From Macrostomum lignano (Eukaryota): a DNA stretch of 64,000 nucleotides. The notes under the pieces are model-generated. The model made no database searches and was not told the DNA's origin. It saw only the letters and a program-made list of their open reading frames with translations. The DNA lies in contig NIVC01000268.1 in NCBI GenBank assembly GCA_002269645.1, positions 124,001-188,000 of the forward strand, in the 5' to 3' direction. Position 1 is the stretch's first letter. Each line of letters starts with the position of its first letter. Shown here one piece after another: positions 1 to 64,000 of this stretch. Both the position numbers and the translations under genes were made by a program.

Positions 1-292
1 TCCAGAAAAATCTCCTAATTTGGTTAACCTCCCCACCTTTCACCCCTGTGTCCCAAGCTGTCTATTGCTTCTCGTCTGCTTTTTCTCTTTCCCAGAAATT
101 CTCAAGTTAGTTCCCCGCTGCCGTCCTCGTTTCGGTTTTTGAAACATTTTTATTTTGAAATTCAATCCAGGTTTGCTTTGTGCGCCATTTTTGGCTGGGG
201 CAGTGGCGTTGGTTTGGGGGGGGGGTAAAATGGCAATGTGGGATTCAGGGGCAGTATTTTTGTGCCAGGAGGATGTCAATTCCCGCGTAAGG

Positions 293-1090
293 CCTGTGTC
301 AGGAGGGTGTCAGGATGTCCATCTTGATGTCAGGAGGGTGTCAGGATGATGTCAGGAGGGTGTCAGGATGATGTCCATCCGGGTGTCAGGAGGGTGTCAT
401 GATGATGTCCATCGGAGTGTCAGGATGATGTCCGTCCGGGTGTCAGGAGGGTGTCAGGATAATGTCCATCGGGGTGTCAGGATGATGTCCATCCGGGTGT
501 CAGGATGATGTCTATCGGGGTGTCAGGATGATGTCAATCCGAGTGTCAGGAGGGTGTCAGGATGATGTCCATCGGAGTGTCAGGATGATGTCCATCAAAG
601 TGTCAGGAGGTTGTCAGGATGATGTCCATCGGAGTGTCAGGATGATGTCCATCGGAGTGTCAGGATGATGTCCGTCCGGGTGTCAGGAGGTTGTCAGGAT
701 GATGTCCATCGGAGTGTCAGGATGATGTCCGTCCGGGTGTCAGGAGGGTGTCAGGATAATGTCCATCGGGGTGTCAGGATGATGTCCATCCGGGTGTCAG
801 GAGGTTGTCAGGATGATGTCCATCAGGGTGTCAGGATGATGTCCATCCGGGTGTCAGGAGGTTGTCAGGATGATGTCCATCGGAGTGTCAGGATGATGTC
901 CGTCCGGGTGTCAGGATGATGTCCGTCCGGGTGTCAGGAGGGTGTCAGGATAATGTCCATCGGGGTGTCAGGATGATGTCCATCCGGGTGTCAGGATGAT
1001 GTCCATCGGGGTGTCAGGATGATGTCAATCCGAGTGTCAGGAGGGTGTCAGGATGATGTCAATCCGGATTTCAGGAGGGTGTCAGGAGTA
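293..1090. repeat. Minisatellite of mixed ~23-bp (GTGTCAGGATGATGTCCATCGGA) and 11-bp (GTGTCAGGAGG) units
   Basis: Directly visible tandem units; the ORF at 665-919 is a translation artefact of the repeat. Confidence 0.95.
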
Positions 1091-1749
1091 TGCTAATCAT
1101 CACGGCAGGTGTCAAGAAGGTGTCACTTTGATCATTAGGAGGCGCCAATTCGGTTTTCAGTGGCTCTAAAACTAAAGAGTACAGCAGTCCTTCATCCAAA
1201 GTCCAAAACCAAATCGCACAAAGCATTTGCCCATGCCCCTTTAACAATCGATACTCGATACCAAATCGAATTCTCAAAAGTTCTTCTCACTTTTAACCGC
1301 GTCTGTTGGGTGTTTAAACAATTTTTTTTCTGTTTTCTCTGGAAGTTTTGCCAGCATTAGTATTCCAGTCTCCAACCCCAGGTTATTTAACACCGCCTCT
1401 CATTAAGGAGCGGCCGGTTTTCAATTTCCTCTCGAAAATCCCCCTGTCAGAACCTTGTTGAATTGGAATCCAACACTGCATCCTCTGACTGTATGGGGCG
1501 GGATAGCTATTAACGCGTGAAACTGGATTTCTACTCGTATGAGAGGGAAATTTTTGTCCCCAATAAGAAATCCCCTGCTATATACTCAGAATCGATTGCC
1601 AGTACCGCGTCTCCTCATCCTGGCTGCTGACTTGTCCGTTTTTTGCGCTTAATAAGTCAATTATGATGGGGGCGTCCTGCCTTTTTATTAGATAGTAGGA
1701 ATTCCGTCTTAGGAATTTGAAGGTAAACATTTAATCATCTTCTTAGAGA

Positions 1750-2130
1750 TCGAACCTGTATGTGGGCTTATTTCATGTCAAATCAACCTATGATTTTCGA
1801 TACTAGGGATCGAACCTAGGACCTTCAATAATAGAGATCTAACGTAGGACCTTCGTGCTAGAGATCGAATCCGGGACCTTTGATTCTAGAAATCGAACCT
1901 AGGACCTTCGATTCTAGAAATCAAACCTAGGACCTTCAATTTTAGAAATCAAACCTAGGACCTTTTATTCTAGAAATCGAACCTAGGACCTTTGATTCTA
2001 GAAATCGAACCAAGGACCTTCGATTCTAGAAAGCAAACCTAGGACCTTCAATTTTAGAAATCGAACCTAGGACCTTCAATTTTAGAAATCGAACCTGGGA
2101 CCTTCAATTTTAGAAATCGAACCTAGGATA
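1750..2130 (-). repeat. ~28-bp tandem array derived from a tRNA/SINE T-arm (B box)
   Basis: Unit TAGAAATCGAACCTAGGACCTTCGATTC. The reverse complement of 1803-1819 is CTAGG-TTCGATC-CCTAG, a perfect T-stem/loop. Lies in a probable 5' UTR intron of the FKBP gene (donor GTAAAC at 1723). Confidence 0.8.
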
Positions 2131-2299
2131 TTTGGCATCTGGATCTAAAAATGAATCCAGCTGTCTATGGTACATATACATTATATATTGTATTGAGTCT
2201 ATCAGTATTCAATGCTCATATTTCAAAACCATGCATGCGCTTATATCTTCTCAAGAACTAACCAATACTTTTATAAACCTGAAAGAATTTTCTTCCAAG

Positions 2300-4567
2300 A
2301 TGTCCGACTCGGCCGATAATGATTTCACTCCGCCCGAGGGCTTCGCCGATATCAGCGGCGACGGCGGCGTCTATAAAAAAGTGCTGACCGAAGGCGTCGG
2401 CGAGGTGACGCCGTCAGTTGAGGACAGCGTGTTTGTGCACTACACCGGCACTCTGTTTGGCGGCGATCGGGACGGCGAGAAATTCGACTCGTCCAGGGAT
2501 CGCAACGAGCCGTTCAGCTTCAAGCTGGGCGCCGGCCAGGTCATCAAAGGCTGGGACGAGGCCGTGAAAACAATGCGCCGAGGCGAGGTGTGCGACATTG
2601 TGCTGAGGTCTGACTACGCCTACGGCAAGTCGGGCAGCGGGGCGAAGATTCCGCCTAATGCGGCGTTGAAATTCAACATCGAACTGATTCGCTGGGAAGG
2701 CGAAGATGTTAGCGAGGCCAAGGATAAAGGCGTTATTAAGCACTGCCTGCGCAAGGGCGAAGGCTACCAGAAGCCTGGCATAGGTGCAATGGTCACCGTT
2801 AATTTGGTTGGCAAGCACGAAGGTCGCGAGTTCGATTCTCGGACGGGAGTCAGCTTCGAAGTTGGTTTAGCCGACGAGGCTGGACTGCCGCAGGGCGTTG
2901 ATTTTGCTGTGAGAAGCATGACTAAAGGCGAGAAGGCGAGTTTCAGCGTGTCTGAGACCTATGCTCAGGCACAGAATGTGCCAGCCAACGCTGCCGTTGT
3001 CTACGAGTTGGAGCTCACTGATTTTGAAAAGATGAAGGAAAGCTGGGAGCTCAACGAAGAAGAAAAAGTTGCCCAGGCCGAACTGCTCAAAGCTAAGGGC
3101 ACAGAGTATTTTAAAAAGTCGAAAATGCGGCCAGCTCTGACTTATTATAATCGCGTTGTCGACTTTCTCAAATGGGACAGCGGCTTCGAGGACAAGCCGG
3201 AAGAGTTGCGCCAGCAGCGGGTCGCTCTGCTTCTGGCGGCCAGGCTCAACTTGAGTCTGGTGCACTTCAAACTCGGCGATCATCGTCAGTGCATTGAGGA
3301 AGCCGACGAAGCCATTAAACTGAATGCTGACGCCGCCAAGGCTTACTTCCGGCGCGGCCAGGCTCGCATGGCAACTCACGACTATGATGAGGCCAGGGAG
3401 GACTTCGAGAAGGTCGCCCAGCTCGAGCCGGGAAATCAGGCGGCTGCCCAGCAGATCGCTTTGGCCAAGCAGCGCATTATTGAGGAGAAGAATAGACAGA
3501 AGAAGACTTTCTATGGCATGTTTGACAAGTTTGCTCAGCACGACAGTGCCGCCCAGGTGAGTTGCAGCTTGATTGATTGATTGCGGGTCTAGGGATAGAC
3601 TGGCTCTCTTTCTCTAGGGATAGAATGGCTCTCTATTTCTCTAGGATTAGAATTATTTTTTATTTCTATAGGGATAGGATGTTTGTCTATTTCTATAGGA
3701 GTATAATTATACTCTATTTCTATACGAGTAGAATGACTCTCTAATTCTCTAGGGATAGAATTATTCTCCTTTTCTATAGGAAAATAGTTATTCTCTGTTT
3801 TATGTATATCTCGATATAACTAGATAGATCAGTTTGGATTGCGTGACTAATTTGATGGGTAATTTTAGCGGAGGCATTGGTAGCTAAGGCACTGCAGGTG
3901 AACTGAATGCTTTCATCCAAAATAAATTTAATAATATGAGAGCAAAGACTGAATGCCTGTCTTTCTCCCAATTATGGCAATTGTGATGAGTCGAAGGCCC
4001 CTCCCATTTCGTTAGCCATTTATAATCGGCCATCGTTGATCTGAATAATTATGGCGGTGCTTTATTAAAGCACTAATTTGCTTAGTTCTATATGGCCTCT
4101 AGTAAATTAAGTGAATAAACAATATAAATAACTGTTTTGCTCAAAATAACAATAATCATAACCATAATAATTATAATAAAATAATTGATTACACCTGCCC
4201 TAATGGGCAGATGTGCAACCGACAGCTCAGCCGCAGCTATTGCGCGGCACATCTGAAGGCTGCGTTACGGCTGTTCAGTCCAAAGACTGGGGGGTCGCCA
4301 CACACCCTTAATTACCATTGGCCTCTTTATCCGTCAGTTAATAGTCTGGCAATGGTCTCTTTATCAGTTAGGTAATAGTCTGGGACTGGCCTCTTTATCA
4401 GTTAGGTAATAGTCGGTCTTTATCTAACGGGTGCACCCCTAATTATTTTCTCACCTCTGACTCGTGTAATTATTTGTATTATTCAGAAATCAGCATCAAA
4501 GCCAGCCGCCGCGGCTGTTGCGGACAACGGCGAAGGCGGCGACAAGCCGGCCCCCACTGAGGCGTGA
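2300..4567 (+). CDS. FKBP4: FKBP52/FKBP59-type peptidyl-prolyl isomerase (2 FKBP domains + TPR + calmodulin-binding tail), ~445 aa; exons 2300-3556 and 4487-4567
   Basis: FK1 motifs VHYTG, FDSSRDR, LGAGQVIKGWD, YAYG, IPP; second FKBP domain; TPR motifs KGTEYFK and KAYFRRG; tail TFYGMFDKF. Canonical phase-0 GT-AG intron. Assignment to FKBP4 versus FKBP5 is not resolvable by eye. Confidence 0.93.
3590..3780. repeat. Degenerate ~27-28-bp tandem repeat in FKBP intron
   Basis: Recurring CTAGGGATAGAAT...CTCTATTTCT units. Confidence 0.8.
4190..4318 (-). mobile_element. 3' fragment of the CORE-like SINE family seen at 32166
   Basis: 4218-4318 matches the reverse complement of about 32305-32410 (GACAGCTCAGCCGCAGCTATTGC...GGTCGCCACACAC); ends in a TTA-rich tail on the minus strand. 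Confidence 0.8.
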
Positions 4568-5384
4568 AAGTCGGACAGGACTGATGACTCGGCTTGACTT
4601 ATTTTATAAACAACTGGAATAATAATAATTAATGCCACACACTAAATGTCTTAATGCTAATAAGTTCGCGTTTATTTTAGCAACCATACCAATTTAACTT
4701 ACTATCCAGGTACAAGCAAATGAGTAAAATATTTCAAAATACACTGTACTAAATACGCATTATTAAAACTACTAATATTTATGCTTACTCCAGTTATACG
4801 CATTTCTGTGTGCGACTGTCTGTCACAAGCTGCCCAGTGAAAGGATGACAGCAGCTAATGCGCCATCTGAACTTCTATTTACTACGGTTTTCTACATACT
4901 CCATTGCGGAGCTTTTTTTTCCCGCATTCAATCGTCTGTTATTCTGATCTATCTATGATAAATTGGCCAATTCCCATATATTAAAAATATATATCTATAA
5001 AATATGACCAGGCTCACAAACTTCTTCAGCAGTAAAAGACCATCTTTTTGAGCACAAAACATACAACGTATGCGTTCAATCTGAAATAAAAACAATTATT
5101 CTCAATCCAATTCCATCTTTGCTACGGTTTTCTCTTGCAATTATTGAAATTAATTTAGCTTCAGTTTTTGTTTAATTTATTAGACACTAAAATTGAGAAT
5201 TTACTACTAGATTTTGTATTATATTAATTGCTTTCAAAGCTTCAATGGGACAAGACTGGCTTCACAGAACCCTAAATTTCATAATTCAAATCCTTGATTA
5301 AACAAAGTAGGTAGATACAGGTAGTTATTAGGTACTCTAAAACTCTGAATTTTTCACGATCTTTATTTTTTGTTAGATTAGTTA

Positions 5385-5745
5385 GCGGCAGGGTGGCTGT
5401 GTGCACCCTGGCGCACTTTAAGCGGCATTGTCACACAACCAGCAAAAGGCATTGCTGCCAATTCCGCCGACTCCCCTGATCAGGCACACAAACGCGCGGA
5501 TACGTACGCAGTCATACGCACAGGCTCACACTCACACAGGAGTGTACAGCGGCCCTGACTTTATTTATCGTTAGGCATGTACACTTCACTGCGCTTTGGG
5601 GGTTGGCCCTCAAGGGCGTTAATTGCACGAGCAGAGCCAAGCCGAGATTCCAATTTAGCTCCAAATCAATGTGACTGCACTTGGAATCGAGTCTGGGCCG
5701 CTGGCACCTCAGAGCGCCGCGCTGGACCGCTTGGCTACGGCCCCC
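5385..5745 (-). mobile_element. tRNA-derived SINE (family A), apparently full length
   Basis: Minus-strand head GGGGCCGTAGCCAAGCGG (A box) and GACTCGATTCC (B-box-like); body is shared with copies at 21260, 53680 and 63296. Confidence 0.8.
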
Positions 5746-6158
5746 TCCGCCCCAACAGCTCGGCAAATAGCTCGTATGTGTCCTGCATACAGCATTTTGT
5801 AAACTCTCCCTCTCTCAACAGCTAATTGAATCGCTGTTGTACAGCCGTGTGGGTGGCAACAACATTCCGGTTTGGCCATATTGGGCTATGGAGGGAGATT
5901 TCTCCTTCATCTTCCCCCACCAGCCTGCCAATTCTGCGCCTGCTTAGCCGTCATTGGCTGCAGCCGGTTCGTCATCAACCCGTCGCGGGTTGGTTCCGGC
6001 CCAGCTTCTCTTACTTATTTTGGCTCGGGTTCCAAACAGCCCGTCTGCTCACTGCCATTCCTGTAGCTTGGAGTTGGAATCGTTCTTTCTAACCGAGCGG
6101 CTGCGCGACTTGAAGCAAGTGTTTTGAAAAGTCAACTAACAGAGGTAAACTAGTTGCC

Positions 6159-6614
6159 ATGACGACTCGGACAAAGCCAGCTGTTGCTTTCGCATCTGCC
6201 GTCCTGTTCCTTCTGGTGGCGGCTGCTGGATTCTGTTCGGCCGAGGAGACTGGCAGCGATCGTCAGGTTGAAGCCAGCGCTGCCCAGCTCAAGGCTAAGC
6301 GGTTTTACCACGACTCCGACCGCTTCAAGCGATTCTACCACGACTCTGATCGGTTCAAACGTTTCTACATCAATTCCGATCGTTTTAAACGCTTCTATGG
6401 AGGCGACGCCGAGCGTTTTAAAAAGTTCTTTTCTGGCGGCGACCGCTTCAAGAAGTTCTTTTCCGGCGGAGATCGCTTCAAGAAGTTCTTTTCTGGCGGA
6501 GATCGTTTCAAGAAGTTCTTTTCTGGCGGAGATCGCTTCAAGAAGTTCTTCAACGGCGGGGACCGATTCAAGAAGTTCTACAGCGAAGAGTCCGACCGGT
6601 TCAAGCGATCTTAA
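6159..6614 (+). CDS. Neuropeptide precursor, 151 aa: signal peptide + 10 KR/KK-flanked F(Y/F)xxx(D/E)RF peptides
   Basis: Hydrophobic N-terminus (AVAFASAVLFLLVAAAGFCSA). Peptides FYHDSDRF x2, FYINSDRF, FYGGDAERF, FFSGGDRF x4, FFNGGDRF, FYSEESDRF. Repeats differ mainly at synonymous third positions. AATAAA at 6743. Confidence 0.93.
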   Translation: MTTRTKPAVAFASAVLFLLVAAAGFCSAEETGSDRQVEASAAQLKAKRFYHDSDRFKRFYHDSDRFKRFYINSDRFKRFYGGDAERFKKFFSGGDRFKKFFSGGDRFKKFFSGGDRFKKFFSGGDRFKKFFNGGDRFKKFYSEESDRFKRS

Positions 6615-7984
6615 GCTGAACAAGCGAGCGCGCCAGCAGTAATGCGCCGGATAAACATCGACCTAATTGACCTTTGTTTAAAAGATCTTAAAGAACTGTT
6701 TCGATTGCCGCGCGCGCGCTTTGAATATGATAATACCTGGACAATAAAACTAACGCACCGGGCCTGCACTCCTCAAACCGTACTGTTGTTTTACCAGCCC
6801 TTTTCAATCTTATACAGTAGACTACTGCAACTTGTGTCCGCAAGATTATTATTGCAAATGCCGACTGCGCGCCTAAGACCCAGCCCGCAGCAGTTTTAAC
6901 GCACGCTACTACTATCAGCAGCAGAGCAATCGCAGCAGATTTAGAATCGCATTAAAATAATTGGTTAGCAGCAATCGCCAGCAACTTTGCAGCGGATTGC
7001 GTTCGCCAGTAAAAAACAAATACCATTGTTCTCAACAATGCTTGTTTCCGATAGCGTCTTTAATTTCTATTGTCTACTGCGATAAATGTACTTCGTGCGC
7101 CTATTGGCACGAAGTAGCCCATTGAAACATGACGCTGTCGACGCGTGTATCTGCATGCATGAAGCTTTTTTCCACTTTCTACTCAGCTTCTCAGTCTCTG
7201 GAGAGGGGCAATTAACAATTCGTGTCGTTTTATAGAGAAAAAAGCCTGGCATAGCCCCGTCAGTTAGTCAAACAACTAATATAAGGAAGAATGCAAAGTG
7301 ATTCGCCATAGCTGTCTATTAGGTGTCTTGCACTTCTTACCTGTCTGAGGGGTTTGCTAAGCAAGTAGTTGTTGAGCAATGTCATTTGGTGCTCAGGATG
7401 CGTGGCCAGAGTTGGGCACAAGGCGTCCCTCCAAAGACAGGCCTAATGAATAAAAAGGTCCTAAATGGCTACGCCTCTGATGCCAACACAAGTGGCTGCA
7501 CTCTTGCATACTCTTACCATTAACAACTAAAATCAAAGGATGCTATACACTCGCAAGCTGGGCAAAGTTTGCTAGATCCCGGTTTTCGCTACAAAATGCT
7601 TAATCCATTAGCGAATAGGAAGCTTTCAGTTTATAACACTTAATTCCCTTTCCAATGGGATCGCCTTCTGGACTTCTCTTTGTTAGTGAAATGCTACGAG
7701 TACCGGAGACCGGGAACTGTATAGGCATAATTTGAGTTGTATTTTTTCTAGAGCGGATTTCTTTGCACTGAATATGTCAAACCCCAGTTCAGTGCTATGC
7801 AAAAGAGGCAAACTGTATTTTGACCATTGCCGCTCTCCAGCAATTATTTTTGCGAACTTTATTTCGGCAAACTTGTTAGTGCACTTGATTGGAAATTCGA
7901 AAGTCCAGATTCTAGGTGAGGTGCGTTGTCCATGGCTTTTACATGTAAGGTGGTAGCCAAGGGGGGCCGCCCCCCCCCTCAATC

Positions 7985-8365
7985 GGCTGGAAAGCATCTT
8001 GGCGCCCCCCTTGCCAGCAGTCTTGGCGCCCCCAGCAGGCTTGGCGCTCCCAGCAGGCTTGGCGCCCCCAGCAGGCTTGGCGCCCCCCCTTTTCCAGCAG
8101 GCTTGGCGCCCCCCCCCTTTCCAGCAGGCTTGGCACCCCCAGCAGGCTTGGCGCCCCCCCTTTCCAGCAGGCTTGGCGCCCCCCCCTTTCCAGCAGGCTT
8201 GGCACCCCCAGCAGGCTTGGCGCCCCCCCCCTTTCCAGCAGGCTTGGCGCCCCCCCTTTCCAGCAGGCTTGGCACCCCCAGCAGGCTTGGCGCCCCCCCC
8301 TTTCCAGCAGGCTTGGCGCCCCCCCTTTCCAGCAGGCTGGGCGCCTTCCTTTTCAGCAGGCTTGG
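7985..8365. repeat. GC-rich ~27-bp minisatellite (CCAGCAGGCTTGGCGCCCCCCCCTTT)
   Basis: Visible tandem units; the six overlapping ORFs here are artefacts. Confidence 0.95.
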
Positions 8366-9740
8366 CGCGGCCCCCCTGAGACCCCCCCCCAATCAGAAAT
8401 CCTGGCTTACGCACTCTGAGCTCCCTCTCACGCTACTGAATGCCGCGTGACAGGGTTGAGTTTAAAAAGTTAACTTTAAGTCCCGACGAGGTGAGACTAA
8501 ACGCAAATGGTTAGTAAATTTTGAAGCGCAGCGTTCTTCGATGTAAGTCCATCCTGGGTATAGTCAGTAAGGGATCGAAGTGATTAGTTGAAAGTAGCCT
8601 TATCGTGAAACGCAGACACCTTGGCAGATTAATCAAAAATCGCTATTTCATCCGACCATTTTTCGTTCGATTCATAGAATTTTTACTTTGGGGGAGAATT
8701 TGCTTCGCCTTTGCATGCATATAGCTGGCTGGCTAGTCAATTTTACTTGAGAAGCTACTGCTGAGACAGACGCGAAATCCATGCAGAGCTGGCCTCGTTC
8801 TCCTCATCGCAAAACTAATCTCGCGCCCGCTTGCAATCTCCAACGCGCCAGGATAGAAAGTTATTTGCGGAAACCTGCTTTGGCATTATCCGCTGCCTGC
8901 CGGGGTCCCGCGTTGATTGCAAATCTGCTGGCAATCTGCAGGTCCGCCAATTCCCCGGATGGCCGGGCGGGTCGGCAAAGTTCCATGACTCTGGGATTTG
9001 CCGATGATGGAACCGAGCTATTTTATTAGACCCTCGTCCAACTTGCAGCTGAGATAATCTGTCTGCTAATGCGTCGGGTTGCCTGTCTGTCTACGATGGA
9101 CTAGAGAAGAAGCTTTGATAGAGATCGAAAATAAGGGAAAGTTTTGCATGTGATTTGTTAAAAGTATGAGCTATGAAATAATTAGGATTAATTTTTTGTG
9201 CTTTTGAGCAAGGCGGTAGGACGTACACGGGTTATGCACATGCAGGCTACGTGTGCATACATACAAGGGCTACCTTACTCAAGTAAAAGGACGCGACACT
9301 ATACGTTTCTTGGAAAATTTTAGGCGGCAGGAAGGAATTTTACCGAAAAATCCCAGAAATAGGAGGTGATCATTTTTTGAGCACAAAATTGTTATTGCTT
9401 TTGATAGAAGGGAGAACCAATGTTCATTTTTTGATATGTCTTACCTTTCTTATAACTCTATTTAATTGATATTCATAAAGCTTTTCGTTTAGTAAATTGG
9501 GATTTATTTAATAATCTTATATCCTACGTACATTTACTGTGCCGAAAAATCATTAAAAAATGGCACAGCTCGACTCATTGGTTTATGAATCTATTTCATT
9601 ATGCTTAGCTTAATGACTGTGTAACAAAATGTGCAATACTCGTAGAATGATAAAATATAGATTCACAAATCAATGAGTCCAGTTGTGCCATTTTTATGGT
9701 TTTTAGGTACTACGTAGGATACACTATTGATATATAGCTA

Positions 9741-10522
9741 CGAGGGGTGTTCCAGAAATAGTGTCACTTTTGCTTGCTTCCACAAGTATTAATGCGTGTT
9801 AAAAAATCATATGCCTTAAAAGCTAGCGGCTTATTTTAGCTTTCATGTCACGAAAGTCCGATTTTTATAAGTGCTTCCTGCTGTAAGCAGCATGCATTTG
9901 TTCGCATACCCTTAGCCATAGAAATACACACCGCATTGTGCTTCTATGCTCACTCAGAAGAAAGCCACAAGTAGAGCTGATCAAGCACAGAGTTGCAAGA
10001 CAGCAGCTCGAGGCTGGCCGGCAGTATGTTTTGCCAACTTAACCAAAGGTGGTTGGCCTTTGATATCTACAGCCAGCCTCGAACTGTTCGATCCACCTGT
10101 AAACCGTTCGTCGACTGATGGAATCGGGACCGTGAATGCGGGTCAGGTTCTCGTGAATATCAGGGCATTTCTGACCAAGACTCCAAAGTGTAAACATTGC
10201 GTGTCTGCCCTTCCGTAAGAGTGAAAGTTAGGGTCCATGACTGGAACAAATCTTGCAGCTGCTGTCTTGCAACTCAGTGCTTGATCAGCTGTACTTGTGG
10301 CTTTCTTCTGAGTGAGCATAGAAGCACAATGCGGTGTGTATTTCTATGGCTAAGGGTATGCGAACAAATGCATGCTGCTTACAGCAGGAAGCACTTAAAA
10401 AAATCGGACTTTCGTGGCATGAAAGCTAAAATAAGCTGCTAACTTCTAAGGCATGATTTTTTAACACACATTAATACTTGTGGAAGCACGCAAAAGTGAC
10501 ACTACTTCTGGGACACCTCTCG
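9741..10522 (-). mobile_element. Non-autonomous Tc1/mariner derivative with ~267-bp inverted arms and a residual transposase HTH fragment
   Basis: Arms 9741-10008 and 10257-10522 are reverse complements; terminus TA|CGAGGGGTGTTCCAG is mariner-like (right flank is TT). The minus-strand spacer encodes MFTLWSLGQKCPDIHENLTRIHGPDSISRRTVYRWIEQFEAG, a mariner N-terminal HTH. Confidence 0.88.
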
Positions 10523-12300
10523 TTTTAATATACTTTTTAATATCAATAGAGCTATAAGAAAGGCTATTAATATCAAAAGACAAACTATCAAGTCTCCCTT
10601 CTATTAAAAGCAATAAAAATTTTTGTGCTGAAAAATGAAGACCTATTTCCGTAATGCATTTTTTCGTGAAACTTAATTGCCTCCTTAAATTTTCCAAGAA
10701 ACGTCATTTACCGTCTTTCTACTTGAGCATTCCTTGGGTGTACATGCAGCAGCCCTGACTTTCACCATCAAGCCAAGTACACTATCTGTGCCTGGGGGGG
10801 GGGGGGGCGTGGTTGTACCTTATCGCACGATCAGCCCTACTAAGCCAGCAGTTTTCGTTTACGACACCTGGCACCTGGACACCTGGAGCACCTCTACTGT
10901 AACCCAGTCAGCACTTTATGTGCCGAGTGGCAAAAAAGGGTTTACAAGTATCTGTTAAAGTAAAGTGACGAATTAGGATATTTGGCAGCGCGGGAGGCAG
11001 GCTTCTGCATGGAGGCGTTTAATTTATGCGCTGGATTCCTGAAGAGCCCCGCCCAGCTGCTCCAGCCTCACGTTCCCATCGCTCCGTCCAGTGACAGGTG
11101 ATTTAATTGTAAGACCTGTCGAAACAAAATTATATATTTTCTATAACAACAGGGAAACAGAAAACAGCTGAAATAAATAAAAAATGCTCAAAACAGATGC
11201 CTTCTCAAGCCGCCTCTGTTGCCATTGGCAACAAATTAACGGATTTTTTCATCCACCTCGTCCTTCAGGGCATTCATCATTCATTCTCTAGCTATTCTTT
11301 CTCAATGCCGGCCTTGGCTTTGCAGAATTTTAACTCGATCCCCCCGCCATTAGCCCGCGGGCTCGGGCCGGGCCAAGGAAGTCTAGAACCAGAATCTGAA
11401 ATGCCAATTCTTTTCTGAACAATTCCAGCTATTCCGGAGATTTAGGAAACAATATTTTTTTCATTACAAAATCAATGATTGCATTCAATATGAGGCAGTG
11501 AAAATTAGTAATTTAACATACACAAAATGTTACTCATGACACTCATTTGTGAGTATTTACAACTTTGGCTTGGGCTTATGAAATAATATGAAACAATATA
11601 AAAATGAAACTTTCACTGCACAACTATATAAAATACAACAGATTAGCATGTTGTGCATGGTAAATTCAAGGAATGGTAATCTTCCGTGTCCCAGACCAAA
11701 TTTAATATTTGACTTTGTGATAAAAAATGTTGTTCCTTTCCCGGTGTGTTTTTACAGGAAATCGGCCTCCTAAAAATTACCAGTTTTTTAGCTTTACGTC
11801 CTGTTTATACTACACAGCTGCCTTTGATTGCAAGTAGAGAGCTAGCATTCCAGATTCTGTCTCTAAGAGTTCCTTGATCCCGCCGCGCTCAGGAAAGGAA
11901 TTAAACCCAGTGGCAGGGAGAGAGAGAAGACTTCCCTGATGAATCCACCGCGCCTTGGAAATATTTATTTTATTCTCCAAATCCGCTTGCTACGGCTACT
12001 TTTATGGGGCTGTGCTGTCATGCTCGAATACCCCGGTAGCTGGGTTGCGAGCGCTATAAAATCTCTTAGATTGTGATATACGATGCCTGCAGTTCAGATC
12101 GGCTCTGCATGTTCTACATGAAACTTTATACTGTGGTTAGCGTTTGGGGAGGCAAAATTGATATCGTCAATTTGCATGAATCCCCTGACTTGCTTGCGGT
12201 CTCTAAAAGCGTTTTGAATTTGAGCTTAATTTGTATTTTCTCTCAAATTTCACATTTTTTGCTAATCCTCTACTGGCTTCCCCTTTCACATTTGATTCTT

Positions 12301-13852
<1,552 letters not shown>

Positions 13853-14286
13853 TCTTTGCTGTTTTCCCCTATAGCAACTGGTTCAATAATTCAGCAATCC
13901 GCTGTTCAACTTTCTGTGCGCGGCAGCTTCTTCTTACTTTGGAGCGAAACCGAATATTGATTTTGCGTTTGATTGATTTCTTAGAAACCTGCCAACTTTG
14001 AGCAGTCTGGTCTCAGTGTGTTTACTGTTAGCAAAGTCTGAAGTCGCATGATGAATTTCATTTTTAACCAAAAATAAAACACTCAAGCCAACGCGTCAGG
14101 GTTCTGATATGCTTTGCAAGTGCTATCGATGTGACTGCATGCTTGCGGGCCAAGCAAACTGGATCGTCAATGAAATCTTCCAGCTATTCTTAATAACAGA
14201 AGTTTTCTGTGCACCTTTACTTTCTCTCTTTCGTTCTCATTTTTTGTGAATTATTTTTCACAGGTTTAGATACCTGTTAGATTGCA

Positions 14287-15228
14287 GTGTCACCTGTTAT
14301 AGAAAAGTGCCACCTGTTATACAGAAGTGTCACCTGTTATACAGAAGTGTCACCTGTTATACAGAAGTGTCACCTGTTAGACAGGAGTGTCAACTGTTAT
14401 ACAGAAGTGTCACCTGTTATACAGAAGTGTCACCTGTTAGACAGGAGTGTCAACTGTTATACAGAAGTGTCACATGTTATAAAGAAGTGTCACCTGTTAG
14501 ACAGGAGTGTCAACTGTTATACAGAAGTGTCACATGTTATAAAGAAGTGTCACCTGCTAGACAGGAGTGTCAACTGTTATACAGAAGTGTCACATGTTAT
14601 AAAGAAGTGTCACCTGCTAGACAGGAGTGTCTACTGTTATACAGAAGTGTCACATGTTATACAGAAGTGTCACCTGTTAGACAGGAGTGTCAACTGTTAT
14701 ACAGAAGTGTCACCTGTTATACAGAAGTGTCACCTGTTAGACAGGAGTGTCAACTGTTATACAGAAGTGTCACATGTTATAAAGAAGTGTCACCTGCTAG
14801 ACAGGAGTGTCTACTGTTATACAGAAGTGTCACATGTTATAAAGAAGTGTCACCTGCTAGACAGGAGTGTCAACTGTTATACAGAAGTGTCACATGTTAT
14901 AAAGAAGTGTCACCTGCTAGACAGGAGTGTCTACTGTTATACAGAAGTGTCACATGTTATAAAGAAGTGTCACCTGCTAGACAGGAGTGTCTACTGTTAT
15001 ACAGAAGTTTCACATGTTATAAAGAAGTGTCACCTGCTAGACAGGAGTGTCTACTGTTATACAGAAGTGTCACATGTTATAAAGAAGTGTCACCTGCTAG
15101 ACAGGAGTGTCAACTGTTATACAGAAGTGTCACATGTTATAAAGAAGTGTCACCTGCTAGACAGGAGTGTCTACTGTTATACAGAAGTGTCACATGTTAT
15201 AAAGAAGTGTCACCTGCTAGACAGGAGT
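14287..15228. repeat. 20-bp minisatellite organised as a 60-bp (3x20) higher-order repeat
   Basis: Units GTGTCACATGTTATAAAGAA / GTGTCACCTGCTAGACAGGA / GTGTC(A/T)ACTGTTATACAGAA cycle with a 60-bp period. Confidence 0.95.
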
Positions 15229-15957
15229 ATCAGTTTGTTGAAATATATTTTGTATTTAACAATTCTTTGTTTCGGGTCGCATTTCAGGTTCATCAAAGCG
15301 TGCCATTTTGTCAGGGAAAAAATTGTTGTTGAAGTTTTTTTTCAAACATGAAGCAGTCTCGCTTCAGTGACCCAACTGGCTGAACGCGCTTTTTCCCCAA
15401 TTCTCCCTCTCTGGATTTCCAAAAAAACAACGCAATGCTTGCAGCGGAGTTTTCGACAGACTCGTGGAGATTTGAGCTGCAGCTTGGCTCATGGCATCTC
15501 ATGCAGGTCCTGTCAACATTGATTTCCTCTCCGCATTATAGAACTGCTAGGATGAATCTATAAGTATGGGAATATAGTTTTGAGGTTGAATCACGCTCAT
15601 ATCTGATAGTTTATTTAGTTGATTGCTTTTTCAGCAGCTCCGGATGATCAAGTTGCACTGACTTGTTACTGTTGTATCATATCTAGGACATGCCAGGCAA
15701 GAACGCAAATGCCCTAATGCAACGTTAATGTAATGTCTTGTAATCTTTAGTTGTGATCCTAGATAAGAGTTGATGAATCTTTTAATATCAAAATTTCATA
15801 ATTTATCTTATATACTACTGTTGGTAGAGCTGAAGTAAAAGCAATTATTGTTGTCAATTTTTTATTTTATAATTTAACTCACATTCGATTAATTTGCATC
15901 TGAAAATATTTCACTGCGTTTGGAAGACTAGCAGATCTTTGATTTAAGTGTTTGGGA

Positions 15958-16872
15958 GACTGTCAGGGAACTGTCAGGGGACTGTCTGGGGACTGTCAGG
16001 GGGACAGTGGGGTATCAGGAGAGACAGTGGGGTGTCAGGAGAGACAGTAGGGTGTCAGGAGAGACTTTAGGGTGTCAGGAGAGACAGTAGGGTGTCAGGA
16101 GAGACTTTAGGGTGTCAGGAGAGACTTTAGGGTGTCAGGAGAGACAGTAGGGTGTCAGGAGAGCCAGCAGGGTGTCAGGAGAGACAGTAGCGTGTCAGGA
16201 GAGCCAGTAGGGTGTCAGGAGAGCCAGTGGGGTGTCAGGAGAGCCAGTGGGCGTCAGGAGAGCCAGTGGGTGTCAGGAGAGCTAGTGGGGTGTCAGGAGA
16301 GCTAGTGGGGTGTCAGGAGAGCCAGTGGGTGTCAGGGGAGCTAGTGGGGTGTCAGGAGAGCTAGTGGGGTGTCAGGAGAGCCAGTGGGTGTCAGGGGAGC
16401 CAGTGTGGTGTCAGGGGAGATAGTGGAGTGTCAGGGGAGACAGTGCGGTGTCAGGGGAGATAGTGGGGTGTCAGGAGAGCCAGTGGGGTGTCAGGAGAGC
16501 CAGTGGGCGTCAGGAGAGCCAGTGGGTGTCAGGGGAGACAGGATGTCAGAAGAAACACTAGCGTGTCAGGAGAGACAGCAGGGTGTCAGGAGAGCTAGTG
16601 GGGTGTCAGGAGAGCTAGTGGGGTGTCAGGAGAGCCAGTGGGTGTCAGGGGAGCTAGTGGGGTGTCAGGAGAGCTAGTGGGGTGTCAGGAGAGCCAGTGG
16701 GTGTCAGGGGAGCCAGTGTGGTGTCAGGGGAGATAGTGGAGTGTCAGGGGAGACAGTGCGGTGTCAGGGGAGATAGTGGGGTGTCAGGAGAGCCAGTGGG
16801 TGTCAGGAGAGCCAGTGGGTGTCAGGAGAGCCAGTGCGGTGTCAGGGGAGATAGTGGGGTGTCAGGGGACAC
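15958..16872. repeat. 19-20-bp minisatellite (GTGTCAGGAGAGCCAGTGGG)
   Basis: Visible tandem units. Confidence 0.95.
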
Positions 16873-17339
16873 AGTGGAATGCAAAGGAAGGCAGTGAAAT
16901 ATTTGCAGAGGCCACGCAGGCTTGGAAACTCTTGAACAGTCAAGGCCAGATATAGAAAATATAAAGTAACGGCCGCTATGCACACAAAAGCACAATAATG
17001 AGCTCTCTTTACACCTTGAAAATTCACAGACCAGCGCCCGCGGTGGGTTTTCTGCCTCTCGCCTCGTCTGGCTCACTCGCCATCGCAATCGTGCGTGCAT
17101 TGTCCGGCGCTTTCCTATGCACACAAAAACTTTCTTTATACGTCTCGGGCAGATGTGCAGTTGGATGAGACAGTGCTTGCTCTGAATGGGCTGCAGTGGC
17201 CCGTATACAGTATATAGCTGTGTGCGAGCAAAGCTCTGCGCACTTGTTGCGGCTGCCAAATTTCTTGCTCTCCAAAGTCTTCTTCTCAGAAGAGATCTAT
17301 ATTGCTAAGCTAGGGTAAGTGCTCTGATGTGTTGTCATC

Positions 17340-18450
17340 TAACTCTGGTCTGTTGTCTGTTTGGTTGATCGCCCTGTAGTTTGGTCTGGTGTCTGTTTGG
17401 TTGATTGTCCTCTACTCTGGTCTGTTGTCTGGTTGGTTGATCGTCCTTACTCTGGTCTGTCGTCTGTTTGGTTGATCGTCCTCTACTCTGGTCTGTTGTC
17501 TGGTTGGTTGATCGTCCTTACTCTGGTCTGTTGTCTGGTTGGTTGATTGCCCTCTACTCTGGTCTGTTGTCTGGTTGGTTGATCGTCCTTACTCTGGTCT
17601 GTCGTCTGTTTGGTTGATCGTCCTTACTCTGGTCTGTTGTCTGGTTGGTTGATCGTCCTCTACTCTGGTCTGTTGTCTGGTTGGTTGATCGTCCTCTACT
17701 CTGGTCTGTCGTCTGTTTGGTTGATCGCCCTGTACTCTGGTCTGGTGTCTGTTTGGTTGATCGTCCTCTACTCTGGTCTGTTGTCTGGTTGGTTGATCGT
17801 CCTTACTCTGGTCTGTCGTCTGTTTGGTTGATCGTCCTTACTCTGGTCTGTCGTCTGTTTGGTTGATCGTCCTCTACTCTGATATGTTGTCTGTTTGGTT
17901 GATCGTCCTTACTCTGGTTTGTCGTCTGTTTGGTTGATCGTCCTCTACTCTGGTCTGTTGTCTGGTTGGTTGATCGTCCTCTACTCTGGTCTGTCGTCTG
18001 TTTGGTTGATCGCCCTGTACTCTGGTCTGGTGTCTGTTTGGTTGATTGTCCTTACTCTGGTCTGTTGTCTGTTTGGTTGATCGTCCTTACTCTGGTCTGT
18101 TGTCTGGTTGGTTGATCGTCCTCTACTCTGGTCTGTTGTCTGGTTGGTTGCTTCGTTGTCGTCTCCCCTGATCTATTGTCTGGTTGGTTGATCGTCCTCT
18201 ACTCTGGTCTGTTGTCTGGTTGGTTGCTTCGTTGTCGTCTCCCCTGATCTATTGTCTGGTTGGTTGATCGTCCTCTACTCTGGTCTGTTGTCTGGTTGGT
18301 TGATCCTCCTCTACTCTGGTCTGTTGTCTGGTTGGTTGCTTCGTTGTCGTCTCCCCTGATCTATTGTCTGGTTGGTTGATTGTCCTCTACTCTGGTCTGT
18401 TGTCTGGTTGGTTGCTTCGTTGTCGTCTCCCCTGATCTATTGTCTGGTTG
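17340..18450. repeat. ~35-bp minisatellite filling the intron upstream of the glycosyltransferase CDS
   Basis: Unit CTCTGGTCTGTTGTCTGGTTGGTTGATCGTCCTCTA, lying between donor GTAAGT (17315) and acceptor TCGCAG (18496). Confidence 0.93.
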
Positions 18451-18533
18451 CTATGTTGTCCTCTACGATCCGACCTGTTGTCTTGTTCTTTCGCAGACTG
18501 TCGCATTCTTACCCACTTCAATTCGCAGCCAGA

Positions 18534-21199
18534 ATGCAGCAACCGACGCAGTCCTCAATCCGACGCTGTCAGCAAAAATCATTTCGTCTCTACCGAAGAA
18601 ATCGCGCATTGATCCACTGCTTGATGTTTGTAATTCTGGTCACCCTAACCCTAGCAGCTGTGACTCAACCCGGTTGGAATGGCGACAAAGAGGTTGACAA
18701 TCTTTCCAATGCCGTAGCCGACATGGCACCGGTGGACCAGGTTCGAGTCCCAGCAGGTGGGCCGAATAAATTTGTGAACGAGGCGCCATGGGCAGTTAAA
18801 CGATCGCAAGACCAAGGGAAACTCATCATACCGAAGCTGATCCATCACTACTTTGGCGAGGTCGCGGGAATTCCAGCTAGACTGGTGTCTGAGATTCACA
18901 GCTGGGCTGTCAATCACCCGGATTATGAGATTCACTATTGGGATGCGGCCAGTGTGGAGACCAAACTGCTGAGCAAAGTTGAGTACGCCAAATATAAAAG
19001 GTTAGCTGGAGTATCATCTACTCACTGCATGCTGTAAAAAGATGCAGTGGGTTGTCAGGGGATGCAGTGGGTTGTCAGGGGAGGCAGTGGAGTGTCAGGG
19101 GATGCAGTGAAATGTCAGGGTAGACAGTGGAGTGTCAGGGTAGACAGTGGAGTGTCAGGGGATGCAGTGGAGTGTCAGGGTAGACAGTGGAGTGTCAGGG
19201 TAGACAGTGGAGTGTCAGGGTAGACAGTGGGGTGTCAGGGTAGACAGTGGAGTGTCAGGGTAGACAGTGGAGTGTCAGGGTAGACAGTGGAGTGTCAGGG
19301 TATGCAGTGGAGTGTCAGGGTATGCAGTGGAGTGTCAGGGGATGCAGTGGGGTGTCAGAGGATGCAGTGGAGTGTCAGGGGAGACAGTGGGATGTCAGAG
19401 ATTGCAGTGGAGTGTCAGGGTAGACAGTGGAGTGTCAGGGGATGCAGTGGAGTGTCAGGGGATGCAGCGGGGGTGTCAGGAGATGCAGTGGGGTGTCAGG
19501 GGATGCAGTGGAGTGTCAGGGTATGCAGTGGAGTGTCAGGAGATGCAGTGCAGTGTCAGGGGATGCAGCGGGGGTGTCAGGAGATGCAGTGGGGTGTCAG
19601 GGGATGCAGTGGGGTGTCAGAGGATGCAGTGGAGTGTCAGGGGAGACAGTGGGATGTCAGAGATTGCAGTGGAGTGTCAGGGTAGACAGTGGAGTGTCAG
19701 GGGATGCAGTGGAGTGTCAGGGGATGCAGTGCAGTGTCAGGGGATGCAGCGGGGGTGTCAGGAGATGCAGTGGGGTGTCAGGGGATGCAGTGGAGTGTCA
19801 GGGTATGCAGTGGAGTGTCAGGAGATGCAGTGCAGTGTCAGGGGATGCAGCGGGGGTGTCAGGAGATGCAGTGGGGTGTCAGGGGATGCAGTGGAGTGTC
19901 AGGGTATTCAGTGGAGTGTCAGGAGATGCAGTGGGGTGTCAGGGGATGCAGTGGAGTGTCAGGGTATGCAGTGGAGTGTCAGGAGATGCAGTGCAGTGTC
20001 AGGGGATGCAGCGGGGGTGTCAGGAGATGCAGTGGGGTGTCAGGGGATGCAGTGGAGTGTCAGGGTATTCAGTGGAGTGTCAGGAGATGCAGTGGGGGTG
20101 TCAGGGGATGCAGCGGGGGTGTCAGGAGATGCAGTGGAGTGTCAGGGTATGCAGTGGAGTGTCAGGGTATGCAGTGGAGTGTCAGGAGATGCAGTGGGGG
20201 TGTCAGGGGATGCAGCGGGGGTGTCAGGAGATGCAGTGGGGTGTCAGGGGATGCAGTGGAGTGTCAGAGGATGCAGTGGAGTGTCAGGGGAGACAGTGGG
20301 ATGTCAGAGATTGCAGTGGAGTGTCAGGGTAGACAGTGGAGTGTCAGGGGATGCAGTGGAGTGTCAGGGTATGCAGTGGAGTGTCAGGGGATGCAGTGGA
20401 GTGTCAGGGGATGCAGTGGAGTGTCAGGGTATGCAGTGGAGTGTCAGGGGATGCAGTGGAGTGTCAGGGGATGCAGTGGAGATCTCATGCCAATAATTTC
20501 AGATACTACTGGAACGGCACCGCCAGCTCCAGAGAGCGCAGCCTGATCGCCCGCCTGCTGATTCTGCATAGCCTCGGCGGCCTGTCACCCGACCTGAACA
20601 TGCGCTCGCTTCAGAGCTCCACCAGCTACCTGACCGACTCCAACTGCGTCATCGCTCAGGACCGAGTAGAGAAAGCGGTATTTCAATTCGATTTCGAATC
20701 TCTGCCCAGCCTGTCTTTTCTAGCCTGCAAACCGAAGCACCATTTTGTGGAGTATTTCCTGCGCAAGATCACCGAGGTGTCGCTCCGGACTGGGGCTGTT
20801 GTCCTTGACGTGGACACGCCGGCCTTCCTGCTGCACTCGTTCAACAGTGCTGTCGCAGCCTACGACGACGAATGCTCGGCGAGGGCTGACTGCGACTTCC
20901 AGGACCGCGTGTCCCTGGCCGAGCCGGCCATCTTCATGCCGGTGATGGAGCCTCACCTGTTCGACAGCCTCGTGGACAACTGCAGGCACAGGGACCGGCT
21001 GCCGTTTCTAAAAAAGGAGGCCTGCTACAACTTGGACGCTAACGGGAACAAACCAGCTGGCATGTCGCTGGCAATGCCGGTCTACCTGCCCGTGTGGGCT
21101 CCGAACAAAGACCGGCCGCTGCTGTCTCTGGCCAGGATCGCGCCGGCCGCTGGATTGACGCGGAAAGTCAAGAAGCATTGGAGATTCCAGCAGAGTTGA
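18534..21199 (+). CDS. Type II membrane GT32-like glycosyltransferase (DXD sugar-binding, Och1/A4GALT-like), ~387 aa; exons 18534-19000 and 20503-21199
   Basis: N-terminal basic tail + TM (ALIHCLMFVILVTLTLAAV). IIPKLIHHYF resembles IPKIIHQTW, WAVNHPDYEIHYWD resembles WxxxNPDYEYxLW, and RLLILHSLGGLSPDLN resembles RYxxLYxxGGxYxDxD. Phase-2 intron restores the frame (1164 nt total). Confidence 0.8.
19020..20480. repeat. 20-bp minisatellite (GTGTCAGGGGATGCAGTGGA) filling the GT32 intron
   Basis: Visible tandem units; the 285-409 aa ORFs here are artefacts. Confidence 0.96.
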
Positions 21200-21259
21200 A
21201 CTTTGAGCTTCATGAGTAGTTTTTTGATTTTTGATAGTAAATTTCAACTACTACTACCT

Positions 21260-21465
21260 GTGCTCTGTACGCAAACAGGCACTCGTACACACGCTCACAC
21301 AGAGTGTACATCGGCCCTTTGACTGTCTAATCGTCAGACATGTACACTCTGTGTGCCTTGTGGGTTGGCCCTCGTGGCTGTGAACCCCTTGGCCAATTTC
21401 GTGCACACACAAGCCCCAAATGAACGGATTCGAGAGTCAGACGCACTGAGCTGCTCTGCCCTATC
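21260..21465 (-). mobile_element. Diverged SINE family A copy with a different head
   Basis: Body similar to 5500-5620 (CACACAG..GTGTACA..GGCCC..CATGTACAC..GTTGGCCCTC); the head reads TAGGGCAGAGCAG...TCTCGAATCC on the minus strand. Confidence 0.55.
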
Positions 21466-21809
21466 AAATACTAACTGGTGTTAGTGTAAAAGCTTCAGGT
21501 GTTATAAATGAATACTTAGACCCTGACCTAAATAAGTTTGTCAAGTTAAACAAACTCAACATTGTATTCAAATTGTCGGGTTCCACCGATTGTACGAACG
21601 GGCTCTGTTGCAATGAGTTTTATTGAGAAAGATCCGCACTTATCCATTCTGTGTAAAAAATACCTTTTAATTCTCTCTGAAAATTGCTCCCGACTTGTAA
21701 TTTTGAGCTATGCTTCTCAATAGGCAGTATGAATAAAAAGAGCATTTGCTCACGAGAAACTTCTCCGCCTTTTAAATTACCCACTGGTAATGAATCGACA
21801 TCCAGTTAG

Positions 21810-22930
<1,121 letters not shown>

Positions 22931-23121
22931 AGTGGTTATAGCTGCCGAGGTGCACTGCCCCAAGGGCACCCATAGACTACGGCAGATTTTAACTTTCTGA
23001 GACATTAAGCTATGCTTCGCTCCTCGAGAGTGTGATTGATTCGCAAGGTTCAATATAGTTCTATCAAGTAAAGAAAGTCACGTGATGTCGCATTAATTAG
23101 CATAGCAAGCAATCAAATCAA

Positions 23122-26015
23122 ATGGCTGCAGTCGCGAAGCCTGACTCGGGAGGAGAGACCAGCAACAGCGAATCCGAAGCGGACTTTCCCGGTCACGAAG
23201 CCCTCGTGAACCAGCATCTTCAGCTGCTTGTTGAGTCTTCAAAGGCTAGCGATGTGGAACACCAGCAGCCGGATCTGCTTGAGCAGCAGATGCTGCTGAA
23301 GCTGCTAGTCTCCGAGCAGGAGACCATGCGAAACCAGAGCTCGAGCGTGAGGGAGCATCGGAGACGCCGCTTCCCATTTCTGTACAGCCGTCGGAAAGTC
23401 AGCCGAGACCACGGAGTTCAACAAGCTGAATACGACGAAGATGAAGATTTTGGAGCTGTTGACGATGCTAAACTGCGCCTTGCTGAAGTTGATGAGGAAT
23501 CTCAGAAAGAGCAAGTAAGTTTTGAGTCAAGTTTTCCTGTGCTCAAGTGTTCTTCACTGTTTCGTTGAGCTCATTATTGAACTTTGTGGCTGCATTCATT
23601 GGCTCTTGTCTAGAACATCAAGTGGATTTGCTGCCAGCTCTGCAAGTTAAGCTGAGATGCTAGCGGTTAGCACGCAGCTAAAGAGGCTGCTACAGTTTTC
23701 GTGCAAAAGCCACAAATCAGCTCGTAATGTGGCCGGAGATCGACCTTGGACTCGCAGCGCGAGGGTCAGGCGCGTCTGTCGTATCGCGTGAGCGGCTCGG
23801 TTCCAAATGATCATAATAATCCTAAAACGCACCTTTGCAGGACAGTTCAACCAGCCAATCAACATCCGAGCTGCAGCCGCCTCCGCCCAGCGGCCCAGCC
23901 AATCAGAGCAACGCCCAATTAGACGAGCCAATAGTTGGGTCTCGCTGGGAGCAGCGCCAGGGCTTGACCACAGTGTTCACCAACGAAACCATGGAGTCGC
24001 AGGGAGGTTGGGGCGGCGTCGGCGTCAGTGGCCGAAGTCGCGGCAGCGGAATTCGCGACATGAGCTCAATGTTCAGCGAAAGCGTTGGCAACAGCTCGAA
24101 ACAGATGGAGCGCCATCAATCTTTGGTGGTGTCCAACCTGATGGTGTGGCACCGCTACTCGGAGATTCCCTTCGACATCACGTCGAGCGAGTTCACCGTA
24201 AAGACGCCGGTGCTGCCGCTGGTTCAGGGCGGCCATCTGGTGTTTCTGATGAGCAAGTGCAACCAGAGCACCCACCACTACTCTGTGAAGATTATCAAGA
24301 AGGCAAACAGCAGCTTTGGCGGCGCATCCCGGATGAAGCGCCGACATTCGATCACGAATCAAACGGCCATTATTAACAAGGACGAGTTTCTCGTGCTAAA
24401 GAAACTGGCGCATCCGTTTGTAGCCATGCTGCTCTACTTCTGCGAGAATCAATCGTTGTATTACTATTTCTTTCCTCAGTACGTTCTGGCCAACCTGGCC
24501 ACCAATGTCAGCATGGTGAGAGTTGGGCCGCAGTTGTCACGAGGTTTCTTTTATCGCCTACAACAATTTCTGTTCTGTCACCCAAATGTGATTACATCAT
24601 ACTCCATCATAATAGGAGAAGTGATTACATTATACTCCATCATCACAATAGGAGAGGTGATTACATCATACTCCATCATCTCAATAGGAGAGGTGATAAC
24701 ATCATACTTCATCATCACAATAGGTGATTACATCATACTTCATCACAATAGGAGAGGTGATTACATCATACTTCATCACAATAGGAGAAGTGATTACATC
24801 ATACTCCATCATCACAATAGGAGAGGTGATTACATCATACTTCATCACAATAGGAGAGGTGATTACATCATACTTCATCACAATAGGAGAGGTGATTACA
24901 TCATACTTCATCACAATAGGAGGATATTACATCATACTTAATCACAATAGGAGAGGCGATAGAAGAGGCGATTACATCACGCTGCTGATCATATATCAAC
25001 ATACTTCTACTTAAGTCAACCATCAATCCCATTCGCACAGTACATGCGAATCGATGTGAAAGCCTGCGTTTACGTCACTTGCTGCATAATAAACGCGGTC
25101 GAATATCTTTATCGAAACTGCATCGTGCACCGCGACATCTCCTCCAAATGCGTTCTATTCAATGCCGACTTCAAGCCCGTGCTGTTCCATTTTGATTACG
25201 CAACCTTCTACGGCACCATGCAGAGCAGCGACGCCAGGCTGACCTTCCTGCCAGAGCTGGCCAGCCGGGCACCCGAGGTGATCAGCCCGGAAATATCCAG
25301 GGTATGCGAGCCGGAGCACTACGTCAACTGCGACATCTGGGGCGTTGGCGTGCTGCTGGGTGAGCTGCGTCTGCTGCTGCGGCTCGGTGTAGATAGGTAG
25401 TTAGACAGACAGACAGACAGACAGATAGACAGACAGTTAGATGGAGAGACAGACAGACAGACAGACAGAAAGACAGACAGACAGACAGACAGACAGGACA
25501 AACAGACAGATAGACATACAGAAGGATAGAGACAGAGATAGATAGACAGACATAGATAGATAGACAGACAGATAAAGAGACAGATAAAGACAGACAGACA
25601 GACAGACGGAAAGACAGACAGACAGACATAGATAGATAGATAGTTAGACAGAGTTACCCCACAATGCCCTACCACATCGCAAACCCATAAATACCCGTTT
25701 GCCACCCTGGAAGGCGAGCTTCTGCTCAACACCCTGGTGATGATGCGCGCCCTGAAGCGCAAGCTGGACCTGCACTGGGTGTTCTCAGTCCGAGAGGGCG
25801 GCCCGGACGACACGGGCATTGGCAGGTCGCACCCAACGGTGCCAAAAGACCTGATGGAGGTGCTGCGAATGTGCCTGAGAAAGTTTCCGCAAGACAGACC
25901 GACAATCTACACGCTCATGCAGCACCCGACCTTTCTCAAGTACGACGTGTCCAATGTTAACACAATTCACTGCAAGCCGTCGCCTCTCATTAGCGAATTC
26001 CATCGGCTTCTTTGA
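23122..26015 (+). CDS. Ser/Thr kinase-like protein, predicted pseudokinase (AGC-like fold), ~595 aa; exons 23122-23514, 23841-24515, 25041-25396 (or 25359), ~25652-26015
   Basis: VKIIKK lysine, helix-C glutamate (DEFLVL), HPFVAML, HRDISSKC, HFD in place of DFG, RAPE, DIWGVG, RPT..LMQHPTF. First two introns are canonical; the boundaries of the third are uncertain. Confidence 0.8.
24588..24980. repeat. 33-36-bp intronic minisatellite (GTGATTACATCATACTTCATCACAATAGGAGAG)
   Basis: Visible tandem units inside kinase intron 24516-25040. Confidence 0.93.
25400..25650 (+). repeat. (GACA/GATA)n microsatellite in last kinase intron
   Basis: Directly visible. Confidence 0.95.
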
Positions 26016-26194
26016 ACTCGTCGTGTTTTCAAGCTAGCGACTAGTGGACAAAATATCACTGAGTAGACTTGATACTTACTTTAATCAGACTATGATCAGA
26101 TTCTGAGAACTGAACCTGCGTTTTCATAAAGCCGATATAAATATAAAAGAATTTATAGCCGATTCTAGGTTGAGGGCGATTATTAACGGGGGTT

Positions 26195-26645
26195 GGGAAG
26201 CGATTCTCATGGGACGTTTGGGACGTGGGACGATTCTCACTGGAAGATTGGGGACGATTCTCATGGGAGGTTTAGGACGATTCTCATGGGAGGTTTGTTT
26301 GGGGATGAGTCTGAGAATCTCATGGGAGGTTTGGGACGATTCTCACGGGAGATTTGGGACGATTCTCATGGGAAGTTTGGGACGATTCTCATGGGAGGTT
26401 TGGGACGATTCTCACGAGAGGTTTGTTTGGGGATGAGTCTGAGAATCTCATGGGAGGTTTGGGACGATTCTCACGGGAGATTTGGGACGATTCTCATGGG
26501 AAGTTTGGGACGATTCTCATGGGAGGTTTGGGACGATTCTCACGAGAGGTTTGTTTGGGGCTGAGTCTGAGAATCTCATGGGAAGTTTGGGACGATTCTC
26601 ATGGGAGGTTTGGGACGATTCTCATGGGAGGTTTGGGACGATTCT
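26195..26645. repeat. 23-bp minisatellite (GGGACGATTCTCATGGGAGGTTT), intergenic
   Basis: Visible tandem units between the convergent kinase and RPS14 3' ends. Confidence 0.93.
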
Positions 26646-26915
26646 TACTGGCAGTTTAGCGGCGATTTTCGCGGTCAAATATGACATAATTTTAAAAAAT
26701 GACTAAACAAGAACTCCATTAATAAAATTTTTTTTTCTTCAGTCAGCCAAAATTGCTTAATCGACTCAAATTTATTATTTATGATCATTACTACAGCTGC
26801 TAACGGCAGTAACGCATCAACACAGCAGAGCCGGTTAGGCCAAGCGCACATAAAAGTCACCACAGTCTCACTAGCAGCCGATTAACAAACTAAGCCGGTC
26901 CGTAGCTCAACGAGT

Positions 26916-28952
26916 TTACAGGCGTCGGCCTCTGCGGCCGCCCTTGCGCCGGGTGCAGTCGCTAGGGATCGGGGTCACGTCCTCGATTCGGCCAATTTTC
27001 ATGCCCGAGCGGGCCAGAGCTCGCAGCGCAGACTGGGCGCCGGGGCCGGGGGTTCGAGTCCTGTTACCGCCCGTAGCCCGGATGCGAACGTGCAGGGCGT
27101 TGATGCCGAGGTTTTTGCAGCGTTCGGCCACGTCTTGGGCGGCCAGCATAGCGGCGTAGGGCGAGCTCTCGTCTCGGTCGGCCTTCACTTTCATGCCGCC
27201 GGTGACGCGAACGATGGTCTCGCTGCATGTGGCGTCGGTTTAGTAAATTGAGTGGAATCTCACCCATACATTGGAGACGAAAAGTAGAATCTCACCCATA
27301 GATTGGAGACGACAAGTAGAATCTCACCCATAGATTAGAGACGACAAGTATAATCTCACCCATAGATTAGACGACAAGTAGAATCTCACCCATAGATTAG
27401 AGACGACAAGTAGAATCTCATGCATAGATTAGAGGCAACAGTAGAATCTCACCCATAGATTAGAGATGACAGTAGAATCTGACCCATAGATTAGAGATGA
27501 CAGTAGAATCTCACCCATAGATTAGACGACAAGTAGAATCTCACCCATATATTAGAGATGACAGTAGAATATCACCCATAGATTAGAGATGACAGTAGAA
27601 TCTCACCCATAGATTAGAGATGACAGTAGAATCTCACCCATATATTAGAGATGACAGTAGAACATCACCCATAGATTAGAGATGACAGTAGAATCTCACC
27701 CATAGATTAGAGACGACAAGTAGAATCTCACCCATAGATTAGAGATGACAGTAGAATATCACCCATAGATTAGAGATGACAGTAGAATCTAACCCATAGA
27801 TTAGAGACGACAAAAAGAATCTCACGCATAGATTAGAGACGACAAGTAGAATCTTACCCATAGATTAGAGACGACAGTAGAATATCACCTATAGATTAGA
27901 GACGACAGTAGAATATCACCCATAGATTAGAGATGACGGTAGAATCTCACCTATAGATTAGAGACGACAAATAGAATTTTACCCATAGATTAGAGATGAT
28001 AATAGAATTTCACCCATAGATTAGAGATGACAGTAGAATCTCACCCATAGATTAAAGATGACAGTAGAATCTGACCCATAGATTAGAGACAACAGTAGAA
28101 TATCACCCATAGATTAGAGATGATAGTAGAATCTCACCCATAGATTAGAGATGACAGTAGAATGTCACCCATAGATTAGAGATGATAGTAGAATCTCACC
28201 CATAGATTAGAGATGACAGTAGAATCTCACCCATAGATTAAAGATGACAGTAGAATATCACCCATAGATTAGAGACGACAGTAGAATCTCACCCATAGAT
28301 TAGAGATGACAGTAGAATCTCACCCATAGATTGAAGACGACAAGTAGAATCTCACCCATAGATTAGAGATGACAGTAGAATATCACCCATAGATTAGAGA
28401 TGACAGTAGAATATCACCCATATATTAGAGATGACAGTAGAATATCACCTATAGATTAGAGATGACAGTAGAATCTCACCCATAGATTAGAGATGACAGT
28501 AGAATATCACCCATATATTAGAGATGACAGTAGAATATCACCTATAGATTAGAGATGACAGTAGAATCTCACCCATAGATTAGAGACGACAAGTAGAATC
28601 TCACCCATAGATTAGAGGCAACAGTAGAATCTCACCCATAGATTAGAGGCAACAGTAGAATCTGACCCATAGATTAGAGACGACAGTAGAATGTCACCCA
28701 TAGATTAGAGACAACAGTAGAATCTCACACGGTCACACCATAAAAGATACTCCAATGCAATAAAAATCAGGGCCACACAAAAAACAGGTAACCAATCACT
28801 ACTCACGAGCCAGTCGGGTCGGTGACGTGCACAAAGGTGTCGTTAAACGAAGCAAAGATGTGAGCAACTCCGAACACAATCTCCCCTTCGGCCACCTGAG
28901 GCCCCAGCTGGACCTGCTCTTCCTTCTTGGGTGCTCCTTTGCGGGGCGCCAT
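26916..28952 (-). CDS. RPS14: 40S ribosomal protein S14 (uS11), 150 aa; exons 28952-28807 and 27222-26916
   Basis: MAPRKG...[19 protein letters not shown] | [32 protein letters not shown]...[19 protein letters not shown]; canonical phase-2 GTGAGT/CAG intron. Confidence 0.98.
27250..28728. repeat. 31-32-bp minisatellite filling the RPS14 intron
   Basis: Unit AGTAGAATCTCACCCATAGATTAGAGATGAC. Confidence 0.96.
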
Positions 28953-29269
28953 AGGTCACTTGAGCTGAAAGTGAGCATGCATTGATTGTGTTAAAGCTGA
29001 CAATTGACAATTAAAACACGATGTGATAAAGAAACCAATTAAAATTTTAATACAAATTGAAATTGAAAAAAATAAAGAAACTAAGAAGACGCATTCATGA
29101 AAGATCTTTTAAAATAACTGCAACGCTGTGTATTTAAACAAATACAAAATTGATTAATTGCATGCATGCTCAACGTTTTATTTCTGCCTATAACATTGGG
29201 CATTGCTTAGCTGCGTTGCAAAAGTGCAAAGATTAGGAGACACAACAAAAGGATCTGAGGATTTAAAAA

Positions 29270-29690
29270 TATGAGAACCCAGTCTAGGGATTCAGATGGA
29301 AACCCAATCTGAGGATTAAGAAATATGAGAACCCAATCTGAGGATTAAGAAATATGAGAACCCAATCTGAGGATTAAGAAACATGAGAACCCAATCTAAG
29401 GATTAAGAAATATGAGAACCCAATCTGAGGATTAAGAAACATGAGAACCCAATCTAAGGATTAAGAAATATGAGAACTCAATCTGAGGATTAAGAAACAT
29501 GAGAACCCAATCTAAGGATTAAGAAATATGAGAACCCAATCTGGGGATTAAGAAATATGAGAACCCAATCTGAGGATTAAGAAATATGAGAACCGAATCT
29601 GAGGATTAAGAAATATGAGAACCCGATCTGAGGATTAAGAAATATGAGAAACCAATCTGAGGATTAAGAAATATGATAACCCGATCTCTA
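29270..29690. repeat. 29-bp minisatellite (GAGGATTAAGAAATATGAGAACCCAATCT) between MRPL39 stop and RPS14
   Basis: Visible tandem units. Confidence 0.93.
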
Positions 29691-29777
29691 CACACACACA
29701 CAAGCCAGAAGCTAAAGCAACGCAGGTCCTATATATAGCTTATTATTGTTTTAAGACGAGACGGCCTACAAAAACTG

Positions 29778-32700
29778 TCAGACTTCGGCATGCTGAGCAG
29801 CCCTGTCCTTCTGCTGCTGCTGGGGTCTCCTAGGAGTGCCAGGCTTAGTAGGCAGAAACGCCCTATTCAACACAGCCGCCCGTTGTTCCAGCAATTCAAC
29901 AGAGCTGAAATGCGTCAAGAAAGCGCGCGGCACGGCGAAGCCCTGCACTCGCATTAGCTGGCCAAAATCTGGCGCGTCGATTTGGTGCACAGCGGCAAAG
30001 GCGAACCTGCCAATTAGGCCGGTACGAGAGATCATTGGGCCGGAGCTCAAATCGACAAAATTGCCAACGCGATACACGGTTAGAATCTGATCGGGCTTGG
30101 ACTGCAGTATGCTGCGAATTGCTGCCTGTTTTGCTTCGTTATGCTTGAACATCTCCATGACAACGGGGCCGGGCGCGTCCATCGGTTGGAAGGCGTGATC
30201 GGCCGCCATTAGCCGCTCGGCTGCTAGGCTGAGGCCACGCAATTCCGATCGGCTGGGACTCCATGTTAGCGGCTCGCCGCTGCCAGCCCGCGACACCTGT
30301 GGATTTGTTCTTTTATCTTGTCAAGGCTATTTAGGGATTCCCCCATTCTGCCCCGGTTATTGAGGGATTCCCCCGCCATTCTGCCAAGGTTATTGAGGGA
30401 TTTCCCCGCCATTCTGCCCCGGTTATTGAGGGATTCCCCCGCCATTCTGCCAAAGTTATTGAGGGATTCCCCCGCCATTCTGCCCCGGTTATTGAGGGAT
30501 TTCCCCTCATTCTGCCAAGGTTATTGAGGGATTCCCCCGCCATTCTGCCCAGGTGCGTTGAGGGATTCCCCCACCATTCTGCCCAGATCGTTGAGTGATT
30601 CTCCCGCTATTCTGCCCAGGTTGTTGAGGGATTTCACCGCCATTCTGCTCAGGTTACTGGTGGATTCGGAGCCATTCTGCCAAGGATATTGAGGATTCCC
30701 CGCCTTTCTGCCCCTGTTATTGAGATTCACCCGCCATTCTGCTCAGGTTACTGGTGGATTCGGAGCCATTCTGCCAAGGATATTGAGGATTCCCCGCCTT
30801 TCTGCCCCTGTTATTGAGATTCACCCGCCATTCTGCGAAGGTTATTGAGGGATTCCCCTGCCATTCTGTCAAGTTTATTGAGGGATTCCCCACCATTCTG
30901 CCAAGGTTATTGAGGGATTCCCCGCCATTCTGCCCAGGTCGTTGAGGGATTCCCCCACCAGTCTGCCCAGATCGTTGAGTGATTCTCCCGCTATTCTGCC
31001 CAGGTCGTTGAGGGATTTCCCCGTCATTCTGCTCAGGTCATTTAGGGAGTTCCCTAACATTCTGCCCAGGTTATTGAGGGATTCCCCCACCATTCTGCCC
31101 CGGTTATTGGGGGATTCCCAACCATTCTGCCCCGGTTATTAAGAGATTCTCCGCCGGCCACTCTGCGCCGGCAATATAGGGATTCCCCGCTGTTCTGCCC
31201 ATATTAGTTCTGTCAGGGTCGTTTAGGGATTTTCCCACCGGTCTGCCAAGGTCAATTAGGGATTTCCCCGTCTCTGTTAAGGTCATCTGGAGATTTCTCT
31301 GACCTGTATTTGTCAATGTCAGAATAAAAAAAATCTCGGGTTCTCATACCTGACAGTCGTAGACGAAGCTTCCACTTTTGATGTAAGGAATAGGGAAACT
31401 GATCAGCTTGACATTGTAGGCCTCTTTGAAAGCGGTCTCGAATACCGAGCCAATCAGTAGAGAGCCCGATCGCCAAAGCGCTGTGTTGCACAACTTGATA
31501 CCTTTGAAAACAATTTTAATAGCAACGTAAGACGATTTGCTTTTTTCGTTAAGCAAAGTGGCTTTTGGGGTACGAAGAAATTATTCACACAACATATCGG
31601 AAAATTATTTAAAGCATTGTGTTCAACCAATTTCTTAGTATCAGTAAAAACTGATTGATGTTATACAGAAGTGAGAAGAAAATGCATAACATTAACGTCC
31701 TTAATCTTTGTAGCCTAATGGGGGTTGGGAATTGTAGCCTAGTGGGGGATTGTAGCCTAGTGGGTAATTGTAGCCTAGTGGGTAATTGTAGCCTAGTGGG
31801 GAATTGTAGCCTAGTGGGAATAGTAGCCTAGTGGGGAATTGTAGCTTAGTGGGGAATAGTAGCCTAGTGGGGGATTGTAGCTTAGTGGGGAATTGTAGCC
31901 TAGTGGGGAATTGTAGCCTAGTGGGGAATTGTAGCCTAGTGGGGAATTGTAGCCTAGTGGGGAATAGTAGCCTAGTGGGGAATCGTAGCCTAGTGGGGAA
32001 TTGTAGCCTAGTGGGGAATTGTAGCCTAGTGGGGAATTGTAGCCTAGTGGGGAATTGTAGCTTAGTGGGGAATAGTAGCCTAGTGGGGGACTTTAGCCTA
32101 GTGGGGAATAGTAGCCTAGTGGGGAATTGTAGCCTAGTGGGGGATTGTAGCTTAGTGGGGGATTCTAGCCTAGCGGTTAGTGTTGAAATCCCGACCGAAA
32201 GGTCGGGGGTTCGATTCCCGATCCCACTCGGAACAATTTGTGTCCTTGAGCAAGACGCTTAACTCTGCATTGTTTTAGTTCACCCAGCTGTAAAATGGGT
32301 GCCAGCATTAGCTGGGGTAATTGAGGGTGTGTGTGGCGACCCTCCAGTCCTTGGACTGAACAGCCGTACGCAGCCATCAGATGCAATAAGCAATAGCTGC
32401 GGCTGAGCTGTCAGTTTCCCGACCTTTCTACCTTTCTTCATTCTTCCCATATCTCTAAATACACCCCAAATAATATTTACCATCAGCTTCCTCTTTACTG
32501 CCGGGAGTTTTAAAGTTAAGAAACGCCAAGGAACAGCTGGTATTCAATGGCCGATGCATGTCCCAGGCTGTGCTGCCATTAACTATAGCCAGCACCGATT
32601 CCGAGCTCAATTCCTCTGACAGATGCTTAGCAGCGTCTAGTGGAGTTGAGACGCCTTTGTTTAAAAACAGACTATGCGACTGACCGTCTGGTCCAGTATA

Positions 32701-32958
32701 GACAACTTCGATTTTATCAATAGATCGTTTGGATCGTTTTAATTGACGCTCGAACTCTTCGTTAAATATGGCCAGCCGGTGGGCCTGTTGGGCATCCCCA
32801 GAGACTGCGGCTGCACTTGAATCTGTGCTGGACAATGCCGTAGAAGGAGCTTGCATTGAAGAGCTTGCATGATGATCAACGCTCATGGGACTTCTTTGCT
32901 GGTATAGAGCCAGCCGGCACAATGGCCGCAGAGAATGGCGAAATGTAGCCAGAGACAT
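29778..32958 (-). CDS. MRPL39: Mitochondrial ribosomal protein L39 (mL39, ThrRS-like), ~382 aa; exons 32958-32481, 31501-31350, 30296-29778
   Basis: Arg/Ser-rich presequence, TGS-like LNKGVSTPLDAAKHL..AWDMHRPL, ALWRSGSLLIGSVFETAFK..SGSFVYD, VGNFVDLSSGPMISRTGLIGRF..RVQGFAVP. Three canonical exons sum to 1149 nt. Confidence 0.92.
30320..31290. repeat. 32-33-bp minisatellite in MRPL39 intron 2
   Basis: Unit ATTCTGCCCCGGTTATTGAGGGATTCCCCGCC. Confidence 0.93.
31720..32175 (+). repeat. 18-bp minisatellite (AGCCTAGTGGGGAATTGT) running into the A box of the adjacent SINE
   Basis: Each unit contains TAGCCTAGTGG, matching the A-box consensus TRGCNNARYGG. Confidence 0.9.
32166..32410 (+). mobile_element. 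tRNA-headed CORE-like SINE in MRPL39 intron 1
   Basis: A box TAGCCTAGCGG (32166), B box GGTTCGATTCC (32208), CORE-like TGTGTCCTTGAGCAAGACGCTTAAC...CACCCAGCTGTAAAATGGGT; second partial copy at 4190-4318. Confidence 0.85.
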
Positions 32959-33804
32959 TTATATAACCAGATAATAACAATTACATAAATTCAGCATAAA
33001 AATATTTATTTTCAATTCAAAATTTAAGTTATTAAAAAACTGATTACATTTTGTAAAAAAAAATATTTGATTTACAAATTTATAGATAGTTCAAGACCAG
33101 GACTTCAATTTGTACCAGGATACTAAAGGAGCTTGGGATGAAAGCAGTGGTTTTACAATCACAATCACTATCTAATGTAGGATCAAATTCAATTTTTTGT
33201 GGATTGGCCAGGACCTAGATTAAATTCTCAATTTTTGTTAGAATTCTAGGATTTTGCAAGTGAAATTAAAATCCCATTCTACCTCTGTTATATTTTTAAA
33301 ACTGTTTGCAAATACTGTAAAATAGTAAATATACATACATAACATTTAAGATTATTTGCAACTTAATTTTGAAACTTATCAAATTTTGACAACAAAGTAA
33401 ACAATTATCAATTCTGCAACTTATCCTTGGCCTATTGTATTGCAAAAACTAGTTATATCATTCTGATTCTGAATTAAAAATATGTACATAGCTACAATCT
33501 AAATATATAACTTGTAAATTAATTAATATTCTTAATTTAGATAAACAGCATATTATGAAAAATGTGATACTTTTATGAATAAGTTTTTCTTATTATTTGT
33601 GACTTAATAAATTGTAAATTGCTTGGATGACTGCTCTATAATAGCAGTTTAGCTGAAAAGACTAGCAATCTTCGCCCCCTGTTGGGGGACATCTGGATAG
33701 AATATCTGTTCTCTACAAGTAACAAAAAGACAGCCAAATAAAGCCTTCACAAAGACAACAGACAAACTGCTCAAATAAAGTGCAATGCAAAAAGAAATCA
33801 TCCC

Positions 33805-34100
33805 AAGACAGCAAGCATCCCCGAGATAGCAAGCATCCCCCAAATAGCAAGCACCCCAGATAGCAAGCATCCCTAAATAGTAAGCATCCACCAGACAATA
33901 AGTAGCTAGTGCAACAATTTCCTTAGCTCTATAGTGGCTCCTTTAAAATTGGCATGACGCTTACTTTTACGTTTGACATGGTGGCTCTTTAATGTTTGAC
34001 ATGGTGGCTCTTTAACGTTAGACATGGTGGCTCTTTAATGTTAGACATGGTGGCTCTTTAATGTTCGACATTGTGGCTCTATAATGTTCGACATTGTGCT
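33805..34100. repeat. Two short arrays: ~17-bp GCAAGCATCCCCAAATA and 23-bp GACATGGTGGCTCTTTAATGTTA
   Basis: Visible tandem units at about 33805-33895 and 33945-34100. Confidence 0.8.
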
Positions 34101-37100
34101 TTTTTGTGTTTAGCATTTTTTGTTTTTAAGGTTTTTTAATAAAAAAATCTTTTTGCACTACTAAGATTCGAACCCATGTCGCTGCATTAGCAGTCCAGTC
34201 TGTTTGCATCTTCTATGCTATCTCTTGTCAATTGGAGAACATGAATTGTGGCCCTTATAATTAAATTCTTATAGCAAATTGGTTAGAGTAAAAAGTTATG
34301 ACATAATCAATTTCTCAGTCAGCCAGTATCAGTGTCAATTTAAGTTAGCAATATTGTTACGCAATTTAAATCAAGTCGTGTGTGCATTTCTTTGGCACTG
34401 TTTTCAACTTGTTGTGATGCAATCTTTATCAGAATTGAAATTCTGTCAGTCAGGTTTTTATCTAGCATTCTTACAATGCATTTCAGGTCGAAAGAGCTGC
34501 TTGACCTTTGCAAAAAAGCATGTTTTTCGAATATTTAATCCCTTTAATATTGAGCAATGTCTTAGCCAAGATGCATGTACCATCCCAGGAAAATTTCTGA
34601 TCGAATGGTGCAAGTTTGAAGAAAATTGGTTGAGCCATTTTTTCTGAAATCAATCGCATACCCATATACAGACAACTCATTTTTAGTATATAGGATGGAA
34701 TAACAAAGAAAGTGCATTATGAAGGTTGTTTAAAAAAAGTGCAAAAATTCTATGTTCCATATAATTTAATCATAATAGAATAATGTTTTTTAATAATAAT
34801 CAGTTAACTTTTAATTAACTTAACAAAATTATAAGTCAATAAGTTATAACTTTTTGTTTTAATGCTAAAACTTGCAGTTAATAGAAGTTAAGATACTTAT
34901 TAACAGTGCCTAACACTGTTTTTATGACAACAGTTATAATAAAAGCTAATAACATTATATATTTAAGTAACAAAGAGCAAGAATGCATGGTTGGAAAATG
35001 AAATACTTTTATGGCAATATCACATAGAAGTATATTTTAATATATAGTAAAATTTGTTCTTTTTAAAAAAACTCAATTTTATTGTCTAAATAGAGTTTAG
35101 CATTCTTGACTTAAATATAGCAAGAAGGAAAAAGAAACAAATAACAATATTTCATTTAAGCAATTAGGGTTTTAATTTTAGTCAGAGTAGGCCTATAGTA
35201 TAATTTAGAAAGTCAGGACCATTATGATTAAAAGCATATAACAACCCTATAGCATGGCTATTACATATTACAAAACCTAGTCTAGAAATTAAAAAAATAA
35301 ATGATAGACAATTGATCTAGGAAAAAAGGTAGCAATGTAATACATAGTTTCTTTATTAAATTATTTCCATATACTAAAAATGGTCTTTTTATCTATTATT
35401 GTTTATCAATACTTCTCTGCATTTTGTTGACTCAAATGACCTTAAACTATATATACAATTTATATTATCAACTAGATACTTTTAAATATACTAAATCTCT
35501 ATAATTCACTAAGTTTAGGTTTACATGAAAATAAAGTTCTTGCATAGCACCAATAATGGCCTTTTCAATTCTCATTTTAGCAAGTTCTTGTAGTTCTAAT
35601 CAAGTGCCAATGCCAACTTTTACCTAGAAAGCTTAATAAGCTTATAACTGCTAAAGATCAACTTAGTTGCTCAGATAATGCAAATGAATAATGCCAATAA
35701 TATTGGTGGCCATGTAATTATAAAAATACTATTTAATGTAATTACAAGTTTATTATAAGTCTATAAAAGAATATTTTTAGTAACTTAAGCATTCAAAATC
35801 TAGAAAGAGAAAATAAATTGTTATTTGTTGTCTAGTTATTAATATTATTAATAGGGCCTAGTATAAATAGCAAGATATTTTACTATTTATCTAGTTAATA
35901 CTGGATAATAAGACTAAACAACTGCCAAAAAGAAAACCTTTATTGAATCAATAAATAATTTTAGTCTATAGAATTGTTTTCCTTTCTATGAAATTATGGA
36001 TCTTTTGCATTTAAATTATTGACACATAATATCCTAACCTAAAATTTGAACTAGGCCTAAACAAGAAAGAATTTTACTTGGCTTAACTTCTAATATGTTT
36101 GTAAAAGCTCATTCACACTATTCCTAATTTAAAAATTGAAGCCGTATATTGATAGTTGCACTAAAAAATTAATAGACCCCTATGTACCAAGTGTTTCGTA
36201 CCAATTATAAAAAAATTATGGAGCAAGCTAGTAGTTGTTGTTATTGCTACATAGCTACAAAATAATAGGAACTCATACCCCCTGACTTGATCATAGACCC
36301 ACTACTATACCATACTTCTAGTTCTATACTTCTTTTTTAGTTTTTATTTTTTTACTGTTAACTGTTATAGACCTACTGACTACTGTTATTAAAGTGTTAC
36401 AGAATCTTGAGATTACAGGTTTGTAAAAATTTTTCGTCATTGCTTTTATATTTTTTCAACAGTTGTTTTTTATCAGTTTTGGGGGTATGGTCAGCGGCAC
36501 CGAGTAAATTAAATCTTAAATCTTTAAGTTACAGTTAAAGAATACAAAAGAATAATAACACTACAGGCAGTCTAGCAAATTCCCTTGCGCAATTTCAATT
36601 CATGGTAAACAGCATAAGTTTGAAAAACAAACGCAATTACTCTCTAGATTAAACAAAGTTTCTTTAGTATTACTATCTTACAAACAATACTGTAAAAAAA
36701 TAGTAAAAAATTAATAATTTACTATTTGAATAGAAATTTGTTTAATAAATTGTTATTAGTCATTGCGAAGGTGCATTTAGCATGACTACTGACCCAAGGA
36801 CAACTACTGTACGAAGTATATAGCTATACAGTGGTCCTTGCATTGACCAGTGAAGTATGAAAAAGGCTGGGCGGTCTTTGAACCAATTAAGTCGGTTCAT
36901 ACACACTTCGTCATCCTACTACAACGATCGTCATCTTAAACTTTTTTGTGATCTACTTTGAATAGGACACTCGCGTCATCTGCAAATATAGGCATGCTTT
37001 TAAGTTGGTCAGCTATACATACAAATCGTCACTCAACCAATAAAAACTATTCTACATGTACATATGTAGACTGTGGCGGCCAGACTGGTGCACGGTTGAG

Positions 37101-39120
37101 AGCGGGGCCCGCCTGTGCACAGGCCCCTGCACGCCTGCACTGCATTTTTGAGTCAGAGTGAGTCAGACTGAGTTTTGCCCAGCCAGCCAGTTCGGTCTGA
37201 CTCACACCTCCCTATTCTCTGAAGTATAAAATCTATGCTTAAACAAATATACACAAGATCTTTCGCTCGCTTGCTGCTTTTCAAGCTTCCACTCGCAAGC
37301 CGCTTCAAGACTCAATTTACATGAAGATACTTACATGTATTGTGGAGCCTACTAACAACTCCAAATGAATATAAGACAATTAGTGTGTGAGCTGCCTAGG
37401 ATTCAGCCGACGGATATTACTAATGTATGAAGTCTACATGTATACCATTATGCAATGTATAAAAGTACATATAATTGTCGGAAACGTCGGCCGAAGTAGC
37501 AGATGGCTAGCTGTGGGGCACCCTCCCTGATCACGAGCTGGGTCATCTCATGCAGCTTCCATCTGATGACGCGCGCAGTGCAATTCTCACGTGGAGAGAC
37601 GGAACCCGACACACTGACTGAATGCATGGGAAAAACCTTCCCGATCTGTCTTTTCACCAACCATGCACAATCGGTCTTGCCAAGAAGCGGATGAGTGCGC
37701 GACGATCATCCTCAGTCAGGAAAAGACGCCATGCTGCGTCGAGGAGCTCGATATCTACATATGTAGCTATTTATGATGGCTCACGCCCCACCTCCAGAAT
37801 TTTGCATCCGTTTCAATGTTCTAAAAGACGTGCATAATTTTATATCCATGTGTCGAAAATTACACATGCATGTTTTAACAATTTAATTTTTATCTATCAG
37901 TTTGCAACAAGCAATTAGGAACGGCGCTAGCATATCTTCCAGCTGACGCACCCCCGGAGGATGTCTCAAAAGAATTAGCTAAGTCCGATATAGTATAGGC
38001 GCCGTCCGGTGCTGAAATAGCAGCTTTTGTATCGCCGGTAAATCATATGGTTACGAAACATTATTGCAATTTATCATTGCCACGCATGTCCTGCAGCTCG
38101 CTAGCTATAGCGCGACGCGATATATGGCAGACTCGCTATACAGATATACATGTAGCTACATGTAGCTACACGGTCTTCTAGAACGAATTGTCCTAGCTTG
38201 CTATCACAGCTCTAGCTTAAGCTAGCTGCAGAACTGAATGCCAAAAGTACAAGAGAAGAGACTATATCTAAATTACATGTATGTATATCTCGTCACCCAA
38301 TGTGACAGCAAAGCGCGGCCTCGCTGCAGGCTCTTTTGCCACGCCACTAAGAACTCCCCTAGCCAGTAGCAATGTCAGGTTAAGTGGATCCCAGGGTACG
38401 CAGGTTTAATGCCAGGGAAGGAGTTGGCAGACGTATACATGTACACCCTCGCCAAGAGGGACGGCTCTGGCTCCTCCTGATGGGTCCCGACCCGAATTAG
38501 GCTATCGTAGATGTAAATCCTACTACAAGGAAGGAAGAAACAAATTATCAAGGCATTTTATTAGAAGCTACATAGCTATTTGATACACAACTTGTTGACC
38601 CTTTACACTGCACATATGACTTTAAAAAATAAAATAACCAAATTTTGCGTTAGTATAGTTACTTTTTCAATTATATTTTTTGAACAAATGTAGTGCATGG
38701 AGTAGCTGAAAGAAAAATAAAGCCCAATTGTTTTTATAGCTATTAAACGCAGAACCAATTAATTCTAATAATGAATAATAATTCAATAATAAACTAGTAT
38801 ACCATGTATAGTTTAGACTGGTTAGTGTAGCTATCGATCTTGCCTGCATTAATACGCAAGCTGTCAATGAACTGTATACAAAAGAAAATATCGACCGATG
38901 TAGATTTGATAGACAGATGATACATATAGGTCAATTGGAGATGGCAATTCAGATACGAGTTCGTAACAAACTATTTATAAAAGATAAGTACGAGCGTACT
39001 CGCATGTACAAATTCAGACGACATCTTTTGATTGTAAGGTTCGATCCAATATAAAAAGCTCTAGCTATTGCCGAAAAAAGGATAAGCTAAAATACGCAAA
39101 TCCGCTTCAATGGTGTCGAT

Positions 39121-42100
39121 TCAGGGCTTTAGCCTAGATTCCACAATGGCAGGCACCCGTGGAGCCAGATGGCCGATCCCCGCAGACGCAATGGCGATGC
39201 CAGTCAGAGGCAGCAGGGCCGTCGTCCCACTGAATATGGCAGCAAACAGACCGACTACTGTGGAGACCAGTGAGCTCACGAGACATTTCCATCGCTGGAG
39301 GTACTCATCTTCAGGCATTCCCGTCGTAGCTTTACGGAATACCAGAATAGCAGCTTCCACGGCACTAAAGCCGATGATAAACAAGAGACCCAAACCTTCA
39401 CTCCAGAATGTTTTGCCATCAGGAACAGCTGGGGTGATATCTGCAAAGAACTGAATAACTCGGTTGACTAACTTTGCGAACTTTCCGACGCCCTTGAAGA
39501 ACGACACAGCGAAAGAGGGACAAGCGGATGTCGCCCTCAGCGCCCAGTCGCTGAGCTGAAGACTCGTGAATCGACCGTAGATCAGAAAGTTCACAAAGTG
39601 CTCGCAGTTATTAAAAAACAGTTTGTAGTTCCTTGCGTCTCGACAGTCCGTGAACTTGGCATCAATCTTCTCCCAGTCGAGCTCGGTGTTGTGCACCACC
39701 TTCTTCAGCTGACCCGGTCCAGTCACTCGAAGAAATCCGTTGAACTCGTTGAATCCCATCTCCACATTCTCAGCTGGAGCTTCGTAAGTCACGCCTACAC
39801 CTGTGCACGACTCTGCATCCCATTCGACAAGAATGAAGTGCACCCTGGTCACTTTGCCTTGCACCTTACGATCCAGCACAATGTGATCGAACTGCTTCAG
39901 GCTGGAAGGCGCCACTGCATCCTCAAGAAATATGGACTCCCCAGGTCGTGAGCTAAGTGTGCCAAACTTGTCCAGCTTAGTTACTGCTTTCTTGATACCG
40001 TTCAGTTTTGTTCCAAAAAGCTTTTGAATGTCGCTGAGTCCCTCGTTTCGTCTTTTACACTTCAGCCAGTGGCAGAAGTCGTGGCTGGTGACTTTGCTGC
40101 CACACTTCGCTTCTTTCCCTGTCCAACCATGCATGTCATCGTCCGCGCTCAAGAAGGTGCAGTTAGTGAGCTGATCGATGACTTTGCTGTCGGGCATGAT
40201 TGACTTAGAGAGACTTAAATCATCGTAGTTTACTCTCTGAACTGTCTCCTGCTGACCGATTACCAAATCTTCCTTCCTGACGGTCTTGAACTGGTGGTTG
40301 TTTTCGTACAAGCGAACCTTTACTATGTCGTCGGAATCTTCAAACTTACTGCACTCTCGCATGATCGCATCGTGTGTGTACAAGTTTGGACTCTTGAGAA
40401 ACTTGATGTGACCTCTACCAAAGTTCACCAAGTCCTTTGCACGCTCGATGTCGATGCGGCATTGCTCTCGGTTGCTTCCGTGCTCGATGCTGCACCACTT
40501 GGCAAAGTCACGATCACTGTTCCACAGAAAGTCATGCTCTCGCTCACCAAGTCTTGACAACGCTCTTTCGACGACCTTGTCGGGCGAGTACTTTCTGCTT
40601 GTTTCGACATTGTAGTCGATGAGGTGTACATCCTGCTTGCTTTGCTCATCAATATCAATTTCCATACAATGAGTTTTTAATTGGAACAGTTGGGTTGAGA
40701 CAGAAAGACTCAACTTGAATGACATCAGGTTGCAGACAAGTTTTGTACCGGTATCATTTTCCACAGCTGCACCTTCTTCGCTCATTCTAGGCTGCACTGA
40801 ACCGGTTTCAATACTCGCGTGAACTGTCAAAGCGGTTGGCATCGGAGAGTCTGCCAGATCTTTATCACCTGCATTTGCTGTTCGATTTGGGTTCTCTACA
40901 AGTCGAGCAGTTTTTGTCTCTTCGGAGCTGTCACTTTCAGAAAAAGTTTCTATAACTACTGCATGCTTGAAGAAACCATACTCATTCCGAAGGCTTACCA
41001 CACAGCCTTTCTTTATTTGCTTGACGTCTGTTACCGTTGTGGCTTTGTAGCTGGGCTTCTCACGACCTCCGCCGTACAGCTCACAATCCTGGTGAACTTC
41101 GTTGTGAACGCACAGTGAAATGCGCTTTTCTTGTTTTAGAATACGGCATTTTAGCTCCATCAGTTCGCCGCTGTCGGTGGAATCTGGCCCTGGGCAGTAC
41201 TGCACGGTGCGGACTCGAGTGCCCGACTCAACTGCTCTCACATCAGTGACCACTCGGTACACGCCGTTCAAGTGAATGATGTCACCTGGCTTTGAGAGGC
41301 TAGGATTTTGTTTCCCAGTCAACACTCTAGGTTCACACTTTTTCTCTGGACCTTGCAGAGCAGCTCGTTTCCACTCATCGCCTTGGTGCTCAGTACTCAG
41401 CAGTAGCGAGCAAAACGATAAACTCGACTGCTCGGACACCGGATAAAGAACCCGGTCCAAAAATTGAGTTCGATCACTGAGGTTGATCTCCTTCTGATCC
41501 GGAACTGAAGTCACCCGACTGACGGGCTCTGTGAGCACGTGCTCACACTCGTGAACATATGGAATCCAGGCTGCTTTTCGGGTTACAATTTTAACCAGAT
41601 ACGAATCATCAAGGACCTGTTCCACATCTGTGATCTCTGCGTGAATCTTATCACCCTTACGAACTAAACATTCAATATCGACGTGATCACCGACGTTGAC
41701 AGTGTGGGTGGGATGCTCATTTGATAGGTAGATTGGAACTCGACAGCTCGGACGGTGCGTTGTTGATTCGACTTTGCACCACAAGGCAAACATTGTCGCA
41801 TTGTTGGAGATTCCGTTGTGCTCTTCTTCATTGAGTCTGCTTCGAGCTCTCTGCAGTACTGTCTGAGACGGGTAGCAGCTGGCGGGTGGAAACACATGAA
41901 GCCAACACTTTTCTGTGTTGAGTCTCAGGCTGAATTTCTCTCTGATGATCCTGTTTGGTGTGATCAAGTTCGGCCGACCGTAGTGAATGGCGTCAATTAT
42001 GATTAAGTCGGCCGGGGTGTCCGGCAGAGTCCTGACGCCCTCAACCACAACGAAGTGTAACAGCTTGTAATAGCTGAGCTCGACCACGTCTCCTGGCTTC

Positions 42101-42297
42101 AGCTTGTGCATGTTCTCCAGAGTGAGTCGGACCTTTCCTTCATCCTTGTGCTGGTTGTACAGCTCCTGATCGCCTTCGGTTACTACGTGATATTCGTTGA
42201 GCAGCGTGTTCAGCTCATCTTCAGCTTCATCGACTCCGCTCTGCTGGAGTTGCTCTGGTTGTGATTGACGGGTCTGCCTCTGCAGGCTACTTGCCAT
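39121..42297 (-). CDS. Intronless 1058-aa multi-LRAT (NlpC/P60, PLAAT/HRASLS-like) protein with hydrophobic C-terminus, copy 1
   Basis: Repeated (K/P)GDxV..H(F/A)xV..(T/V)VxxRAxSRL..NxxxxFAxWC modules; last module has YKLFFNNCEHFV (Cys898, codon 39606-39604); C-terminal hydrophobic helices. Confidence 0.88.
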   Translation of the reverse strand: MASSLQRQTRQSQPEQLQQSGVDEAEDELNTLLNEYHVVTEGDQELYNQHKDEGKVRLTLENMHKLKPGDVVELSYYKLLHFVVVEGVRTLPDTPADLIIIDAIHYGRPNLITPNRIIREKFSLRLNTEKCWLHVFPPASCYPSQTVLQRARSRLNEEEHNGISNNATMFALWCKVESTTHRPSCRVPIYLSNEHPTHTVNVGDHVDIECLVRKGDKIHAEITDVEQVLDDSYLVKIVTRKAAWIPYVHECEHVLTEPVSRVTSVPDQKEINLSDRTQFLDRVLYPVSEQSSLSFCSLLLSTEHQGDEWKRAALQGPEKKCEPRVLTGKQNPSLSKPGDIIHLNGVYRVVTDVRAVESGTRVRTVQYCPGPDSTDSGELMELKCRILKQEKRISLCVHNEVHQDCELYGGGREKPSYKATTVTDVKQIKKGCVVSLRNEYGFFKHAVVIETFSESDSSEETKTARLVENPNRTANAGDKDLADSPMPTALTVHASIETGSVQPRMSEEGAAVENDTGTKLVCNLMSFKLSLSVSTQLFQLKTHCMEIDIDEQSKQDVHLIDYNVETSRKYSPDKVVERALSRLGEREHDFLWNSDRDFAKWCSIEHGSNREQCRIDIERAKDLVNFGRGHIKFLKSPNLYTHDAIMRECSKFEDSDDIVKVRLYENNHQFKTVRKEDLVIGQQETVQRVNYDDLSLSKSIMPDSKVIDQLTNCTFLSADDDMHGWTGKEAKCGSKVTSHDFCHWLKCKRRNEGLSDIQKLFGTKLNGIKKAVTKLDKFGTLSSRPGESIFLEDAVAPSSLKQFDHIVLDRKVQGKVTRVHFILVEWDAESCTGVGVTYEAPAENVEMGFNEFNGFLRVTGPGQLKKVVHNTELDWEKIDAKFTDCRDARNYKLFFNNCEHFVNFLIYGRFTSLQLSDWALRATSACPSFAVSFFKGVGKFAKLVNRVIQFFADITPAVPDGKTFWSEGLGLLFIIGFSAVEAAILVFRKATTGMPEDEYLQRWKCLVSSLVSTVVGLFAAIFSGTTALLPLTGIAIASAGIGHLAPRVPAIVESRLKP

Positions 42298-43800
42298 TCT
42301 GAGTTCTAAAATGATAAAGTTATTAGCATATAGCTAAGGCATGTTATACACTATACTATAGTTTTGTAATTGAGTCATTGGTTTGGTTTCTTGTGCATAT
42401 GAAAGAAAAATAAAAAATCTTAAGAAGTTTTATTGTTTACAATAAGAGCTTGTTAAAATGGCAGCGCCAAGCATAGTAGTTGCATATCATTTTAAAAGGA
42501 ACTCTTTGGGACAAAGGGACTGCTTGGCTTTTTAGTAGGATAAAGTAGGATAAAGAGATAAGACTGTATTAAAGGTAGACCATTAAGATAAGAAGCAAAA
42601 TGCACTGAATAGTCAACAGAATCTTCTCATGGCTTTTGCCTTTTTGAATAGAATATACCAAATATTATAGAATAGCTAAGATAAAGTACATAAAGCATAT
42701 GTAGCTATGCTCTCTTTACACATGCAGGGGCTTAGCCAGGAATTTCCTACAGGGGGATGCACCAAGATAAATCTTCTATGGGGGGATACACCAAGGTAAA
42801 ACTGTTATGACAGTCACATGGTAACATATATAGCAACAAAGGGCAACAAAAAAAGTTTTGGTCTAGCTCTTTAGGGGGATACATCCATTTCTCCTCCCTA
42901 TGCCCCTGTACACATGCTGGTGCTCTTAGCATAGGCCTAGACCAAAATTAAATAGAAATCTAAATCAGGAACTATGCATTTTAATACATACACACAAATA
43001 CAGCCTTAATATTTAGCTACTGTTTCAAAACTTATAGCATTTTTACACAAGCTAAAAAGTAGCTAATATAGCTTAATTTGGCAAATATTCTCTACAATAG
43101 CTAAACCTAAGTGCCTGGTTTTTGCTTCCATTGGCTAGCCAAGGTAGATATAGCTATATTGAAAATTTTGGTTATGGGAAAACCCAAACTAATAGTTTTA
43201 GTCAGTAAATGAGATACTCTAAAACTAGCCTAGCTAATGCTAAAATATTATATTGGGAAATATTAAATAGATATTTCCAAGTCAAATGGTAACAAGCAGT
43301 TATTTTTAGAGCAGAAATTTTATATTAATGGCTATAAAATAGTAAAATGACATCTTATATAGCTACTTACTACACTACAAAGACTCAATTTACATCATCT
43401 AGTATAATATATATAGCTAAAAGTTTAGGCATATCTAAAATATATGCTAGGCCTATGCCTGGTATCTAAAATATATCTAAAACTTTACCTGGTTTCACTT
43501 CTGTAATGTCTCCAATCGCCGAGGGCGAGGCTCGTTCACATAATAGAAATACCACCCATCCTATAAAATCATTCAGGCTAAAGAAGTACAAGCGATGCAG
43601 AAAGTAAAAATAAGACCTGTAAATTGAGCATAAAATGCATGCATGATGATTTTAAAACATGGGACCGTAATGATCTAAAAATTTTTTTTTAATTTAAAAA
43701 AATATTTAAACAAAATTTTCCTAGAACTTTTGTAGCTGCTGTCCTAAGAAGCTTTAGAAGCCTTAGAAGCTTTAGAAGCCTTAAAAGCTTTATAAGCCTT

Positions 43801-46800
43801 TGTGACGTTGTCAGTTTAAGTAGCCCCGTCAAGGGCCGTTTTAGCATACGGTACCAAACTATAATATTGTTAATTTAATGGTCTCGTACTTTCACGTCTG
43901 ATTAAAATTGCCCAAATAATTTTAAACAACTTGCGTACATTTGTAAAGCCTCAGTACAGTACGCGATCGATAATTTCTGTTTTTCTCGCAGGCCAATAGA
44001 AAAGTCGCGCATAAATTATGTTAGTCTGAAATTAAGTTCTCCTCGCGCACCCACCCCAGCCCGCTCCTTATCAGTCCTGTCTGGCTGGGGCTCGGGGTTA
44101 GTCTGGTTTTGCGTCCCCGCCTGTAGACCTTTGCCACCCCGGCACTCCTTGTTTGCTAATTGCCTTCTCTCTCTCCGCCGGTTCTACCTCGCCTCTGCCA
44201 AGTCTCCCAAGCAAGGCAGTACGTCGCCTCGACGTCGCTATGAAGTCGCCATTGGTCGCCATCGTCGCGGGCAAATATTGGTTGCACTGTTTTAGTCGGG
44301 GTGACTTCATCTTGCGACGTAGGCTTTTATTCAAAAATTATTTGATATGCTATAGAAGATCTTATATCCTTACTTAAATCGGAATAACTTTTTATGAATT
44401 TTTAAACTAGTTGAGCTGAACTATCCTTTATTTCTACACGAAGGTTATTTGTTTGTTTGTTATACGATGGATAGTAAAATTTTCTTGATCGAAGTAGCAA
44501 AATACGAACTGTTTCTTTTGACAATAAATAAATTTACTGATTAATAGTGACAGACAGAAGCAAATAGCTAAATAATTAATTCTGTATTTGATCTCTGTAC
44601 CTTACCTTGTGTGGTATAATATTGTATGACCTTATATTTATAAGATGATAGAGGTCTGTGGTCAACTGTCTTTAACGATTATTCAAATTTACCATTTTCT
44701 TTGTGCTGTCTACATCTTAATGAGCTAACCTAATTTAATTATGCCTACCTATCTATAAATATTGTGTTGTGTTTTTGGCCAAACCAAAAGGCTTGTCAAA
44801 TCAAGTTCATAAAGTGGAGCCTGTTCCTTAGTAACCTATGATGCTATGTACACAAATGATATCATTCTGCTTACAATGACATTAGAAAGCTGGGTTTGGA
44901 AAAAGCAATAAAAATTTGACTTTAAATAGGGGAAAACAAGCAAGGGGATAATAGAGACTTTATTTTATAAGCTTAAGTTGGCCTATTATATTGTTAGGCC
45001 TTAATTTAATAATGTAGACTATTGACTAGACCTAGGCTATCTAGGCCTAATAAGATATGATTTAAAAAATTGTTTATATTTATAATAATGTACATATTAA
45101 TGTTAATAGTTAGGCCCTAACTTTATTTAATCTAATCTTTGGCCAAAATTCATATTTTGAAAATTAGTCTAATGTACTATTAATTAGGAATTTAAGAGGT
45201 TAGTTTATAAATTTTTTTTCATTTTTTAGGCCTATACTTTTATAATGACTATGTATTGGGATTGCCATTAGCATGCCATTGATTAGGCCCTATTTTGTCT
45301 ATTTCTTTTAAATTGCTTTATAATTTATGCTTTGAAAACTTTGCTTTGAAAACTTAACCAATTTCTATGTCTAACTTGGCTTTTAAGTAAGCCTATTTTT
45401 TTTGCCTTTTATCCCTTAATTTATTGATAGAAAGTAAAAAATTCGAATAAAATTATTAAATATCTAATCTTATTTTAATCTTAAATAATTATCTAATAAA
45501 TTAATAATTAAATTAATGTAACTTACTAAAAAGGCCTAGGCCCTATAAATTTTTACATTAAATAATAGCTACCTATAGATTATTTAAAATTGATTTTTAT
45601 AAGCTTTTATTCTACGTATTTCCTTGAAAAAATATTCATTTGTTGTTTCTTATATACAGATAATATATTTTTATCAAATTTTGCATTGCTGATGGCATTC
45701 TTTGCCCAAGAAGTTAAATAATGTTATGCTCCTATCATGTGCATCAGATAAGGCAATTGCAGCTAATTACAGCAGAATACCAAAGAGATTATGTCAACAC
45801 AAAGCCTGAGGAACATTCATGAGCATTAAGCAGGTCCATCAGGACATCAGCAAGACAATAACTGGACAAGTGCAGGAACTTCCATTTCTTTATTTCCTGA
45901 TGCATCTGAGTCATGATGTGGAGGACCATGGTGAAGTTGGCTGCTTTCAGTGTCCTACCATTTCCTTTTAAGAATAGTGAGTATGCTTAATGCTTAAAGT
46001 CAGATATTTCAAGTTAGAAAAATGAAACTTAATATATTTTTGCATTCGTTTTCTTTAAAGATGTCAGCAAAATTCAGAAACTGTTAAAAGATGCTTTTTT
46101 TGTCGCTTTGTGGCATCAATTTCTCAACAGCAGGATTTTGCTGGCAGTTTACCATCTAAGCCCGAAGGTTAGTTCTTCTGTCACTATGCATATTTTTGTT
46201 AACTAATATTTCTTTCCTGTTGTAAAATGATAATGTTCAGCATTGTAGTCCAATTGTCACTAATGTACTGATAAATTTCATTGCAGCATAATTGCTTTGT
46301 CCACAAGCTGTGCATGCAGTGCAGTTCTGTCGCCGGCTCCAGGACCCAGTTCTCTGCAGTCTGAATCGAGGGGGACTTGATGAGAAGGAAATGGTTCGAT
46401 TTAAGTAATAATTATGCTGCCAACATGTTGTAAGGTTTAACAGTAAAATCTGGAGCAATTTCGTTTGACACTGTTTTTTATTGTCCCTTTGACCCTTCTC
46501 AGTGAGTAAAATATCTGCACTTCAAAATGCATTTGTAAATTCAAAATCATTTGTCTTTGAGTGTAACTGTGTAAAAATTACTTTTCTGATAATAATAACT
46601 AAATTAACCAACAAAAAACCTTTTTAATTGAATTATATTGAATAATTTATAAATTCAATCAAGATATTTAACCAGAGCAAGGTAGCTTATTAATCTTCGT
46701 TTAATTTCATCTATAATCTTGGTAAAAATTAATTGAATTATGATTTCGAGATTTGCACTATATTGAAGGTGCTAAGCAATCTGTAATAGATGGTCGCCGT

Positions 46801-47319
46801 TTGGTCGCCAGTACGTGAAATTCTGACGTCGCCTGGGGTCGTAATGGCGACGTCGCCGCGCGCGACAAAATGGCTGGTTTGGCGACGTTATTTTGCGACG
46901 TGTTAGCGACGTCGAGGCAACGGCATTGCTTTGACTGGGCTCAGTCACGCCACCTCTACTGTCTGTACGAGCTCTCGCTACGAGCACCGCCACCGTACGT
47001 TCACCACCATCACATCGTCACCATTGCCTCAGGCTCATATCGACTCACTCTATCGTCTATCATCTAACTTATTGTTGCGTAGCCGCCCAGTGCATTTCTT
47101 ACGAATCCAGCAAGTACTTAATTGACCTATCTCTGTTGACCGCCCAGACAGAATTAATAATAGCAAGCCTTAACTGTCCTCTCATACGTTACAATAAATA
47201 AAGTCTGCGGCCATCGCCCGCATCAGTCGTTATTATCATCAAGTGCTACCGCTATAAATTTGCATCTGCCGTATTTGTCTTCGTTGATTACTTTCGAGGC
47301 CACCGCATTAATCGTCACA
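43801..47319 (+). mobile_element. Solo LTR (~783 bp after removing the nested element), TGTGACG...CGTCACA, 4-bp TSD CCTT
   Basis: 7-bp inverted termini, CCTT on both sides (43797-43800 and 47320-47323), AATAAATAAA near the 3' end. Confidence 0.8.
44206..46939. mobile_element. CMC/EnSpm-like DNA transposon (non-autonomous or degenerate) nested in the solo LTR
   Basis: Termini CCCA...TGGG, imperfect TIRs containing GCCTCGACGTCGCTA, repeated subterminal GTCGC motifs, 2-bp TSD CT; no intact transposase ORF. Confidence 0.78.
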
Positions 47320-48138
47320 CCTTAAAAGCTTTAGAAGCTGCTGTCCTGAAGGAACATTATTCTTCCAAGAGTTCAATAATGCTATCCGCCAGATTCCGAG
47401 CTTTCAACAACACGTTTGCGTACAGGAACCCGGCAGTCTCACTCGATTACATGTGATGCAGGTATGTATTTACTGGAATAAAAGCTGCCTCGGTGCATTG
47501 CAAACTCTGGACGGATTAGCTAGACGGATCCAAATGGATTAGCACTCGATCTGGACGAGAGGCTAGCCTGCGCGACCAGCTAGCTTGTATTCGGTCTCCG
47601 CAGCGACGTGCACTGTACAAAAGCTGCTAGAGATTGAACAGCCCGACTTCAAGACGCTTGTTGTGTCGACGCATTGGAAGCAGCGGAGAAGATCGTCGTC
47701 GGAGATGGCTCACCAGGCTGAAGCGCAGTTGCCTTCACAAGAATCAGCCTAGAATGCGCCAAAGAGGTCGACAAGCAGGTCGTCCCCGTCAATCATTTGG
47801 AGCTCAAAATTCGGCAGCAGTGCAAGCTTCTTGAGGCCAAGTGCCACAACTACGGAAAAGTTGGGCACTGCATGCACATCCGTAAGGTGTAGTAGTTCTA
47901 ACTGCACAAATTGAATCCAGAGCCGCTGAGCTCTTCAGCATTAGACAGAGCGGGTCGAGCAATGGTCTGGCGATCGATCGAGCTGCTGCTCCAAGGCAAG
48001 TCATGTCGCTTCGAGGTGGATACACTGGCTCCGCCCTCACCATCATCTCGAAGTGCTTCCAGGAGGATGCTCTGCCAGGTCTCAGTCTGTCGTCCACATT
48101 CACGGTGTTGCAGACCTACACAGGCGAGACCTTCCGAC

Positions 48139-50060
48139 TGTAGTGAGTGAAACGAGGCTAGACTGCTTGTTGTAGTCGATAGTTGCCGAAAGCTTGCAGG
48201 CGAGAAAAATAGCGATCAGTATGTTTATTGAATTATTGAGCTGAGTCAGAATGGTGGCTAAAGTCGCACCCTGCACATTTGATATTGTACGCATAAGGGT
48301 TGAGCTAGCAGAGTCACGTGGCGCAGCCGCTAACAACCCCCCCCCCAACACACACGATAGTAGGCGCTGCCTTCTCCCCCAAAGGAATTAAAAAAACTTC
48401 GAACTAAAGAAAATTAACTGTTTACGAAGTACACCGCTTCAGCTTGATCGTTATGTCGGATCAATTACTTAACTCGTATAGCACTTCAGCGTGTCGCGGG
48501 CTGCTCTTGGATGCCGTCTCTGAGCCACAGACTCTGCTTCTTGACTAGCGGTCTGGCTGGCAGACTGACCGGCTGGCTGGCCGGCTGACTGGCCGGCGGA
48601 CTGGTCCGACGGTTCCATCAGAGGCCGCAGCTGGGTCACGTGCCGCATACAAGACTGCTGGCCTCGCCGTAGGATGCAGGTGTCGCCTCGAATCTCCTGC
48701 ACCGTCCATGGCTGAGTTTCGAATGGCAGCTGCGTTTTCTTGCGTGCCTGCTGCTTGCGAAGAACACTCATGCCGGGAACGATGCGGTGCTCCTTTGAGG
48801 CCGTGCGCCTGTCGAACGCACTCTTCATCTGCTGCGTGTACCGCCTGTTCCAGTCCTTCACGGCTTCCTGGCTGACATCAGATGACTTCGGCTGTCTGCT
48901 GGCTCGGATTCCGTCGTTGATCGGCCTGCCCATGAGGAGCTCGGCCGGAGTCTGCCCAGTTGCTCGGTGAGGCGTTGTACGGAACGCCAGAAGCCAGTCG
49001 TCCAGGGCCTCTCTCCAGTTCCGACCTTCAGCGACAGCAGTCTTCACCACCTTCCCGATGCATGCTGTTGACACGCTCGGTGGCTCCGTTGGAGTCCGGA
49101 TGCAGTGGACAGATGAGCCGATGATGAACTCCGTATCCGCTGAGGAAGCTGCGAAAGTTGGCAGAGTTAAAGGGCGGTCCCGTTGTCCGTGATGACCTCA
49201 GCAGAGATGCCGTGCCGACCGAACAGCCGTCTCAGATGCGGTGTCACGTTGCCGGCCGTCGTTGACTGCATGATGTCGACTTCCGGGTACTTGGAGTACA
49301 GGTCCGTGGTGACCAGCAGCATCTGACCTTGCACCGGGCCGTAGAAGTCCATGCCGAGCAGTTGCCAAGGTCCGTCCGGCAACTACGTCGGCTTCAAAGG
49401 CGTCTGGTGCACGTGCGTGGCCGCTGCTTGGCAACCGACACAGCACTTGACGAATACTTCGCAGTCGCTGCGCATCTTTGGCCACCAGACTTTGGTCTGC
49501 AGTCGCTTCAGGGTTCTGTCCGCACCGAGATGTCCCGTATGGGCCAGCTGCAGAATCGGTCTCTGCAGCGACTCGGGGACAACGATGAGATCTCCGCGGA
49601 GCAGAATTCCGTCGCTCTCGGAAAGTTCGCTGCTGCTGGACTTTAGTGCGCGTTGCACCGGGTCGAGCATGTTCCAGCTGCCGGTTCTGATCGCGCTGAG
49701 CGCAGCCTGGATCTCCGTGTCAGTCCTTGAAGAGTCTCGGATCTGCTGAAGGCTGGATTCCTTTTGGCACGGCACCTGCTGACACGGCACTGACGAATGC
49801 TGCATCGATGAACTCGCCGATGTTTGGCCTGGGCTCCGGTAACGGCTGGCGGCTCAGCAGATCAGCCTGATTGGCAGGTCCCGGCCGGTACAACAAAGTG
49901 AAGCGGAGGTGCTGGATGCGGAGGGCCATCCGCTCGATGCGCGGCGGAGGGCGGGACCCCGGTTTGAAGAGCGGCACAAGAGGTCGATGGTCCGTCATGA
50001 CGGTGAAGTTCGGATCGCCTGCCAGATAATGCTCGAACTTCAGGCAGGCGATGGAGACTG
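48139..50060 (-). mobile_element. 3' half of a second Ty3/Gypsy element B (RH end, integrase, PPT, 197-bp 3' LTR at 48335-48139)
   Basis: TVMTDHRPL; IN zinc finger AHTGHLG..WWPKM..CVGCQ; core MDFYGP, DLYSKYPEV, TDNG; poly-G PPT; LTR TGTTA...CTACA with AATAAA; frameshifted. Confidence 0.9.
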
Positions 50061-51092
50061 AGGAGACTGAGGATGGAGATTGGCGGCATCATCACGCCCC
50101 TTAAACATTCCGACTGGGCTGCGCCGATAGAATGGTTCGGTGAGGATCTGCGGCGACTACAAGCTCACCTATAACACATAATCCAGGGCAGAGCTGTACC
50201 CACTGCCGCGCATTGAGGACTTATTTGCAAGCGTAGTGGCGGCTGCAAATGGTTTAAGCTGAACATATCAGACGCCTTCCTGCAGCTGCCGTGGTCTGAG
50301 GACAACAAGCCCTTCTTGAACGCACCAACCAGTGCGGCTCCAACGCACGCTAGCTCCCCACTCGGTGATCTGGAGCGCTGCGTGTCTTCGCATCCTGGTG
50401 ACGGGCAAAACGCTGCAGCATCATAGCGATAATCTTATCCTTATCCTTCAACGCCTACAGGAGGCGGGCATACGGCTGAACAAGGACAAGTGCAAGTTGT
50501 TCCGCTATTCGGTCGAATATCTGGGCCACCGGATCGACAGCAACGGACTGCGGCCGCTGGCGAAGGTGACGACGGTGCAGGACGCCTCGCTACCCTTGGA
50601 CTGCAGTCAGCTCCGAGCTTACCAGGGCATATTTTGACACACTACGGCAAGTTCCTGCCTCATCTGTCCACGGTGGTCGCTCCCATGAATCAGCTGCTGA
50701 CTAAGAACGCGCGCTGGACACGGGGGAGCCTCAGCAACAAGCCTTCGAGAAGTCCAATCATCTTTTGCTCGAGTCCCTGGAGCTGAAGCATAATGCATTA
50801 CGATGTTAAGCTGCCGCTGCGGCTCGAGTGCGAAGCCAGCCCCTATATCGTCTCGGCGTGATGCTGACGCACCGAGTGGACGGCAAAGATCGAACAACTG
50901 CCTTCGCCAGTCGTAGCCTGACGACAGCTCAAAAGGCTACTCGCAGTTGGACAAGGAGGCGCTATAGCGATCATGTTCGGCCTCCAGCGCCTCAACCAGT
51001 TTCTCCAAGGTCGCAAGTTCGTAATCGCGACCGACAACAAGGCTTCTTCGGCGAAAACAAGGCGATTTCAGAGCACGCGGCTGCTCGCATGC

Positions 51093-51393
51093 TGTTTAGG
51101 AGAAGGCTTTATTTACACGTACTTGTACTTTCATTCACCTACGCGTACTCTTCATATCATAATTTTTTGTATACGTACATTTCAGCCCAGCCCCCATTTA
51201 CGAGTATAATGTTCAGCAGCACCCACCCCATTTATTTATAGGAATTGATTTTTGGTCAAATTATTGCAATATAGTTGTCAGGCTCTCCAGGGAGAGTTTT
51301 CACTTCTGGTTTTTTTGTTCGTTTGGCTAGTAGCCGAAAAAATGTCGCTTATGTACTGCGAAGACTCAATTTATTGCATGAACCATCAAAACA
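51093..51393 (-). mobile_element. 301-bp solo LTR-like insertion (TGTTT...AAACA, 5-bp TSD CATGC) containing a spliced-leader-like sequence
   Basis: Removing it restores the host frame GCT CGC ATG CAG CGC. On the minus strand there is a TATA-like TATAAATA at mid-element and AATAAA near the 3' end, so orientation is tentative. TACTGCGAAGACTCAATTTATTGCATG at 51354-51380 on the plus strand. Confidence 0.8.
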
Positions 51394-52329
51394 CATGCAG
51401 CGCTGCATGGGCGATCCGCTTGGCCGGTTTCGGCTACTCGCTGGAGTTCCGGCCCACCAGCAAGCACGCCAACTGCGAATCGCTGTTCTGGCTGCTGAGG
51501 AGGAGCCGGCCTTCAACGCCTTGCTGCTGGGTGTGGAAACCGGGTCCGCCTTAACGCCCCAGGCGGTTGAGCGCAGCACTCGCTCGGACGCCATTCTCGG
51601 TCAGGTGCTTCGCTGTCTGCAAACCGGCTGCGCTGCGCTGATTGAGTTCACTAGGCGCAACGAATTCGGCACATTTTCTCAGCGACGTTCTATCTGGCAA
51701 CGAACGGCAATTCGGGAGGTTTGTCCAAATTCTCATGCAATCTGCTCAAGAGTGGGCACTCAATGGCGACACTGCAGCAGTTTCAAGTCGGCGACCTAGT
51801 TGTACTTCGCGACTTCAGCTCCAACGCAAAAGGCTGGCGGCGGCACCTGCTGGGCGGAGGGCAGCGTTGTGTCCGATGGATCCCGCAATTGCGATGTTGA
51901 GGTCCATCTCCATCGGCGGCACACGGACCAGCTGTTAACGAGCTCACTAACCCGGTGCCGCCAGCAAAGATGTCTCCGAAGAGCCACCTCCGGCCGGCCA
52001 GTCCACCAAAGGCGTTACATGCAGCGTCGGACGCAGCCAACTGACACGCTTGCAACTTCGATCTTGAATTTGAACTGACTGCGACGCGAACGAACTTTGC
52101 TGGCGGATGACTTGAACTCATGATCACTCAGGGGGGTGATTTCAGATATCTTAGCTTAGTCATTACTTGATCTATTACTTATGGCATTGGCCACCACTAA
52201 GTAGCTCTTTTTAGTTCAAGTTCACCCTTACCACCCCAGCGTCGGGGTTTGAGTTATCCAATTTAGCTCTCTCTCTCTGTGTGAGTCAGTGCGGCACCCA
52301 CCCCTATAATCTCTATCTACGCTGAGAGT

Positions 52330-52481
<152 letters not shown>

Positions 52482-52731
52482 AATTCTATTATTAATAGAC
52501 TATTTTGCTCCTTTTCGTTTATTTTTTTCTTAACTTGCCATTTATTAAATTGTCAAAAGCAAGTACATGTAGGGCAAAAGAGATAAAACAACAAGCTGTT
52601 CAAATGGTGGCAAAGTCTTCTTCTTATAAATGTACTGTACATCTGCAAAATCAAAGATTTTAAGGATTTAGGTCGTGAAGTCATGTTTGTGGAATTATTA
52701 TTTCGACGCTTTCCTTGTCGCAGTGGACTCA

Positions 52732-54746
52732 TCAACCATCAAATGCAGCTCTAGACGACGCCGAAGCATTTGACGAAGATGAGTTCATTCGATGCAGACG
52801 TCTCTGGGCACTTTCCACCGTCAGCCCGACCAAGCGAACAGCTGTCAGATGCAATTGAGCGGCATCGGCGGCCGCGGACAGACTCTCCGACACTACTTGA
52901 TCAGCCAGGGTTGTCAGCATCTTCTCCGCAGCTTCATCAACCCGAATTTCTTCCGGGTCAACAGCGACAGAAAAGGGGGTCTCTGGCGACGGAGGCGGCG
53001 GTGGCTGGATGACTCGATGGATCTGGGCTGCGCTTGGTCGAATTGGTGGCAGACGTTGCCTTCTGTGCTGGTGAAGCACCCTTTCCTGCTGCTGCTGCTG
53101 CTGCTTGAATGTTTCCTCGTCCATTGGAAAGCGTCGCAGTCGAGGCGCCCGCTGCGAAGCGCTGTACATTTGTCGCAACGCCTGGTTGCCTTGACTCCAA
53201 GCGTCGTAGATACTGCAACAGGCTGGAGTTGAAGACAAAAGGGACAATAAATTTGACTATTGAGTTACATTGTAAGCAACTAACTTTATTGAGCACGTAC
53301 TCGAACTGTGACGCTGCCGCAAGTCTGTTATAAGTGACTCGTCGACTTCAAGCTGAAATGAAATTATAGGCAACAGTGGGTGATACTTCTGAAAAAGTTA
53401 TTGCTACAGTCAAGTAAAATGTCGTTAACGTACATGTATATTACATAAGCAATAACATGATTAGTATGCAAAGAACTTGTGAAGCGGAAAAACTCCTTAA
53501 AATCTTTTGGAGTACCATGTCCACTATATGGGTGATGTGTTAGTTTTTAACAGTCGACCAGCAGCTAGGAAGGATGCAACCATTAATGAGCTGCGGCTCT
53601 CCGGCCGCCAAATGGTTGTGAGTTTGAATAAGCGCCCATTAAGTGCAGAGAGGGAGATTTCCCTTTTTTATTAGAGACAGGGGCTGTGTGCACCCTAGCT
53701 GCCGCGCACTTTAAGCGAAATTGTCACACAACCGGCGAGAGGCATTGCTGCCCATTCCGCCGACTCCCCTGAGCAGGAACACAAGCGCGCGGATACGTAC
53801 GCAGTCGTACCACTGTACACCCCACACACTCACACAGGGGTGTACAGTGGTCCTATCTTTATTTATCGTTAGGCATGTACACTTAGGCAAGAACATGTAA
53901 TCAGAGCGCTGCGTTAGACTCTACGGCTCTTACGGCAGATGCAAAAACCACCCTTCACTCAGAGTTGAACAGGCCCAGTAGTGAGAGTGAGTGCAGACTT
54001 CCAAGAGTGAGTGCACATTACCAAGCGTTGAATGCAACTGCAGCATCCACTAGCATCACTAGCATGGCACCAACTTCTGGGGCTAATGTAATCCAGATGG
54101 GCCTTTCTGGGACAAGGCCTTTATACAGTCTATTTACCAGCTTCATACAGGGGTGAGGGTCGTACCGGTATGGCGAGTAGGCAGTTCCAAGCGCTAGGGA
54201 CGGTCTACTTCCTAAAAATTTATGGCAGCTCAGAATCACCAGTGGAACTCGTCAGTTAGCTGGTGGGACACTCGTGCAAGCCTTCTTCAGGGCATTTAGG
54301 GTGCTTGAACACAAAATACAGGGGAATTGATTTTTGCCTTTGTACACGGGCCCTAAATTAATGTGGCCACAGACGGAATCGAAGCCAGGTCCTTTGACGC
54401 GAGTCATATGTGTTACTGCTGAGATACACTCTGTCCGCCTGGATAATGGCTTCTCAGGCCAGTTTTGATATGGGGAAAAAGACAACTCATTCTTCGCATA
54501 GTGGATTAATAACTGATGGACCGAGGCGCCTCCTTGCCGTAGCTCTGACCGCCCCTATATTTGCTGAGTTCCACTAACTTTCATTTACACTCAGGCGACG
54601 CTCACCACTTTGGCGATATCGTCGCAACGCAGGGTGACAAGCTCCTCAAGCATGACAGTCTTTTCTCGTTCCAGTTCGGTGAATTCGCCGCCAACACCAA
54701 CGTCTGCTGCACTTTTGACAGCCACCTTCGAGGAATGCTGCGACAT
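52732..54746 (-). CDS. 3-exon orphan protein, 227 aa, with death-domain-like N-terminal segment and Q/P-rich linker; exons 54746-54606, 53352-53301, 53222-52732
   Basis: ATG after an in-frame stop; donors GTGAGC and GTACGT; acceptors TTTCAG and CTCCAG; phases 0 and 1 give one continuous 684-nt frame. The domain call is pattern-based only. Confidence 0.65.
53680..53888 (-). mobile_element. SINE family A, headless 3' half
   Basis: Near-identical to 5395-5585. Confidence 0.8.
54250..54440 (-). mobile_element. Degenerate tRNA-headed SINE (different family)
   Basis: Minus strand TATCTCAGCAGT (A-box-like) ... GGCTTCGATTCC (B box); single copy in the window. Confidence 0.5.
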
Positions 54747-55285
54747 TCCCGTATAGTCTGTTGTGATTCAACTGCTGGAAAAATGCAATAATCTGTGTGT
54801 AGCCTGCAAGAGCTGCAGAAAAAACAGACAGCCAAAATAGTCTTTCTTACCCTCGACTCTCTTCACTCGCTCCTTTTATCTGATTGTACACTCAGGGGTA
54901 GAACTGCTAACGCTTGTCTCTATGACAACAGTCTGGAGCAAGGGGCAGTAAGGTGAAGGCACACAAAACATATTATACAGCTCCTCTTCATAAGTTTATA
55001 GTTGTTATCGACGCTCTCTAACTTGAACACAGATTCCACAACGAATGTCATGCAGAAGTTGTACATAGATGTCTTTCTTAGTACCTTATAAAAAACACAA
55101 AACTGTTCGGGTGTATAATTATGGCAAAAAACGAAAAATTAGGTATCAAAGTCAAGTGTAAAGAAAAGATTTTTTTCGAATTCTAGCTCTCGAATTCTAT
55201 AGATCCCAAAAAAGGGACGTTCATCAAAGCAGGTAAGATTCTAATCTACGAGTATTAAAAACCTTAAAAAACTTACTCGTCTGCT

Positions 55286-58009
55286 CCCAGTGAAAAATGA
55301 TTCATGGATTCCACGTGGGTTCCACGTGGCCATGTGGAATTTAAACGTTTCTTTTATTTTTGCAAATTAATGAATTAAAGATTACATAATGGTATGCAAA
55401 GTATTTTTTATGCATTAATTTTCTATTTTTACTATCCTAATGTAGATGTGGATTTTACAAGGAATTCATCAGAAATACGCGTATATTGATTCAACATGGA
55501 ATCCACTTCGATAAAAAACTGAGATATACTACATTCAGATGTTTTTATAAAATTAATTAATTTAATTATTATATTTATGTGCTTTTAAGTAAAACTTAAT
55601 AACTTTAAGCTGAATTATATTGGAAAAATTAGACGCTGTTTGTTAAAATAGACAAAATAGAAGTGGACAGTAAAAAATGTTTCGTGCTTTTTAAAATTAA
55701 ATTTATTTTATTTTTATTCGTCAATGTGTAAATACCCAAGTCGCCGTTTGAAATACGAGTGACGAAGTCGTGCAGGCAATTCTTGTCGGCTGTGCTCACT
55801 TAGCCGAGGGGAGAAAGTCTTAAAGATTCCTGCTCAAACCATTAATGTATTTATAACCATTGGCGATGTTTTGCAGACAGCGTGCGAGGCTTAAAAGCGT
55901 AATTCACGCGCGGGAATAAAATCAATTCCAGAACACATTCAAATATATGGAAACTAAGCGAGTCGGAGAAAAGAATGCGACTGCGCAACAAATTAAGTCA
56001 GCAGGGTGCACAGTGCGTACGGTACGGGGAAAGGACAACTTGTTACAAATGTCTTGGTTCAAGGCCTTGAAAGATAAATTGCCTTGTTTATGGCTATTTA
56101 AGCACCTTATAAATTTTAGTAGGCCTAACCTATAGGCAACACTTATAAGGCCATGGCCTCCATGGGATTCAAAATTAGATAAATCGGTATTTTTTCATAG
56201 ATAGGCTACTTTTAGTAAAATTCATGATAAAATTATTTATCCAATTTCTAGGAATCCCATGGCCATGCCCATAGTTTAGATACTCATTTTTAACTTCAAT
56301 AGGCCTACAGAAGCTCATAACTTCCTCTTAGGCCTAGTCCTACCTATCTGTTTATATGTATGGTTATTAGGCCTATTTTAAGCCATATCTATCAAGTTAT
56401 GTCTTTCTATTTTAATCATACATGCGCAACCTTGGGAATCACCCGGCCGTTTCTAATGGCAACACGCACATGTAAGTCGCTATTGGCTGAGAGCAGTCAC
56501 GTGACTACTATTCCGTCCAATAGCGACTTACATGTGTGTGTTGCCAATAGAAACGGCCGGGTGAATCCCTAGGTTGCGCCCAAGCATGATTTTAATTAAG
56601 GTTAGGTAGCCTGACTTTGTGAATTGAGTAGTTAATCTAGCTATTCAGTTAAATCTATTAAATTATGATTTTCTGCAAGAAAGCCTGTTAGCATCTTTTG
56701 GACTTGTTGCATTTTTAAAAACAATGTTTTTAGATCTAATAAATAAATTCTTTGCAATTATACTTGCAACTTGCTTTTGGCATAACTAGCCTAGCAGCTA
56801 AAGTTGTTATTATGAATAAATAATGATTATTGTAAATTTGATCAGATGTAGGGCTAGGCCAAGTCTAGAATTTAATAGCCATGGGGCATAATGCCTATTT
56901 AGACTTAGGCCTAATGTTTTATCATAGGCCCTACTAGCAAATAAATGGAACTTGCATTGTTTTGCCTAAAAACTATATGGTCTAGAACCAATTTTAAAAT
57001 AAAAAAATTAAATCTATAAACATATATAATAATAATGTCTGTACTCATTATTTTATTGGTATTTCTATTTATTGACTTAGGCCTTGTTACTTTTGAAATA
57101 GTCTTTATTAAGTATTCATCCTTAAAAGTATACTAATATAATTTATCAATCTTTAAGAATTTATCAATTGGCAAGAACTATTTTTTTGTTTCATTTCAGC
57201 CTAACATCACGTGGCTTATCCTGAAACTTGAGTATCACCTTGGTCTTGCCTTTCAAGAAGCAAGCAAAGCTACTTGGAATTTGAATTTAATATCCAGAAT
57301 GCTACCTTTTGTGAAGCAGTGGTAAGTTTTAGTTACAAACTGATTTTTTTCCGTCATCAAAATGTACATTTATCTGTTATCCACAGATACTTAATAAAAT
57401 TCTGTAATTTAACTCATTTCTTTTCTAAGGTTTCTCACCTGACCTGAAGAAGCAGCATTCTGGCAATTGGCAGCAGCTTGTTTCTGAGTGTTCTAATTCT
57501 GGTGCATTATAAAATAATATTGTTAATTAATGCTATTGACAATGTCAGTTTCAAATTATATATTATATCATATGCGCAACTCTAAAGGTATCAATATCTA
57601 CATCAGTGTGTTTATTCTTTGTGTGCCAGTGACTTACTACTGGACATAAATACACCTTACTTATTGAGGCATCCTTTTTGAATATATTTTTGTGCAGAAA
57701 TACTTTTTGGCTTTAGTGTTTTTATCTGTGTTTCAGTTTTTTTATATGGTATTGAGATCTGGGGTTTGTATGAAATTTTGAGATCTGGTAATATTTTGAG
57801 ATTTAAGATGCAACAATTTATTATGGCAACCAGTATAATGGCTGCTAATCAATGACAATGTGGATTCTATGTGAAATACATAATTACTTCCATGTGGATC
57901 TTCGATGTGGAATCCATATCTTGATTCCACATGGATGGACGGAGACAAATGCACATATGGATTTCATATGAAAAATCTACATGGAATCCATATCATTTTT
58001 TTCACTGGG
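55286..58009. mobile_element. Second CMC/EnSpm-like non-autonomous DNA transposon
   Basis: TIR CCCAGTGAAAAA..ATGGATTCCA at both ends, subterminal (A)TGGA(A/T)TCCA repeats, 2-bp TSD CT. Confidence 0.8.
56413..56592. repeat. ~180-bp inverted repeat (hairpin/MITE-like)
   Basis: Arms GCGCAACC..CACCCGGCCGTTTCT..CACATGTAAGTCGCTATTGG and their reverse complement, around a short spacer containing GTCACGTGAC. Confidence 0.85.
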
Positions 58010-58144
58010 CTGTATCGAACTTTAACTAAAAAATTCGTAAGTACTTCCATCACGGCTTTTAAAGATTTTCTTTTGATTAAAAGGTACTCTCCCGCTTACT
58101 AAAAATTCATTTGTATTGAACTTGTAGAAAAAGAAATCAGAAAG

Positions 58145-61100
58145 ATGGCAAGTAGCCTGCAGAGGCAGACCCGTCAATCACAACCAGAGCAACTCCAGCA
58201 GAGCGGAGTCGATGAAGCTGAAGATGAGCTGAACACGATGCTCGACGAATATCACGTGGTAACCGAAAGCGATCAGGAGCTCTACAACCAGCACAAGGAT
58301 GAAGGAAAGGTCCGACTCACTCAGGAGAACATGGACAAGCTGAAGCCAGGAGACGTGGTCGAGCTCAGCTATTACAAGCAGGTGCACTTCGTTGTGGTTG
58401 AGGGCGTCAGGACTCAATCTAACACACCAGCCGACTTTATCATAATCGACGTCATTCACTATGGTCGATCGAACTTAATCACACCGAACAGGATAATCAG
58501 ACAGAAATTCAGCCTGAGACTAAACACAGAAAAGTGCTGGCTTCAAGTGTTTCCGCCCGTTAGCTGCTACCCGTCTCAGACAGTGCTGCAGAGAGCTCGA
58601 AGCAGACTCAATGAAGAAGAGCACAACGGAATCTCCAACAATGCGAAAATGTTTGCCTTGTGGTGCAAGGTCGAATCAACGACTCACCGTCCGAGCTGTC
58701 AGGCTCCAATCTACCTGTCGAATGAGCACCCAACCCACACTGTCAAAGAAGGTGATCACATCGAAATCAAATGTCCATTCGGTAAAGTTCATGCAGAGAT
58801 CACAGATGTGGAACAGGTCCTTGATGATTCGTATCTGGTTACAATTGTAACCCGAAAAGCAGCCTGGATTCCATATGTTCACGAGTGTGAGCACGTGCTC
58901 ACAGAGCCCGTCAGTCGGGTGACTTCAGTTCCGGATCAGAAGGAGATCAACCTCAGTGATCGAACTCAATTTTTGGACCGGGTTCTTTATCCGGTGTCCG
59001 AGCAGTCGAGTTTATCGTTTTGCTCGCTACTGCTGAGTACTGAGCACCAAGGCGATGAGTGGAAACGAGCTGCTCTGCAAGGTCCAGAGAAAAAGTGTGA
59101 ACCCAAAGTGTTGCCTCGGAAACAAAATCCTAGCCTCTTAAAGCCAGGTGATATCATTCACTTGAACGGCGTGTACCGAGTGGTCACTGATGTGAGAGCA
59201 GTTGAGTCGGGCACTCGAGTCCGCACCGTGCAGTACTGCCCAGGGCCAGATTCCACCGACAGCGGCGAACTGATGGAGCTAAAATGCCGTATTCTAAAAC
59301 AAGAAAAGCGCATTTCACTGTGCGTTCACAACGAAGTTCACCAGGATTGTGAGCTGTACGGCGGAGGTCGTGAGAAGCCCAGCTACAAAGCCACAAGGGT
59401 TACAGACATTAAGCAAATAAAGAAAGGCCGCGTGATAAGCTTTTGGAATAAGTATGGTTTCTTCAAACATACAATAGTTATAGAAACTTTTTCTGAAAGT
59501 GACAGCGCTAAAGAGGCAAAAACTGCTCGACTTGTAGAGAACCCAAATCGAAGACCAAACGCAGGTTTTAAAGATTTGGCAGAGTCTCCGATGCCAACCG
59601 TTTTCACAGATCAAGCGAGTATTGAAAGCGGTGCAGAGAAGGCTAAGAGTTTTCAAGAAGGGGCGGCTATAGAAAATGTTACCGGTACAAAACTTGTCTG
59701 CAAATTGATGTCATTCGTGTTGAGTCCTTCTGTCTCAACCCAGCAATTTCAATTAAAAACTCATTGTATGGAAATTGATATTGATGAACAAAGTAAGCAG
59801 CATGTACACCTCATCGATTACAATGTCGAAGCAAGCAGAAAGTACTCGCCCGACAAGGTCGTCGAAAGAGCATTGTCAAGACTTGGTGAGCGAGAGCACG
59901 ACTTTCTGTGGAACAGTGATCGTGACTTCGCCAGGTGGTGCAGCATTGAGCACGGAAGCAACCGAGAGCAATGCCGCATCGACATCGAGCGTGCAAAGGA
60001 CTTGGTGAACTTTGGTAGAGGTCACATCAAGTTTCTCAAGAGTCCAAACTTTTATACACACGATGCGATCATGCGAGAGTGCAGTACGTTTGAAGATTCC
60101 AACGACATAGTAAAGGTTCGCTTGTACGAGAACAACCACCAGTTCAAGACCGTCAGGAAGGAAGTCTTGGTCATCAGTCAGCAGGAGACAGTTCAGAGAG
60201 TAAACTACGATGGTTTCAGTCCCTCTGAGTCAGTCATACCCGACAGCGAAGTAATTGATCAGCTCACGGACTGCACTTTCTTGAGCGCGGACGATGACAT
60301 GCGCGGTTGGACAGGGAAGGAAAAGAAGTGTGGCAGCAAAGTCACCAGCCACGACTTCTGCCACTGGCTGAAGTGCAAAAGACGAAACGAGGGACTCAGC
60401 GACATTCGAAAGCTCTTTGGAACAAAACTGAAGAGTATCAAGAAAGCTGTGACTAAGCTGGACAAGTTTGGCACACTTAGCTCGCGACCTGGGGAGTCCA
60501 TATTTCTTGAGGATGCAGTGGCGCCTTCCAGCCTGAAGCAGTTCGATCACATTGTGCTATATCGTAAGGTGCAAGGCAAAGTGACCAGAGTGCACTTCAT
60601 TCTTGTCGAGTGGGATGCAGAGTCGTGCACAGGTGTAGGCGTGACTTACGAAGCTCCAGCTGAGAATGTGGAGATGGGAATCAACGAGTTCAACGGATTT
60701 CTTCGAGTGACTGGACCGGGTCAGCTGAAGAAGGTGGTGCACAACACCGAGCTCGACTGGGAAAAGATTGATGCGAAGTTCAAGGACTGTCAAGGCGCAA
60801 GGAACTACAAGCTGCTGTTTAATAACTGCGAGCACTTTGTGAACTTTCTGATCTACGGTCGATTCACGAGTCTTCAGCTCAGCGACTGGGCGCTGACGCC
60901 GACATCCGCTTTTAAGGGCGTCAGAAAGTTCGCAAAGTTAGTCAACCGAGTTATTCAGTTCTTTGCAGACATTACCCAGCCGTTCCTGATGGCAAAACAT
61001 TCTGGTGTGAAGGTTTGGGTTTCGTTTTTATCATTGGCTTCAGCGTCGTGGAAGCTTCTGTTCTGCTATTCCGCAAAGCTACGACGGGAATGCCTGAAGA

Positions 61101-61287
61101 TGAGTACCGCCAGCGATGGAAATGTCTCCTGAGCTCACTGGTCTCCAAAGTGGGGGGTCTGTTGGCTGCCATTGGCATTGGGACGACAGCCGTGCTGCCT
61201 CTGACTGGCATCGCCATTGCGTCTTCGGGGATCGGCCATCTGGCGCCACGGATACCAACCATCTTGGAAACCGGGAGGAAGCCCTGA
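58145..61287 (+). CDS. Multi-LRAT protein copy 2; ~1047 aa if the 1-bp deletion at 60975-60977 is corrected, otherwise 995 aa with an altered C-terminus
   Basis: Colinear paralog of 39121-42297; NNCEHF intact (Cys codon 60827-60829); homologous C-terminus continues in the +1 frame to TGA at 61287. Confidence 0.85.
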
Positions 61288-63295
61288 AGCCCTGTCCACC
61301 AACAAATGTTCGAGTACATTTAGTCTCTGCAAAATGGCAAGACAAAACTGACAAGTGAAAAGCCCATTTTATGCTTTTAATATAAGTAAACAATGAATTT
61401 AAGTATTGAAGCGTAAGAATTATTTGAATACCTTTTCAACTCGATTGACCGTCAAAAGTGAGTTCAAAAAAATCGATAGGCATTCTCAATTTGATTCTCG
61501 AGCGCTACCAGGGTTCGAAAAGCTGGAGCATCACGTCTAGTGTCTATAGGCTAGAGTAAGAAAAAGTTAGCTATACTTCTGTTTTAACGAAGTAAGTGAA
61601 ATTTGTCCGTTGAGATACAGGTGTACGCGTGTCGCCATGCTCAGTGAGTGAAATTCATCATCACACACGGCAGACGCTCAGAATTTGACATCTGGAGTGC
61701 AAAAAATAGTTTCCCTATATAGCTATGACAAACAACTGAGCTGTCACAAGTGAACTGTGCTCATGTCTTCCTCATGTCTTACTCATGTCTTCCTGACGGC
61801 CCTCTTTTCTGCTCCTTTTGCAATCCTCCTTATCCTTTTTCATTTATAATAGCTCTACACGTTGATGGCGCGGCAATATATACTCTGATAATCGAATTTC
61901 ACTCACTTCGAAGTCTAATTCGAACTCACTTTTGACGAATTCGAAATTAAAAGGGTAGCATTATTTCAGAGCTTTTCGTTTGTCAAGATGCTACTTATTA
62001 AAATGTACATACGCTGGTATACATTATGCTATCGTTTATCATATTCACAGTTGGTTTTATTTTAATAACGAGCTCGTAACAATATAATTTTAACCAGAAT
62101 TGTCTCCGGTATAACGCTTTAAAAGATTTCTTTTAACCTATTCTTACACTATAGTTAAAGTATAAATCTTTTTTAGTCTTTTAGTTGTTTGATTCTTATT
62201 TTACACGTAAAAATAAACCAGCTTCTTCACAATGAGCCAGAAATTTTGTTCTTCGTTTTTTGCTTTCAATCAGTCACCAGGCAACTACTGCATGGACTCT
62301 TTCGGATACTGCTAATACTGCGATCTTACGTAGCAAAGATTACGCTCGTACTCGTACATTTAGGATCTAATTATCATTTCGACGCTCAAAGTTAAGCCCT
62401 TCGGATTAACAATATGCGGATACACTCAGCAACGTGTTAAAGTTGCCATCCCGAAGGCAGATGTTCATTATTGGGACTGGAACTGCGCGTGGTAGCTTTA
62501 TTCCAACTCAATTAGGCCATAACTCTCCATTCTATCAATAGCTCTCCTCACCAGTACAGCCTAAGCACACAGGGCCTTGTGACGCAAATCGCATTACCCT
62601 GAGATCACTTGGGTGGAAACTTTAACAGCTGTTGCTGAGTGTAAATAATTCAATAGTAATTAGCGAGAGAGAGGCCTCGTCCAACTTTGAGCCACATCGG
62701 CAACTCATAATACGATTGTATACCTATCAGGCCGTGTAATTTGGCAAAATCGTCAGATCAATTTAATATTACCAACAATTTATTAATGATGGAATGAGCA
62801 AAGTGGCAGATAGATGATTAAGGTCACGTGATGACAATTGCTACATACACGAAAGCTTAATTAGGGGGAACCAGCTATAGACGGGGCAAAGACAAAGGGA
62901 AGCGAACAGTGTGCATGTTGCTAGTGCTCGTACATGATATCAGTGGACCCACGCTACCTACGAGTTTGCTTGCAAGCTCTTCCTCGCGGTGTCTCATGCT
63001 CGAGGGCGTAGTAACCAGGATCGACGGAAGCGAATGCCGTTTTGGGAAAACTTAAAGCGGACTAGCTGCGCCAATTTGCATCAAATATAGAGGTTGAGAT
63101 TGGACAGTTCTGCTTTTATTACATGAACATTTTATCACATCGATTTTAGAATTTAATGCAGTTTCTGTCAAAATGACAGCTCAGCTTTCTGAATGTTTAT
63201 TAAGTATTTATTTTTATCTTCACGAATTGTCAGAGATTAGTTGTAATATTTGAGATGTGCTTCTTTAAGTAGCTATGCTTCTTTTTGAAGCGTGA

Positions 63296-63886
63296 GAACA
63301 CAAGCGCGCGGATACGTACGCCGTCATGCGCACAGGCATACTTGTGGTGTCTCGATCCCACAATCGATACCACAATTTATCGATTTTACGGAAAAGCCGC
63401 GAATAATTAGGCAAGTAAGAATTCGGCCAAAAAGTACGCTCCACTAGGGCGACAACCGGCCCCGCGCTTATATTTTGCATCCAAACATGAATTATTGCAC
63501 GATCGATAAATTTGGCATCACAAAAAAGTATTAATTGTTTGCGTAAAATTTACGTTGACGCCTACTTACAGTAGAGTAGTAAGAAAAATCCCGATTAGTT
63601 ATGTAGTAAAACGGCCCTTTTAAGGGCTCTCTTGTCTCGACGCAACAACATTCACACAGGCGTGTACAGCGGCCCTAACTTTATTTATCGGTAGGCATGT
63701 ACAGTTGTACACTTAGGCATGTACATGTACTGCGCCTTGGGGGTTGGCCCTCAATGGCGTTAATTGCCCAAACAGACCCAAGCTGAGATTCCAATTTAGC
63801 TCCAAATTAATGTGACTGCACTTGGAATCGAGCCTGGGTCGCTGGCACATAAAAGCGCCGCGCTGGACCACTGGGTTGCGGCCCTC
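63296..63886 (-). mobile_element. SINE family A copy interrupted by a ~305-bp LTR-like insertion (63343-63647)
   Basis: SINE halves match 5490-5745; the insertion reads TGTTGCG...CCACA on the minus strand and shares AAGGGCCGTTTTA about 30 nt from its start with the LTR at 43801. Confidence 0.75.
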
Positions 63887-64000
63887 TTTAGGCTTGGGGC
63901 TTTGGTGGCTGATCGAAAACCCTTTGCCAGCAGCTGAAGAGCTCTCGAGAGTGACGTGAGCAATCTTCATCCGCCCGGAGTTCCGGACGAATGTGCCATA

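Follow-up and report, generated by a model that had tools for sequence, protein, structure and literature searches.

A probable precursor of multiple non-amidated Arg-Phe peptides in the flatworm Macrostomum lignano

An open reading frame at positions 6159..6614 of a 64,000-nucleotide stretch of the Macrostomum lignano genome (the window; assembly GCA_002269645.1, Mlig_3_7, contig NIVC01000268.1, positions 124,001 to 188,000 of the forward strand) raises the question of whether a short tandem array is a gene and, if so, what kind of product it encodes. The first-pass annotation described a precursor with ten units ending in (D/E)RF, each standing directly before KR or KK with no intervening Gly, and translation of 6159..6614 agrees with that description exactly. 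Tandem repeats with periods of 18-60 nt form at least 15 arrays in the window, several of which yield long spurious open reading frames, and the main null hypothesis is therefore a minisatellite that is open by chance. The features of the locus are as follows.

5901..6158 (+): upstream region, putative promoter and 5' UTR, invariant between homeologs
6159..6614 (+): precursor open reading frame, single exon, ATG to TAA, 151 aa plus stop
6159..6242 (+): signal-peptide-like segment MTTRTKPAVAFASAVLFLLVAAAGFCSA (from the hydropathy profile; predicted cleavage is rule-based)
6243..6302 (+): acidic spacer EETGSDRQVEASAAQLKA with the first KR site at its end (from the translation)
6303..6392 (+): units 1-3, FYHDSDRF-KR, FYHDSDRF-KR and FYINSDRF-KR
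6393..6425 (+): unit 4, FYGGDAERF-KK, 33 nt, the sole ERF unit
6426..6545 (+): units 5-8, four copies of FFSGGDRF-KK
6546..6575 (+): unit 9, FFNGGDRF-KK, where copy number differs from the homeolog
6576..6614 (+): unit 10, FYSEESDRF-KR, then a C-terminal Ser and the stop codon
6743..6748 (+): putative AATAAA polyadenylation signal, 129 nt 3' of the stop codon, present in the homeolog too

The reading frame starts at the first ATG downstream of an in-frame stop codon. Its leader, MTTRTKPAVAFASAVLFLLVAAAGFCSA, opens with an n-region containing Arg/Lys, continues into a hydrophobic core of 18 residues and has small residues at -3/-1, with EE behind them; hydropathy on the Kyte-Doolittle scale reaches its maximum of 3.1 over residues 8-20 and is below zero from residue 24 on. 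By this n/h/c organisation and hydropathy the leader is classed, under a rule-based call, as an N-terminal signal peptide, with a predicted signal peptidase cut after about Ala28. The array behind it has a 30-nt periodicity that is recovered by TRF; 30- and 33-nt units alternate with the frame intact, and the ATG, leader and stop codon bound the array exactly. The units share the consensus F[FY]x3-5[DE]RF (DRF in nine of the ten, ERF in one) and are followed at once by a basic pair, KR in four cases and KK in six. Arg-Phe is C-terminal in all ten units of the window copy and in all 11 units of its homeolog, and a Gly amidation donor is present in none of either set, RF abutting KR or KK throughout. 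The pattern [DE]RF[KR][KR] occurs 10 times in 300 nt, as against 0.36 occurrences expected from shuffles per 64-kb six-frame translation, and it was found nowhere else in the six-frame translation of the 64-kb window.

Codon differences between units that encode the same peptide indicate which frame, if any, has been under selection. Between the two FYHDSDRF units 6 of 10 codons differ, all silently, and the four FFSGGDRF units have four variable columns, all of them third codon positions and all silent. Taken together, 10 of 10 variable sites among identical-peptide units and 18 of 18 pairwise codon differences are silent in the + frame. Five other arrays of the window, with periods that are multiples of 3, served as controls, and in these the silent fraction is at most 0.36 in any open frame. 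The paracopies between the dibasic sites are thus under purifying selection. Two further open reading frames overlap the precursor: an antisense frame of 157 aa with ELLEAISARK-type repeats (6150..6623, -), which spans it entirely, and a +2-frame of 152 aa (6184..6642, +). Each was considered as the true gene and rejected as a by-product of the repeat: the count of silent changes is 0 out of 18 pairwise codon differences in both. A single antisense frame is likewise silent across the FF block and is interrupted by stop codons elsewhere.

A collinear homeologous locus, about 92-96% identical overall, is located on NIVC01000362.1 (L003). Its open reading frame (L003 15120..15605) has 161 codons and 11 units; FLNGGDRF-KK and FFDGGDRF-KK stand in place of FFNGGDRF-KK, a clean in-frame difference of 30 nt. 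Between the homeologs the open reading frame differs by 0.88%, that is by four substitutions, of which two are silent, one is F11V in the signal peptide and one is an F/L change in unit 9. The 258 aligned nucleotides immediately upstream (5901..6158) carry 0 substitutions against about 6.7 expected, and the surrounding flanks have 1.5-3.75% substitutions (about 2.6%), so that the open reading frame and the 258 nt upstream of it are the most conserved part of the neighbourhood in this comparison. The upstream identity may mark either a candidate promoter and 5' UTR under constraint or a local gene-conversion tract, and gene conversion could be partly responsible for the low divergence between the homeologs in general. 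The block of four FFSGGDRF units is base-for-base identical in both homeologs and its units differ mutually at 1-3 silent sites, which places the FFSGGDRF expansion before the homeolog split. The first-pass annotation had proposed a recent 30-bp expansion of FFSGGDRF; the 30-nt period is borne out and the recency is not, given that all four units are shared. Only the gain or loss of one unit beside FFNGGDRF is younger than the split.

At the homeolog a gene has been called, in an annotation whose only sources are RNA-seq assemblies, de novo transcripts mapped with BLAT, and TransDecoder; this model is indirect evidence that the gene is transcribed. The window copy has no gene model in the Mlig_3_7 annotation. 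The homeolog gene is recorded with a 151-aa product from its 161-codon locus, which implies a modelled 30-nt 'intron' within the repeats, and we infer that the model is a 10-unit transcript laid over the 11-unit copy. The missing model in the window and the model at the homeolog both look like annotation artefacts of repeat and homeolog multi-mapping. The comparison shows one homeolog to be unannotated and the other probably to be mis-modelled.

The array could still be viewed as a minisatellite that happens to be open in several frames, as might be expected from the other arrays in the window and their spurious reading frames, from its openness on both strands and from the lack of annotation for the window copy. 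However, silent changes are complete in one frame only, unlike in the control arrays, the start codon, hydrophobic leader and stop codon enclose the in-frame 30- and 33-nt units exactly, the homeolog differs by precisely one 30-nt unit, and a gene model stands at the homeolog in a transcript-derived annotation. A chance-open minisatellite is consequently so improbable that it can be regarded as effectively refuted already. The array is a real, selected coding gene and not one more minisatellite of the window.

Several other features of the window were recorded. Upstream of the precursor lies a single-exon FKBP4/FKBP59-like gene (2240..3580, +) that encodes 446 aa with two FKBP_C domains and TPR; outside M. 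lignano its nearest relative shows 71% identity (Logan run SRR30276804), and no named animal orthologue exceeds 47%. A (CTAA)n array of ~217 copies (12428..13294) and an (AGTT)n array of ~282 copies (21804..22933) are reverse complements of one another, with 88-89% identity in inverted orientation, and flank an 8.5-kb segment rich in minisatellites. Open reading frames with a tRNA_SAD fragment and a TGS domain (29778..30296, -, and 32455..32958, -) appear to be exons of a single MRPL39/threonyl-tRNA-synthetase-like gene, with minisatellite-filled introns between the exons. Two inverted single-exon paralogues of ~3.2 kb (39120..42297, -, and 58145..61288, +) are 92% identical and encode ~1000-aa proteins with a C-terminal LRAT/NlpC-P60-type domain; the open reading frame of the second is the shorter (995 vs 1058 aa), and the DNA similarity runs ~150 nt further. 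Between these paralogues are GC-rich (55-58%) retroelement remnants (48469..49805, -), in which one open reading frame encodes an Integrase_H2C2 zinc-binding domain (E=1e-18) and the neighbouring open reading frame is integrase-like. Rfam and tRNA scans of the window found nothing.

Relatives of the precursor were sought among about 15 billion predicted proteins in total, as well as in Pfam and in metagenomes. A word-indexed search of 5.8 billion proteins returned 11 candidates, none of them significant, and an exhaustive phmmer search against 1.84 billion representatives returned 36 matches, none of which contains the motif. The 36 matches were rejected as relatives; they are unrelated 10-residue tandem repeats (bacterial SISGGDR, translated satellites) that reflect artefacts of period and composition. 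An unrelated 144-aa protein among the phmmer matches (P0153) has six FSEFIGG-K(K/R)R units and, as recorded, no apparent signal peptide; it resembles a multi-copy precursor of amidated peptides (FSEFIGamide type) and was matched by repeat period and composition only. Pfam holds no family for the precursor at E<=0.01 or at E<=10, PDB sequences include no meaningful relative of it, and a scan of JGI metagenomes yielded 545 pattern matches of which 0 were confirmed. Across the protein libraries and metagenomes, no orthologue was found outside M. lignano, and the conservation observed is that within a recent polyploid pair. An exact look-up found no record of the 151-aa window protein, and ten guessed versions of the annotated 151-aa product of the homeolog were likewise not on record in the protein collection. 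The homeolog scores E=7e-101 in a local phmmer comparison at database scale, yet its annotated product was returned by neither large protein search. Since this annotated product is missing from the collections, absence is no more than moderately supported by the empty searches; some small repetitive proteins have evidently escaped the collections, and negatives for genes of this sort need to be read with caution. FFSGGDRF and fragments of the motif are also absent from the searchable literature, with an earlier description in McVeigh 2009 or Koziol 2016 being possible; the former is said to have mined M. lignano ESTs. The exact motif was not recognised in the first-pass annotation, and its absence from Pfam, from the protein collections and from the searchable literature is in accord with this.

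The catalogue of planarian and schistosome peptides contains no [DE]RF unit before a dibasic site but holds the nearest analogues (Collins et al. 2010, PMC2953531). In Schmidtea, RF stands directly before a basic pair, with no Gly between, in two prohormones only, SPP-12 and PPP-1. MS/MS of sexual and asexual Schmidtea yielded the sequence of the SPP-12 peptide, KR.NYMDFFGLNGDMQRF.KK, which was classed as a 'miscellaneous non-amidated peptide'; spp-12 is CNS-enriched at the level of both mRNA and peptide, with localisation to the cephalic ganglia (Collins et al. 2010, PMC2953531; Ong et al. 2016, PMC4825013). The PPP-1 peptides YRVSSSDLRRF.KK and KK.YSYYDSIGSGLL were detected by MS in Schmidtea (Collins et al. 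2010, PMC2953531). Cleavage at RF|KK, cleavage after KK and free-acid RF peptides are thereby established in a flatworm. SPP-12 resembles the M. lignano units in its free-acid Arg-Phe end followed by KK without Gly, and its core F-F..N-G-D..R-F-K-K is collinear with FFNGGDRF-KK, although the alignment needs two 2-residue insertions. It is present as one 15-residue copy in a 70-aa precursor, whereas the M. lignano precursor has ten 8-9-mers in 151 aa. When the RF-KK ending used for its selection is set aside, the similarity of the SPP-12 core is not significant (p=0.11-0.48 by permutation), and that of the PPP-1 N-terminal peptide gives p=0.09-0.37.

The pedal-peptide-like Schmidtea prohormones PPP-1 and PPP-2 (pedal peptide/orcokinin type, the group to which the first-pass annotation had pointed) offer a second comparison, being precursors of multi-copy non-amidated peptides between dibasic sites, a layout that the M. 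lignano precursor shares. They are also alike in having, close to the N-terminus, two aromatic residues and then Asp, as well as Gly/Ser/Asp cores. The PPP-1 N-terminal peptide (D)FYRVSSSDLRRF, released at RF|KK according to MS, resembles FYSEESDRF-KR of M. lignano, and the ppp-2 units Y-F-D-(KIG)-S-D-L-L align with F-Y-H-D-S-D-R-F. The PPP units are 11-12 residues long and end in I-G-x-x-L-L, whereas those of M. lignano have 8-9 residues and end in [DE]RF. More broadly, the M. lignano units do not fit the pattern of pedal peptides and orcokinins as a whole (at least 11 residues, with an aromatic-Asp start and an I-G-x-x-L-L or G-F end), and none of them contains IG..LL. The similarity to the whole ppp-2 precursor is marginal, with z=3.5 against a naive shuffle and p=0.022 and 0.084 in repeat-preserving permutations, values that are uncorrected for four comparators; the whole ppp-1 precursor shows no similarity signal in repeat-preserving permutation (p=0.44 and 0.32). 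On these comparisons, homology cannot be demonstrated with SPP-12, FMRFamide-like precursors or pedal peptides.

The secretory multi-copy precursor with non-amidatable products proposed in the first-pass annotation is supported at the level of sequence. The gene is probably, though far from certainly, a lineage-restricted single-exon gene of M. lignano for a secretory multi-copy prohormone of free-acid peptides, which would most likely be neuropeptides or hormones. What is seen directly, and forms the basis of this proposal, is the open reading frame with its architecture, the purifying selection that acts on the peptide frame, the homeolog's conservation of the gene and the gene model there; signal peptide cleavage, proteolytic processing, the expressing cell type and the receptor are its predicted parts. 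The signal peptide would be removed after about Ala28, a convertase would cut the eleven dibasic sites and a carboxypeptidase would trim the exposed Lys/Arg. Ten peptides of 8-9 residues with a free carboxylate would be released: FFSGGDRF (four copies), FYHDSDRF (two copies), FYINSDRF, FYGGDAERF, FFNGGDRF and FYSEESDRF. None of the ten could be amidated, there being no Gly donor. Their calculated free-acid [M+H]+ values are 932.426 (FFSGGDRF), 959.437, 1061.469, 1061.505, 1086.464 and 1179.495, and they are predicted to be neutral to anionic (charge -0.2 to -2.2). A receptor would read the conserved aromatic N-terminus together with the acidic-Arg-Phe-COOH end. Arg occupies P4 of every post-peptide site (R-F-K-K/R), so the conserved Arg may serve cleavage in addition to receptor recognition. 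A PC2 homologue of M. lignano (RNA815_2403.2) is neurally expressed and its knock-down is lethal. KK makes up 6 of the 11 dibasic sites and, as the weaker convertase site, counts against prohormone processing.

Furin-type processing, in secretory cells that are not neural, would suit the context of the cleavage sites as well, and this makes a gland-derived peptide the main rival. The same precursor and processing would then serve glands (prostate/seminal fluid, pharyngeal, adhesive or epidermal), and the peptides, released to the outside or passed to a mating partner, would be pheromones, allohormones or defence peptides. The furin-type consensus R-x-K/R-R is used in constitutive secretion, and Arg at P4 throughout, with R-F-K-R at the four KR sites, fits it; moreover, a lineage-restricted gene without detectable orthologues and with copy-number variation is common among reproductive and secreted effector genes, and planarian prohormones are expressed outside the CNS too. 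Antimicrobial peptides are typically cationic, however, unlike these; spp-12, the nearest analogue described, is CNS-enriched; and the strict conservation of the peptides across paracopies and homeologs contrasts with the rapid evolution of reproductive proteins. A glandular role is a serious possibility, albeit on the unlikely side. It is considerably harder to accept that the product is a small secreted repetitive protein that stays intact as structural, adhesive or coacervating material with its dibasic pairs uncut. Its 10-residue repeats of F/Y, G, K, R and D do recall marine adhesive proteins, and KK at six sites would suit such a protein, but the invariant ends and dibasic pairs around a variable core of 3-5 residues follow the pattern of peptide paracopies, the flanking sites are kept while unit length varies between 8 and 9 residues, cleavage at KK and at RF|KK is demonstrated in flatworm prohormones, and 123 mature residues are very few for a structural protein. 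An intact repetitive protein is for these reasons very improbable.

A different question is where such a prohormone came from, and the first-pass annotation had suggested an RFamide precursor that lost amidation. In a degenerate FLP gene of this kind, which could coexist with the prohormone reading, a founder RFamide unit would have lost its Gly before the array expanded. Flatworm FLP precursors (YIRFamide in Smed spp-11, SVFRFamide-type in npp-4) likewise have Arg-Phe ends in several KR-flanked copies, and among acoels the MR(F) peptides vary by species between amidated and non-amidated forms (PMC6188537). In FLPs, though, every unit has a Gly ahead of its basic pair and is amidated; Gly is retained in no unit of either M. 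lignano homeolog. Alignment to Smed npp-4 and spp-11 falls below shuffled controls (Smith-Waterman, z<0), the Pfam FARP profile is unmatched even at E<=10, and the residue before RF is acidic where flatworm FLPs have a hydrophobic one. The suggestion of lost amidation is thus not supported, for want of FLP similarity or a FARP match; in the comparisons made here nothing appears to favour an FLP derivation beyond the shared RF, and we consider it improbable.

The prohormone proposed here has counterparts in kind outside the flatworms. Clade-restricted multi-copy peptides (MCPs) of Xenacoelomorpha, some of them non-amidated (AWDF, LWDY, MxGFG, SSxxxF), come from genes of the same kind, each restricted to a taxon and coding for a precursor with many short paracopies (Thiel et al. 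2018, PMC6188537). They belong to another phylum and have other motifs, and the likeness is one of kind and not of ancestry. Free-acid Arg-Phe ends can be bioactive, as in Met-enkephalin-Arg-Phe, the C-terminal heptapeptide of proenkephalin. This is a vertebrate opioid with an N-terminal Tyr-Gly-Gly-Phe and provides an analogy only; the 'YGG' of FYGGDAERF, in contrast, is not N-terminal. The new peptide family put forward in the first-pass annotation therefore stands as regards its exact motif, which is absent from the sources searched, but its novelty of kind was overstated in view of SPP-12, PPP-1 and the acoel MR(F) peptides. The M. lignano gene is plausibly a new lineage-specific signalling-peptide gene, its kind having been described before in other flatworms.

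M. lignano serves as a transgenic flatworm model that is competent to regenerate, and the catalogue of its peptide signalling is poor. Searches for flatworm peptides have reportedly been built around amidation motifs so far, and genes such as this one would escape them. The gene adds a candidate peptide family with a defined list of products and exact masses, and it extends the small set of flatworm non-amidated peptides that end in RF (SPP-12 and the PPP-1 N-terminal peptide). General principles are unchanged, as lineage-restricted multi-copy precursors are common, non-amidated ones included. A stronger claim, that F[FY]x3-5[DE]RF-OH peptides form an undescribed macrostomid neuropeptide family with its own receptor, linked to SPP-12/PPP-type peptides or to FLPs that had lost amidation, is doubtful at present. 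If a new family with its own receptor did prove to exist, M. lignano would provide a natural system for studying how a receptor reads Arg-Phe-COOH as opposed to Arg-Phe-NH2.

Follow-up and report, generated by a model that had tools for sequence, protein, structure and literature searches.

An inverted duplicate of a multi-LRAT gene in Macrostomum lignano, with a probable PLAAT-like last module behind nucleophile-less modules

Introduction

Known LRAT/PLAAT enzymes are small and consist of a single domain. Two divergent genes of the flatworm Macrostomum lignano, each coding for several LRAT-like modules with the nucleophilic cysteine in the last of these only, raise the question of what such long chains do and whether their head-to-head layout matters. 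An earlier note on this DNA took the two genes for a sensor-plus-effector device resembling paired immune receptors. We consider another answer rather probable: the pair is an inverted duplicate from a multi-LRAT family with a PLAAT-like last module and non-catalytic modules, and its head-to-head layout is incidental.

Two copies in one inverted repeat

We analysed a window of 64,000 nucleotides of contig NIVC01000268.1 (positions 124,001 to 188,000). Two divergent ORFs were found in it as first described, though that of copy B is interrupted. The features are:

39121..42297, minus strand: copy A, intact single-exon ORF of 1058 aa
42298..58144: spacer of 15.8 kb between the 5' ends of A and B, flanks unrelated
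58145..61132, plus strand: copy B, ORF of 995 aa, six modules as in copy A
60974..60975, plus strand: frameshift site of copy B, C-run one base short relative to A and paralog P0002
60975..61287, plus strand: C-terminal anchor of copy B in the shifted frame, open up to the homologous stop codon

A and B form a single inverted repeat (39120-42307 against 61288-58132) with 91.9% nucleotide identity, and their 5' ends face each other across the spacer. The proteins are 87% identical (dS 0.15, dN/dS 0.36). Copy A differs in 2 residues from GenBank BOX15_Mlig011640g2, and two residues and a 5.9-kb indel set the window apart from GenBank contig NIVC01003294; the exact protein product of the window's copy A was absent from database records.

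Copy B carries the motifs NNAKMF, NSDRDF, TSHDF and NNCEHF, as well as two in-frame deletions of 9 nt and 24 nt. A 1-nt deletion at 60975 makes its ORF stop at 61132. Either copy B has lost its membrane anchor through this deletion or the deletion is an assembly error, and the gene may be in decay. The block of residues 921-1058, which contains the anchor, has a dN/dS of about 0.5.

Degraded retroelement pol fragments were found in the spacer at about 48.4-51 kb. With such retroelement debris between the two genes, a shared promoter is not indicated. We found no direct or inverted terminal repeats bordering either copy and no poly(A) after the stop codon, and on these grounds rejected a transposon or retrocopy origin of copy A.

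Six LRAT-derived modules

Each protein is composed of six LRAT-derived modules followed by three hydrophobic helices. The module bounds, drawn from paralog HMMs, lie close to those of the earlier note, which had counted up to six modules. In copy A, all on the minus strand, they are:

41743..42132, minus strand: module 1, aa 56-185, LRAT-like over its full length, Ala167 instead of Cys
41347..41739, minus strand: module 2, aa 187-317, LRAT-like but degenerate, with Ser292 in place of Cys
41038..41328, minus strand: module 3, aa 324-420, half module made up of beta strands 1-5 only, lacking the Cys helix
40462..41034, minus strand: module 4, aa 422-612, LRAT-like domain, Cys replaced by Asp595
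40018..40461, minus strand: module 5, aa 613-760, divergent but full-length LRAT-like domain, Cys replaced by Ser738
39541..39924, minus strand: module 6, aa 792-919, PLAAT-like, with His820, Cys898 (NNCEHF) and Tyr838
39604..39606, minus strand: codon of Cys898, the putative nucleophile
39130..39414, minus strand: C-terminal region, aa 962-1056, three hydrophobic helices, predicted membrane anchor

The motifs had been read correctly from the letters: NNATMF (Ala167), NSDRDF (Asp595), TSHDF (Ser738) and NNCEHF (Cys898), and also VTYE (Tyr838). Cysteine occupies the nucleophile position in module 6 only; modules 1 to 5 have Ala167, Ser292, no equivalent residue, Asp595 and Ser738, respectively. 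The first catalytic His is retained in modules 1, 2, 4 and 5 of copy A. Module 1 keeps both His81 and His105, the latter being the second triad His. In module 2, His219 is located in strand 2. Module 4 contains a disordered insert of ~60 aa (456-516), with D, S, G or R at its Cys position in the paralogs, and module 5 retains His643, with S or D at the Cys position.

Over the whole protein, Pfam PF04970 scored 52.5 bits in A and 57.6 bits in B (cutoff 24.3), and the matching stretches fell in modules 1, 4 and 6 only; the match in module 1 (aa 65-177) covered positions 2-117 of the 120-column profile. No direct Pfam or PDB match was obtained with the profiles of modules 2, 3 and 5, nor was LRAT detected by a Pfam scan of the module 2 and module 5 segments of all paralogs. 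Phmmer with the whole protein found no match among PDB sequences. Apart from the protein itself, a word-indexed homology search retrieved just one paralog and one short match, even with a 13-sequence profile; with aa 781-1058 it returned no match.

Module profiles built from flatworm paralogs only were then compared by hhalign with 289 non-flatworm LRAT repeats, using 41 reversed or block-shuffled profiles as decoys. All six modules outscored 41/41 decoys. Probabilities were 99.9% for module 1, 99.7% for module 4, 95% for module 6, 95-96% for module 5 (112 columns; 90.9% against the active-type profile), 90-92% for module 3 (39 columns, N-terminal half only) and 83-88% for module 2. For the three modules lacking a Pfam match, the score and the highest decoy score were 35.6 and 25.9 (module 2), 35.5 and 29.0 (module 3), and 49.2 and 24.8 (module 5). 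Module 5 was also matched by a jackhmmer search started from module 6. The protein chain consists of LRAT-derived modules that arose by internal duplication; four of them are complete but nucleophile-less (Ala, Ser, Asp, Ser), and of one only the beta half is left.

Predicted structure

AlphaFold2 run on a 19-sequence alignment gave a model with a pLDDT of 70 (only 33 from the single sequence). Five strands and two helices were predicted in modules 1, 2, 4, 5 and 6, and strands only in module 3; strand 2 carries the conserved His, and the second helix has the Cys-position residue at its N-terminus. A Foldseek search of the PDB with the full 1058-aa model found no PLAAT structure and nothing below E 0.05. 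The weak matches were to tandem Tudor, BAH, SAWADEE, SH3-like and Sm-like barrels.

These matches, together with the missing Pfam and PDB sequence hits of modules 2 and 3 and the strand-only make-up of the latter, would suit beta barrels of the SH3/Tudor type that had been inserted independently between the true LRAT domains. We consider such an insertion quite unlikely. Both profiles align in register with the N-terminal strands of the LRAT repeats (PGD-strand 1, His/strand 2), above every decoy. Module 2 has two helices and an F-C-x-h-L motif resembling the Cys-helix of module 5, and a jackhmmer search started from module 3 recovers module 1, in its N-terminal half. For modules 2, 3 and 5 it is these profile-profile scores and the predicted secondary structure that suggest the NlpC/P60 fold.

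Module 6 and the membrane anchor

It had been proposed that only the last module has a Cys and that hydrophobic helices follow it; this holds, with three helices by hydropathy (at about aa 969-987, 1005-1023 and 1028-1046). The module 6 profile matched the solved structures of PLAAT2/3/4 and an LRAT chimera with E 1.7e-8 to 6e-4, the best match being PLAAT2 (4DPZ, E 1.7e-8). His820 falls within predicted strand 815-827 and is found in 6 of 7 paralogs, with Asp in P0003. NCE is invariant in 7 paralogs, down to 23% identity, the His and Phe that follow being variable; NCEHF is near-invariant across the paralogs in this module only. The dN/dS of module 6 (0.22) is among the lowest of all modules. 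Doubts raised at the outset about a second catalytic His were justified: Tyr or Phe takes the position of the second triad His in 7/7 aligned paralogs (Tyr838 in A), followed in most of them by Glu839 or Asp.

An amphipathic helix follows module 6, ahead of the three hydrophobic ones. AlphaFold2 placed the C-terminal helices at 962-992, 996-1023 and 1031-1056 with low confidence (pLDDT 41-57). The hydrophobic helices are conserved in position in the flatworm paralogs and in bivalve proteins. Judged from its hydrophilic start and the lack of a signal peptide, the N-terminus is predicted to face the cytosol.

As the second His is gone in all paralogs and His820 in P0003, the 'live' module may be inactive. 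Module 6 would then be a pseudo-enzyme too and the whole protein a non-catalytic membrane scaffold, that is, a structural or adaptor protein built of LRAT-fold bricks. The clear loss of the nucleophile in five of the six modules fits such a scaffold, and vertebrate LRATD1/2 offer a parallel: according to a figure legend in PMC5133064 ('Cys/Ser'), their LRAT domains persist without Cys. However, the conservation of NCE and NCEHF in module 6 alone, across such distant paralogs, and its low dN/dS argue against it. In addition, NlpC/P60 enzymes require, besides the nucleophile and a His, no more than a third residue that is polar (PMC5133064), and most paralogs have the acidic residue after the Tyr. 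On balance we think a wholly non-catalytic protein unlikely, while giving it some weight, and prefer a PLAAT-like module 6.

Family, selection and gene conversion

The architecture is real but not unique to this locus, as we found it at at least 12 M. lignano loci and, as a related family, in bivalves. The order of modules 1 to 6 and the helices is maintained in paralogs that are only ~25-38% identical. Every module is under purifying selection (dN/dS 0.16-0.61 per module), and pairwise dN/dS between paralogs is below 1. Given the kept order and these ratios, the nucleophile-less modules would have a non-catalytic role.

A and B resemble each other within the CDS only, and the informative sites of A, B and P0002 are arranged as a mosaic of blocks, which indicates gene conversion. 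The copy B locus is syntenic with the P0002 locus, and between these loci the CDS has diverged about 3 times more than the flanks. Elsewhere, members of the family stand alone or lie head-to-tail, 2-4 copies to an array. Patchy gene conversion has homogenised the two copies of this inverted duplicate, whose head-to-head layout is a by-product of the duplication, not a functional pairing.

These results bear on the immune device of the earlier note, in which dead modules would sense and thereby free a membrane-lytic PLAAT domain, the divergent genes forming a receptor pair. Links of PLAATs with membrane rupture are established. The lineage-specific expansion in M. lignano and bivalves is also in its favour, as are the excess CDS divergence and mosaic conversion, often seen in diversifying families. 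However, A and B are near-identical duplicates with equal motifs, leaving the supposed partners undifferentiated, and copy B has no anchor if the frameshift is real. The layout is not conserved in the family, retroelement remnants lie in the spacer, a Pfam search gave no immune-type domains, and dN/dS is 0.36-0.41, with replacement changes not in excess. 'Sensor' or 'decoy' gating by the dead modules is purely conjectural. We regard the device as highly improbable: what stands of the proposal is a plausible catalytic module behind a nucleophile-less array and ahead of helices, while the likeness to paired receptors does not.

Proposed function and significance

Returning to the inverted duplicate of a multi-LRAT gene, the sequence suggests that the protein most likely acts on lipids as a PLAAT-like acyl-hydrolase/transferase, anchored in the membrane and carrying a pseudo-enzyme scaffold. 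Module 6 and the helices would act as a PLAAT/HRASLS-like enzyme held at the membrane. Cys898 would attack the acyl ester of a glycerophospholipid to give a thioester, and the acyl group would then pass to water (phospholipase A1/2 activity) or to a lipid acceptor. The activity may be low or altered because of the Tyr/Phe at the second triad His. Possible roles for the nucleophile-less modules are lipid or protein binding, oligomerisation or autoregulation, with the pseudo-enzymes LRATD1/2 as a vertebrate analogy.

A bolder reading makes these proteins an undescribed spiralian class, shared by flatworms and bivalves, of membrane-anchored PLAAT-like effectors with a conserved 'LRAT + three-helix' cassette, controlled by an array of pseudo-LRAT modules and serving membrane damage or organelle clearance, possibly in defence. 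The pseudo-LRAT modules may in that case bind lipids, acylated ligands or pathogen proteins, and the family would diversify via tandem or inverted duplication and gene conversion between paralogs. We think this very unlikely.

A family with five to ten LRAT copies, one nucleophile and a multi-helix anchor would amount to a clear natural example of a pseudo-enzyme array round a live enzyme, and offers a handle on the regulation or targeting of PLAAT activity. Since RNAi and transgenesis work in M. lignano, a direct test is feasible.

Comparison with known systems

The multi-LRAT architecture is a variant on the known LRAT/PLAAT family. Searches of the literature by gene identifier and for proteins of multi-LRAT architecture found no paper on it, in line with the earlier note, which knew of no such family.

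LRAT/PLAAT enzymes use a Cys-His-His triad and a thioester mechanism (PMC10318531, PMC5133064). Module 6 resembles PLAAT1-5/HRASLS (PDB 4DPZ, 4DOT, 7ZOM) in the region from alpha1 to the Cys-helix (NCEHFVN.L.YG...S.Q), in the catalytic His in strand 2 and in the hydrophobic C-terminal anchor after the domain. PLAATs, however, are single-domain proteins of ~160 aa with a Cys-His-His triad and one C-terminal helix, whereas in the M. lignano proteins Tyr/Phe stands for the second His, the hydrophobic helices number three, and the PLAAT-like domain is preceded by degenerate LRAT modules that span about 790 residues. Lecithin:retinol acyltransferase (LRAT) also belongs to PF04970 and works through a thioester acyl-enzyme at the membrane (PMC5133064), but the M. 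lignano proteins lack the LRAT-specific insert that would hint at retinol specificity, have another architecture and come from an invertebrate without the vertebrate visual cycle. LRATD1/LRATD2 (FAM84A/B) keep the LRAT fold with Ser at the Cys position, like modules 2 and 5 and most of the bivalve repeats described below; they are single-domain and soluble, not arrays joined to an active domain and membrane helices.

Plant head-to-head paired NLR immune receptors share with the pair only the divergent orientation of two related genes. NLR pairs are functionally differentiated, have a short common promoter region and keep their layout across orthologues, none of which applies here.

A further likeness is to proteins of bivalves (Mercenaria XP_053378500, Potamilus KAK3603616, Mytilus XP_076105740, Dreissena KAH3867275), which, like those of M. 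lignano, are labelled 'hypothetical', 'uncharacterized' or 'LRAT domain-containing' in databases. Their order is permuted, the active LRAT and three helices coming first and 3-9 Cys-to-Ser repeats following, and modules 2, 3 and 5 have no counterparts. The bivalve repeats retain both His and carry Ser (H-H-S in 123/289 domains), which makes one ask whether LRAT domains of the Ser type, human LRATD1/2 among them, truly lack activity. Both groups have multiple LRAT-like domains, one of them Cys-bearing and attached to three hydrophobic helices; modules 1 and 4 have a RARSRLGE helix and an N-x-S/A motif in common with the bivalve repeats, and the bivalve cassette of LRAT and helices (~280 aa) aligns end to end with aa 780-1058.

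Organization of the two multi-LRAT genes

The earlier note had described a head-to-head pair of giant multi-LRAT genes in this DNA of the flatworm Macrostomum lignano. This is right as to orientation, since the 5' ends of the two copies (A and B) face each other across 15.8 kb, a spacer that holds retroelement pol fragments.

Annotated features of the window
2132-3580, plus: FKBP-type prolyl isomerase with C-terminal TPR repeats, intact ORF (FKBP_C E 6e-41)
29778-30296 and 32455-32958, minus: gene exons with TGS and tRNA_SAD domains (in GenBank, a 382-aa TGS protein downstream of A)
39121-42297, minus: ORF A, 1058 aa
48469-51000: GC-rich (55-58%) retroelement remnants, an integrase zinc-binding domain ORF (minus) and a reverse transcriptase fragment (plus), both broken
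58145-61132, plus: ORF B, 995 aa

ORF A corresponds, except for two residues, to GenBank BOX15_Mlig011640g2 ('LRAT domain-containing protein'). Proteins A and B are 87% identical (aa 1-971), and their genes form a single inverted repeat (39120-42307 against 61288-58132, 91.9% nucleotide identity) running from about 10 nt 5' of the ATG to one base past the stop codon. The flanks of the two copies were unrelated to each other, and neither transposon-like terminal repeats nor a poly(A) tail was found at either copy.

GenBank contig NIVC01003294 carries a 5.9-kb non-coding insertion (L004 4106-9963) in which a 184-nt repeat forms two arrays that seem to be oppositely oriented. It is missing from the window at 42333/42334, a point 37 nt 5' of the start codon of A, and A differs at two residues (W132C and R619C), so the window comes from another assembly or haplotype. 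Elsewhere in the window closely packed micro- and minisatellites give rise to long spurious ORFs (12428-13294, 14286-15232, 15994-16877, 17334-18464, 19041-20481, 21804-22933 and 27251-28728). The units are (CTAA)217, a 60-nt unit x16 (97% identity), 20-nt units x45 and x72, a 36-nt unit x30, (AGTT)282 and a 31-nt unit x47.

Two in-frame deletions set copy B apart from A and the M. lignano paralog P0002, one of 9 nt at aa 212-214 and one of 24 nt at aa 926-933; in addition, a single base of a short C-run is absent at 60975. Past this point the homologous frame remains open up to the homologous stop (61287), with the hydrophobic helices still encoded, and dN/dS is ~0.5 for aa 921-1058, the block containing the post-frameshift stretch, which means either a very recent frameshift or a mistake in the assembly. 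A genuine frameshift would leave B without its membrane anchor; the 995-aa product was not found in the protein collection searched.

Six LRAT-derived modules

Whole protein A scored 52.5 bits against Pfam LRAT (PF04970, cutoff 24.3 bits), with matching stretches in three places. In separate scans, aa 65-177 matched nearly end-to-end (model positions 2-117 of 120), aa 563-614 and 877-905 matched the C-terminal part of the model, and the segments of modules 2, 3 and 5 gave no match. Per-module paralog alignments were then compared by hhalign with a profile built from 289 LRAT-like domains, all of them from non-flatworm proteins. This reference set is genuinely LRAT/PLAAT, because its Cys-bearing members match structures of PLAAT3, PLAAT2, PLAAT4 and an HRASLS3-LRAT chimera (E ~5e-7).

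Hhalign comparison of modules m1-m6 with the 289-domain profile
m1: probability 99.9%, 109-114 aligned columns
m2: probability 83-88%, 80-99 columns
m3: probability 90-92%, 38-39 columns, only the N-terminal strands
m4: probability 99.7%, 116-118 columns
m5: probability 95-96%, 111-112 columns, full length
m6: probability 95%, 43-45 columns, C-terminal part

Every module scored above its reversed decoy and above 40/40 block-shuffled decoys. The multi-module anatomy proposed earlier is real and well beyond chance. Against the active-type (Cys-bearing) profile, m5 reached 90.9%, m3 69.5% and m2 63.6%. Iterative searches linked m1, m4 and m6 mutually, m6 to m5, and m3 to the first half of m1; m2 was linked to its own paralogs only.

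Structure prediction from the single sequence was unusable (pLDDT 33). Supplying an alignment of 19 paralog sequences raised the mean pLDDT to 70, with values of 80-90 in most module cores. Module 1 was predicted as five strands (71-76, 79-89, 98-107, 116-125, 132-134) followed by two helices (144-153, 167-175). The same order was predicted for m2 (205-209 ... 292-299), m4 (433-437 ... 595-603, residues 456-516 being a disordered insert), m5 (629-634 ... 738-747) and m6 (805-812 ... 898-907), and m3 was predicted as five strands without helices. A conserved His lies in predicted strand 2 of m1 (His81), m2 (His219), m5 (His643) and m6 (His820), and the Cys-position residues (Ala167, Ser292, Asp595, Ser738, Cys898) stand exactly where the second helix is predicted to begin, as in the published description of the LRAT/PLAAT family's permuted NlpC/P60 fold (PMC5133064). 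Foldseek with the whole 1058-residue model returned nothing below E 0.05, the weak matches being tandem Tudor/BAH/Sm-like barrels; because this search was uninformative, the predicted LRAT-type fold of m2, m3 and m5 is supported but not proven.

Catalytic residues and membrane part

LRAT/PLAAT enzymes have a Cys-His-His triad (PMC10318531) and form a thioester intermediate (PMC5133064). As the earlier note had claimed, the nucleophile is kept only in the last module (Cys898). Among paralogs, the Cys position is Ala in m1, variable in m2, D/S/G/R in m4 and S/D in m5; judging from these residues, the four modules cannot act as cysteine enzymes. Nevertheless, every paralog has retained the nucleophile-less modules in the same order, with pairwise dN/dS values under 1 for each of them (0.16-0.61).

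In module 6, the NCE motif is invariant in 7/7 paralogs at identities down to 23%, His820 is kept in six of the seven, and the module profile matches PLAAT2 (E 1.7e-8). Earlier caution about its second catalytic His was justified: this position is Tyr or Phe in all seven, usually with Glu or Asp directly after it.

No N-terminal signal-like segment was seen. Module 6 is followed by a long amphipathic helix and three hydrophobic segments at positions conserved among paralogs. In an iterative search, aa 780-1058 aligned end-to-end with the N-terminal ~290 residues of bivalve relatives, which likewise comprise a Cys-bearing LRAT domain and three hydrophobic segments. This iterated-profile match is only suggestive of homology between the flatworm and bivalve helices.

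Origin of the pair

The P0002 locus, on another contig, is syntenic with that of copy B (window 51778-54982 and 58009-63960 versus L001 6184-16627), with flanks 96-97% identical and coding regions only 90% (dS 0.21). Copy A shares the CDS alone with either locus. Informative sites among the three genes fall into blocks backing different pairings: alignment nt 2401-2700 favours A+B (70 versus 7 and 6), nt 301-600 A+P0002, and the 3' end B+P0002. This mosaic reads as a signature of gene conversion among paralogs, which would explain why homology stops at the CDS borders. The pair probably arose by inverted duplication of a multi-LRAT gene, A and B then being homogenised by gene conversion.

P0002 has no partner within 10 kb and other family loci are head-to-tail arrays (four units at L003 2836-21439, two at L002 4950-12665); the divergent layout is therefore particular to the A/B locus, and A and B are not differentiated partners. 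About 2.8 kb upstream of copy B (55188-58009), including an inverted repeat with 63-nt arms (56424-56579), is missing from the syntenic P0002 locus. Module 1 of P0002 has, in comparison with A and B, an insert between strands 2 and 3 in which a 12-aa unit (AVEGVRTLPDTP) occurs six times in tandem (aa 96-167, L001 about 10286-10500).

Paralogs and bivalve relatives

An exhaustive HMMER search gave 113 relatives. The nearest of them, M. lignano paralogs encoded at no fewer than 12 loci, all show the order m1-m2-m3-m4-m5-m6-helices by per-module HMMs. The P0003 gene model (1379 aa) has m1-m3 twice and may be two merged genes, as its range holds two module-6 units.

Second-tier relatives come from bivalves (Mercenaria, Potamilus, Mytilus spp., Dreissena) and unnamed transcript assemblies, all labelled hypothetical, uncharacterized or 'LRAT domain-containing'. 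In line with the earlier note, neither multi-LRAT proteins nor these genes turned out to be described in the literature searched. The first domain has Cys in 74/102 proteins, later domains have Ser in 120/188, and 123/289 domains combine both His with Ser. Most downstream repeats of P0008-P0034 (e.g. P0009 aa 324-1385) carry both triad His and Ser for Cys in the motif N-R-S-x-H/D-F; the active site of such repeats may be of serine type and not dead.

From its sequence, the protein is best read as a putative membrane-anchored PLAAT-like lipid acyl-hydrolase/transferase with a pseudo-LRAT scaffold. In the bivalve proteins the order is permuted, the active LRAT domain and helices coming first and three to nine LRAT repeats following. 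A and B add a new architecture to a known enzyme family, one that bivalves share in this permuted form.
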